A stretch of DNA of 64,000 bases, from positions 23,374,001 to 23,438,000 of the forward strand of contig OX597840.1 of NCBI GenBank assembly GCA_951406725.2, read 5' to 3'. Under the pieces are notes generated by a model. The model saw only the letters and a program-made list of their open reading frames with translations. It did not search any database and was not told where the DNA came from. The position numbers were made by a program, and so were the translations under genes. Shown here in pieces: positions 1-64,000 of this stretch. Origin of the DNA: Octopus vulgaris (lineage: Eukaryota). The stretch's first letter is position 1. The number at the start of each line of letters is the position of its first letter.

Positions 1-3000
1 ACGAGAAGAACGATAGGGTGTACAAATATTTTAAATTTTCCAAATTTAAACTATTCAGCAAGGCTACAGACACAAAAGCAACTTCGCAAAAATAAAGGAA
101 GACGAGTGGAAGGAGGAAACACTGCAAGAACATTTGAAGAATAGACTGATAAGAGACGTAACAAAAGAAGTACTGGAGGGTAAACTTATTATAACCCCGG
201 CAACCACACCTACCCAGAGCCCGGTGGCAACGCCGGTTAAGAGCCCTGCAGCTACGACCACAAGGGAGGAAGAAGGGGAAGCGGGCAGATTTAAACTGTC
301 ATGCTCCCTTTCTCAACCGTAAGTTCATTTATTTTTTCTCTCACTGACAATGGCTAAGCTGGGTTGTGTGAATGTACGTGGAATGGGGTCGAAATGGAAA
401 CAAATTTGTTTCCTGAACGACCTCACGACACATGGAGTGGACATAGCTATTGCAACCGAGTCCAAGATGAACAGGGCCCAAGCGTTCTCGCCTCTTCTAA
501 ATGGTTTCGAGAAATTTATTTCTCCTAGCCGAGGAAGAGGCAGAGGCGTGGCAGTCCTTATCAGGAAGAGCTTGGACTTGCAGGTAAGTACTGTCTTTCT
601 GGACCCAGAAGGCAGGCTGGTTGTTCTGGATGTGACCCACGCAAGTAAACAGTCTTTCAGGTTGGTAGCTGTCTACGCTCCGAATGAGTGTAGGCAGGCG
701 GGATTTTTTCGGAACCTGGAGCCCTTTTTAGCGACGTCGAAAACGGTAGTCTTAGTAGGGGACTTTAACACTGTCCTTGAAGCGCGGGTCGACAGTGTTG
801 GCTCAACCAATAGGAAGGGAACCCTAGCCTCAAGGGTCTACTAGAGAGCTTTGATCTAGTGGACCGTTATCGACTGGATGAGTCGAGCGTTCCACAGTGG
901 ACGTGGAGTAACAACGACGGCTCACACAGATCGTATATAGATAGGATATTCGTTAAGAAAAGAGATAAGGATACGTTTAGTTGTCCACAGTTTCACATTG
1001 TGCCTTACACGGATCACAAATTTGTGACGTGTAGGATGCAATTAGATAAGTGTCATAGACAGGGACCCGGGTACTGGAAGCTGAACAAGTCTATTTTGAA
1101 TTGTGAAGACTTCCGTACCCGGATTAAGGTGTTAGTACAGAGGGCATTGTGTGGCACCATCATTAACAATAGATGGTGGCACTCCCTCAAAAGAGCCATT
1201 CGTTCAGAGTCCATTAGATTTAGCAATCAGCTAAGATTAGATAGGTCTAGGATAGAGGACGATTTAGTTAAGAATCTAAACGAGGCAATGGAAGCTGGCT
1301 CTGCATCCGGAGTGATGGCGGCAAGGACGGTATTGTACCGTCACCTTAACTCCAAACACGAAGGTTGCAGAGTCAGAGCTAAGCTACGCGCTGGGAAACG
1401 AGAAGGTATTAACGTTGCCGGATGGGCCCGTTGAGTGGAGAGTCAGAGAGGTAACAAAGCCTCAATCAAGTCTTTCACTGACGAACAGGGACAAAAGATC
1501 TATGGACAGGAGGAGATGCAAAAGTTTCTTCACCAGCATTTCGCCCGCGTGTTCGGGGGTGGTGTGGCGCCGGAGTGGGGGAGGGCCTTAAAGGACTTCC
1601 TGGCCGGCGGACCACGGCTCTCAGGGCGTGAGGTGGAGTGCTGTGAAGAAGCGATCACTCCCACGGAGATAGAGGGGATACTGGCCGGATGCGCCGGGGT
1701 TGGATGGTCTGCCCTATGAGTTTTACCAAAGTATGCCGGACTTGTTCGGGGGAATATTGGAAGGCGTCTACACGAACTGGCAGCAGAATGGGAGAATTCC
1801 CAGTTCTGTAAGCCGGGGAGTGGTGACGCTAATCCAGAAAGACCCGAGCAAGGGGGATAACATTAGTAATTACAGGCCCATAACTCTACTTAATGTAGAG
1901 TTAAAGATTTTGGCCAAGGTGTTGGCAAAAAGGTTGACGGTTGTCGTGGAGAAACTTGTAGGGAAAGCAGACATGTGCAATTCCATGCAGGTCGATCCAG
2001 GACAATCTTCACCTTATACGCTACACCTTAGATAGGGTGGGTAAATTAACCGGCAAGGGCGGGGTAATGGTACATTTAGACCAAAGTAAAGCGTTCGATA
2101 GGGTAGACCATAAGTACCTGGCGATGGTCCTCGAACTGGCTGGACTGGGCCCTGAATTTCACGGGTAGATCTCCGCTATGTATAGCGGCATCAAGTCCAC
2201 CGTCCAGATAAACAGTTACCTAACGGAACAGTTTTCGATCAAATGTTCAGTTCGTCAAGGGTGCCCCTTGTCACCACTTTTGTACGTGTTGGCTCTCGAG
2301 CCATTGCTGCGAAAGTTGGAGAGGCTGGGAAGTAACCCGGATGAGATCGGAGGTGGGAGGACGGTTACTGCTTATGCAGATGATGTCACCCTCATCGTGT
2401 CCAATGAGGTCCAGCTACCTTGTGTAGAAGAGGCTATCAGAGGATACAAGGTGGTGGCAGGAGCAAGGGTTAACAAGGACAAGTCGGTTGGCTTGCGCCT
2501 CGGCACCTGGAGGAGCAAGTCGATATCGTCCAGTGTCGTGGGACACTGGACGGATGGCCCTGTTAAGTTGCTAGGAGTTTGGTTTGGGCCAGACTCCCAA
2601 ACGGAGAGGAATTGGAGTGAGGTGCCGGGCAAGGTGGAGGCCATAGTACGGACCTGGTCCGGAAGGCTTCTGTCCTTGAAAGGAAGGGCGGAGGTGGTAC
2701 AGATGTTCATTGCATCTGTAATCACTTACCGCCTGACCGTTGTCCCTTGCCCCGATTCATGGCTTAGCAAGTTGGAACGAATCCTTTTCCGCTTTTTGTG
2801 GAAGGGAGGAAAGCCACTTGTGAGGCGCTCCGTTTGCTGCCAGGAACCGTTAAAGGGTGGGTTAGGAATGCCTTGGTTGATGATGCGCAGACATGCGTTG
2901 AGGCTGAAGCATCTCTGGCACCACCTGGAGGGTGATAAGGTGTGGAGTCCGCTGGCAGGGGAATTTTTCCCGAGACCGGCCTCCTTAGTGAATTTTAAAC

Positions 3001-3972
3001 CCGGTCGCATCAAAAGACGGAATCTGACTTTATGGCAAAAGGAGTGCCGACAGGCACTCACGCTGATGTATAAGGCGGGCTGCGGAAATACCACCTCGGT
3101 ATTTTATAGCAGGCTGGTAGAGGCAAAGAACGACGACGTCCTAGGAGGGGCTCTGGGGTTTGACGAAGACCAGCTTACCAACCTGTTTAAAAAGACTTTC
3201 AGGACGGGGTATTTGGATAATTTCCAAAGATCCCTGGCCTGGCAGTGTTATAGGAATGCTTTACCTGTTCGCGAGAAGTTATCGCGGCACGGAATTTCAG
3301 TGCCACCGACTTGTCCAAGATGCGGGTTGGACGATGAAACCGTCCAGCACGCTTTTGTACACTGTCGGAAGTTGTCAGACTTGATAAGTTACGCAGAATA
3401 CGTGTTATCGCATCTGGGACGAGTACAGCTGTCGGCTGAGTCTATGATTAAGATGATACCGCCAACTGGACTCTCGAAGGAAGGTGAGGCATGTTTTCAC
3501 TGCACGGTTGCAGTAGTAAAAGAATGCATGTGGCGAACAAGAATGGAAGGAGTCGCGATAGGATCCTTTGTCTCGGGCCCCGGCTTGCTCACTTACTTCA
3601 GATATCATCTGAAGAGCAAAATGGGGCTGGAAAAGAGGAGCTTACCGCGAGGTGTGTATGAGAAAAGATGGAAGGAAGTGGCAAAAAAGGTGGGTGTCAG
3701 AAACCCAGCTTAACTATGGATGGAGGAGAGGAAAGAAAAGCTGCGGGGCCTTATAAATTGCCGGGGTTTAAAACATCGGTAAGATCGCAAGTTAATGTAA
3801 TGTTGTAATATTCTATTGGTCATGTAAAGGACAATTTACAGACGAATTTTTATAATGAATAATCCAAATGTTATGGAAAATTTTTAATCGAACCTCCTAA
3901 CTGTTTTTTGCATGTATGTCCTGTATTTGTCCTTCTATGTAATGATTGTATAATCGTAATAAAGAAATTAAG
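1..3972 (+). mobile_element. Non-LTR retrotransposon, Tx1/L1 clade, decayed; 5' end lies outside the window
   Basis: ORF2 pieces at 350-3713 carry APE endonuclease, RT and C-terminal Cys/His motifs. A probable ORF1 tail ends at 322 and AATAAA is at 3958-3963. Host sequence matching the paralogues near 27660 and 55750 resumes at about 3973. Confidence 0.9.
350..3713 (+). pseudogene. LINE ORF2 (endonuclease - reverse transcriptase - zinc knuckle), with frameshifts and stops
   Basis: Endonuclease motifs NVRG, VYAP, GDFN, SYIDRIF, TDHK, then WKLN. RT motifs DGLPYEFY, NYRPITLLN, DQSKAFDRVDH, VRQGCPLSP, AYADD. Also GGLG and CPRC..ETVQHAFVHC. Split over ORFs 350-844, 859-1434, 1435-1719, 1700-2035 and 2178-3713. 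Confidence 0.9.
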
Positions 3973-4261
3973 TGTTAATTCTTCCTAATTTTGTTGCTCC
4001 GTATGCATGTGTATTTCTTGCTCAGTTCCACTTTACAACTGATATTGAAGAGAAAATCTGATTAAATAGACACGTGATTGGTAATTAAGTGTCTAAAGAA
4101 ATAGATGCAGCATTTTATTTATTATGTTGACCTGTTAAATATTAATATTCGTCGTAAAAATTCTCTTGAAGCTGTCATTGTCCACTCTAACTTTTCACTC
4201 ATTCAACATATTCTCATATTTTCATCGTTGACTCTCTCTGAATATATATTACTATGTAAGT
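3973..4261 (+). promoter_or_regulatory. Putative promoter and non-coding exon 1 of G1
   Basis: Module repeated upstream of most ZNF genes. CACGTG at 4071-4076 abuts ATTGG (reverse CCAAT) at 4077-4081. Candidate donor ctat|GTAAGT at 4256 is GTGAGT in the minus-strand paralogues. Confidence 0.5.
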
Positions 4262-5694
4262 ATATTTCTATTGTATATGTATCATATTACGTACGTCTGT
4301 TTGTTTCGATGTGTTGAGTAAGTTACAAGAAAGAATCTCACTAAACAAAGACGAAATAGCGGAGGTAAAGGGCATGGACCGCACCTACCTTTCCCTAATT
4401 TTTTTGCGATGGAAACCCACTTTTTCAACTTCGGTGAGGCTGTTCTTTCAATCCTTTCGTTGTGTTCTCCTTTACATTCAGATATTTCATTGCATCTTTC
4501 GTTATTTCCTATATTATTTGTTAACGTCCGATGGATACCTTGTGTAGATAACTTTTCTCTTTCTTCCTCACATGTAAATTCCGCGGGAAAATTACGATGT
4601 AATTTCTAAGACATGCGGAATGTATAAAAATACGAGTGTGCACTTGAAATACTGAAACGAAAAGTAAATATTGTATACAGAAGAAATGGAACAGATTTTA
4701 TTTAAAACCTAGGAAGTCTTTATTTCCGGAGGTTCTTCTCCATCATTACAACTTACAATTAATATCTATTTTTCAAAGGAATCTTTCTTTAAGCACCCAA
4801 TGTAACCGCTTATCACATTTTTAATTTGGAATTTTCAGAAAATTTCTGCGTATTTCTGCTGTACATGCAAGGATTCAAACGGTTATGAAACCAACAAATA
4901 AGGGAAAAAACCGATTGAAGAGCAGTTTAGCTGTTATTTATCGCGCACCCCACGACCACCTGATACCTTCCGAGTTTCTTTCTCACTCTTACGTGCTAAT
5001 GTTTTTCAATATCTTTTTTCACATAAACACATTCAATGGTCCGTTGTTGGGATTTAAGGCATTATATATGAATTGCACTCTGTATTTTTATGTTATTTTC
5101 AATTAATTACCTAAGTTATCCTTTTCTCTCTTCGTAATACATATATATTTAAATTCAAATTACGATGAATTTAAAAGTAAAGAAAAAAAACGAGAATAAT
5201 TTAATGTTAAAACTACATCATTTGCCCCCATTGAGAAGGATTGTCACCAATTTCCTTCTCCACCTCAACCAATAATTTTTCCTACATCAAAAATTCCCCA
5301 CAAAAGATTTTGATGCTGTTAGTCATCCATACTGATTATTTACTGACTGTTATTCATGTTTCATGTTCCACAGAATATTGACATTAAGCTGCCTGTATGT
5401 GTGTTTTATATATTTATAAATGTACGGAAAGAGGCAGGGGAGGTGTGATATCTCTTTTAGGACACATGACTGAGATTAAAACATCAGATATCTAGTGTTA
5501 TTGACATGTATATTGGTGTGTGTCTATGACAGACTTAATGTCCAAGAGATGTTATTATACTACATGTGTCTACACCCTGATATAAACTTCTTGAACACAG
5601 AGAAATGGGATAAGTTTAATAGTTCAGATAAAGAATTACTTCTACAATTGCACTTTTGGATATCTGCCTTTTAAACATACTTGATATCTTATAT

Positions 5695-5714
5695 TATTTT
5701 TTCTATTCTTTCAG
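5695..5714 (+). promoter_or_regulatory. Putative splice acceptor of the G1 coding exon
   Basis: Pyrimidine tract plus CAG (AG at 5713-5714). Conserved at 24993-4, 30750-1, 44364-5 and 57791-2, and on the minus strand at 17973-4, 40828-9 and 52338-9. Confidence 0.6.
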
Positions 5715-6144
5715 AAAATCACATGAAATTGGCTAAAAAGTATTTTTTACTTTTAAAGAATCATCAATGTGTATCATGTTTAAAAGACTCTGCAAAGATA
5801 TTCTACAAACGTATAATCCTGCTTCTATAAAACATTGCTGAGTTACAGTAAAATATTTCCTCTGAGAGAGAAAGCATTTCTTTACTTCTGTGTCTGAAAT
5901 GTGCAAGAGATAATTTTCTCTTTTAAATATACTTTGATAGATTTCCAAAGAGTATTTGCAACATTTTTAAATATTGGCATTGATCACATTTAGAAGAAAT
6001 ATAAGAGAAGTGATATTTGTTTGGAATAAACTATAAAAACAAAAAGAAGAAAAATATCCATATATTTTGGTGAGAGAAGAAATATTTTTTGAAAAGTTGT
6101 TGATCTGTACAACTGGAAGGTTCAGTTTTATTTTTCTTGAAGAG

Positions 6145-6669
6145 ATGTCGGAAGAATTATGAAAATCATCATATGACTGTGACATCTGCAAAGAGACGTT
6201 CTTAGGAGAAAGTAGATTCAATCAACACAAACAAATTCATGCAGGGGAAGCACCATATCACTGTGATATCTGTGGTAAATCATTCTCTGGAAATAGCGAC
6301 CTAACCACTCACAAACGTATTCATACAGGGGAGGAACCATATTCCTGTGATATCTGTAGTAAATCTTTCTCTCAAAGCAGCAGCTTAACTGAGCACAAGC
6401 GTGTTCATACAGGCGAGAAACCATATCAATGTGATATCTGTGATATATCATTCTCTCGAAACACTACCCTAACTACGCACAAACATATTCATACTGGGGA
6501 GAAATCATATCACTGTTATATCTGTGGTAAATCATTCTCTGCTGGCAGTCACTTAACTAAACACACACTTATTCATACAGTGGAGAAACCATATCACTGT
6601 GATATCTGTGGAAGATCATTCTCTGAAAGCAGCAGCATAACCAAACACAAACGTATTCATACAGGGTAG
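6145..6669 (+). pseudogene. C2H2 zinc-finger gene G1: 6 fingers, premature TGA at codon 6
   Basis: ATG TCG GAA GAA TTA TGA (paralogues read MSEELGKSS). The frame is then open through six C2H2 fingers to TAG at 6667-6669, with no downstream in-frame ATG. A further intact finger follows the stop (6670-6759). Confidence 0.8.
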
Positions 6670-7553
6670 AAACCATATACCTGTGATATCTGTGGTAAGA
6701 CATTCTCTGGAAACAGTCACTTAACTATCCACAAATGCATTCACACTCAAGAAAAATAAATTCATAGTGATATCTGTGGCAAATCATTTACACAAAATCA
6801 TTTCTGATTTAAACAAGTCTTTCCTTATGAAGTGGGTCCATAACACAGTGATATTTGTTGTATAACATTTCCTCAGAAGGACAAAGGACGTATCTCATTA
6901 AGACATCCACAGAATATAGAAACTATATGAATGTGACATCTATAGTAAATCTTTGACATGAAATCATCCATTATTGAATCAAAAGAGCATTGAAAGAGGA
7001 AGGAAAACATATCACTTTGATGTTAAACCTGAATCATTCTATCAAAATGGTGAATTGTTTGTACACAGTCCTATTAATATGAAAGATATAACTGTAACCT
7101 AAGCTATTTGTGCTAAATCAATCTATGAAAATGGATCAATTATTGAAATGTAAATGCATTCATACAGAAGAGGAACCACGATGATGATGATCCTCATCAT
7201 TTAACATTCTCCTATTCATGCTTCTGTGGATCTGATGGAATTCATTGATGGAGATTTTCTACATCTGGGTACCTTTCTTGTTACCAATCTTCACCTGTTT
7301 CCAAGCAAGGAAATATTTTCCCTGGTGAGACATATTTTACGCAGAGGACTGGAAATGAACAACTGCACAAGTATGACGGTCATGATGGCCCTTTACGAAC
7401 ATCACATAATATCTGGACAAGGGTACATACACACTACACTCACATAAACTGTTGTATGTCTCAAGAATTTCTCATGGGAAATATATGTTACATGTTTTCT
7501 ACACATGTAAAAGTTTGTGATTCCTATTAGGAAATGAAACACATGTAATGCTG

Positions 7554-7559
7554 AATAAA
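7554..7559 (+). terminator. Putative poly(A) signal of G1 (AATAAA preceded by TGTA)
   Basis: acatgtaatgctgAATAAA is conserved at 26795, 33027, 46715, 54909 and 59845, and on the minus strand near 15380 and 38577. Confidence 0.55.
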
Positions 7560-8714
7560 TAATATCAAACTTTTCTCCGGTCTCCTTATGTGATTTTCTA
7601 ATTACCTTGCAAAAAATATTATCCAAACCTCCCACAAAAATAATGTACGTGTATATATGTAATTACAAGCTTGTTTGTTCAACTGGTGTAGTTATGTTAG
7701 AGTAGTGGGGTGAGAGGGAGGGAAAAGTAAAGGAAGGTGGTCTTATAATAATTCTGCTTGTCATTACGTTACTTAGGTCGTCGGTAACACTTTCATGTGA
7801 TTGGAGAGAGAAAGGACAAGGCCATGAGTGAGACGGGAAGAGAGAGAAGCGTGCATGACATGATAGGGGGACATATTTAGTTGAAGGTTGAGATATAGAG
7901 GAGAGTTACGAATATAATTTTAGATGGTGGGTGATGTTCTGATGGAGAGATTAAAGAAAGGTAGAGAGAGACAGATGATGGTGGTGGTTGTGATGGTGAA
8001 TACAAAGTGAAAAGTAACGTTTTTTTTTTACTTGAACTAAGTTTTTTTATAACACCTACAAATTGAAATGTGTATTGGCTCTCTGACCCATCACCTTGGC
8101 TTACAAGTTACCACTGATGTGGTTTTCAGAGTAAGCCATGTTACATTAAATTGTGACCCCTATATTTTACATATGAGGTAATTTTTTTAGTATACACTTC
8201 TCATGTTTTAGATAAGAAATTGTGCCCATGTAAATTTTAAAATGTAATTTTTTTCTGTTTATGAGAAAACTGGAAAAATATGAGCGAATATTTATTTTAT
8301 GAGTGCTGTGTCTATAAAATTGTGCATAAAGTGTATTAAGTAATTACCGTATTCCAGTTTCCTTCAGTTTTCAGTGAATAACAGATGAGCGACTATCTTT
8401 TGATGCAGACACAATACAGGCTCCACTTTAGAGTGTTTTGGTTTCAGGAATAACCCAATCCATTGCCTCACTAGACACCGAGGCCATGACTAGTGACCGG
8501 GACCTTTTGTTTTTGGATAATGGATAAACAGCTAAAAGATTATATAAATATATATTTATAAAATTAAAGACTTAAATCTGTACAAGATGCAAAGCAAAAA
8601 GAAAAGAATTCAATTAAGAATGCATCTGATGAAAGAATATTGGTTTAAAAAACATACGGCATAAAAATGATAACAATGAAGACTATAAGGAATATGAGGG
8701 AGATAGGGTGAATC

Positions 8715-8918
8715 CTTTCTTTTTGACAATGGTCGGGCATTGTCTTGTTGGAAGACTAATGCTTTTCTGTTGGTAATCTCCAGCCGCAGTTCTTTGATAT
8801 ATTTTGGTTCAAATTAGCCAGTTGATGACAGAACACATCAGAATTAATGGTCTGGTTTTATGGGAGAAGGTCATATTAAACAATGCCTTTATGATCCCAC
8901 CAAACACAAAGCATAGGT
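8715..8918 (-). mobile_element. Mariner transposase fragment (inverted copy of part of 13880-14225)
   Basis: Minus strand reads LCVWWDHKGIV..DLLP..QTINSDVFCHQL..VFQQDNA. Confidence 0.75.
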
Positions 8919-11900
8919 GGCAGGATGTTCTTTCTCCCTCTGGTGGATCTTGTGCTTCGCACCGGTGTCTGAGGTGTGTTGTTGGGTTGCTGATGGGTGG
9001 TTGGTGCCCACTGGGATGATGATTCTGTGGGTGTTGTCACTGATGCAGCAGGTGTTGTACACGTTGTCCTCAACAGCTTTGGTGTTGGGCGGATGTGGGC
9101 CCTGTTGCCTCTCAGCTCCCCACCAGATTCCGTTACTATTATATACGATCTTGGGGTTTCAGCTCTACTGACAACCTGTGCTGGAATCCATGTTTTAGTT
9201 ATGGGATCTTCAGTATGCACATGTTGTCCTCCAAGTATCTCAGGTAAGTATTGTGCATGTCTGTTGTAATATTTCTGTGATTGTTCTCGAGTGGCTGCTA
9301 ACTTTGCCCTTGTCTCTTCCTGGTCAATAGGAGGTTGGATCTTAGTTGGCAGGGTAGTTTTGTACTTCCTGCCATTCAGCAATTCTGCTGGGGATTTCAT
9401 GTCAGCTCTCAGTGGTGTCGCTCGTAGGGACAGAAGTGCCAGGTGTGGGTCTTCCTTAGTCTCTCGGCATTTCACTAGTGTTCTCTTCACTGTCTGCACC
9501 TGTCTTTCTATAAACCCATGACCTTTGGGGTAATGTGGAGATGAAGTTGTAATATTGAACCCATACTCATCGGCTAGCTTTTTGAATTCTTGCGATGTGA
9601 ACTGGGTTCCATTGTCACATATGATCTGCTCTGGTATTCCTTGCTCTGCTAGAAGTCCTCGAGCCACTGTAGTGATTGTTTTGGCTCTCAGGTCTTTCAC
9701 TCTTCTCACAAATGGAAATTTGGAGTAGTAGCAGGCCATTATCAAATACCATTCTTGGCCCTCTGTGAACAGATCTACTCCAATAGTTTGCCATGGCCTT
9801 CTCGGGATGTCATTAGATATCATTTCCTTCTTTTGTTGTGAATTTCTGTACTTTTGACAGATGTGGCATGTAGAAACTCTCTTTTCTATGTCTTTGTACA
9901 TGCCTACCCCATATACTGCTGACTTGGCTCGGAGCTTGCATTTGTCCATTCCTAGATGCCTTTGGTGGATCTTGTCAAGAATCTCTTTTTGCATTGACTT
10001 GGGTATGATTATTCGGGATCCAGCCATCAGGATTCCATTCTCCACTGATATATCATCATGGATGGTCCAATATTCACGAATGAGGGGCTGCACCTGATGT
10101 CTCTTTTCTGGCCACCCCTGAATCACCATCTGAGTAAGGAGCTGGTGTTCTTCATCTTTGATTTCTCCTCTTTGATTTCTGCTAGCTTTGTGGTTGTCAC
10201 ATTTATAATGTGGTGGATCTTTATGCTTCGTCCTTCCCTCTCCTGTTTATCATATGAGGATAGTCTGGAAAGAGCATCCGCCAATATCAGGTCTTTTCCT
10301 GGCTTGTACCTGATATCATAGTCGTATGTTTGAAGCCTTAACAGTAATCTCTGCAGTTTGGCTGGTGCTTTCGTCATGTTTTTTCTATGTATTTGTTCTA
10401 GCGGGCGATGGTCTGTTTCAATATTGAAATGTCTGTCATACAGGTATGTATGGATCTTTTCACATCCATATACTACTGTCAGGTGTTCCCTTTCAATATT
10501 TGCGTACCTTGTCTCTGTGGGTGAGAGAGCTTTCGAGGCATATGCAATGGGTTTACCTTCCTGTAACAGTGCTGCACCAACTCCCCTCATAAAAGCATCG
10601 ACTTGGAGTGTTACTGGTTTGCGTCTGTCATAGTATTGCAGAGTTGTCTCCTTACTGATGAGCTTTTTGATTGCTTCGAAATCCTGTGTGTGTGAAGCAC
10701 ACCAATCAAACTCTACGTCATCTTTGTTTAGTTCTCGGAGATTTGCAGTGTGATCGGCCAGCTTGGGTATGAAGGCTCCCATGTAGCGAATGAGTCCCAG
10801 GAAGCTCCTGAGTTCCTTCTTGTCTTTAGGTTCTTTAATGTCTCTGATGGCTTCCACTTTAGCGGGGTCTGGTTTAACTCCCTCTGCAGAGTATATAATT
10901 CCAAAGAATTTGCACTCCTTTGCTTTGATCACACACTTGTCTGCATTGAGTTTGATGCCTGCTTGTCGGGTTTTCTCCATAGCTTCATGTAAATTGAAGT
11001 CATGTGTGGTCTCATCCTTGCCATGCACTTGGATGTCATCTGCTATTCCAATTGCTCCCTTGCAGCCTTGGTAGGTCTCATCTATTCGGCACTGGAAAAC
11101 ATCTTGGCTCACCTTCAATCCAAATGGGAGTCAGTTGAATCGATATCTGCCAAATGGTGTGTTGAAGGTCGTGAGCATGGATGACTCTTTGTCTATCTTT
11201 ACATTCCAGTACCCATTACTGACATCCAGTTTGCGAAATAATCTGGACCCAGCCAATGATGGTGTGATTTCTTCAAGGGTTGGAATTGGATGGTACTCTC
11301 TTTTTAATGCCTTGTTCAGGTCCCCTGGGTCGAGGCATATCCATAGGGTACCATTGGGTTTTTCCTTGATTACAATTGAATTCACCCTGTCTGTTGGTCG
11401 TGTCACTTTGGTGATTATTTCTTTTTTTTCCATTCTGTCCAACTCTGTCTTCAGCTTCTCTTTTAGTTCTAGAGGGACGCGGCGAGGTGGGTGAACAATT
11501 GGTTTGATATTGGGGTCGACTGTTATATGGTATCGACATTTCACAAAGCACCCGACTGTATTGTCAAAGCATTCAGGGTACTTGCTTATCAGTTCTTCTT
11601 TGTTTGTGATTGGTGGTCGGTCTTTGATAGGCATATCTCTGTCAATCCTGCTCGGAGTTGCCTTCACTTCACCATTGATTGACACAATATTTAGCTTTTT
11701 GCAGGTATTGAGTCCAAGAATTGATTGTTTTTCCTTTGTGTGTCCCTGTGATTGTTGTTTTACCCAGTTGTGGCATCCTGGTACCTCCGTACGCAGTGAG
11801 GATTACATCACTTGGTGTGAGGATTCCTTCTTTGATTTTATTCCCTTGTGTCATGTGTTCTGGGAACATCTTTTTGTAGAGGTTGACAGGCAAGATATCA

Positions 11901-12025
11901 CTCTGGGCTCCAGTGTCAATCTTCAGCCTTAAGTCAATGTTCATTCGTTTCTTGCCAGACTTCTTTTGAATTCTTATTGTTGTGTATGCCTCATTTTTTT
12001 TCTGGTCGTCATTCCCCATGCACAT
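8919..12025 (-). pseudogene. Gypsy pol (protease, RT, RNase H, integrase), frameshifted
   Basis: Protease KIDTGAQSDILP. RT PIPTLEEI, LDVSNGYW, IADDI. RNase H DAFMRGVGAALLQ, TDHRPL, ADALSR. Integrase HQRH..CHIC zinc finger, VDLF, CDNGTQF, ERQVQT. Confidence 0.9.
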
Positions 12026-12158
12026 TTATTGTGCCGACTGCCAAGAATTCCTCCTCTGAGGTGTTTTGTTCCTGTAGTTGTGCATGTATATCTTTTTGTC
12101 TTCTCTTTGAAAATTGGGGCTTGTATTTCTGGGATTTTTTTAGTCTACACATTTTTTC

Positions 12159-12905
12159 CTAGTGGTTAGGTTTTCCACATGCTTTGCAGTGTGTACCGAA
12201 TGCAGGACATTTCTTCCGGTTGTCGAACTCATGCTCTGTACCACAGTACTGGCATGTTCTTTGTTTGCTGGTATGTTTCGTCCTGTGCCTAGATACAATA
12301 TCTACACTGCTGCCAAGTGAGCTTGTTTGTAAGGTAAGTGAGGCCATTTGTTTGGTAGTGGCTTCGAATGCTCTTGCAGTGTCTACTGCTTCTATCAACT
12401 GGAGAGCGTCCTAACCTATGAGGGATTTCTGAACTTCTTTATGAGCACATCCCCATATTAATTGGTCAACAATTCTTTCGTCCTTATCTTTAAATTTGCA
12501 TTTTTCGGCAACGTTCTTCAGTCTGGACAGGAAATTGTAAATCCTTTCTTGTGGGTCTTGTTTCAGGCCCTGGAATTCGTATCTGTGAATTCTATGGTTC
12601 GATCTGGGCTCTAGGTGCCTTTCAAATTTCTCTAAAAGTGTGTCTGGGTTATTGCAATCCGATTCTGACATGTCCCAGCTATTGAATAGGTCTAGACCTT
12701 TTTCGACCGTCCATAAAAAGCTTACCTTTTCAACTTCAGACGTGCCTTTCAGGAAACTTTTGAAAGCTAGTTGAGTTTTCTGCTTGAATTTCTTGAACGC
12801 TTCCATGATATCATTGGAGTCCCAGTTCATGTTCAGATGTAGATTCATCTGTACGGTGACGGAGGTCGCCATTTTGGATTCTCGTGTATGTGTGTCCGAA
12901 GACAA
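12159..12905 (-). pseudogene. Gypsy gag with zinc knuckle, interrupted by a stop
   Basis: ORFs 12411-12905 and 12159-12398; CQYCGTEH...CPAFGTHCKACGKPNH. Confidence 0.8.
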
Positions 12906-12979
12906 AGCGATGTTTTGTTTGTTAATTTCTGGTTCGTTGTGTTTCTGTTTTGTTGTAAAGGCACAGTTTCCGATTAATT

Positions 12980-12997
12980 ATCCCACCGCTGCCACCA
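12980..12997 (-). promoter_or_regulatory. Primer-binding site complementary to the tRNA-Leu 3' end
   Basis: Minus strand TGGTGGCAGCGGTGGGAT directly after the LTR-terminal CA. It is the complement of ...ATCCCACCGCTGCCA-CCA. Confidence 0.8.
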
Positions 12998-13609
12998 TGT
13001 TATGTGTTGTTTCCTTCTAATGGGATAGACAACCAATATGAAGCCATTGTTATCGTTTACGTGTTTATTTACTTTTTCATGTTACACGAACTGGACTACA
13101 TTCAGCGCAGCGACACCGATATAACTTTAGACACAGCGTAGTAATAATTATAAAATAGTGCCAAAAGCGGGGACGCATTCCAAACACGCACGCGGCTCTA
13201 CTTTATAGATTTGGTATTTTGTGAAGAGATTTCTTCAATATTCGGCTTCATCACTATTATTGTTATTATCACCAACCCTTTTCCGTTTTGCGACCACGTG
13301 TGGAAATATTCGAGTGTAGTGAAAATTTCCATACTTGAGGTATCCCTATAATTTTCCACACTATATTCCATCAGTTAATTTGCTTCTCCACAAAAAATTT
13401 TTTTAAAAGTTACTGTGGTTTAAAGTTTGATCATTCTTACCCATTTAGAAAACAATATTTGGAAGCTGTCATTTTGTTCATGTAAAAAAAGTGGGGTGAA
13501 ATATAAAATTATTGTGATTTTGTACTTTTTACACGGAAATTCATGATTCTGCAAAGACGTGATATAAAAAACTTTGTTCCACTAAAAGACAAATTACTTT
13601 TAACTATGC

Positions 13610-13830
13610 ACTATCCATCACCATTTCTTCCACCACAACCATCATCTCTCTCTTCGCCTTGAATCTCACCATCAGAACATCACCACTCTGCTAAAATTAT
13701 ATTGCTAACTTCTCTATATCATCAACTTCAACTAACTTTTTTAACCATGTAATAAATATTATGTTCCCCCTATCACATATCATGTACGCTTCTCTCTGTC
13801 CCTCTTTCTATCTTACTCTTTGCTTTAATA
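13610..13830 (-). repeat. Orphan remnant of a ZNF-gene 3' flank
   Basis: Reverse complement resembles 7830-7990, 33330-33520 and 47020-47260 (gatagggggaa..ggttaaaaaag..gtgatgttctgatg). Confidence 0.6.
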
Positions 13831-13879
13831 TATGGGTGCTTGAAACTCTCAGAAGAGAATTGCTGGGACCAGTATTCCG

Positions 13880-14225
13880 TTTGGGATATGCTTTTGAAAT
13901 GGAAAGAAAGCATGCCTTTTTTTGGAAACGACTTGTGACTGGAGATGAAAAATGGATTGCATGTTCAGCCAAACTGATCCTGGAGTTTGAAGAAATATCC
14001 CCCAAGCAACCAAAGATGAATATCCATGGCAACAAACCTGTGCTTTGTGTTTGGTGGGATCATAAAGGCATTGTTTATTATGACCTTCTCCCATAAAACC
14101 AGACCATTAATTCTGATGTGTTCTGTCATCAACTGGCTAATTTGAACCAAAATATATCAAAGAACTGCGGCTGGAGATTACCAACAGAAAAGCATTAGTC
14201 TTCCAACAAGACAATGCCCAGCCAT
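13880..14225 (+). mobile_element. Mariner (Tc1/mariner) transposase fragment
   Basis: FWKRLVTGDEKWI ... LCVWWDHKGIVYYDLLP*NQTINSDVFCHQL ... VFQQDNA. Confidence 0.85.
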
Positions 14226-16290
14226 TGTCAAATAGAAAGGATTCACCCTATCTCCCTCATATTCCTTATAGTCTTCATTGTTATCATTTTTATGTCGTAT
14301 GTTTTTTAAACCAATATTCTTTCACCCAGATGCATTCTTAATTGAATTCTTTTCTTTTTGCTTTGCATCTTGTACAGATTTAAGTCTTTAATTTTATAAA
14401 TATATATTTATATAATCTTTTAGCTGTTTATCCATTATCCAAAAACAAAAGGTCCCGGTCACTAGTCATGGCCTCGGTGTCTAGTGAGGCAATGTATTGG
14501 GTTATTCCTGAAACCAAAACACTCTAAAGTGGAGCCTGTATTGTGTCTGCATCAAAAGATAGTCGCTCATCTGCTATTCACTGAAAACTGAAGGAAATTG
14601 GAATACGGTAATTACTTAATACACTTTATGCACAATTTTATAGACACAGCACTCATAAAATAAATATTCGCTGATATTTTTCCAGTTTTCTCATTAACAG
14701 AAAAAAATTACATTTTAAAATTTACATGGGCACAATTTCTTATCTAAAACATGAGAAGTGTATACTAAAAAAATTACCTTATATGTAAAATATAGGGGTC
14801 ACAATTTAATGTAACATGGCTTACTCTGAAAACCACATCAGTGGTAACTTGTAAGCCAAGGTGATGGGTCAGAGAGCCAATACACATTTCAATTTGTAGG
14901 TGTTATAAAAAAACTTAGTTCAAGTAAAAAAAAAACATTACTTTTCACTTTGTATTCACCATCACAACCACCACCATCATCTGTCTCTCTCTACCTTTCT
15001 TTAATCTCTCCATCAGAACATCACCCACCTTCTAAAATTATATTCATAACTCTCCCCTATATCACAACCTTCAACTAAATATGTCCCCCTATCACGTCAT
15101 GCACGCTTCTCTCTCTTCCCGTCCCACTCATGGCCTTATCCTTTCTCTCTCCAATCACATGAAAGTGTTACTGACGACCTAAGTAACGTAATGACAAGCA
15201 GAATTATTATAAGATCAACTTCCTTTACTTTTCCCTCCCTCTCACCCCACTACTCTAACTACACCAGTTGAACAAAGAAGCTTTACTACACGTACATTAT
15301 TTTTGTGGGAGGTTTGGATAATATTTTTTGCAAGGTAATTACAAATCACATAAGGAGACCGGAGAAAAGTTTGATATTATTTATTCAGCATTACATGTGT
15401 TTCATTTCCTAATAGGAATCAAAAACTTTTAGATGTGTAGAAAACATGTAACATATATTTCCCATGAAAAATTCTTCAGACATACAATAGTTTATGTGAG
15501 TGTGTGTGTATGTACCCTTGTCCAGATATTATGTGATGTTCGTAAAGGGCCATCATCACCGTCATACTTGTGCAGTTGTTCACTTCCAGTCCTGTGTGTA
15601 AAATAAGTCTCACCAGGGAAAATATCTCCTTGCTTGGAAACAGGTGAAGACTGGTCATAAGAAAGGTACCCAGATGTAGGAAATCTCCATCAATGAATTC
15701 CATTTGATCCACAGAAGCATGAATAGGAGAATGTTAAATGATGAGGATCATCATCATCGTGGTTCCTCTTCTGAATGAATGCATTTACATTTCAATAATT
15801 GATCACTTTCATAGATTGATTTAGCACAAATAGCTTAGGTTACAGTTATATCTTTCATATTAATAGGACTGTGTACAAACAATTCACCATTTTGAAAGAA
15901 TGATTCAGGTTTAACATCACAGTGATATGTTTTCCTTCCTCTGTCAATGCTCTTTTGATTCAATAATGGATGATTTCATGTCAAAGATTTACCATAGATG
16001 TCACATTCATATAGTTTCTATATTCTGTGGATGTCTTTATGAGATACGTCCTTTGTCCTTCTGAGGAAATGTTATACAACAAATATCACTGTGTTATAGA
16101 CCCACTTCATAAGGAAAGACTTGTTTAAATCAGAAATGATTTTGTGTAAATGATTTGCCACAGATACTACTGTGAATTGATTTTTCTTGAGTGCGAATCC
16201 ATTTGTGGATAGTTAAGTGACTGTTTCCAGAGAATATCTTACCACAGATATCACAGGGGTATGGTTTCTACCCTGTATGAATATGCTTGT
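14036..16290 (-). repeat. Right arm of the long inverted repeat (G2 3' region)
   Basis: Reverse complement of about 6650-8918. Confidence 0.9.
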
Positions 16291-17500
16291 GTTTGGTTAA
16301 GTTACTGTGTTGAGAGAAAGATTTACCACAGATATCACAGTGATATGGTTTCTCCCCAGTATGAATACGTCTGTGTTGAGTAAGGCTACGGCTTTCTGAG
16401 AATGATTTTCCACAGATATCACAGGAATATGGCTTCTCTCCTGTATGAACCCGTTTGTGAGTAGTTAAGTTACCGCTTTGATCAAATAATTTACCACAAA
16501 TATCACAGTGATATGGTTTCTCCCCTGTATGAATACATTTGTGATTCGTTAAGCTACTTCCATTAGAGAATGATTTACCACAGATATCACAGTGATATGG
16601 TTTCTCCCCTGTATGAATACATTTGTGTTTAATTAAGCTACTTCCATCAGAGAAAGATTTACCACAGATATCACAGTGATATGGTTTCTCCCCTGTATGA
16701 ATACGTTTGTGCTTCGTTAAGCTACATCCATCAGAGAAAGATTTACCACAGATATTACAATGATATGGTTTGTCCCCTGTATGAATACGTTTGTGATTCG
16801 TTAAGCTACATCCATCAGAGAATGATTTACCACAGATATCACAATGATATGGTTTGTCCCCCCCATGACCCCGTCTGTGAGTAGTTAAGTTACCTTCTTG
16901 ATAGAATGATTTACCACAGATATCACAGTGATATGGTTTCTCCCGAGTATGAATACGTTTGTGCCGAGTTAAGCTATTGCCAACAGAGAATGATTTACCA
17001 CAGATATCACAGGAATAAGGCTTCTCTCCTGTATGAACCCGTTTGTGTTGAGTTAAGATACTGGTCTGAGAGAATGATTTACCACAGATATCACAGCAAT
17101 ATGGTTTCTCCCCAGTATGAATACGTCTGTGTTGAGTTAGGCTACGGCTTTCTGAGAATGATTTACCACAGATATCACAGGAATATGGCTTCTCTCCTGT
17201 ATGAACCCGTTTGTGAGTAGTTAAGTTACCGCTTTGATCGAATGATTTACCACAGATATCACAGGGATATGGTTTCTCCCCTGTATGAATACGTTTGTGT
17301 TTAATTAAGCTACTTCCATCAGAGAATGATTTACCACAGATATCACAGCGATATGGTTTCTCTCCTGTATGAACTCGTTTGTGTCGGGTTAAGCTTTTCT
17401 TGTCAGACAATGATTTACCACAGATATCACAGCGATATGGATCTTGACTTGTATGAATTTCTTGGTGTTTACTGGATTTACGTTTTTCTAAAAATGACAT
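16268..17500 (-). CDS. C2H2 zinc-finger protein G2, 410 aa, 14 fingers
   Basis: Uninterrupted CxxC..HxxxH/TGEKP array. Fingers 3-4 recur as 12-13. Ends TG-TAG. Confidence 0.88.
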
Positions 17501-18476
17501 TTTGTACGTGTCACAGTCATATGATGATTTTCAAAATTCTTCAGACACCTCTTCAAGAAAAAATAAAATCGATCCTTCAAGTTGTACAGATCAACAACTT
17601 TTCAATAATATTTCTTCTCTCACCAAAATATATTTTCCTTCTTTTTGCTTTCATAGTTTATTCCAAACAAATATCACTTCTCTTATATTTCTTCTAAACG
17701 TGATCAATGCCAATATTTAAAAATGTCGCAAATACTCTTTGAAAATCCATCAAATTATATTTAAAAGAGAAAACTATCTCTTGCACATTTCAGACACAGA
17801 AGTAAAGAAATGCTTTCTCTCTCAGGGGAAATATTTCACTGTAACTCAGCAATGTTTTATAGAAGCAGGAGTATACGTTTGTAGAATATCTTTGCAGAGT
17901 CTTTCGAACACGATACATATTGATGATTCTTTAAAAGTATAATTTACTGTTATGCCAATTTCATGTGATTTTCTGAAAGAATAAAAAAAATAATATAAGG
18001 CATAGAATAAGTTTAAAAGGCAGATATTCAAAAATGCAATTTTATGCTATTTCTGTTTTAATGGATTGTAGAAGTAAACCTGCATTCAAACTAATAAACT
18101 TACCCAAAAGTTAATAAATTACGAGCAGATTCAATAATTATAATTGCAACTCCTGGACATTAAATCTGTGACACACACGCTCTTTCTCTCTCTCACACAC
18201 ACACCAATATAGATGTCAATGGCCTAGATAACCAATGTTTTCACCTCAGAGTTCTATCTTGTCAACACAGCTTTGTTTAGTAACACAGATGTGGAGGCAC
18301 ATGGCCTAATGGTTAGAGCAGCGGACTCGCGGTCGTGGGAATCTCAGACCGGAAGTTATGCTGCATTTCTGAAGCAATTAATAAAAACAAAATAACATGA
18401 ATATATATATATTTGAGATGTTTTTTCTTATTTTACTTAAATCGTTCATTTTCTTCATCACAATACACATCCTAAT

Positions 18477-19065
18477 CTTCTAAACGTGATCAATGCCAAT
18501 AACAATGTCGCAAATACTCTTTGAAAATCCATCAAATTATATTTAAAAGAGAAAATCTATCTCTTGCACATTTCAGACACAGAAGTAAAGAAATGCTTTC
18601 TCTCTCAGGGGAAATATTTAATGTAACTCAGCAATGTTTTATAGAAGCAGGAGTATACGTTTGTAGAATATCTTTGCAGAGTCTTTCAACACATGATGCA
18701 TATTGATGATTCTTTAAAAGTATAATTTACTGTTATGCCAATTTCGTGTGATTTTCTGAAAGAATAAAAAAATAATATAAGGCATAGAATAAGTTTAAAA
18801 GGCAGATATTCAAATGCAATTTTATGCTATATTTCTGTTTTAATGGATTGTAGAAGTAAACCTGCATTCAAACTAATAAACTTACCCAAAAGTTAATAAA
18901 TTACGAGCAGATTCAATAATTATAATTGCAACTCCTGGACATTAAATCTGTGACACACACGCTCTTTCTCTCTCACACACACACCAATATAGATGTCAAT
19001 GGCCTAGATAACCAATGTTTTCACCTCGAGTCTTGTCAACACAGATGTGGAGGCACATGGCCTAG
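18477..19065 (-). repeat. Tandem duplicate of the G2 acceptor/leader region (copy of about 17690-18310)
   Basis: Near-identical sequence starting ttctaaacgtgatcaatgcc; second acceptor AG at 18757-18756. Confidence 0.85.
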
Positions 19066-19322
19066 CGGACCCATGGTTGAGGGATCACAGGTTCAAATCT
19101 CAGACCAAGCAATGCGTGTGTTTATGAGTGAAACACCTAAGCTCCATGCGTGGCTCCGGCAAAAGGTAATGGCGAACTTCTTGCTGACTTCGCTACATCT
19201 TTCTTCACTTTTCCTCCTGCATCTTGCAGCTCACCTTCGACGGACCAGCTTGTCTAGGTGGGGGGAATCTATACACTAAGGAAACTAGCCCTTATGAGCC
19301 AGGCATGGCTCGAGAAGGAACA
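19049..19322 (+). mobile_element. tRNA-derived SINE; head-only copies at about 18292-18350 and 41151-41222
   Basis: ggaggcacatggcctag..ggttcaaatctcagacc head. A and B boxes are clearest at 41151-41222. The body matches 52658-52945. Confidence 0.65.
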
Positions 19323-19359
19323 AGTAACACAGATATCACACCTGTTTTGCCCGGAATAG

Positions 19360-19530
19360 GTGTCACTCACCAGAGGCATCGAATTGTGGCCCTTTCCAAT
19401 GAATAGCATCCCGAAACGTCAGCGAGAACTCCTGGTTTACTGTCTGACCATGTGGAGCATACTCACATGAACAATCCCCTGAGTCAAAGAAAACGGTCAA
19501 CAGTGTTTCGACATTCACAAGGGAGAGGTT
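19360..19530 (-). mobile_element. Degenerate mariner fragment; copies at 43733-44020 and 52995-53175
   Basis: Minus strand TLLTVFFDSRG..GQTVNQEF-like motif. Confidence 0.6.
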
Positions 19531-20448
19531 TTCAACTTCAAAGACTGAACCTTTAGGGGAACATTGCAGTTCGCTTGAAGCATTGGCATTTGTAAAAATA
19601 ATGCATTGAATGGCACAACAACGGCTTATAATAACCGTTGTAATTTAATCGTCCATAGTCTGATATAATATTTCGGAATATAAAAAATTCCTTCTTCAGA
19701 TATCCTGGAATTGATCGAGTCACTGCTATAATCGGTTTTCCAGTGGCTTTTTTTTTTCTTTTTGGAAGCATCTCAGTAGTGGTCTCACGAAGCTCCTTTT
19801 CCAGAATTCCCTCATGAGAAGTGCATGAGGTCAGCCTCAAGCTCATGTGTGCTGTCACATCTGTGCAGTTCTACTGAGCCTTTGATGGGGAGTCATGTTA
19901 CCACAGACTGACCCGAAGACCTTAACCTTAACCCTAAAACCCTAATCTTAACCGTAACTACAGAAATGTTTTGAAATTTTTTTCCGCATCATAATATATA
20001 TGTATTTTTCTGCATATTTAGAAAAAAAATTTTAAAAAGACAATTCATAAAAGTTTTTCGAAATTTTTTTTCCGAATCATAACTTCCGTATTTTTCTGCA
20101 TATTTTCAAAAAAAAAAACTTCTGAAGAAAGTAAAAAAAAATGAAGGAAATGGGGGTGTGGTGGATAATTAAAACATGCCATTTTTTGCAGAGTCGTATT
20201 CCCTGCAGTCAAAAAGTGGTGTTGTGTCAAAAAAAAAAATTTTTAAGGGGAGGGGGTCTGCCGCATTTCTGAAGTAATTAATAAAAAATACGAATATATC
20301 TATATATATCTATATTTGAGATGTTTTTTCTTATTTTACTTAAATCGTTCGTTTTCTTCATCACAATACACATCCTTTAGCAATTATTCCTAATTTTTCT
20401 TTTCTTTTCTGCCTTTTCAAATTATTGACAAGACTTCCTTGTACCCCT

Positions 20449-21155
20449 CATATATATAAGTAGTAAATTGTAATAACGGAGAAGAACTAGCAAAAATAAA
20501 GACATTTTTTAAATGTTTCCCAAAAAATGCCGATCCATGTGTGAACCATCCTCTTTTCGTTTCAGTATTTCGAGTGCACAAATTTTATATATTCTCCATT
20601 TTTCAGAAATTACATCGTAATTTCCCAAGCATTTAACTAAATTCTTAGATTTACAAGCCAAAAATAAAGGAAAATGTTGTGTAAACGAGGTATTGCCCTG
20701 ACACAAGCAATGTAAGAAAAACCAAAACTGGAACGGAATGTCTAAAAGAAAATAAAACAAAAGTATTCGAATGTCAGCCTTACTTTCATATAATTTCGGC
20801 TTTGTTTGGTGAGATTCTTTTAATTTAATTATTCAACACGTCAGAATAAGCAAATGTACGTAAAATGACACATATACAATAGAAATGCTTAAGTAAATAT
20901 AATACTCACATAGAAATATATGTATATATATAGAGAGAGAGTCACTGAGGAAAATGTGAGAATATGATGAAGCAGTGAGGACTGGAGTCTGAGGGACAAT
21001 GACAGCTTCAAGAGAATTTCTAGATTTTTAATTGCAAACGTTGATTTATATTTTGCAGGTGAATTTAATAAAGAATACTGTACACAGTTAATTATCAAAC
21101 GTGTGTATATTCAATTGGGTTCTCTCTTAAACAAGGAAACAGAATAGAAAAAAGA
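20449..21155 (-). promoter_or_regulatory. G2 promoter/exon-1 module, copy 1
   Basis: Homologous to the module at 3973 on the opposite strand; donor GTGAGT at 20909-20904. Confidence 0.5.
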
Positions 21156-21630
21156 GGTACTTGGCAAGTGTAGTGGACCCGGTTTGGCACACGCGAATTC
21201 GCGCCAGACGTACGATAGTCAATGGGTCTAATTAATGATCAAGACAAGGGTGGTGGTGGTGGTAGTTTAGTGTAAATAAACAAACAAGAAAACATCAAAA
21301 CAAACCAAAATAAACAAAACATATATATACACACATACACACACACATATATATATATATATATGTGTACATATATACCTGAATGATGTACCTACCATGG
21401 ATGCTGTCCAAAAACTAAAAACTAGTAAAAGAATATATCACACACATTTTATTTGATTTGTGTAAAAAAAATCAAATCCATTGTTCAAAGAAATAATTTA
21501 TTTATTTTCTTTAAAAATTTCTTTTATTTTATTCTGTAAAATCAACTCATTTGCATACGCGCAAGTCGTTGTAGGATCGACTACTTACGACTAGCTAGCG
21601 CACACCGGTCCAGTCTTTGCTAGTAGTACC
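21156..21630. mobile_element. MITE-like element with GGTACT...AGTACC termini
   Basis: Imperfect TIRs. Shares gtcgttgtaggatcgact..cgactagctag with the 22759 and 43239 MITEs. No TSD; it sits at a duplication junction. Confidence 0.6.
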
Positions 21631-22369
21631 CATATATATATAAGTTGTAAATATATATATAAGTTGTAAATTGTAATGACGGAGAAGAACTAGCAAAAAT
21701 AAAGACATTTCTTTTAATGTTTCACACAAATGCCGTTCCATTTCTTCAGTGAACCATCCTCTTTTCGTTTCAGTATTTCGAATGCACAATCTAATTTTTA
21801 TATATTCTCCATTTTTCAGTAATTACATCGTAATTTCCCTGCATTTAAATAAATTCTTAGATTTACAAGCCAAAAATAAAGGAAAATGTTGTGTAAACAA
21901 GGTATTGCACTGACACAAAGCAATGTAAGAAATAACCAAAACTGGAACGGAATGTCTAAAAGAAAATAAAACAAAATTATTCGAATGTCAGCCTTACTTT
22001 CATATAATTTTGGCTTTGTTTAGTGAGATTCTTTTAATTTAACGTCAGAATAAGCAAATGTACGTAAAATGACACATATACAATAGAAATGCTTAAGTAA
22101 ATATAATACTCACATAGAAATATATGTATATATATAGAGAGAGTCACCGAGGAAAATGTGAGAATATGATGAAGCAGTGAGGACTGGAGTCTGAGTGGAC
22201 AATGACAGCTTCAAGAGAATTTCTAGATTTTTAATTGCAAACGTTGATTTATATTTTGCAGGTGAATTTAATAAAGAATACTGTACGGATTTCTTTACAC
22301 AGTTAATTATCAAACGTGTGTATATTCAATTGGGTTCTCTCTTAAACAAGGAAACAGAATAGGAAAGAT
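21631..22369 (-). promoter_or_regulatory. G2 promoter/exon-1 module, copy 2 (tandem duplicate)
   Basis: Near-identical to 20449-21155 and 42135-42860; donor GTGAGT at 22113-22108. Confidence 0.5.
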
Positions 22370-22454
22370 TTAGCAATTAACAGACGAGGGGAAATCACTC
22401 TATTTCTAATATCCGTTTTTAATTAAGAGCTGAGGTGCTTCACATAAATTCGTA

Positions 22455-22755
22455 AAAGGCTTTCTTGCTCCTGTTTCTTACGCATTTTTATTGCTTGATC
22501 GGTTCCACTTTACAACTGATATTTAAGAGAAAACCAAATTAAATATATACACGATTGGTAATTAAATTTCTAAAGAAACAGATGCAGCATTTTTGATTAT
22601 GTAGACCTGAAAAATATTAATTAACGTTTGTTGTAATGAGGAAGAAATTCTCTTGAAGCTCTCTTTGTCCACTCTGAGTTCAGTTTTCACTACAATATAT
22701 TCTTCTAACACCTTCCTGTATATATATATACATATATATTGTGTTGAGTAAGTTA
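22455..22755 (+). promoter_or_regulatory. G3 promoter/exon-1 module, head-to-head with the G2 module
   Basis: gttccactttacaactgatatt..ATTGG (22554)..gatgcagcatttt; GTAAGT near 22748. Confidence 0.5.
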
Positions 22756-22758
22756 AGA

Positions 22759-23015
22759 AGAGTGCTCCCGGTGCGCGCACTCGCGTATCCGCCCTAGCTA
22801 GCCGATCCTTACTTTGTGTTTTTGTTTTATTTACTTTGTGTTTTTGTGTTTTATTTACTTTCTTTTTAAAACATCATTTCCTTTGTGTAAAAAAAAATTA
22901 TGCATTTTGTGTTTTATTTACTTTCCTACGTAGTCGTTGTAGGATCGACTAGTCACGACTAGCTAGAGCGGATGCGTGAGTGCGCGCACCTGGACCACTC
23001 TAATTAAGTAATACC
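22759..23015. mobile_element. MITE with GC-rich TIRs; left tip deleted; paralogue of 43239-43510
   Basis: agagtgctcccggtgcgcgcactcgcgtatccgccctagctag ... ctagctagagcggatgcgtgagtgcgcgcacctggaccactct. Confidence 0.75.
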
Positions 23016-23044
23016 AGTTAAAAGAAATAATTTCACTAAACAAA

Positions 23045-23375
23045 TACGATCTATTGCATTTCAATGTTTCAGGGTTAGGGTTAGGGGAAGGGTATCTTTT
23101 TTTCTTCAGAAATGTAAATAAAGCCAATCTGTTTCTGAAACGAGGGACATATTCATACGGCACAGAATGTTTTCGCCTCAATAGACGTCAATGATTGGTT
23201 GAAATTGCAGAAATTGAAGAAAAAATACAACAAATATCTTACAAACTATAGAATTTTCTCAATAAAGCTAAGAGAAAAAAATATTCTATAACTACATTCT
23301 ACCAGTTTACGAAATTAAAAATTTTTAGTTACCTAGAAATTATGTTAAAAACTGCCGTTCAAACCGAAAAGATCC
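23045..23375 (-). mobile_element. Partial non-autonomous element (GGATCTTTTCGG-end family)
   Basis: Reverse complement of about 27234-27570; ends ccgaaaagatcc. Confidence 0.6.
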
Positions 23376-23789
23376 AGGCTGTTATTTTAATACTTTCATT
23401 CTGTTTGTTTTCCTTTAGACATTTCATTGCACTTTTGGTTATTTCCTATATTCGTTAACGTCAGATCTGTATCTTGTTTAGGTAAAATTTCTCTTTCTTT
23501 GTGGCGTGTAAATTTGATTATTTAAGTTAAAGGCAGGAAAGTACAATATAATTTGTATAAGAAAATAGGGAATATATAAAAATACAAGTGTGCACCTGAA
23601 ATACTGAAACGAAAAGTAAATATCGTATACTGAAGAAACGAAACACTAGAAAGTACCTAATTTGACCAAAAGTAAAAATAAAAATCCGTTTATATAATCT
23701 TTTACTCGAAAATTAGTAGTAAATATATTTTTTAAAATGTGGAGACGACATATAGAAATGATGGCTGATCGCTATTGTTGAAAAGAATT

Positions 23790-24125
23790 TAGTTAGCCCT
23801 TAATCCTTGCTTAACTGGTTCCTTCATGTATTTGGCGCTCGCTTGAAAGTATCTATAAATCGTTCTGCTTACCCATTTGACCTTGAGTGGTAGGGTGGGG
23901 TAGACGTACTTGCCTACATGTATTTTGCAGGATTTCTTTAACTGGTATCCTGTAAATTGTATTCCCTTCTTCGATGGTGTCCGAAACACCTTTCTGAGCA
24001 AAAAAAAAAAAATGGGCAGGAACGATATAGTTGCCTTCAAGGTAGGTTGACTGCACCTACATCCTTCCAACCACTTTGTAAGGCTATCAATCATGATGAA
24101 GTAGCATTCACCATTCACTTGTCAA
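23790..24125 (-). mobile_element. Degenerate Ty3/gypsy integrase fragment
   Basis: YFIMIDSLTKWLE..PT..ATISFL..GIQFTG..; remnant of the HPxSNGxAERF motif, frameshifted. Confidence 0.6.
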
Positions 24126-24127
24126 GT

Positions 24128-24330
24128 ATCTCTCTATATATAAAAGGCAGTTTGTCTGTCTATGTATCTGTCAGGTTGTACCCTCACCCTGACCACGGTT
24201 TTCAACCGATTCTGATGAAACTTGACACACACATAGCCCAATGTCATAATTCAAAACTAACGCACCTAAAAATTTGTAAAAGTTCCCCCAGTTCTGAAAA
24301 AAATCAATAAATTCGACATGAGGTTGAGAA
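24128..24330 (+). mobile_element. Helitron-like 5' end
   Basis: tc..ctatatataaaa..tgtctgtctatgtatctgtc..caaccgattctgatgaaacttg, typical of non-autonomous Helitron 5' ends. Confidence 0.45.
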
Positions 24331-25373
24331 TCTAAGCTTATCATATGCAACACATTTTCCGTTGTAGCTTTCGCAACTTGCAATCGTTTTTCACCAAACT
24401 CACGGTGAAGCTTAATGTTACCCTAAGGAACTTAATTCTGGCGTTAGTTTTCCATGCAATACCTTACCATCAGAAAAAATCGATAAAATCATGCCATTTT
24501 GGGAAATCGCATTCAAATTCAAGATGACATATTTTCGACAATATCTTTAACAAATTGGCAGGAATTTTTTGGAATTCACAGCGAGCATCATGTCTGCTCC
24601 AAGGAGCTATATGGCCCTTTTGATTCCAATAGGATACGTTATTACTGGAAAAAATAGGACACATGACTCCCCATCAAAGCTTTCAGTCATGACATCCCCG
24701 GGTGTTCACAATAAAATTAATGTAATGTCCTTTTCTGTACTGCAGTTGGTCCTACCACTCTTTGTGTTTACATTAATACATTGTCACAGATTTTCCTGCT
24801 TCATTGGTGTGTCTAGGAGTTGTTATTATAATACATGTGTCTACTCTATGATAGAAACTTCTTAAAAATGATGAGATTGGATAAGTTTAATACTTCTACA
24901 AATTAGCAAAACAGAAATGTTATAAATTTGCACTTTTGAATATCTACCTTTTAAACATATTCTATGTCTTATTTTATTTTTTCTATTCTATCAGAAAATC
25001 ACATGAAATTGGCCAAAAAGTATTTTTATCATGTTTCAAAGACTCTGCAAAGATATTCTACAAACGTATAATCCTGCTTCTATAAAACATTGCTGAATTA
25101 CAGTAAAATATTTCCTCTGAGAGAGAGAAAGCATTTCTTTACTTCTGTGTCTGAAATGTGCAAGAGATAATTTTCTCTTTTAAATATACTTTGATAGATT
25201 TCCAAAGAGTATTTGTGACATTTTTAAATATTGGCATTGATCACATTTAGAAGAAATATAAGAGAAGTGATATTTGTTTGGAATAAACTATAAAAACAAA
25301 AAGAAGCAAAATATCCGTATATTTTGATGAGAGGAGAAATATTTTTGAAACGTTGTTGATCTGTACAAATTGA

Positions 25374-26036
<663 letters not shown>

Positions 26037-27233
26037 ATCATTCTCATAAAATCATCACTTAATTAAACACAAGTGCATTCGTTATGCAAAGGATCCATAG
26101 CACAGTGACATTTGTTGTATGACATTCCGTCAGAAGGTCAAGCTTGGACCTTATAAAGAACTGAACACATGATAGAAACTATATGAATGTAACATCGATA
26201 GTAAATCTTTGACATGAAATCATCCATAATTAAATCAAAAGAGCATTGAGAGAGGAAGGAAAACATATCACTGTGATGTTAAACCTGAATCATTCTTTCA
26301 AAATGGTGAATTGTTTGTACACAGTCCTATTAATATGAAAGATATAACTGTATCCTAAGCTATTCATGCTAAATCAATCTATGAAAATGGATCAATTATT
26401 GAAATGTAAATGCATCGATACAAAAGAGGAACCACGATGATGATGATCCTCATCATTTAAAATTCTCCTATTCATGCTTCTGTCAATCAGATGGAATTCA
26501 TTGATGCAGATTTTCTACATCTGGGTACCTTTCTTATGACCAATCCTCACCTGTTTCCAAGCAAGGAAATATTTTTCCTGGTGAGACTTATTTGACGCAG
26601 AGGACTGGAAGTGAACAACTGCACAAGTATGACGGTGATGATGGCCCTTTACGAACATCACATAATATCTGGACAAGGGTACACATACACGCACATGTAT
26701 ATTCAAAGATTTTCTTAAAGGAAATCTTTTACATGTTTTCTCTACGTGTAAATGTTTGTAATTCCTATTAGGAAATGAAACACATGTAATGCTGAATAAA
26801 TAATATCAAACTCTTCTCCATTGTCCTTATGTGTTTTTTTCTAAGGTAAAAAAAAATCGCTTCCACCTCACCCCACCCAGTTTTTTTAACCCTTAACAGG
26901 GTTTTTTAGCATATTATGAGGTCAGGGTAGTTGATTCCACACAAAAAATCTAACATTTTGATTTTTTTCTTAGTGAAGATCTTGCGGGAGTTAATATAGA
27001 AATTTACCATAATGTTATTTAGCCTCAAATCAAACCTGATAAAGCAAACGTATCATCAAAGACATTCCAGCCTTCAGCAAACTGTCTTTTGAGGGATAAT
27101 CTAGGACATTACGTACAATGGGCATGTGATTTAGATAGGGGGATACTTTGGCTGCTATTATTAGCATGTCGAGCTACCAGGCAGAGGCTCTCTCATTGGT
27201 TCGATTGCGTGATGAGATTTTTTAACACATATA

Positions 27234-27616
27234 GGATCATTTCGGTTTGAACGGCAGTTTTTTTAACATAATTTCTAGGTAACTAAAAAATTTTAAACTT
27301 CGTATACTGGTAGAATGTGTTTATAAAACATCTTTTTCTCTTGGCTTTATTGAGAAAATTCTATACTTTGTAAGATATCTGTTGTTTTTTCTTCAATTTC
27401 TGAACTTTCAACCAATCAATGACGTCCATTGAGGTAAAAAAAAACATCTGTGCCGTATGAATATGTCCCTCGTTTAAGAAACAGATTGGATTTATTTACA
27501 TTTGTGAAAAGAAAAAGATGCCCTTCCTCCCAACCCTAACCCTAAAACAGATTGAAATGCAATAGATCGATACTACGGACATAATTATGGGTGACAATTT
27601 CATATGACACCGCTAG
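27234..27616 (+). mobile_element. Non-autonomous element (GGATC-end family); copy at 55349-55721
   Basis: Starts ggatc(a/t)tttcggtttgaacggcag, as in the TIR of 41407-42131; ends ..gacaccgctag. Confidence 0.55.
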
Positions 27617-27624
27617 AGTATAAA

Positions 27625-27940
27625 GACAAGACTTAGTTCCCCTTGTTCAGAGTTAGTTCTTCCTAATTTTGTTGCTCCGTATGCATGTGTATTGCTTGCT
27701 CAGTTCCACTTTACAACTGATATTGAAGAGAAAATCTAATTAAATTGACACGTGATTGGTAATTAAGTGTCTAAAGAAACAGATGCAGCATTTTTTTTTA
27801 TTATGTTGACCTGTTAAATATTAATATTCGTCGTAAAAATTCTCTTGAAGCTGTCACTGTCCACTCTAACTTTTCACTCATTCAACATATTCTCATATTT
27901 TCATCGTTGACTCTCTCTGAATATATATTACTATGTAAGT
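27625..27940 (+). promoter_or_regulatory. G4 promoter/exon-1 module
   Basis: CACGTG at 27749-27754 plus ATTGG; donor GTAAGT at 27935. Confidence 0.5.
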
Positions 27941-28982
27941 ATATTTCTATTGTATATGTATCATATTACGTACGTCTGTTTGTTTCGATGTGTTGAGTAA
28001 GTTACAAGAAAGAATCTCACTAAACAAAGACGAAATAGCGGAGGTAAAGGGAATGGACCGCACCTACCTTTCCCTAATTTTTTGGCGATGGAAACCCACT
28101 TTTTCAACTTCGGTGAGGCTGTTCTTTCAATACTTTCGTTGTGTTCTCCTTTACATTCAGATATTTCATTGCATCTTTCGTTATTTCCTATATTATTTGT
28201 TAACGTCCGATGGATACCTTGTGTAGATAACTTTTCTCTTTCTTCCTCACATGTAAATTCCGCGGGAAAATTACGATGTAATTTCTAAGACATGCGGAAT
28301 GTATAAAAATACGAGTGTGCACTTGAAATACTGAAACGAAAAGTAAATATTGTATACAGAAGAAATGGAACGGATTTTATTTAAAACCTAGGAAGTCTTT
28401 ATTTCCGGAGGTTCTTCTCCTTCATTACAACTTACAATTTATATCTATTTTTCAAAGGAATCTTTCTTTAAGCACCCAATGTAACCGCTTATCACATTTT
28501 TATTTTGGGGGAATTTTCAGAAAATTTCTGCTGTACATGCAAGGATTCAAACGGTTATGAAACCAACAAAGAAGGGAAAAAACCGATTGAAGAGCAATTT
28601 AGCTCTTATTTATCGCGCACCCCACGACCACCTGATACCTTCCGAATTTCTTTCTCACTCTTACGTGCTAATGTTTTTCGATATCTTTATTCACATAAAC
28701 ACATTCAATGGTCCGTTGTTGGGATTTAAGGCATTATATATGAATTGCACTCTGTGTTTTTATGTTATTTTCAATTAATTACCTAAGTTATCCTTTTCTC
28801 TCTTCGTAATACATATATATTTAAATTCAAATTACGATGAACGTAAACAAACAAACGAAGTTTGCTTTAGAAGCTTTGAGATGTCTTAGGAAGTTTAAGA
28901 AGTGATTTTAAATTCTCAAAGGCAGGATATTGCTAATAATATAGCCTGAACAGGATAAGCTACCCCTATTTTGCAGAAAAGT

Positions 28983-29050
28983 GTTGGCGGCCGGCTATGA
29001 GATTCGAACTCACACCTCCTTGATTACGCGTCGCTGTATTTTTCACTCAC
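28983..29050 (-). other. tRNA-like remnant (pseudo-tRNA or SINE head); copy at about 57091-57160
   Basis: Minus strand ..gacgcgtaatcaaggaggtgtgaGTTCGAATCtcat..cgcca shows a B box / T arm. The 5' half is not recognisable. Confidence 0.35.
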
Positions 29051-29482
29051 CACAATAAACAATATTTCGTTGCGAAGTAAAAAGGAAGGGAAACATTAAT
29101 TGTAACGTATAAGAATTTAAAAATAAAGAAGAAAACGAGAATAATTTAATGTTAAAACTACATCATTTGCCCCCATTGAGAAGGATTGTCACCAATTTCC
29201 TTCTCCACCTCAACCAATAAATTTTCCTACATCAAAAATTCCCCACAAAAGATTTTGATGCTGTTAGTCATCCATACTGATTATTTACTGACTGTTATTC
29301 ATGTTTCATGTAACACAGAATATTGACATTAAGCTGCCTGTATGTGTATTTATATATTTATAAATGTATGGAAAGAGGCAGAGGAGGTGTGATATCTCTT
29401 TTACGACACATGACTGAGATGAAAGCATCAGATATCTAGTATTATTGACATGTATATTGGTGTCTGTCTATGACAGACTTAA

Positions 29483-30545
29483 CCCTTTTGTTACCAAACC
29501 GCCCGAAAAAATTTTGGTTAATGTGACCAAGCCGCCCAAATTTACCTATTCATATTTAAATGAGAATATCAGAGCAAATCTCTTTAGTACATTCATGAAA
29601 ACACGTATTATACTTCGTAAAGAGTTCAACTACAGTTTTGTACAAAAATCGAAGTGTAACTTTAATTCCGTGAATTTTGGGAGATTTTTTTCCGAAATTT
29701 GTTCCTGTTGTGTTTTCAAAATTTGTAATTCTGACAAAAAATGGATACGAATTTCATTATATCAAGCAGCGAGTCAGAATTCGAAGGATTTTCTACTGAA
29801 GACCTTCATAAATCTAACTCTTTGACTGAAAAAAAAAAAAGCACGTGGTATTTGATAATGAATCTGATGTTTCATTTTCCGAAAGTGAAAACAGTGAATC
29901 CAAGAGCTCCGACAGCGATAAAGAAAATGAATTGGCACCTGAATGGAGTGAAAATTTAAAAACTGTTTCTTTCGGTGATTTTTCTGAAGAAACTGGACCA
30001 AGCCACAGACTTTCCCAGGAGAGTAAAGCCTTAGACTATTTTTTTTTACTTTTTCGAATGAGCCTATTTGAAATCATTATGGCGGAAACGAACCGTTATG
30101 CTAAATGTAAACAAAGCGAAAGAAAGGATAGTTAGTGGTTTCCCACAACCTTAAATGAAATTAAGACTATTTGCCATAAATATTATTATGGGTATCAGAA
30201 AGTTACCCAGAATAACAAATTCTGTCGTAAAATTTTGTTGTATATCCAATTGAATATTAGCTAATAACCCATTTTCTATAGCGATGTTTGAACAAAATTT
30301 TAATAATTTTATATTTTGTTGAATTTACCTGTATCTACCTGCAATTAGAGTCACTTTGTGACAAAAATTATGGTATAGAATTGGTTGAGAACATTTCATT
30401 GAATTATCTTCCAAATTCACGTTAATATATTGATAAATAAAAAAGTTATAGTTGTTTAATGAAACCAGACTAAATTTATGATTACGTTAGAAATTAATTG
30501 AAACACAAGGGGTGTATTTTGGTCAGAAATATAGTAACGAAAGGA
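29483..30545 (+). mobile_element. Internally deleted piggyBac element in the G4 intron
   Basis: TTAA TSD at 29479-82 and 30546-49. CCCTTTTGTTAC / GTAACGAAAGGA ends. Acidic PGBD-type N-terminus and LDYFFLLF..ETNRYA. Empty sites (gacTTAAtgtcc) near 5535 and 57587. Confidence 0.9.
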
Positions 30546-31198
30546 TTAATGTCCAGGAGATGTTATTATACTACATATGTCTACACCCTGATATAAACTT
30601 CTTGAAAACAGAGAGATGGGATAAATTTAATAGTTCAGATAAAGAATTACTTCTAAAATCTTTGAAAACAGAAATGTCGTAACTTTTCACTTTTGAATAT
30701 CTGCCTTTTAAACATATTTGATGTCTTATATTATTTTTTCTATTCTTTCAGGAAATCACATGAAATTGGCTAAAAAGTATTTTTTGCTTTTAAAGAATCA
30801 TCAATATGTCTCATGTTTGAAAGACTCTGCAAAGATATTCTACAAACGTATAATCCTGCTTCTATAAAACATTGCTGAATTACAGTAAAATATTTCCTCT
30901 GAGAGAGAAAGCATTTCTTTACTTCTGTGTCTGAAATGTGCAAGAGATAATTTTCTCTTTTAAATATACTTTGATGGATTTCAAAGAGTATTTGCGACAT
31001 TTTTAAATATTGGCATTGATCACATTTAGAAGAAATATAAGAGAAGTGATATTTGTTTGGAATAAACTATAAAAGCAAAAAGAAGCAAAATATCCATATA
31101 TTTTGGTGAGAGAAGAAATATTATTGAAAAGTTTTTGATCTGTTCAACTTGAAGGATCGATTTTATCTGTTCTTGAAGAGGTGTCTGAAGAATTTTGA

Positions 31199-32224
<1,026 letters not shown>

Positions 32225-34239
32225 TATCTGTGGTAAATCATTCTCACAAAAACATCACTCAATTAAACACAAGTGTATTCGTTATGAAGTTGATCCATAA
32301 CACAGTGACATTGGTTGTATAACATTCCTTCAGAAGGACAAGTTTGTATCTCATAAAACCCTCTACACAAGAAAGAAATTATATGAATGTGATATCAATG
32401 GTAAGCCTTTCATTTGAAATGATCCATTAACGAATCAAAAGAGCATTGACAGAGGAAGGAGAACATATCACTGTGATAGCAGTGCTTAATCATTCTATCA
32501 GAATGGAGAATTCTACACAGTCATATTAATATGAAAGATAAAACCATACCCTAAGACATTTGTGCTAAGTCAATCTATGAAAATGATCAATTATTAAAAC
32601 ATAACTGCATTCATACAGAAGAGGAACCATATCACTACAATGATGATAATCATCATCATTTAAAATTCGCTTTTCCATGCTTCAATGGATCAGATGGAAT
32701 TCATTGATGGAGATTTTCCTGAGCTGTGTACCCTTTCTTGTCACCAATCCTCACCTGTTTCCAAGCAAGGAAATATTTTCCCTGGTGAGACATTTTACGC
32801 AGAGAACTGGAAATGAAGAACTGCACAAGTATGACTGTCATGATGGCCCTTTACGGACATCACATAATATCTGGACAAGGATACACTCACTTGTGCATAC
32901 ACACACACACTCACACACGTGTATATATGTATATATGAAGAATTTCTTATAGGAGATATTTTACATGTTTTCTCTTTGTCTAAAAGTTTGTAATTCCTAT
33001 TAGGTAATGAAACACATGTAATGCTGAATAAATACTATCAAACTGTTTTCCAGTCTCCTTATGTGATATGTAATTACTCTGCAAAAAATATTATCCAAAC
33101 CTCAGACAAAAATAATATGTATATATATAATAACCAGCTTGTTTGTACAGCTGTTATGCTTTCATTAGATTAGTGGAATAAATGAGGGGTGGGGAAAAAG
33201 GAGGGAGAAATAGAGTAAGGTGATCTTATAATAATTCTGCTTCTCATTCTGTTACTTAGCTCGTCAGTAGCATTTTCATATTATTAGAGAAAAGGGGGTA
33301 GAGAAAGAAAAAGGAGAGACAAAAGACTAAGAAAGAAGCAAGCATGACATGTGATAGGGGGAATGTAATAGTTATTTTATGGTTAAAAAAGCTAGCTGAA
33401 GGTTGTGATATAGAGAAGAGTTAGAAATATAATCTTAGCAGAGGGGTGATGTTCTGATGTTGATATTAAAGAGAGGAACAAAGAGAGAGAGAGATGATGA
33501 TGGTGGTGGTGGTGGTGTGTTGATTGCGAAAAGGAATTTCTTTTTTTTATAGAGACCATCACTCAACACTTGCACTTCTGTGCAATTATTTATCGTCTTC
33601 TCGCTTAAGAGATTGATATTTGTTTCTAAGGATTAATTTAGCCTAAACTATGGATTCACAAGAGGCACAGTTGCAAACTGCCTGAGAAAAGATGCACAGA
33701 TCTAGAGCATGGAACACTAAAAAGATATAATAAAAAAGAGGAAAAAGATGGCACCGATGGTGTTGTGAGGAATTGGATGTAGACAGATGCCAAGTATATT
33801 CAAAGAAAGCTAAAACTATGAATGCTATAAAGATGCAAATCATCCTCTCTTTCTTAAATAGGTCCTCTTAATTTTTTTCATTCTGTAGAATTTACATGGG
33901 TCCCACTAGTAATTAATAATAAACTAAAGTGGCAAACTGGCAGGGTCGTTAGCACATTGGGGAAAATGCTTAGCTGTGGTTCTTCTGACATGACATTTGC
34001 ATTTGAATTCTGCCAAGGTGGACTTTGTCTTTCGTCCTTTTGGGGTTTCATGGAAATAAGCAACGGTTGAGCACTGGAATCGACATATTCAACTTAACAC
34101 ACACACACGTGGAATTGCTGGCCTTGTGCCAAAATTTGAAAACAGTACGAACTTTAATGTTGACTTCTTGCTCTTGCCTGTGATAATGCCAGAAGCATGT
34201 TGGCTTGCTTCAGTAGGTTCTGTTGAACCTCGTGTGGCC

Positions 34240-34345
34240 AACTGAGGAATTCTATCAAAGACTTTCTCCTGGCCAACAAGTACCAAGTATAATGGTTTAT
34301 TCACAACTAAATGCTTGTATTGCAGTTGTAAGTAGGCAGACCTAT
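34240..34345 (-). mobile_element. Small LINE RT fragment (RTE-like); copy at about 48000-48100
   Basis: KPLYLVLVGQEKVFDRIP resembles the RT motif LxFVDLEKAFDRVP. Confidence 0.45.
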
Positions 34346-36177
34346 ACACACACACACATATATTACATAAAAAATTAACTTCAATCTTGCTTCAAGTGTT
34401 ACATAGCCAAAATGGCACATAATGGGGAAAATACTAAGAATTAAGACTTTCCTGAAATGTGAATACAAACGGAATAAAACAAGTTTCGCGTGAATTGGAC
34501 AACTGGTTCTTGAGATATTAGGAATTTTGGTGGGTATAAATACCCAAAACAGTGCATATTGAGAAAATACACCAAAAATAACTTAACCCTGAAAAGGAAG
34601 AATTTTTAGCCTTTCGGTTAGACACATTATGACTAACTTGCCAACAAAAAAAGTTGTTTTTACAGGAAATGTTTCTATTTTTGCTTTTTGTATTTATATT
34701 TTAGCTTTCTTTAAACAGACAATTTTATTTATTTTTTTATTATTTTCAATTGAATACCATTACGAAAATTGTTTTGGCATATTTAAAAAATATTTTAAAG
34801 TGAAGATGGCTTTAGAAATACTGTAAATATTTCGTAAAAGACCTGTTCATAACCTCACTGTGAAATAAATTCTTTCCATAGGTTTTATTCAAGTGCATTC
34901 AATGTATCTCATCTCCAAAGATTCGGTTGCTATATCTAGCATGCCCTGTTACCATAAAAAAGCTATTTACGATAAAGGACTCAAAATAGCTGTTATGTGG
35001 TAGCAGGGCATGCATGAAATAGCGGCCGAATCTTTCTTTTTCTGAGGAAAGGAGCCGTTTACGTATAATTTCAATGTCACATACATTGAAAGCATGGAAA
35101 ATAACCCAGAAAAAAAAACAAAAAAAAACTCTGTTGGTGGGAAGCTCCAAGGTCCCCCCACCACCCCTCCCCCTTTCTTTTCCTGAAGAATGTGGCGGGT
35201 GGTGGGTTTGGACTGAGCATTGTTGAATGCACTCCAAAAAACGTGTGGAAAAAATTATTTCACACCAAAGTACAAACGGGTCCTTTATGAAAAAGAAAGG
35301 ACGGGTCAGTTGAAGCTTTCTGTCCCCTGTAAAGAACCAGGTCATCCTTGCAATTTCGGCTGATTAATCTTGAGATTGCTCCAATCTGGCCAGCCCCAAG
35401 GAAAAAGTAAGCTAAGAGCATCAGATTCCTTGGAAGAAAGCATGGAATGTATACGAAAATAAGGACGGAAAAACAGACGATGTTACACAAATATAAATAC
35501 AAAATACAATAAAAATATTAATAATAACAACAGGTGTCTTTCAACTGGGGACGAATTGAATTCAGCTGGTGTGTGTGGAAATGAAGCCTTACGGCAGAGA
35601 TACAGAGCTTTCACAAACACACGGAAGAATATCGATGTTGCACTGACCGTGGTCAGATGCAAAAAGAGGGTTAGCCGTCTGGCCTATCGGTCATGTGGGA
35701 AGAGAAGAGAGAGAAAAAGAGGAACAAAAGAATTAAGGAGGGGAAAGAGAAGAGAGAGTTGTAGAAGCAGATGAACAGAAGAATTAAGGAGGGGCATATA
35801 TATATATACACACACACATCTTGTTATGAAAGTTTTTACTTGGGAAGTAAAATAGTGGAATTTATTTGGGGCATATTGATTTGAACCTGAAAACAGTAGT
35901 TGACAACAGTGACACTCCACACATACCCTCTGCCATGCCAATTGATATGTTTTCCTACTTCACCCCTAACCTCTTCTATACCACCAAAAGTCAAAATTAA
36001 ATGAAGAGCTACCTACATCAGTTTCCTCATTGTTCTCGGCAATATACCTCTCTTTCTCGCTATATTGCACTTATAAAATACTAGAATTTCGTAAAGCAAA
36101 AGCCATTTGGTGAAATGAGATGACCAGAGACAGCCATGATACATACAACTTTCACCAGCTCATCTTTCTCTAGCAAA

Positions 36178-36585
36178 GGCACAGGAGTGGCTGTGTGGTA
36201 AGTAGCTTGCTTATCAACCACGTGGTTTCTGGGTTCAGTCCCACTGCATGGCACCTTGGGAAAGTGTCTTCTACTATAGCCTCGGGCCGACCAAAGCCTT
36301 GTGAGTGGATTTGGTACACGGAAACTGAAAGAAGCCCGTTGTATATATGTATGTGTATATATATATATATATATGTATGTTTGTGTGTCTGTGTTTGTCC
36401 CACCAACATCGCTTGGCAACCGATGCTGGTGTGATTGCCTCTCCGTAACTTAGCGGTTCGGCAAAAGAGACCGGAAGAATAAATACTAGGCTTACAAAGA
36501 ATAAGTCCTGGGGTCGATTCGCTCGACTAAAGGTGGTGCTCCAGCATGGCCGCACTCAAATGACTGAAACAATTAAAAAAAAAAA
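36178..36585 (+). mobile_element. Octopus-type tRNA-derived SINE (OK/OR-like)
   Basis: ggagtggctgtgtggtaagtagcttgc..gggttcagtcccactg head, internal (TA/TG)n, tail ggtgctccagcatggccgca..tgactgaaac plus A-run. Confidence 0.75.
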
Positions 36586-36846
36586 GCAACAGGCTTTAAG
36601 GAAAGCATCGTTCAGTCTTCCTCCTGAACTTTCTGCCGTTCTCTCTCCCTCTGTGGTAAGAGATCAACATAACATAGTACCACATATGAGGGTCAGTAGA
36701 GTTACCTCGCCTGTTTGCTTGGATTGGCATGCTGAGAGTTTGGAATAAACAAAGGAAATCTGCGACTGCGACCTCTGACATTGGACTTTCCGTCAACAAG
36801 GACCGACATACTCAATCATTTTGTAACAACTCTGCACTTTGAACTC

Positions 36847-37555
36847 GCCTCCTTACGAGAGCTCAAAATCTCTCGTGGAAGCGTCATCCAACCAAAATGC
36901 AAATATATGGGAAACTACCACCTGTGTCATCTCTTGTGAAAGGTAGGAGAGTCCAGTTTGCTGGACATTGTTGTAGAGCTGAAAACGAGGCAATTTCTAC
37001 TCTTCTCCTCTGGAAGCCATCTACTCGCAATACATGAGGGTGCACACTCTCCTACCCTGATGTAATCTCCAGGGACACAGGCATCCAGCAACAGGACCTC
37101 CGTGTGCCATGATGGACCATGAAGTCTGGCGTAGCATGGTAAATTCCATTGTCTCGACCATGGTCGAACAATGACATTGTTGTAGAGCTGAAAACGAGGC
37201 AATTTCTACTCTTCTCCTCTGGAAGCCATCTACTCGCAATACATGAGGGTGCAACAGGACCTCCGTGTGCCATGATGGACCGTGAAGTCTGGCGTAGCAT
37301 GGTAAATTCCATTGTCTCGACCATGGTCGAACAATGACATTGTTGTAGAGCTGAAAACGAGGCAATTTCTACTCTTCTCTTCTGGAAGCCATCTACTCGC
37401 AATACATGAGGGTGCACACTCTCCTACCCTGATGTAATCTCCAGGGACACAGGCATCCAGCAACAGGACCTCCGTGTGCCATGATGGACCGTGAAGTCTG
37501 GCGTAGCATGGTAAATTCCATTGTCTCGACCATGGTCGAACAATGATGATGATGA
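36847..37555 (+). mobile_element. 5'-truncated RTE/RTEX-type LINE with a triplicated 3' end
   Basis: NLSWKRHPT..IYGKLPPVS..RRVQFAGHCCR..LLLWKP; (GAT)n tail. 8-bp TSD TTGAACTC at 36839-46 and 37556-63. Empty site near 51131. Confidence 0.85.
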
Positions 37556-38134
37556 TTGAACTCAAATATTTTCGTAATGGCTCTGTACCTTGCTCTCAAA
37601 TTCATTATAACAGCTTTGTGCTGTCCTTGTTGCAAGTTTTTGCCATTTTTCTCAATACATAATTGAATCATAAAAACCTGTTCTATTTGTTGTTTCCTTT
37701 GTCTAACTGTAACAAAATATAGGAAAGGTTTATAATCTAAATTGTGTCATCTTGAAGTATATATGCTGACTCCACTACTCCAAAGTTGTACATTAGATGT
37801 ATTTGTATCGATTGCTATTTTCCAGTAAATATTTGTGCCTTGTTCTACCACTCACCTGTTTTTATGTGTATAATTCTACCCTTGTGGGGCTTTATTTTAC
37901 TGGAAAGTAATACATTTGTATTGCAATATTATATATATATATATTTATATAAATTTATATATATAATACAAATAAGAAAATGGAGGAACAGATTCATTTC
38001 AATCATCGACTTACAGATATTACCAATTCATATTATTTATTAACTACATAAATAGGAACATCCAAATCCAACAAAATAAAACAATATACATCAATAAGTA
38101 AGATAATACCATAAAAATAATACACATAAAATGG

Positions 38135-38262
38135 ATCTTACAGCTGTTTAAGCCTGTAGATAAAGGTATCTCATTCTGCCTATATTAGTCAGATGTATTG
38201 AGGTAATATGCAGATAAAAATGAGTTACTTATATATATACATCTCAAGGCCTCATCAGAGAT
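38135..38262 (-). ncRNA. Degenerate type I hammerhead ribozyme motif (Penelope-like)
   Basis: Minus strand atct-CTGATGA-ggcc...ggct-TAAA-cagctg-TA-agat: stem I atct/agat, palindromic stem III, GUA triplet, but GAAA reads TAAA. It lies in a TA-microsatellite-flanked segment. Confidence 0.45.
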
Positions 38263-38699
38263 TATAAAGTACAATTATAAAAATATAAAATGAAATACAC
38301 ATACACGAGAATATTATATTGGATAACTGATATCCCATAGTGGGTTACACTCATAACCCCTATCTCACTTTGTATATATATATATATATACATAGGTAGG
38401 TTATAATCTAAATTGTGTCATCTTGAAGTATATATGCTGACTCCACTACTCCAAAGTTGTACATTAGATGTTATACTTGAGTCAGGTATGTCTCAAGAAT
38501 TGATAAATACTGGAAAAATAGTTTTGCAGAGTAAGTATATAACACAAGAGGAGATTGAAAAACGTTTTTGGTATTATTTATTCATCATTACATGTGTTTC
38601 ATTTGCTAACAGGAATTACAAAATTTTATATAGAGAGGAAGGGAAACATGTCAGATATCTCCCATTAGAAATTATTCATACATACATCACCATTTATTG

Positions 38700-38835
38700 T
38701 TTACTTTCCATGCTGGCATGGGTTAGACAGTTCGACTGGAATTGGCAAGCCACAGAACTGCACCAAGTTGCACTCTGATCTGGCAGTGTGTATATGGCTG
38801 GATGCTCTTCCTAATGCCAACCACTCCAAGAGCAT
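38700..38835 (+). mobile_element. Interspersed repeat / SINE fragment
   Basis: tttccatgctggcatgggtt..ggctggatgctcttcctaatgccaacc is present in the G5 3' region but not in paralogous UTRs. Confidence 0.4.
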
Positions 38836-39248
38836 AATAGATGCTTTTTAAATATGTATATATTTATAGATGTGTGTGTGTGTGTGTACCCTTCACTGGA
38901 TATCACACGATACTAGTAAATGACCACCTTTCTCATACAAATGCAGTTGTTCATTTCAAGTCTTTTGCAGAAAATGTCTCACCATGGAAAATATTTCCTT
39001 GCTTGGAAACAAGTGAGGATTGGTGACAAGAAAGGCAGACATGCAGCTGCAGAGAATCTCCATCAATGAATTATATGTGATCCATAGAAGCATGGAAAAG
39101 TGGATGTTCAATGATGGTGATGATGATGATGATTGTAGTGAAAAAAATATTACTGTGCTACGAATCCAATTGATAAGGAATGCACTTTTGTTTAATTCAG
39201 CAATGATTTCAATATGAATATGCTTGTGTTTAGTTAAATTATGATTTT

Positions 39249-40424
39249 CTAACTTGTATGAGTATGTATGTGTTCATTTAAGTTACTGCCATCAGAGAAT
39301 GATTCACCACAGATATCACAGCGATAAGGTTTTTCCCCTGTATGAACCCGTTTGTGTGTAGTTAGGGCAGTGTTTTGAGCGAATGATTTACCACAGATAT
39401 CACAGTGATATGGTTTCTCACCAGTATGAATACGTATGTGTCTAATTAAGCTACTGCCATCAGAGAATGATTTACCACATATATCACAGGGATATGGTTT
39501 CTCCCCTGTATGAATTAGTTTGTGTGTAGTTAAGTGAATTCCTTGAGAGAATGATTTACCACAGATATCACAGTGAAAAGGTTTCTCCCCTGTATGAATG
39601 CGTTTGTGTTTATATAAGCTGCTGGCATCAGAAAATGATTTACCACAGATATCACAGGGATAAGGCTTCTCTCCTGTATGAATACGTATGTGCGTAGTTA
39701 AGCTACTGTCACCAGAGAATGATTTACCACAGATATCACAGTGAAAAGGTTTCTCCCCTGTATGAACCCGTTTGTGTTGGGTTAAATAGTGATTTATAGA
39801 GAAAGATTTACCACAGATATCACAGTGATATGGTTTCTCACCAGTATGAATACGTTTGTGTTTCGTTAAGCTACTGCCATCAGAGTATGATTTACCACAG
39901 ATATCACAATGATAAGGTTTCTCTCCTGTATGAATACGTTTGTGTTTAGTTAAGCCATAGATTTCAGGGAAAGATTTACCACAGATATCACATTGATATG
40001 GTTTCTCCCCTGTATGAATATGCTCGTGTGCAATCAAGTTTCTTGCAGAAGAGAATGATTTACCACAGATGTCACAGTGATGTCGTTTCTCACCAGTATG
40101 AATACGCTTGTGTTTGGTAAAGCTACTGCCATCTGAGAATGATTTACCACAGATATCACAGTGATAAGGTTTCTCCCCGGTATGAACCCGTTTGTGCGTA
40201 GTTAAGGTAGTGTTTTGAGAGAATGATTTACCACAGATGTCACAGTGATGTCGTTTCTCTTCTGTATGAATACGTTTATGTCTAGTTAAACATTTGCTTT
40301 GAGAGAATACTTTCCCACAGATATCACAGGGATAAAGTTTCTCCCCTGTATGAATTCGTTTGTGTTCATTGAATTTACTTTCTTCTGAGAAGTCATGTGA
40401 GGATTGTCCTAATTCTTCCGTCAT
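39249..40424 (-). CDS. C2H2 zinc-finger protein G5, 391 aa from ATG, 13 fingers
   Basis: [11 protein letters not shown] start with the first finger half deleted; 13 canonical fingers; ends TS-TAG-AAA. Confidence 0.88.
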
Positions 40425-41406
40425 CACTTCAGAAAAAATAAAATCAATCGAAGAATATTTCTCCTCTCACCAAAATATATGGATATTTTGCTTCTTTTTG
40501 CGTTTATAGTTTATTCCAAACAAATATCACTTCTCTTATATTTCTTCTAAATGTGATCATTGCCAATATTTAAAAATGCTGCAAATAATCTTTGTAAATC
40601 CATCAAAGTATATTTAAAAGAGAAAATTATCTCTTGCACATTTCAGACACAGAAGTAAAGAAATGCTTTCTCTCTCTCAGAGGAAATATTTTACTGTAAT
40701 TCAGCAATGTTTTATAGAAGCAGGATTATACGTTTGTAGAATATCTTTGCAGAGTCTTTCAAACATGATACATATTGATGATTCTTTAAAAGTAAAAAAT
40801 ACTTTTTAGCCAATTTCATGTGATTTCCTGAAAGAATAGAAAAAATTAATATAAGACATAGAATATGTTTAAAAGGTAGATATTGAAAAATGCGAATTTA
40901 TGCCATTTCTGTTTTAATGGATTGTAGAAGTAAACCTGCATTCAAACTAATAAACTTACCCAAAAGTTAATAAATTACGAGCAGATTCAATAATTATAAT
41001 AGCAACTCCTGGACATTAAATCTGTGACACACACGCTCTTTCTCTCTCTCTCTCACACACACCAATATAGATGTTAATGGCCTAGATAACCAATGTTTTC
41101 ACCTCGGAGTTCTATCTTGTCAACACAGCTTTGTTTAGTAACACAGATGTGGAGACACATGGCCTAGTGGTTAGAGCAGTGGACTCGCGGTCGAGGAATC
41201 GCGGGTTCGAATTTCAGACTGGAAGTCATGCCGCATTTCTGAAGCAATGAATAAAAAAATATTATGAATATATATATATATATATATCTTTTTTCCTTAT
41301 TTTACTTAAATCGTTCATTTTCTTCATCACAATACACATCCTTTACAATTATTCCTAATATTTCTTTTCTTTTCTGCCTTTTTAAATTATTGACAAGACT
41401 TCATAT

Positions 41407-42131
41407 GGATCTTTTCCTTTTGAAAGGCAGTTTGTAACATAATTTCTAGGTAACTAAAAAGTTTTAAACTTCGTATACTGGTAGAATGTGTTTATAAAAC
41501 ATCATTTTCTCTTGGTTTTATTGAGAAAATTGTATAGTTTGTAAGATATTTCGTCTGAAAATCCGAGCATTTCGGCGATTTTAACCAATCAATTACCTCC
41601 ATTCAACTAAAATCATTTGCTGCATCCAAAACTGAGACAACATCCTGTAACTAACCATAAACCTTCCCCTAACCCTAACACTAAATTTTTTTCTTAATTG
41701 TTAAATTAATTTAATTGTTACGTGTGTAAAAAAAACTAAAACAATGGAAAATAACTTAAGCAAGCGTGTGTATAAAATTATAGAATTATTTTGTTTGTTA
41801 ATTATTTAAATTATTTGCCATTCCTTTAGGTTTTTTTTACACGCGTAACAATTAAATTAATTTAAAAATTAAGAAAAAAAAATTTAGGATTTGGGGTAGG
41901 TTTAGGGTTAGTTACAGGATGTTGTCTCAGTTTTAGACGCAGCAAATGATTTTAACTGTAAATAGAGCATAGGATAATTAAAATTCGAAAAATTAAACTA
42001 CGTTAAACAAACAGATTACAATGTTCTCAAGAAAGCCAAGAGAAAAAAATGTTTTATTTTGACACATTCTACCAGTATACGAAGTTTTAAAGTTAACTAG
42101 AAATTGTCTGCTGTTCAAAAGGAAAAGATCC
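41407..42131. mobile_element. Foldback-like MITE with GGATCTTTTCC...GGAAAAGATCC ends
   Basis: The whole element is an imperfect palindrome. Probable 8-bp TSD cttcatat/tttcatat. Absent from the paralogous site near 20435-20450. Confidence 0.8.
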
Positions 42132-42134
42132 TTT

Positions 42135-43235
42135 CATATATATATGCAAGTTGTAAATTGAAATGACGGAGAAGAACTAGCAAAAATAAAGACATTTTTA
42201 AAATGTTTCACACAAATGCCGATCCATGTGAACCATCCTCTTTTCGTTTCAGTATTTCGAGTGCACAATCTAATTTTTATATATTCTCCATTTTTCAGTA
42301 ATTACATCGTAATTTCCCTGCATTTAAATAAATTCTTAGATTTACAAGCCAAATATAAAGGAAAATGTTGTGTAATCAAGGTATTGCACTGACACAAAGC
42401 AATGTAAGAAATAACCAAAACTGGAACGGAATGTCTAAAAGAAAATAAAACAAGTATTCGAATGTCAGCCTTACTTACTTTCATATAATTTCGGCTTTGT
42501 TTAGTGAGATTCTTTTAATTTAATTATTCAACACGTCAGAATAAGCAAATGTACGTAAAATGACACATATACAATAGAAATGCTTAAATAAATATAATAC
42601 TCACATAGAAATATATGTATATATATAGAGAGAGAGTCACCGAGGAAAATGTGAGAATATGATGAAGCAGTGAGGACTGGAGTCTGAGTGGATAATGACA
42701 GCTTCAAGAGAATTTCTAGATTTTTAATTGCAAACGTTGATTTATATTTTGCAGGTGAATTTAATAAAGAATACTGTACGGATTTCTTTACACAGTTAAT
42801 AATCAAACGTGTGTATATTCAATTGGGTTCTCTCTTAAACAAGGAAACAGAATTGGAAAGATTTAGCAATTAACAGACGAGGGGAAATCACTCTATTTCT
42901 AATATCCGTTTTTAATTAAGAGCATAAATTCGTAAAAGGCTTTCTTGCTCCTGTTTCTTACGCATTTTTATTGCTTGATCGGTTCCACTTTACAACTGAT
43001 ATTTAAGAGAAAACCCAATCAAATATATACACGATTGGTAATTAAATTTCTAAAGAAACAAATACAGCTTTTACGATTATGTGGACCTGAAAAATATTAA
43101 TTAACGTTTGTTGTAAAAATCTAGAAATATATATATATATATATATTACTGTGTAAGTATTATATTTATATAAACATTTCTATTATATATGTGTCATGCC
43201 ATATATCTGATTGTTTCGATGTGTTGAGTAAGTTA
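42135..43235. promoter_or_regulatory. Head-to-head promoter/exon-1 modules of G5 (-) and G6 (+)
   Basis: Paralogous to 21631-22755. Donors GTGAGT at 42604-42599 (-) and GTAAGT at 43153 (+); ATTGG at 43034. Confidence 0.5.
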
Positions 43236-43238
43236 AAA

Positions 43239-43510
43239 GGATACTACTTAAGAAGAGTGCTCCCGGTGCGTGCACTCGCGTATCCGCCCTAGCTAGTCGA
43301 TCCTTACTTTGTGTTTTTGTTTTATTTACTTTGTGTTTTTGTGTTTTATTTACTTTCTTTTTAAAACATTATTTACCTTGGGTAAAAAAAGATTATGTAT
43401 TTTGTGTTTTATTTACTTTCCTACGTAGTCGTTGTAGGATCGACTAATCACGACTAGCTAGCGCGGATGCGTGAGTGCGCGCACCTGAACCACTCTAATT
43501 AAGTAATACC
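43239..43510. mobile_element. MITE with GG...CC termini and 8-bp TSD
   Basis: TIRs of about 60 bp; flanks agttaaaa (43231-38) and tgttaaaa (43511-18). Confidence 0.8.
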
Positions 43511-43732
43511 TGTTAAAAGAAAGAGTTTCACTAAACAAAAAAATATTTTATAAACACATTCTACCAGTTTACGAAATTAAAAATTTTTTAGTTACCGAGA
43601 AATTATGTTAAAAACTGCCGTCCAAACCGAAAAGATCCAGGCTGTTATTTTAATACTTTCATTCTGTTTGTTTTCCTTTAGACATTTCATTGCACTTTTG
43701 GTTATTTCCTATATTCGTTAACGTCAGATCTG

Positions 43733-44020
43733 GAGGCATCGAATTGTGGCCCTTTCCAATGAATAGCATCCCGCAAACGTCACAGTAGAACTCCTGGTTT
43801 ACTGTCTGACCAGGTGGAGCATACTCATGATGAACAATCCCCTGGAGTCGAAGAAAACGGTCAACAGTGTCTTCACATTCGTCAGTCTTGGAGAGGTCGA
43901 GGTGTTCTTCGTCTCAGAACACAATTGGTATTTCACTGGTGGTGCCTTGGCTGCTAATGCACAATCTCTACATGATTTTTACCAAATTTTGAATGTCCCA
44001 GTCCATTGCTGGCCAATACA
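43733..44020 (-). mobile_element. Degenerate mariner fragment in the G6 intron
   Basis: Same sequence as 19370-19515 and 53010-53175 (TLLTVFFDSRG). Confidence 0.6.
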
Positions 44021-44788
44021 CATGACTCCCCATCAAAGCTTTCAGTCATGACATCCCCGGGTGTTCACAATGAAATTCATGTAATGTCCTTTTCTGTACT
44101 GCAGTTGGTTCTACCACTCTTTGTGTTTACATTAATACATTGTCACAGATTTTCCTGCTTCATTGGTGTGTCCAGGAGGTGTTATTACAATAGATATGTC
44201 TGTGATATAAACCTCTTGAAAATAGAGAGATGGGATAAATTTAATACTTCAGATAAAGAATTACTTCTACAATTTATGAAAACAGAAATGTTGTAAATTT
44301 GCACTTTTGAATATCTGCCTTTTAAACATACATGATGTCTTATATTATTTTTTCTATTCTTTCAGAAAATCACATGAAATTGGCTAAAAAGTATTTTTTA
44401 CTTTTAAAGAATCATCAATATGTCTCGTGTTTGAAAGACTCTGCAAAGATATTCTACAAATGTATAATCCTTCTTCTATAAAACATTGCTGAATTACAGT
44501 AAAATATTTCCTCTGAGAGAGAAAGCATTTCTTTACTTCTGTGTCTGAAATGTGCAAGAGATAATTTTCTCTTTTAGATATACTTTGATGGTTTTACAAA
44601 AGTATTTGCAACATTTTTAAATATTGGCATTGATCACATTTAGAAGAAATATAAGAGAAGTGATATTTGTTTGGAATAAACTATAAAAGCATAAAGAAGA
44701 AAAATATATTTTGGTGAGAGGAGAAAATTATTGATTGTACAATTGATCTGTACAACTTGAAGGATTGAGTTTTATTTTTCTTGAAGAG

Positions 44789-46022
<1,234 letters not shown>

Positions 46023-48101
46023 CACAGTGACATTGGTTGTATAACATTTCCTCAGAAGGACAAAGGACATATCTTATAAAGACATCCACAGAATATAGAA
46101 ACTATATGAATGTGACATCTATAGTAAATCTTTGACATGAAATCATCCATTATTGAATCAAAAGAGCATTGACAGAGGAAGGAAAACATATCACTGTGAT
46201 AGCAGTGCTTAATCATTCTATCAAAATGGAGAATTCTACACAGTCATATTAATATGAAAGATAAAACTGTAACCTAAGCTATTTGTGCTAAATCAATCTA
46301 TGAAAATAGATCAATTATTGAAATGTAAATGCATTCATACAGAAGAGGAACCATATCACTACAATGATGATAATCATCATCATTTAAAATTCGCTTTTCC
46401 ATGCATCTGTCTATCTGATGGAATTCATTGATGGAGATTTTCCTGAGCTGTGTACCCTTTCTTGTCACCAATCCTCACCTGTTTCCAAACAAGGAAATAT
46501 TTTTCCTGGTGAGACATATTTTACGCAGAGGACTGGAAATGAAGAACTGCACAAGTATGACGGTCATGATGGCCATTTACGGACGTCACATAATATCTGG
46601 ACACACACACACACATGTATATATGAAGAATTTCTTATAAGAGATATTTTACATGTTTTCTCTTTGTTTAAAAGTTTGTAATTCCTATTAGGTAATGAAA
46701 CACATGTAATGCTGAATAAATACTATCAAACTGTTTTCCAGTCTCCTTATGTGATATGTAATTACTCTGCAAAAAATATTATCCAAACATCAGACAACAA
46801 TAATATTTATGTATATATATAATAACCAGCTTGTTTGTACAGCTGTTATGCTTTCATCAGATTAGTGGAATAAATGAGGGGTGGGGACGGAAGTGGAGAA
46901 AAGGGAGGGAGAAATAGAGTAAGGTGATCTTATAATAATTCTGCTTCTCGTTCTGTTACTTAGCTCGTCAGTAACACTTTCATGTTATTAGAGAAAAGGG
47001 GGTAGAGAGAGAAAAGATGATAAGACAAAGAGTGAGGCAAATAGAGAAAGAAAGAAAAAGGAGAGACAAAAAGACTAAGAAAGAAGCAAGCATGACATGT
47101 GATAGGGGGAATGTAATATTTATTTTATGGTTAAAAAAGCTCGCTGAAGGTCGTGATATAGAGAATAGTTAGAAATATAATCTTAGCAGAGGGGTGATGT
47201 TCTGATGTTGATATTAAAGAAAGGCACACAGAGAGAGAGACATGATGATGGTGGTGGTGGTGGTGTGTTGATAGTGAAAAGGAATTTCTTTTCTTTATAG
47301 AGACCATCACTCAACACTTGCACTTCTGTGCAATTATTTATCGTCTTCTCACTTAAGAGATTGATATTTGTTTCTAAGGATTAATTTAGCCTAAACTATG
47401 GATTCACGAGAAACACAGTTGCAAGCTGCCTGAGAAAAGATGCACAGATCTAGAGCATGGAACACTAAAAAGATATAATAAAAAAGAGGAAAAAGATGGC
47501 ACCGATGGTGTTGTGAGGAATTGGATGTAGACAGATGCCAAGTATATTCAAAGAAAGCTAAAACTATGAATGCTATAAAAATGCAAATCATCCTCTCTTT
47601 CTTAAATAGGTCCTCTTAATTTTTTTCATTCTGTAGAATTTACATGGGTCCCACAAGTAATTAATAATAAACTAAAGTGGCGAACTGGCAGGGTCGTTAG
47701 CACATTGGGGAAAATGCTTAGCTGTGGTTCTTCTGACATGACATTTGCATTTAAATTCTGCCAAGGTGGACTTTGTCTTTCGTCCTTTTGGGGTTTGATG
47801 GAAATAATCACCGATTGAGCACTGGAATCGACATATTCAATTTAACACACACACACACACACCCGTGGAATTGCTGGCCTTGTGCCAAAATTTGAAAACA
47901 GTATGAACTTTAATGTCAACTTCTTGCTCTTGCCTGTGATAATGCCAGAAGCACGTTGGTTTGCTTCAGTAGGTTCTATTGAACCTTGGTGTCTGGCCAA
48001 CTGAGGAATTCTATCAAAGCCTTTCTCCTGGCCAACAAGTGCCAAGTATAATGGTTTATTCACATTTAAATACTTGTATTGCAGTTGTAAGTAGGCAGAC
48101 C

Positions 48102-48140
<39 letters not shown>

Positions 48141-49560
48141 TACATTAAAAATGAACTTGAATCTTGCTTCCAATGTTACATAGCCAAAATGGCACATAAT
48201 GGGGAAAATACTAAGAATTAAGACTTTCCTGAAATATGGATACAAACGGAATAAAACAAGTTTCGCATGAATTGGACAATTGGTTCTTGAGATATTAGGA
48301 GTTTTGTGGGGTATAAATACCCAAAACAGTGCATATTGAGAAAATCCACCAAAAATAACTTAACCCTGAAAAGGAAGAATTTCTAGCTTTTCGGTTAGAC
48401 ACATTATGACTAACTTGCCAACAAAAAAAGTTGTTTTTACAGGAAATGTTTCTATTTTTGCTTTTTTGTATTTATATTTTAGCTTTCTTTAAACAGGCAA
48501 TTTTATTTATTTTTTTATTATTTTCAATTGAATACCATTACAAAAATTGTTTTGGTATATTTAAAAAATATTTTAAAGTGAAGATGGCTTTAGAAATACT
48601 GTAAATATTTCGTAAAAGACCTGTTCATAACCTCACTGAAATAAATTCTTTCCATAGGTTTTTTTCCAGTGCATTCAATGTATCTCATCTCCAAAGATTC
48701 GGTTACTATTTCTAGCATGCCTTGTTACCATACAACAGCTATTTACGATAAAGGACTTAAAATAACTGTTACATGGTAGCAGGGCATGCAAGAAATAGTG
48801 GCCGAATCTTTCTTTACGTGTAATTTCAATGTCACATACATTGAAAGCATGTAAAATAACCCAGAAAAAAACAAAATAAAACTGTTGGTGGGAAACTCCA
48901 AGGTCCCCCACCACCCCTCCCCCTTTCTTTTCCGGAAGAATCTGGCGGGTGGTGGGTTTGGACTGAGCATCGTTGAATGCACTCAAAAAAATGTGTGGAA
49001 AAAATTATTTCACACCAAAGTACAAACGGGTCCTTTATGAAAAAGAAAGGACAGGTCATTTGAAGCTCTCTGTCCCCTGTAAAGAACCAGATCATCCTTG
49101 CAATTTCAGCTGATTAATCTTGAGATTGCTCCAATCTGGCCAGCCCCAAGGAAAAACTAAGCTAAGAGCATCAGATTCCTTGGAAGAAAGCATGGAATGT
49201 ATACGAAAACAAGGACGGAAAAACAGACGATGTTACACAAATATAAATACAAAATACAATAAAAATATTAATAATAATAACAGGACATAACAACAGGTGT
49301 CTTTCGACTGGGGACAAATTGAATTCAGCTGGTGTGTGTGGAAATGAAGCCTTACGGCAGAGATACAGTGCTTTCACAAACACACGGAAGAATATCGATG
49401 TTGCACTGACCATGGTCAGACGCAAAAAGAGGGCTAACCATCTGGCCTATCGGTCACATGGGAAAAGAAGAGAGAGAAAAAGAGGAACAAAAGAATTAAG
49501 GAGCGGAAAGAGAAGACAGAGAGTTGTAGAAGCAGATGAACAGAAGAATTAAGGAGGGTC

Positions 49561-49587
<27 letters not shown>

Positions 49588-49592
<5 letters not shown>

Positions 49593-49850
49593 TCAATATA
49601 GGGTGGCAAAAAAAATTTTGTAGAATTCCTTTGCCACCAGCGGCCTAGTAGGAAAAAATTAAATAGTCATAAACCATTTTTACGTTCAACATCACAATCA
49701 AGGAACGGCCATAATAGGCCATTCACCCACTAGAAATAACAGCCAAAAGCTTTAACCGCAAAATACGGTATTAATGTTATTTTGCGGTTAAAGCTTTTGG
49801 CTGTTATTTCTAGTGGGTGAATGGCCTATTATGGCCGTTCCTTGATTGTG

Positions 49851-49852
<2 letters not shown>
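49588..49852. mobile_element. Insertion in (TA)n with a perfect 75-bp inverted repeat (possibly Penelope-like)
   Basis: Arms 49691-49765 and 49778-49852 are exact reverse complements. Absent from the paralogous microsatellite near 35796-35818. Confidence 0.7.
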
Positions 49853-49881
<29 letters not shown>

Positions 49882-50262
49882 TATTGTTATGAAAGTCTTT
49901 TCCTTGGGAAGGAAAATAGCGGATTTCATTTGGGGCATATAGATTTGAACCTGAAAACAGCATTTTCCCACAGAAAAACAGTAGTTGACAACAGTGACAC
50001 TCCACACATACCCTCTGCCAGGCCAATTGATATGTTTTCCTACTTCACTCCTAACCTCTTCTATACCACCAAAAGTCAAAATTAAATGAAGAGCTACCTA
50101 CATCAGTTTCCTCATTGTTCTCGGCAATATGCCTCTCTTTCTCGCTATATTGCACTTATAAAATACTAGAATTTCGTAAAGCAAAAGCCAGTTGGTGAAA
50201 TGAGATGACCAGAGACAGCCATGATACATACAACTTTCACCAGCTCATCTTTCTCTAGCAAA

Positions 50263-50877
50263 GGCACAGGAGTGGCTGTGTGGTAAGTAGCTTGCTTACC
50301 AACCACATGGTTCTGGGTTCAGTTCCACTGCGTGGCACCTTGGGTAAATGTCTTCTACTATAGCCTTGGGCCAACCAAAGCCTTGTGAGTGGATTTGGTA
50401 GACAGAAACTCAAAAGAAGTCCATCATGTATTTATTTATATATATATATATAAATGATGATGATGATGATGATGATATATAGGCGCAGAAGTGGCTGTGT
50501 GGTAAGTAGCTTGCTTACCAACCACATGGTTTCTGGGTTCAGTCCCACTGCGTGGCACCTTGGGAAAGTGTCTTCTGCTATAGCCTCGGGCCGACCAAAG
50601 CCTTGTGAGTGGATTTGGTAGACGGAAACTGAAAGAAGTTGTCGTATATATGTATATATATATATGTGTGTTTGTGTGTCTGTGTTTGTCCCACCAACAT
50701 TGCCTGACAACCGATGCTGGTGTGTTTGCGTCTCCGTAATTTAGCGGTTCGGCATAAGAGACCGATAGAATAAGTACTAGGCTTACAAAGAATAAGTCCT
50801 GGGGTCGATTTGCTCAACTAAAGGCGGTGCTCCAGCATGGCCGCAGTCAAATGACTGAAACAAGTAAAAAAAAAAAT
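50263..50877 (+). mobile_element. Two tandem octopus-type SINEs (partial 50263-50425, full 50482-50877)
   Basis: Same family as 36178-36585. Confidence 0.75.
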
Positions 50878-51191
50878 GACCGGCTTTAAAGAAAGCATCG
50901 TTCAGTCTTCCTCCTGAATTTGCTGTCGTTCTCTCTCCCTCTGTGGTAAGAGATTAACATAACATAGTACAACATACAAGAGGGTCAGTAGAGTTACCTC
51001 GCCTGTTTGCTTGGATTGGCATGCTGAGAATTTGGAATAAACAAAGGAAATCTGCGACTGCAACCTCTGACATTGGACTTTCCGTCAACAAGGACCGACA
51101 TACTCAATCATTTTGTAACAACTCTGCACTTTGAACTGAAATATTTTCATAATGGCTCTGTACCTTCTCTCAACTTCATTATAACAGCTTT

Positions 51192-51454
51192 ATCTTTATG
51201 TAGTTTCAGCTCACGAGCTGTGGCCATGCTGGGGCACCGCCATTTGGTGTTGCTACATGATTTTACTTCACGAATGCTTTTTAGCAATTGCCATTTGGTG
51301 CATGAGAGAGTTTGATGCAGCTGCCCTCATCTGCACCTCCCGCCGTGAAGTTGGTTCATCTGGGACACCTGACAAGAAGAGATCCAGTTTTATTTTAAAG
51401 ACATCTGCATCCACCCCATGCAGGTCTTTCAGGCTCTTCAGGAGGATATTGAAC
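51192..51454 (-). mobile_element. 3' end of a CR1/L2-group LINE
   Basis: Minus strand FNILLKSLKDLHGVDADVFKIKLDLFLSGVPDEP..RAAASNSL; tail ggcggtgccccagcatggccacagc..gctgaaac followed by ataaagataaag. Confidence 0.7.
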
Positions 51455-51936
51455 CCATTTGTGTTGGGTTAAATGGTGATTTATAGAGAATGATTTACCA
51501 CAGATATCACAGTGATATGGTTTCTCCCCTGTATGAATATGCTCGTGTGCAATCAAGTTTCTTGCAGAAGAGAAAGATTTACCACAGATGTCACAGTGAT
51601 GTGGTTTCTCACCAGTATGAATACGCTTGTGTTTGGTAAAGCTACTGCCATCAGAGAATGATTTACCACAGATTTCACAGTGATATGTTTTCTCCCCTGT
51701 ATGAATTAGTTTGTTTTTAGTTAAGCCATAGATTTCAGGGAAAGATTTACCACAGATATCACATTGATATGGTTTCTCCCCTGTATGAATATGCTCGTGT
51801 GCAATCTTGCAGAAGAGAAAGATTTCCCACAGATATCACAGGAATAAAGTTTCTCCACTGTATGAATTCGTTTGTGTTCATTGAATTTACTTTCTTCTGA
51901 GAAGTCATGTGAGGATTGTCCTAATTCTTCTGTCAT
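51452..51936 (-). pseudogene. C2H2 zinc-finger gene G7 (G5 paralogue), frameshifted and 3'-truncated
   Basis: [11 protein letters not shown] start; 7-nt deletion near 51805; the array is cut inside the SINHHLTQH finger by the LINE. Confidence 0.85.
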
Positions 51937-52657
51937 CACTTCAGAAAAAATATAATCAATCGAAGAATATTTCTTCACTCACCAAAATTTATGGATATTT
52001 TTCTTCTTTTCGTTTTTATAGTTTATTCCAAACAAATATCACTTCTCTTATATTTCTTCTAAACGTGATCAATGCCAATATTTAAAAATGTCGCAAATAC
52101 TCTTTGAAAATCCATCAAAGTATATTTAAAAGAGAAAATTATCTCCTGCACATTTCAGACACAGAAGTAAAGAAATGCTTTCTCTCTCAGAGGAAATATT
52201 TTACTGTAATTCAGCAATGTTTTATAGAAGCAGGATTATACGTTTGTAGAATATCTTTGCAGAGTCTTTCAAACATGAGACATATTGATGATTCTTTAAA
52301 AGTAAAAAATACTTTTTAGCCAATTTCATGTAATTTCCTGAAAGAATAGAAAAAAATAATATAAGACATAGAATAGGTTTAAAAGGTAGATATTAAAAAA
52401 TGCGAATTTATGCCATTTCTGTTTTAATGGATTGTAGAAGTAAACCTGCATTCAAACTAATAAACTTACCCAAAAGTTAATAAATTACGAGCAGATTCAA
52501 TAATTATAATTGCAACTCCTGGACATTAAATCTGTGACACACACGCTCTTTCTCTCTCTCTCTCACACCAATATAGATGTTAATGGCCTAGATAGCCTAT
52601 GTTTTCACCTCGGAGTTCTATCTTGTCAACACAGCTTTGTTTAGTAACACAGATGTG

Positions 52658-52945
52658 GAGGCACATGGCCTAGTGGTTAGAGCAGCGGACTCATGGTCGA
52701 GGGATCACAGGTTCAAATCTCAGACCGAGCAATGTGTGTGTTCATGAGTGAAACACCTAAGCTCCACGCGGCTCCGGCAGAAGGTAATGGCGAAACTTCT
52801 GCTGACTCTTTCGCCACAACCTTCTCTCACTCTTTCCTCCTGCATCTTGCAACTCACCTGCGACGGACTGGCGTCCCGTCCAAGTGGGGAACCTATACGC
52901 CAAGGAAACTGGCCCTTATGAGCCAGGCATGGCTCGAGAAGGAAC
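52658..52945 (+). mobile_element. tRNA-derived SINE, full length
   Basis: tggcctagtggttagagc A box and ggttcaaatc B box; paralogue of 19049-19322. Confidence 0.7.
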
Positions 52946-53368
52946 TAGTAACACAGATATCACACCTGTTTTGCCACCTGAATAAGCAGGTGCATTGTCA
53001 CTCACCAGAGGCATCGAATTGTGGCCCTTTCCAATGAATAGCATCCCGCAAACGTCACAGTAGAACTCCTGGTTTACTGTCTGACCAGGTGGAGCATACT
53101 TATGATGAACAATCCCCTGGAGTCAAAGAAAACGGTCAACAGTGTCTTGACATTCGTCAGTCTTGGAGAGGTCGAGGTTTTCAACTTCAAAGACTGAACC
53201 TTTAGGGGAACATTGCAGTTCGCTTGAAGCATTGCGCACTGTTCGTAAAAATAATGCATTGAATGGCACAACAACGGACTATAATAACCATTGTAATTCA
53301 ATCATCCATAGTCTGATATAATATTTCAGAATATAAAAATCCCTTCTTCAGATATCCCTGGGAATTGA

Positions 53369-54200
<832 letters not shown>

Positions 54201-55729
54201 TGCAAAGGATCCATAGCACAGTGACATTTGTTGTATGACATTCTGTCAGAAGGTCAAGCTTGGACCTTATAAAGACATCCACAGAATTTAGAAACTATAT
54301 GAATGTGACATCTATAGTAAATCTTTGACATGAAATCATCCATATTGAATCAAAAGAGCATTGACAGAGGAAGGAAAACATATCACTGTGATGTTAAACC
54401 TGAATCATTCTTTCAAAATGGTGAATTGTTTGTACACAGTCCTATTAATATGAAAGATATAACTGTGACCTAAGCTATTCGTGCTAAATCAATCTATGAA
54501 AATGATCAATTATTGAAATGTAAATGCATTCATACAGAAGAGGAACCACGATGATGATGATCCTCATCATTTAATATTCTCCTATTCATGCTTCTGTGGA
54601 TCAGATGGAATTCATTGATGGAGATTTTCCTGAGCTGGGTACCCTTTCTTGTGACCAATCTTCACCCGTTTCCAAGCAAGGAAATATTTTCCTTGGTGAG
54701 ACATATTTTACGCAGAGGACTGGAAGTGAACAACTGCACAAGTATGACGGTCATGATGGCCCTTTACGAACATCACATAATATCTGGACAAGGGTATACA
54801 CACACACATGTATGTTCAAAGATTTTCTTAAAGGAAATCTTTTACATTTTTTTCTCTACGTGTAAATGTTTGTAATTCCTATTAGGAAATGAAACACATG
54901 TAATGCTGAATAAATAATATCAAACTCTTCTCCATTGTCTTTATGTGTTTTTTTCTAAGGTAAAAAAAAAATGGCTTCCATCTCACCCCACCCCGTTTTT
55001 TGGACCCGTAAAAGGGTTTTGTAGCATATTATGAGGTCAGGGTAGTTGATTCCATGCAAAAAATCTAACATTTTGATTTTTTTCTTTGTGAAAATCATGC
55101 GGGAGTTAATATAGAAATTTACCATAATGTTATTTAGCCTCAAATCAAACCTGATACAGCAAACGTATCATCAATGACATTCCAGCCTTCAGCAAACTGT
55201 CTTTTGAGGGATAATCTAGGACATTACGTACAATGGGCATGTGATTTAGATAGGGGGATACTTTGGATGCTATTTTTAACATGTCGAGCGACCAGGCAGA
55301 GGCTCTCTCATTGGTTCGGTTGCGTGAAGAGATTTTTTAACACATATAGGATCTTTTCGGTTTGAACGGCAGTTTTTAACATAATTTCTAGGTAACTAAA
55401 AAATTTTTAACTTCGTATACGGGTAGAATGTTTTTATAAAAGATCTTTTTCTCTTGGCTTTATTGAGAAAATTCTATACTTTGTAAGATATTTGTTGTTT
55501 TTTCTGCAATTTTAACCAATCAATGACGTCCATTGAGGTAAGAAAAAAATTCCTGTGCCGTATGAATATGTCCCTCGTTTAAGAAACAGATTGGGTTTAT
55601 TTACATTTGTGAAGAAAAAAAGATACCCTTCCTCCCAACCCGAAACCCTAAAACAGATTGAATGCAATAGATCGATACTAGGGTCATAATTATGGGTGAC
55701 AATTTCATATGACACCGCTAGAGTATAAA

Positions 55730-56036
55730 GACAAGACTTAGTTCCCCTTGTTAAATCTTCCTAATTTTGTTGCTCCGTATGCATGTGTATTGCTTGCTCA
55801 GTTCCACTTTACAACTGATATTGAAGAGAAAATCTAATTAAATAGACACGTGATTGGTAATTAAGTGTCTAAAGAAACAGATGCAGCATTTTTTTTATTA
55901 TGTTGACCTGTTAAATATTAATATTCGTCGTAAAATTCTCTTGAAGCTGTCACTGTCCACTCTAACTTTTCACTCATTCAACATATTCTCATATTTTCAT
56001 CGTTGACTCTCTCTGAATATATATTACTATGTAAGT
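55730..56036 (+). promoter_or_regulatory. G9 promoter/exon-1 module
   Basis: CACGTG at 55847-52 plus ATTGG; donor GTAAGT at 56031. Confidence 0.5.
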
Positions 56037-57870
56037 ATATTTCTATTGTATATGTATCATATTACGTACGTCTGTTTGTTTCGATGTGTTGAGTAAGTTA
56101 CAAGAAAGAATCTCACTAAACAAAGACGAAATAGCGGAGGTAAAGGGCATGGACCGCACCTACCTTTCCCTAATTTTTTTGCGATGGAAACCCACTTTTT
56201 CAACTGCGGTGAGGCTGTTGTTTCAATACTTTCGTTGTGTTCTCCTTTACATTCAGATATTTCATTGCATCTTTCCTTATTTCCTATATTATTTGTTAAC
56301 GTCCGATGGATACCTTGTGTAGATAACTTTTCTCTTTCTTCCTCACATGTAATTCCGCGGGAAAATTACGATGTAATTTCTAAGACATGCGGAATGTATA
56401 AAAATACGAGTGTGCACTTGAAATACTGAAACGAAAAGTAAATATTGTATACAGAAGAAATGGAACGGATTTTATTTAAAACCTAAGAAGTCTTTATTTC
56501 CGGAGGTTCTTCTCCATCATTACAACTTACAATTTATATCTATTTTTCAAAGGAATCTTTCTTTAAGCACCCAATGTAACAGCTTATCACATATTTTTAT
56601 TTTGGGGGAATTTTCAGAAAATTTCTGCGTGTTTCTGCTGTACATTCAAGGATTCAAACGGTTATGAAACCAACAAAGAAGGGAAAAAACCGATTAAAGA
56701 GCAATTTAGCTGTTATTTATGGCACACCCCACGACCACCTGATACCTTCCGAGTTTCTTTCTCACTCTTACTTGCTAATGTTTTTCAATATCTTTTTTCA
56801 CATAAACACATTCAATGGTCCGTTGTTGGGATTTAAGGCATTATATATGAATTGCACTCTGTGTTTTTATGTTATTTTCAATTAATTACCTAAGTTATCC
56901 TTTTCTCTCTTCGTATTACATATATACTTAAATTCAAATTACGATGAACGTAAACAAAGAAACGAAGTTTGCTTTAGAAGCTTTGAGATGTTTTAGGAAG
57001 TTAAAGAAGTGATTTTAAATTCTCAAAGGCAGGATATTGCTAATAATATAGCCTGAACAGGATAAGCTACCCCTATTTTGCAGAAAAGTGTTGGCGGCCG
57101 GCTATGAGATTCGAACTCGCACCTCCGTGATTACGCGTCGCTGTATTTTTCACTCACCACGATAATATTTCATTGCGATGTAAAGAGGAAGAGAAACATT
57201 AATTGTAACGTGTAAGAATTTAAAAGTAAAGAAAAAAAAAACGAGAATAATTTAATGTTAAAACTACATCATTTGCCCCCATGGAGAAGGATTGTCACCA
57301 ATTTCCTTCTCCACCTCAACCAATAATTTTTCCTACATCAAAAATTCCCCACAAAAGATTTTGATGCTGTTAGTCATCCATACTGATTATTTACTGACTG
57401 TTATTCATGTTTCATGTAACACAGAATATTGACATTAAGCTGCCTGTATGTATGTATTTATATATTTATAAATGTACGGAAAGAGGCAGAGGAGGTGTGA
57501 TATCTCTTTTACGACACATGACTGAGATGAAAGCATCAGATATCTAGTGTTATTGGCTTGTATATTGGTGTGTGTCTATGACAGACTTAATGTCCAGGAG
57601 ATGTTATTATACTACATATGTCTACTCCCTGATATAAACTTCTTGAAAACAGAGAGATGGGATAAATATAATAGTTCAGATAAAGAATTACTTCTACAAT
57701 TTATGAAAACAGAAATGTCGTAAATTTGCACTTTTGAATATCTGCCTTTTAAACATACTTGATATCTTATATTATTTTTTCTATTCTTTCAGAAAATCAC
57801 ATGAAATATTATTGAAAAGTTGTTGATCTGTACAACTTGAAGAAGGTTCAGGTTTATTTTTCTTGAAGAG

Positions 57871-58983
57871 ATGTCTGAAGAATTAGGAAAATCATCATAT
57901 GACTGTGACATCTGCAAAGAGTCATTCTTAGAAGAAAGTAAATTCAATCAACACAAACAAATTCATGAAGGGGAGAAATCATATCACTGTGATATCTGTG
58001 GTAAATCATTGTCTGACAGGAGTAGCTTTGCTCGTCACAAACGTATTCATACAGGGGAGAAGCCATATCACTGTAACGTCTGTGGTAAATCATTCTCTCA
58101 TGCTCATAGCTTAGCTATTCACAAACAAATCCATACAGGGCAGAAACCATATCACTGTGATATCTGTGGTAAATCATTCTCTGATGGCAGTAGCTTAACC
58201 AAACACAAGCGTATTCATACAGGGGAGAAACCATATCACTGTGATATCTGTGGTAAATCATTCTCTGATGGCAGTAGCTTAACTCGACACAAACGTATTC
58301 ATACAGGGGAGAAACCATATTATTGTGATATCTGTGGTAAATCATTCTCTCAAATCAGCAGCTTAACGAATCACAAACGCATTCATACAGGAGAGAAACC
58401 ATATTCCTGTGATATCTGTGGTAAATCATTCTCTCATAGCAGTAGCTTAACTAGTCACAAATGCGTTCATATAGGAGAGAAACCATATTCCTGTGATATC
58501 TGTGGTAAATCATTCTCTGATGGCAGTAGGTTGACTCAACACACACGTATCCATACAGGGGAGAAGCCATATCACTGTGATATCTGTGGTAAATCATTCT
58601 ATCAAGGAAGTAATTTAACTACTCACAGACGGGTTCATGGAGGGGAGAAACCATATCACTGTGATATCTGTGGTAAATCATTCCATCAAGGAAGTAACTT
58701 AACTACTCACAGACGGGTTCATGGAGGGGAGAAACCATATCACTGTGATATCTGTGGTAAATCATTCTCTTATAGCAGTAGCTTCACTAGTCACAAACGT
58801 ATTCATACAGGTGAGAAACCATATCACTGTGATATCTTTGGAAGATCATTCTCTGAAAGCAGCGGCTTAACTCAACACAAGCGTATTCATACAGGGGAGA
58901 AACCATATCGCTGTGATATTTGTAGTAAATCATTCTCTCAGAACGGTGGCTTAACTCAACACAAACGTATTCATACAGGGTAG
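57871..58983 (+). CDS. C2H2 zinc-finger protein G9, 370 aa, 13 fingers (finger 12 degenerate, C to F)
   Basis: MSEELGKSS start, intact array, ends TG-TAG. Confidence 0.9.
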
Positions 58984-60047
58984 AAACCATACCCCTGTGA
59001 TATATATGGTAAGATGTTCTCTGGAAACAGTCACTTAACTATACACAAATGCATTCACACTCAAGAAAAATTAATTCACAGTGATATCTCTGGCAAATCA
59101 TTTACACAAAATCATTCCTGATTTAAACAGAAGTCTTTCCTTATGAAGTGGGTCCATAACACAGTGATATTTGTTGTACAACATTTCCTCAGAAGGACAA
59201 AGGACGTATCTCATAAAGACATGCACAGAATATAGAAACTATATGAATGCGACATCTATGGTAAATCTTTGACATGAAATCATCCATTATTGAATCAAAA
59301 GAGCATTGACAGAGGAAGGAAAACATCACTGTGATGTTAAACCTGAATCATTCTTTCAAAATGGTGAATTGTTTGTACACAGTCCTGTTAATATGAAAGA
59401 TATAACTGTGACCTAAGCTATTCGTGCTTAATCAATCTACGAAAATGGATCAATTATTGAAATGTAAATGCATTCATACAGAAGAGGAACTATATCACTA
59501 CATTGATGATAATCATCATCATTTAAATTTCAGTTATTCATGCTTCTGTCTATCACATGGGACTTCATTGATGGAGATTTTCTTCACCCGGGTACCTTTC
59601 CTGTTGCCAATCCCCATATGTTTCCAAGCAAGGAAACGTTTTCTATGGTGAGACGTATGGAAATGAACAACTGCACAAATATGACGGTCATGATGGCCAT
59701 TTATGAACATCACGTAATATCTGGACAAGGGTACACACACACATATGTATATCTGGAGAATTTTTTATAGGAAATATTTTACATGTTTTCTCTTCATCTA
59801 AAAGTTTGTGATTCCTATTAGGAAATGAAACACATGTAATGCTGAATAAATAATATCAAACTTTTATCTGGTCTCCTTATGTGATATTTAATTACTCTGC
59901 AAAAAATAACCAAACCTGATGCAAAAATGATATGTGTATATATCCTCGTTTTTTTCTGTAGAAGAGCATAGGCTCGAAATGTAAAAGACTTTTTCAATTC
60001 CTGAGCATTATACTAATACATCTGGGTTTTTTTTCGTAAACTCTCCC

Positions 60048-60078
<31 letters not shown>

Positions 60079-60309
60079 AACCAGCTTCTCTCTTTCCAAC
60101 TGGTATACTTTTGTTATGTAGTGGAGTAGGCATGAGAGGGATGGGGGAGTGAAGAAGAAGTAGAGAAAGGTGATCTTATAATAATTCTGCATGTCATTAT
60201 GTTACTTTGCCTGTCAATAACACTTTCAGCTATTAGAGAAAAAAATGGGAGAAAGAAAAGAGGATAAGGTTAGGAATGAGGTGGGAAGAGGAAGAAAAGA
60301 CTCAGAAAG

Positions 60310-61481
60310 AAGTGTGCAAATCCTTCCTGTCTTTCCTAAAGGGAGCAGGGCTGATGAAGTGCATGCATGCCTTAAGTCATCCATGTTGTGGCCCCAGGTT
60401 AAGACCTTAAGCCTAATCACAAACATGCATGCACACTTGCTTGGGGATAGAATGTCTGCAGCATTTGCTGAAGAAATTTTAGCCCTTGGAGTGATAGGGG
60501 CAACATATCAGTCTATGAACTGTGCAACTCCGTGAACAACCCTTCCGGTCTTTTGGAAACTGTTTTCCAATCTGGAAAGTAATTATGCAGACATCAATTG
60601 GCTCAGTGAATGAACCATCCTGGCCCCCCCCAAAACATAGGTGTCAGTGCTATCAATGACCAGCTCATATGATGAATTCCAGGTGAGGAGTACATCTACA
60701 AATCAATTGACTAGATGTCTGACCCCCAAGGCATTGTCATTTACCCTATCGAGTTTCTCAACTCATTGGAGCCAGCAGGGTTTCCACCTCACGTCCTTAG
60801 GCTAAGGGTTGGATGCCCAATTAGGCTAATCAGAAACTTACTTCTGCCTAAACAGTGCAACAGGATCTGCTTAGTAATCAAGTCCCTGACGCCCCACTTG
60901 ATTGAGGCCACCATTGTAACAGGGTGCAGGAGGGGTGAAAATGTTTTCATTTCAAGGATGCAGCTTTATCCCCCACGGTCAGACATGCCAGTCAAGTTCT
61001 GCAGATTGCAATATCCGGTGAGACCAGGCTTCACCATGTCCATCAACAAATCCCAAGGCCAAACGCCATTGGTAGCAGGCATCGATTTGGGGTTTTCCAT
61101 TCAATGAGGATAAATAATTGATAAACTAATTCCTTATAGGATTTCTGCTAAAATTGGCTACACCCCATTTTCAACCATAACTTTTAACAATTTCGACATA
61201 TTTTGCTCAAACTCGATGCCAGCATTACTTAGGACTCGTGGGATCTTTGAATGCTTTAAGTTCTCAAAAAAAACCGATGAGTGGAAATAATCGATAAACT
61301 GATTCCTTATGGTATTTCTCATTCAAATTGCCTGCAATTCCACTTTCAGCCAAACTTTTGCCAATTTCAGCAGATTTCGCTCGAATGTGATGTCATTGTC
61401 ACTTATTTTGGTTTGAAATAAATCACTTCATCACTTAATGATCCGAATTTAATACCGAGCAACGCCGGGTTATACTGCTAC
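60310..61481 (+). mobile_element. Helitron remnant: PIF1-type helicase fragments and 3' end
   Basis: QILPV..ACLKSS.LW..L.TNM; EFLNSLEPAGFPPH.L.L.VG.PI.L.RNL; FTMSINKSQGQT. 3' hairpin ccgagcaacgccggg followed by ctgcta(c) near 61455-61481. Confidence 0.8.
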
Positions 61482-61518
61482 TCAAATATATATCAGTAAA
61501 GCCGTTAATATTTAAATA

Positions 61519-62220
61519 CAAGAGTTAGTTCCCCTTGTTAACTCTTCCCAACTTTGCTTCTTCCTCCTGTTTCTCACGCATCTTGATTGTTTGATCAGTT
61601 CCACTTTACGACTGATATTTAAGAGAAAATCCAATCAAATATATACAAATGATTGGTAATTAAGAGTCTAAAGAAGCAGATACGATATTTTTATTATGTC
61701 GACTTGCAAAATATGAAGTAACGTTCGTTGGAAAAAGGAAGAAATTCTCTTGAAGCTGTCAGTGTCCGCTCTGACTCGTTGACTCTCTCTTTATATTAAT
61801 TACTATGTAAGTATTATAAAGACATTTCAATTGTATTAAGTATCATGTTACGTACATCTGTTTGTTTCCATGTGTTGAATAAGTGAAAAGAAAGAATCTC
61901 AATAAACAAAGACGAAATTATATGAAAGTAAGGCTGTTATTTTAATAATTACGATGTAATTTGTAACAAAAGGTGGGGAAAGTATAGAAGTACGAATGTG
62001 CACTTGAATTACTGAAACGAAAACGCAATATCGTATACAGACGAAATGAAAGGGCTTTGAATTGAAACTCTAGAAAGTACCTAATTTGACCAAAAATAAA
62101 TATAAAAACCCGTTTATATAATCATTTACTCGAAAATTAGTAGTGAAGAAATAAAAAAATGGTAAAAATATATCGACACGACATATAAAATGAAGGCTGA
62201 TCGCTGTTGTTTAAAAACTA
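61519..62220 (+). promoter_or_regulatory. Diverged promoter/exon-1/intron-start module of a probable tenth gene (G10) beyond the window
   Basis: agagttagttccccttg; gttccactttacgactgatatt; ATTGG at 61652; ctatGTAAGT at 61807; downstream matches 23540-23790. Confidence 0.5.
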
Positions 62221-62409
62221 TCGCCTTGTAAAATTTAGTTTACTCAAATCAGTCACCAATAATTTAATTTTCCATGCTTGAAGCATTATAAACATTTTTA
62301 TGTCCATTAAAATATATAGACATTATAATAATAATAATCAAATATCACTGAGAATGGTTTTAAGGGTTAAACTAAAGCGTTACGCCATTCAGAGAATCAA
62401 AAAAAAAAA

Positions 62410-64000
62410 TGTGTGTAATATGTGTAAAACAACTTGCTCTAAACGAATATGACAAAAAAATGCGCTCTCGCGAAAGAGGGGTGGGGGAGAGGCCTCGGAA
62501 AATTTATATCGGGAATTTCCGAAAGCGTCTGAACCGGGCACAAAAACAAAAACAAAAACAGCGTAATAGGTGTAAAACAACTTGCTCTAAACGACTATCA
62601 TGAAAAAAATGCGCGCTCGCGAAAGGGGGTGGGGGAGAGGCTTCGGAAATTTCACATCTTCAGTCCACGGCCTTTAAACTAAGAAAAAATAGTGTAATTG
62701 GTGTAAAACTACTTGTTCTAAACGAGTATCAAGAACACACACTCACACATGAATCATAAACTACGTATTTTTGTACATATTTCACAAAAAAAAAAATAAA
62801 GAGAAGAAATTCTGGAAAAATTGAAGAAATGTTGGATCTCCGCCATGTGAATCAAAATACGTGTCAGAAACATCTTGAAATACTACAGAAATTATGTTAC
62901 GAAAATGATAATGTATACATACCTCTTTGAGTGGTCCATCGACAGTGTTGATAAAGAAATGAGACGGGTTGCGTTTGGAGGAAAAAATTATCTCGGGCCA
63001 GGATAAAGACTTGCTGCCAATAAGAATACGTGTATTCTCTTGGCAGCAGGTTTGATGCTTTCCATAAATAGGCACTTGGCGAGGTATTGTTTTAAGTAAC
63101 AGGCACGAATGCCTGGGCGAACAACCGATCTCGTAACTGACCCCCACAATCTCTCTATCGTCTGTGTGTGCACCGACGCGTTTGTCGGATCAACAAAGTT
63201 TTCACTGTGGTTGATGCGGAAGTGGGTATACCCGAGATTTCCAAGAGAGTTATACGCAGCCCAAGAATCGCTATATACTACCGACCCTTGGCGTATATAT
63301 CGGTTGTTTACAAGTGCCATTCTCTATCATACAACTTAACGCTTGTGTATCTACGACTGAAATGAATAAGAACTTGTTCTGTACCAAGGAGCGGGAAATC
63401 CTCCACACCAGAAGATGGGATGAGTAAACACTGGTCAATGAAAGGTCAGTCTTTTGTCTAAAAACAGTTGTTTACAAGACGATTGTTGGTACCAAGTTCT
63501 ATTCAAGTCCAGGCCCATAAGGACATTTGATAAGATAATTTTTTCCTCCAAACGCAACCTATCTCATTTCTTTATCATCACTGTCGATGGACCACTCAAA
63601 GAGGTATGTATACATTATCATTTTCGTAACATAATTTCTGTAGTATTTCAAGATGTTTCTGACACGTATTTTGATTCACATGGCGGAGATCCAACATTTC
63701 TTCACTTTTTCCAGAATTTCTTCTCTTTATTTTTTTTTTTGCGAAATATGTACAAAAATATGGAGTTTATGATTCATGTGTGAGTGTGTGTTCTTGATAC
63801 TCGTTTAGAACAAGTAGTTTTACACCAATTACACTATTTTTTCTTAGTTTAAAGGCCGTGGACTGAAGATGTGAAATTTCCGAAGCCTCTCCCCCACCTC
63901 ACTTTCGCGAGCGCGCATTTTTTTTATCATATTCGTTTAGAGCAAGTTGTTTTACACATATTACACTATTTATTTTTTTGTTTTGGTGCCCAGGTCAGCC
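62410..64000 (-). mobile_element. Merlin / IS1595(ISXO2)-like DNA transposon remnant with long inverted repeats; runs off the window
   Basis: About 62527-62992 is the reverse complement of 63533-64000. Subterminal repeats (gtgtaaaacaacttgctctaaacga) lie near 62423, 62570 and 62701. Confidence 0.75.
62988..63320 (-). pseudogene. IS1595/Merlin-type DDE transposase, C-terminal fragment
   Basis: YIRQGSVVYSDSWAAYNSL..GYTHFRINHSENFVDP..VHTQTIERLW. Confidence 0.85.

Follow-up and report, generated by a model that had tools for sequence, protein, structure and literature searches.

Whether the clustered zinc-finger genes of octopus have exchanged fingers with one another is the question raised by a 64,000-nt stretch of the Octopus vulgaris genome (OX597840.1; here the window, to which all positions refer). 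Octopus-specific clustered expansions of C2H2 genes, with at least 100 members, are described in the main-text passages of two cephalopod studies (Holzinger 2025, PMC12513265; Albertin 2022, PMC9068888). Such expansions have so far been discussed as whole-gene duplications and analysed via whole-protein trees. An earlier, sequence-only reading of the window had proposed effector-less genes that permute a shared pool of finger cassettes. The analysis reported here indicates that the genes are probably mosaics of one another, formed when paralogues recombined with each other in the germline through ordinary homology.

Results

All nine 84-bp C2H2 arrays (G1–G9) proposed for positions 6145..58983 are present (Table 1). 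They show the C-X2-C-X12-H-X3-H pattern, TGEKPY-type linker and 28-aa period of tandem Krüppel-type poly-ZF proteins (PF00096, PF13465). An ATG-initiated frame runs through the fingers in only five of them (G2, G3, G4, G5 and G9); in G1, likely a pseudogene, M-S-E-E-L is followed by a TGA at 6160–6162. A long ATG frame is kept in 66 of 87 family genes. A 22-mer of the 5′UTR occurs in 82 exact copies, all on one contig, which gives a short-leader C2H2 subfamily of at least 82 genes, or about 90 paralogues, on a single chromosome. Overall 120 arrays were found, and both flanks were available for 73 genes. The nearest named relatives of the N-terminus are from octopus (five of seven matches in an N-terminal search are named as Octopus sinensis or O. 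vulgaris) and P0125 has helices in common with the window family; with the 82 UTR copies, these features are those of an octopus-specific clustered C2H2 expansion. Full-length and mid-array protein searches returned no orthologue, only generic ZNFs, mostly from vertebrates, at up to ∼64% identity.

Table 1. Features of the zinc-finger (ZF) genes in the window.
Feature	Position	Strand	Description
G1	5715..6756	+	ZF exon, acceptor 5715, ATG 6145; six fingers in a Met-less frame
G2 ORF	16268..17500	-	410 aa, 14 fingers
G3 ORF	25401..26036	+	211 aa, 7 fingers, acceptor 24995
G4 exon 1, likely non-coding	27643..27934	+	GTAAGT donor after 27934
G4 ZF exon, 5′UTR part	30752..31150	+	Acceptor 30752; homogenised family-wide, pi 0.02-0.09
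G4 ORF	31229..32224	+	331 aa, 11 fingers
G4 finger 5 (RNSDLTT)	31622..31705	+	Differs by 4 nt from G1 finger 1 (6250-6333) and by 3 nt from a gene A020 finger
G5 ORF	39249..40424	-	391 aa, 13 fingers, acceptor 40827
G6	44366..46019	+	Frameshifted; four near-identical NRNSLTK units
G7	51398..52337	-	Frameshifted, 3′-truncated copy of the G5 lineage; EIY/DGSSF/SAR fingers permuted
G8	53369..54220	+	Frameshifted G3 paralogue without the family 5′ exon part
G9 ORF	57871..58983	+	370 aa, 12 fingers, acceptor 57793; 5′UTR mostly deleted

Each recurrent helix type named in the sequence-only reading was found in the genes to which it had been assigned. The strength of sharing was expressed as nucleotide differences per 84, for which random finger pairs have a median of 17. 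Close pairs include the NSDLTT fingers of G1 and G4 (4), the NLTT..HGG type of G2 finger 7 and G9 fingers 8–9 (6–7), G3 finger 5 and G8 finger 4 (5), G4 finger 2 and G6 finger 13 (2), and the identical G6 finger 9 and G9 finger 3 (45463–45546 and 58144–58227). Sharing is weaker for NTTLTT in G1/G5 (12), the HSL type in G4/G9 (13) and G3/G9 (14), and VSSNL in G3/G4 (13). Sharing of DGSSL or ESSS fingers tells little, as both types differ from the family's majority finger by only 3–7 nt. Fingers are hardly closer within a gene than between genes: the nearest neighbour lies in another gene for 45 of the 79 window fingers, and median distances within and between genes are 16 and 17 nt. The near-invariance claimed for the scaffold holds in part. 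Of 79 canonical window fingers, 23 match its 27 nt exactly and 55 with at most one mismatch, counts biased toward conservation by the choice of units via a fuzzy scaffold match, but whole fingers show no shortage of synonymous diversity (pS 0.32 at scaffold codons in 1,055 fingers). Within the finger unit, linkage is about zero beyond 10 nt.

The flanks of the close paralogues are related, as had been claimed, but are short of near-identical, at 88–94% and mostly on one side (3′ flanks of G1/G2, 93.8%, G3/G8, 92% and G4/G6, 88%; 5′ flanks of G5/G7, 92%). G2 is a mosaic in which the far-5′ flank resembles G5/G7 (91–95%), the N-terminus G4 and the 3′ flank G1 (93.8%). G4 and G9 have an upstream spacer in common (95%) but not the array and 3′ flank. 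A twin of G5 (A044) lies ∼220 kb away, and the two arrays differ at 11 of 1,092 nt. The NRNSLTK units in G6 point to amplification within the array, and across the family internal finger blocks have been both gained and lost.

Across the family, exchange between genes is well supported by flank incongruence, chimeras and single-finger tracts, in agreement with the earlier claim. In 73 genes, distances at the 5′ flank do not correlate with those at the 3′ flank (Mantel rho −0.03, p=0.68; 0.03 after removal of five doubtful genes), whereas the two halves of one flank, as a control, give 0.49 and 0.43. Site pairs are incompatible in 47% of cases between flanks and in 20% and 29% within them, and the flank clades form four-gamete cycles. 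Among 125 pairs with 3′ flanks within 3%, the 5′ flanks are at least 10% apart in 89; in the reverse direction the figure is 30 of 46. Fitted to the 3′ data, the 5′ tree does little better than three label-shuffled trees (delta logL 3786 versus 4089–4456). Within the 3′ flank, too, each half rejects the tree of the other (delta logL 803), so that exchange is not confined to the genes and fast trees add error. The spacer is not supported as the inherited unit in place of the gene, since linkage over 37 head-to-tail spacers does not exceed that within genes (Mantel −0.08, p=0.80).

Individual chimeras give the same picture. Gene B110 follows B099 from the 5′ flank to finger 11 and then B104 through the 3′ flank, with 0–5 differences per 168 nt from each, B101 likewise changes parent in mid-array, and chimeras of this type carry private differences from both parents. 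Blocks of at least three fingers at 97% identity or more occur in 51 gene pairs, only 14 of which are close in both flanks. Single-finger tracts have 0–4 differences with neighbours at 10–34; finger 5 of G4, whose neighbours differ between genes by 16–34 nt, is a candidate tract of this kind. In 22 discordant nearest-5′-neighbour pairs, identity ends in the array (9), the UTR or N-terminus (10), the intron (2) or the tail (1), although the mapping is crude and calls on the 3′ side are confounded by indels. This dispersion does not bear out a special generator in 84-bp register, and homology alone yields that register.

Nor does the claim of different orders stand as a general pattern. Unambiguous common fingers are collinear in 998 of 999 comparisons (also in 498 of 499), although the gene pairs lack independence and many of the collinear comparisons come from close paralogues. 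Near-identical fingers differ in relative position by a mean of 0.13 versus 0.37 for unrelated fingers, and of 577 near-identical finger pairs between genes, 392 are flanked by one or more neighbours that also match. With order and relative position largely kept, free permutation of cassettes from a common pool is rejected as the main pattern, and the arrays are polar mosaics, not scrambles. At loose thresholds ∼6% of shared fingers are inverted and 114 of 531 gene pairs contain an inversion, so permutation is not negligible; G5/G7 is the sole clear inversion in the window.

Contact residues change faster than the scaffold, as the earlier reading expected. Their pN/pS is 1.32–1.54 versus 0.61 for the scaffold (164 collinear triplets; odds ratio 2.2, p=5e-5, that is, ∼2.2 times faster change), and entropy is 1.9–3.4 bits at −1, +2, +3 and +6 and at most 1.2 at most scaffold positions. 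Positive selection is borderline: the contact value is 1.32 (p=0.15) without replaced fingers and 1.54 (p=0.006) with them, and spanning-tree counts give a contact dN/dS of ∼1.0. These values are indicative only, being counting-method estimates on recombining repeats that include pseudogenes and were preselected for C/H-intact fingers.

The genes are effector-less in the isoform seen, which contains no effector exon. For 75 of the 87 family acceptors, the 8 kb upstream contain an element related to exon 1 of G4. The splice of exon 1 to the acceptor is present in two presumed RNA runs and absent from a large presumed DNA run; since the runs are RNA by guess and paralogues are 92–97% alike, expression is established for the family, not for single genes. 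Finger-to-finger joints in the sequencing-run data stem from other paralogues and were disregarded. The effector-less reading is supported because the spliced leader is non-coding, with stop codons in each of the three frames both before and after splicing. The N-termini have only ∼20–40 aa, and among the leader frames and the best 25 Pfam rows per protein no KRAB, PRDM9-type PR/SET or SSXRD domain was found, although an alternative acceptor close to the ATG is conceivable.

The ∼400-bp 5′UTR is homogenised, with 2–9% diversity beside flanks of 10–30%, and this appears to be a new observation. Diversity falls smoothly from 0.2–0.3 in the intron to 0.02–0.05 at exon positions +0 to +225 and increases again toward the ATG. 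In recent pairs the far intron is linked to the N-terminus (0.45–0.50) and not to the intervening UTR (0.23), although low UTR diversity leaves this test little power. A conserved uORF peptide is not supported as the cause of the valley: the frame of the 35-aa uORF of G4 (30760–30864) is present in 37 of 80 genes, its synonymous share is 0.32 versus 0.26 expected and it has no Pfam match. A structured RNA was likewise rejected (no Rfam match in the window, folding z −1.0). Conversion templated by cDNA is disfavoured because diversity shifts gradually across the acceptor, without a step.

Discussion

We propose that tandem and segmental duplication multiplied units of ∼7 kb, and that unequal crossover between paralogues would then fuse 5′ fingers of one gene to 3′ fingers of another, in an 84-bp register set by the homology of the scaffold. 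Gene-conversion tracts of ∼100–170 nt may transfer single fingers and hold the scaffold and 5′UTR alike, and within-array unequal exchange may duplicate or delete blocks and occasionally permute their order. Purifying selection would preserve the fold, contact residues would drift or come under mild positive selection, and about a quarter of copies would decay. No dedicated recombinase should be required. This process would probably keep generating and replacing predicted sequence-specific DNA-binding proteins that have no tethered effector; the encoded proteins are predicted, most likely, to act as transcriptional regulators.

This extends a known kind of array evolution, that of poly-ZNF genes and PRDM9, to what appears to be exchange between octopus paralogues. 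As described for PRDM9 (Buard 2014, PMC3890296), the family combines 84-bp units, a homogenised scaffold, contact-codon variation and polarised arrays, with minisatellite-like turnover by duplication, deletion and conversion. However, PRDM9 is one gene with KRAB/SET domains whose alleles exchange, whereas here ∼90 effector-less paralogues exchange mutually, and fingers are scarcely more alike within genes than between them. Young mouse KRAB-ZFP clusters are reported to share segmental duplication, non-allelic recombination and many pseudogenes, with finger blocks duplicated, deleted and inverted among homologous, non-adjacent and opposite-strand genes (Kauzlaric 2017, PMC5363842; Bruno 2025, PMC12575710). 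Unlike these, the octopus family has no KRAB on upstream coding exons, its between-gene exchange is family-wide with flanks unlinked, and its breakpoints lie in the genes' own homology, whereas Bruno (PMC12575710) ascribes recombination to ERVs. Vertebrate poly-ZF sets likewise show finger gain and loss among paralogues and faster contact-position change (Emerson and Thomas 2009, PMC2604467), but the account given there is of short conversions in few genes per set (most genes in chicken), diverse fingers per protein and strong positive selection; exchange in octopus is pervasive and the selection signal modest. The hemipteran ZF271-like/APEZ genes, of independent origin, are also clustered, expressed invertebrate poly-ZF genes with fingers as sole domain and high turnover (Panfilio 2019, PMC6444547). 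Against the whole-gene trees and expression analyses of the cephalopod papers, the present account adds mosaic structure and a homogenised UTR, neither found in main-text passages of PMC12513265 and PMC9068888; the words 'conversion' and 'recombination' have no occurrences in the main text of PMC12513265.

Programmed cassette shuffling (shufflons, V(D)J, antigenic variation) uses a dedicated recombinase, fixed crossover sites and silent donors that feed an expression site. It was rejected here: breakpoints are dispersed, no recombinase was found among the ORFs scanned in the window, and most copies retain their own exon 1 and frame. A dedicated diversifier in a looser sense, in which recombination would be steered to these genes (a hotspot of double-strand breaks in the conserved 5′UTR is one example) and the family would be an evolved generator of specificities, as the stronger form of the earlier reading holds, is an unlikely explanation. 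In its favour are the smooth valley, the non-coding UTR segment with ordinary folding and no uORF selection, and a linkage between far intron and N-terminus that skips the UTR, as expected of conversion patches, but that linkage test is low in power, selection on a cis element would produce an equal valley, and breakpoints scatter across UTR, N-terminus, array and flanks. Moreover, spacer linkage is no stronger than linkage across genes, and the non-ZNF ORFs scanned in the window are retroelement fragments or lack a match. The broadest version, in which the ∼90 paralogues would recombine as a single population, like a PRDM9-style coding minisatellite distributed across a whole gene family, with the conversion-homogenised UTR as an evolved recombination initiator that keeps copies pairable and individuals inheriting new polymorphic, effector-free arrays for transposon recognition or neural gene regulation, we also hold to be improbable.

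Plain birth-and-death, by whole-gene duplication and within-array finger gain and loss, would explain common fingers by descent and fits the conserved finger order, similar relative positions, matching neighbours and the segmental duplicates visible in the window. It is nevertheless very unlikely, as it cannot yield uncorrelated flanks, four-gamete cycles, two-parent chimeras or fingers 0–1 nt apart between genes with both flanks at least 10% apart, and it is already contradicted unless the chimeras are misassemblies. That misjoined paralogues or falsely duplicated haplotypes made the mosaics we rate least probable of all. All rearrangement evidence comes from one assembly, the region is highly repetitive, its 1.06 Mb include four 100-N gaps and some copies are nearly identical (B101/B111), but no gap lies at the B110 or B101 junctions, the chimeras' private differences separate them from both parents, incongruence is family-wide at 10–20% divergence, and an O. 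sinensis protein model shares four of these helices, likewise ordered, but lacks the fingers between them. Independently of mechanism, the genes might be putative KRAB-independent transposon repressors in an arms race, a tentative function that we consider possible but doubtful. According to passages of PMC10547256, TE consensus sequences are enriched for the predicted motifs of octopus ZNFs and TEs are repressed by FiNZ-ZNFs in fish, and in the present family contact residues change fastest; on the other side, no effector domain is present to recruit silencing, the selection signal is weak, and the main text of PMC12513265 places expression of expanded octopus C2H2 genes mainly in nervous tissue and calls the arms race open.

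If the 5′ regulatory flank, fingers and 3′ end of these genes differ in history, whole-protein trees and orthology calls mislead. If the genes are mosaics, the reassortment of regulatory flanks against arrays becomes a testable cause for the reported spread of clade-mates across different expression modules. Order-keeping block splicing predicts chimeric binding sites composed of two parental half-sites, and the family would offer an invertebrate case for how fast new transcription-factor specificities may arise without KRAB.

Arrays, genes and relatives

Six-frame translation and Tandem Repeats Finder place nine arrays of 84-bp C2H2 units (G1–G9, in order along the window) on both strands; when split, these give 101 units, 79 of them canonical. 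Several degenerate fingers lie past the stop in the 3′UTR of most arrays, fall into a few lineage-specific series and mark arrays that were once longer. In a second N-terminal type the first ATG is lost, a stop is gained and a later Met serves as start in G2 and G4. The region closed in these two is open in relatives such as B096–B118 (arrays at 26.1–26.3 Mb on the same chromosome), and comparison of the N-termini reveals start-codon turnover inside the family.

A 22-mer of the leader, the 5′UTR part of the zinc-finger exon, has 82 exact copies, every one on this contig (C27), where the window spans 23.37–23.44 Mb in a genome of 2.8 Gb. The sequence sampled comprises 864 kb surrounding the window plus a 200-kb stretch at 26.1–26.3 Mb; further copies lie outside it, at 19.4 and 24.6 Mb. 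It holds 120 arrays, 95 of which were counted as family members; the acceptor is present in 87, and 73 combine a complete leader with a 3′ flank that can be aligned. A long frame is kept in 66 of the 87. A search with the N-terminal 62 residues of G9 gave seven matches, five of them named Octopus sinensis or O. vulgaris, and one O. sinensis protein model carries four helices in the same order as in neighbouring genes of the window cluster; both results point to Octopus as the probable host genus. The acidic peptide of A080–A083, in adjacent subfamilies, could be an interaction motif, and the repeat in array B111 is a recent within-array amplification.

Genes and features; plain positions are window positions
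Feature	Position	Description
G1		Stop 5 codons past ATG, no further in-frame Met ahead of fingers
G2	17500 (later Met)	14 fingers, ATG-initiated frame
G3		7 fingers, ATG-initiated frame
G4	31229 (later Met); 30752 (acceptor)	11 fingers, ATG-initiated frame
G5		13 fingers, ATG-initiated frame
G6, G7, G8		Each frameshifted or truncated
G9		12 fingers, ATG-initiated frame
LINE-type retroelement fragments	323-3710 (+)	Endonuclease, RT, zf-RVT; several frames
Exon-1-like element	4013-4261	97% identical to G4 exon 1; just downstream of the LINE-type fragments
Degenerate fingers (examples)	6750-7100; 32200-32700	3′UTR
LTR-retrotransposon internal region	8919-14035 (-)	Frameshifted (RT, RNase H, integrase), LTRs not detectable; centre of inverted G1/G2 3′ flanks (93.8% over 2.7 kb; inner 419 nt 98%)
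G2 upstream region	17690-19044; 20450-22366	Second copy of part of own 5′UTR/intron (95.6%); two exon-1-like element copies (92%)
Inverted repeat	62529-63998	466 nt, 95.7% identity; possibly DNA transposon ends
A080-A088	G000:C27:23,470,000-23,530,000	Adjacent subfamilies without the family leader; A080-A083 with longer, acidic N-terminal peptide
B111	G000:C27:26,224,348	36 fingers; two-finger unit repeated ~6 times

Exchange between genes

The sequence-only reading had proposed exchange between genes, and this is borne out by uncorrelated flank distances, two-parent chimeras and the sharing of single fingers. Over 73 genes, the median distance is 0.13 both for 220 nt of intron and for 463 columns of 3′ flank, and the two sets of distances are uncorrelated (rho -0.03, p=0.68; 0.03 after removal of five genes with doubtful 3′ anchors, A007, A011, A025, A026 and B111), whereas halves within one flank give 0.49 and 0.43. 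Incompatible site pairs make up 47% across flanks versus 20–29% inside a flank. With the five doubtful genes removed, 125 gene pairs differ by at most 3% in the 3′ flank, and 89 of these differ by at least 10% in the 5′ flank. For the 3′ alignment, the tree from 5′ sequence is hardly a better fit than shuffled trees; the 3′-flank halves conflict with each other as well, but far less than 5′ and 3′.

Array B110 equals B099 from the promoter side through finger 11 and B104 from there to the end, the parent switching between two helices; B101 has a similar switch. At least three collinear fingers are shared at 97% by 51 gene pairs, with both flanks close in 14, one close and one far in 25, both far in 3 and intermediate in 9. 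Single fingers lie 0–4 nt apart while their neighbours differ by 10–34 nt, as does finger 5 of G4 with finger 1 of G1 and with A020. Distinctive fingers of this kind are shared within 45 gene pairs with both flanks at least 10% apart, many of these pairs being non-independent and 11 involving the terminal GNSHLTI finger. G2 is a mosaic (far-5′ flank as in G5/G7, N-terminus as in G4, 3′ flank as in G1), and G4 and G9 have their upstream spacer in common (at 95%), but not their arrays. The paralogue pairs noted for near-identical flanks are 88–94% alike there, mostly on one side only.

Finger order and shared types

A freely permuted pool, with fingers in different orders, is not supported as the main pattern: unambiguous reciprocal matches are collinear in 498 of 499 cases and, over all 95 genes, in 998 of 999 comparisons. 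Under relaxed criteria 151 of 2730 comparisons were inverted, within 114 of 531 gene pairs, where chance predicts half. Close fingers have similar relative array positions. G5/G7 form an inversion inside the window, which may reflect a three-finger duplication followed by loss. Nor is exchange restricted to the arrays, as breakpoints also lie outside them. In recent pairs, intron linkage drops from 0.45–0.50 (to N-terminus and first finger) to 0.16–0.27 past the array, so crossovers likely accumulate along it.

Every shared helix motif listed earlier occurs, but their weight by DNA distance is unequal, random finger pairs having a median difference of 17 nt in 84. NSDLTT fingers are 4 nt apart, HGG fingers 6–7 nt and finger 9 of G6 and finger 3 of G9 0 nt; the NTTLTT pair (12 nt) and the HSL type of G4 and G9 (13 nt) are old relatives, and the DGSSL and ESSS types are near the majority finger of the family. 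Types present in at least two genes account for 79% of 889 fingers. The near-invariant scaffold holds for a 27-nt core (55 of the 79 window fingers have no more than a single mismatch), to which it is confined, since synonymous diversity across all scaffold codons is 0.32.

Possible selection on contact residues

Contact residues vary 2.2-fold faster than scaffold (p=5e-5), as had been predicted. In 164 finger pairs picked solely by matching neighbours on both sides, with transition-weighted sites, pN/pS was 0.61 in the scaffold and 1.32 at positions -1, 2, 3 and 6 (p=0.15 versus neutrality; 1.54, p=0.006, with 10 strongly diverged fingers retained). Spanning-tree counts gave ~1.0 for contact versus 0.4 for scaffold. 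The finger fold is maintained, and positive selection on contact positions is possible.

Leader and splicing

A polypyrimidine-CAG acceptor lies ~430 nt ahead of the usual ATG, and an upstream element, a likely non-coding first exon, precedes 75 of 87 family acceptors. Two presumed RNA runs, each from a separate study, yield contigs in which the element (~27871) is joined to 30753; one contig of a third run begins at 30753 and carries 31 unaligned letters. The joint is absent from the 76% read of a large presumed DNA run. Run types are guesses, and this evidence applies to the family rather than to individual genes. The leader is closed by stops in all frames, unspliced or spliced, and the Pfam matches among the rows listed are finger-type only; for the isoform seen, the gene product therefore appears to lack an effector, as had been claimed. 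No alternative acceptor beside the ATG occurs among the rows listed, though one may exist.

Paralogue diversity falls from 0.2–0.3 in the intron to 0.02–0.05 across the exon's first 225 nt and stays below 0.1 up to +400. Selection on uORFs does not explain this valley, and neither Rfam nor folding accounts for it as structured RNA; it may be a product of conversion or a selected cis-element.

Discussion

In the portions of the sources consulted, vertebrate poly-zinc-finger genes gain and lose fingers with occasional conversion (PMC2604467), finger blocks of mouse KZFPs are duplicated, deleted and inverted (PMC5363842; PMC12575710), PRDM9 undergoes minisatellite turnover (PMC3890296) and Hemiptera have effector-less clusters (PMC6444547). 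The octopus C2H2 expansions themselves are already described (PMC12513265; PMC9068888), as is predicted TE binding by octopus ZNFs (PMC10547256). Our literature search listed no paper on recombination between paralogues in cephalopod C2H2 genes.

The zinc-finger feature and the inter-gene exchange are real, and the exchange is best explained by ordinary non-allelic recombination that is unusually pervasive. The cluster appears to extend known poly-zinc-finger evolution by a new variation.
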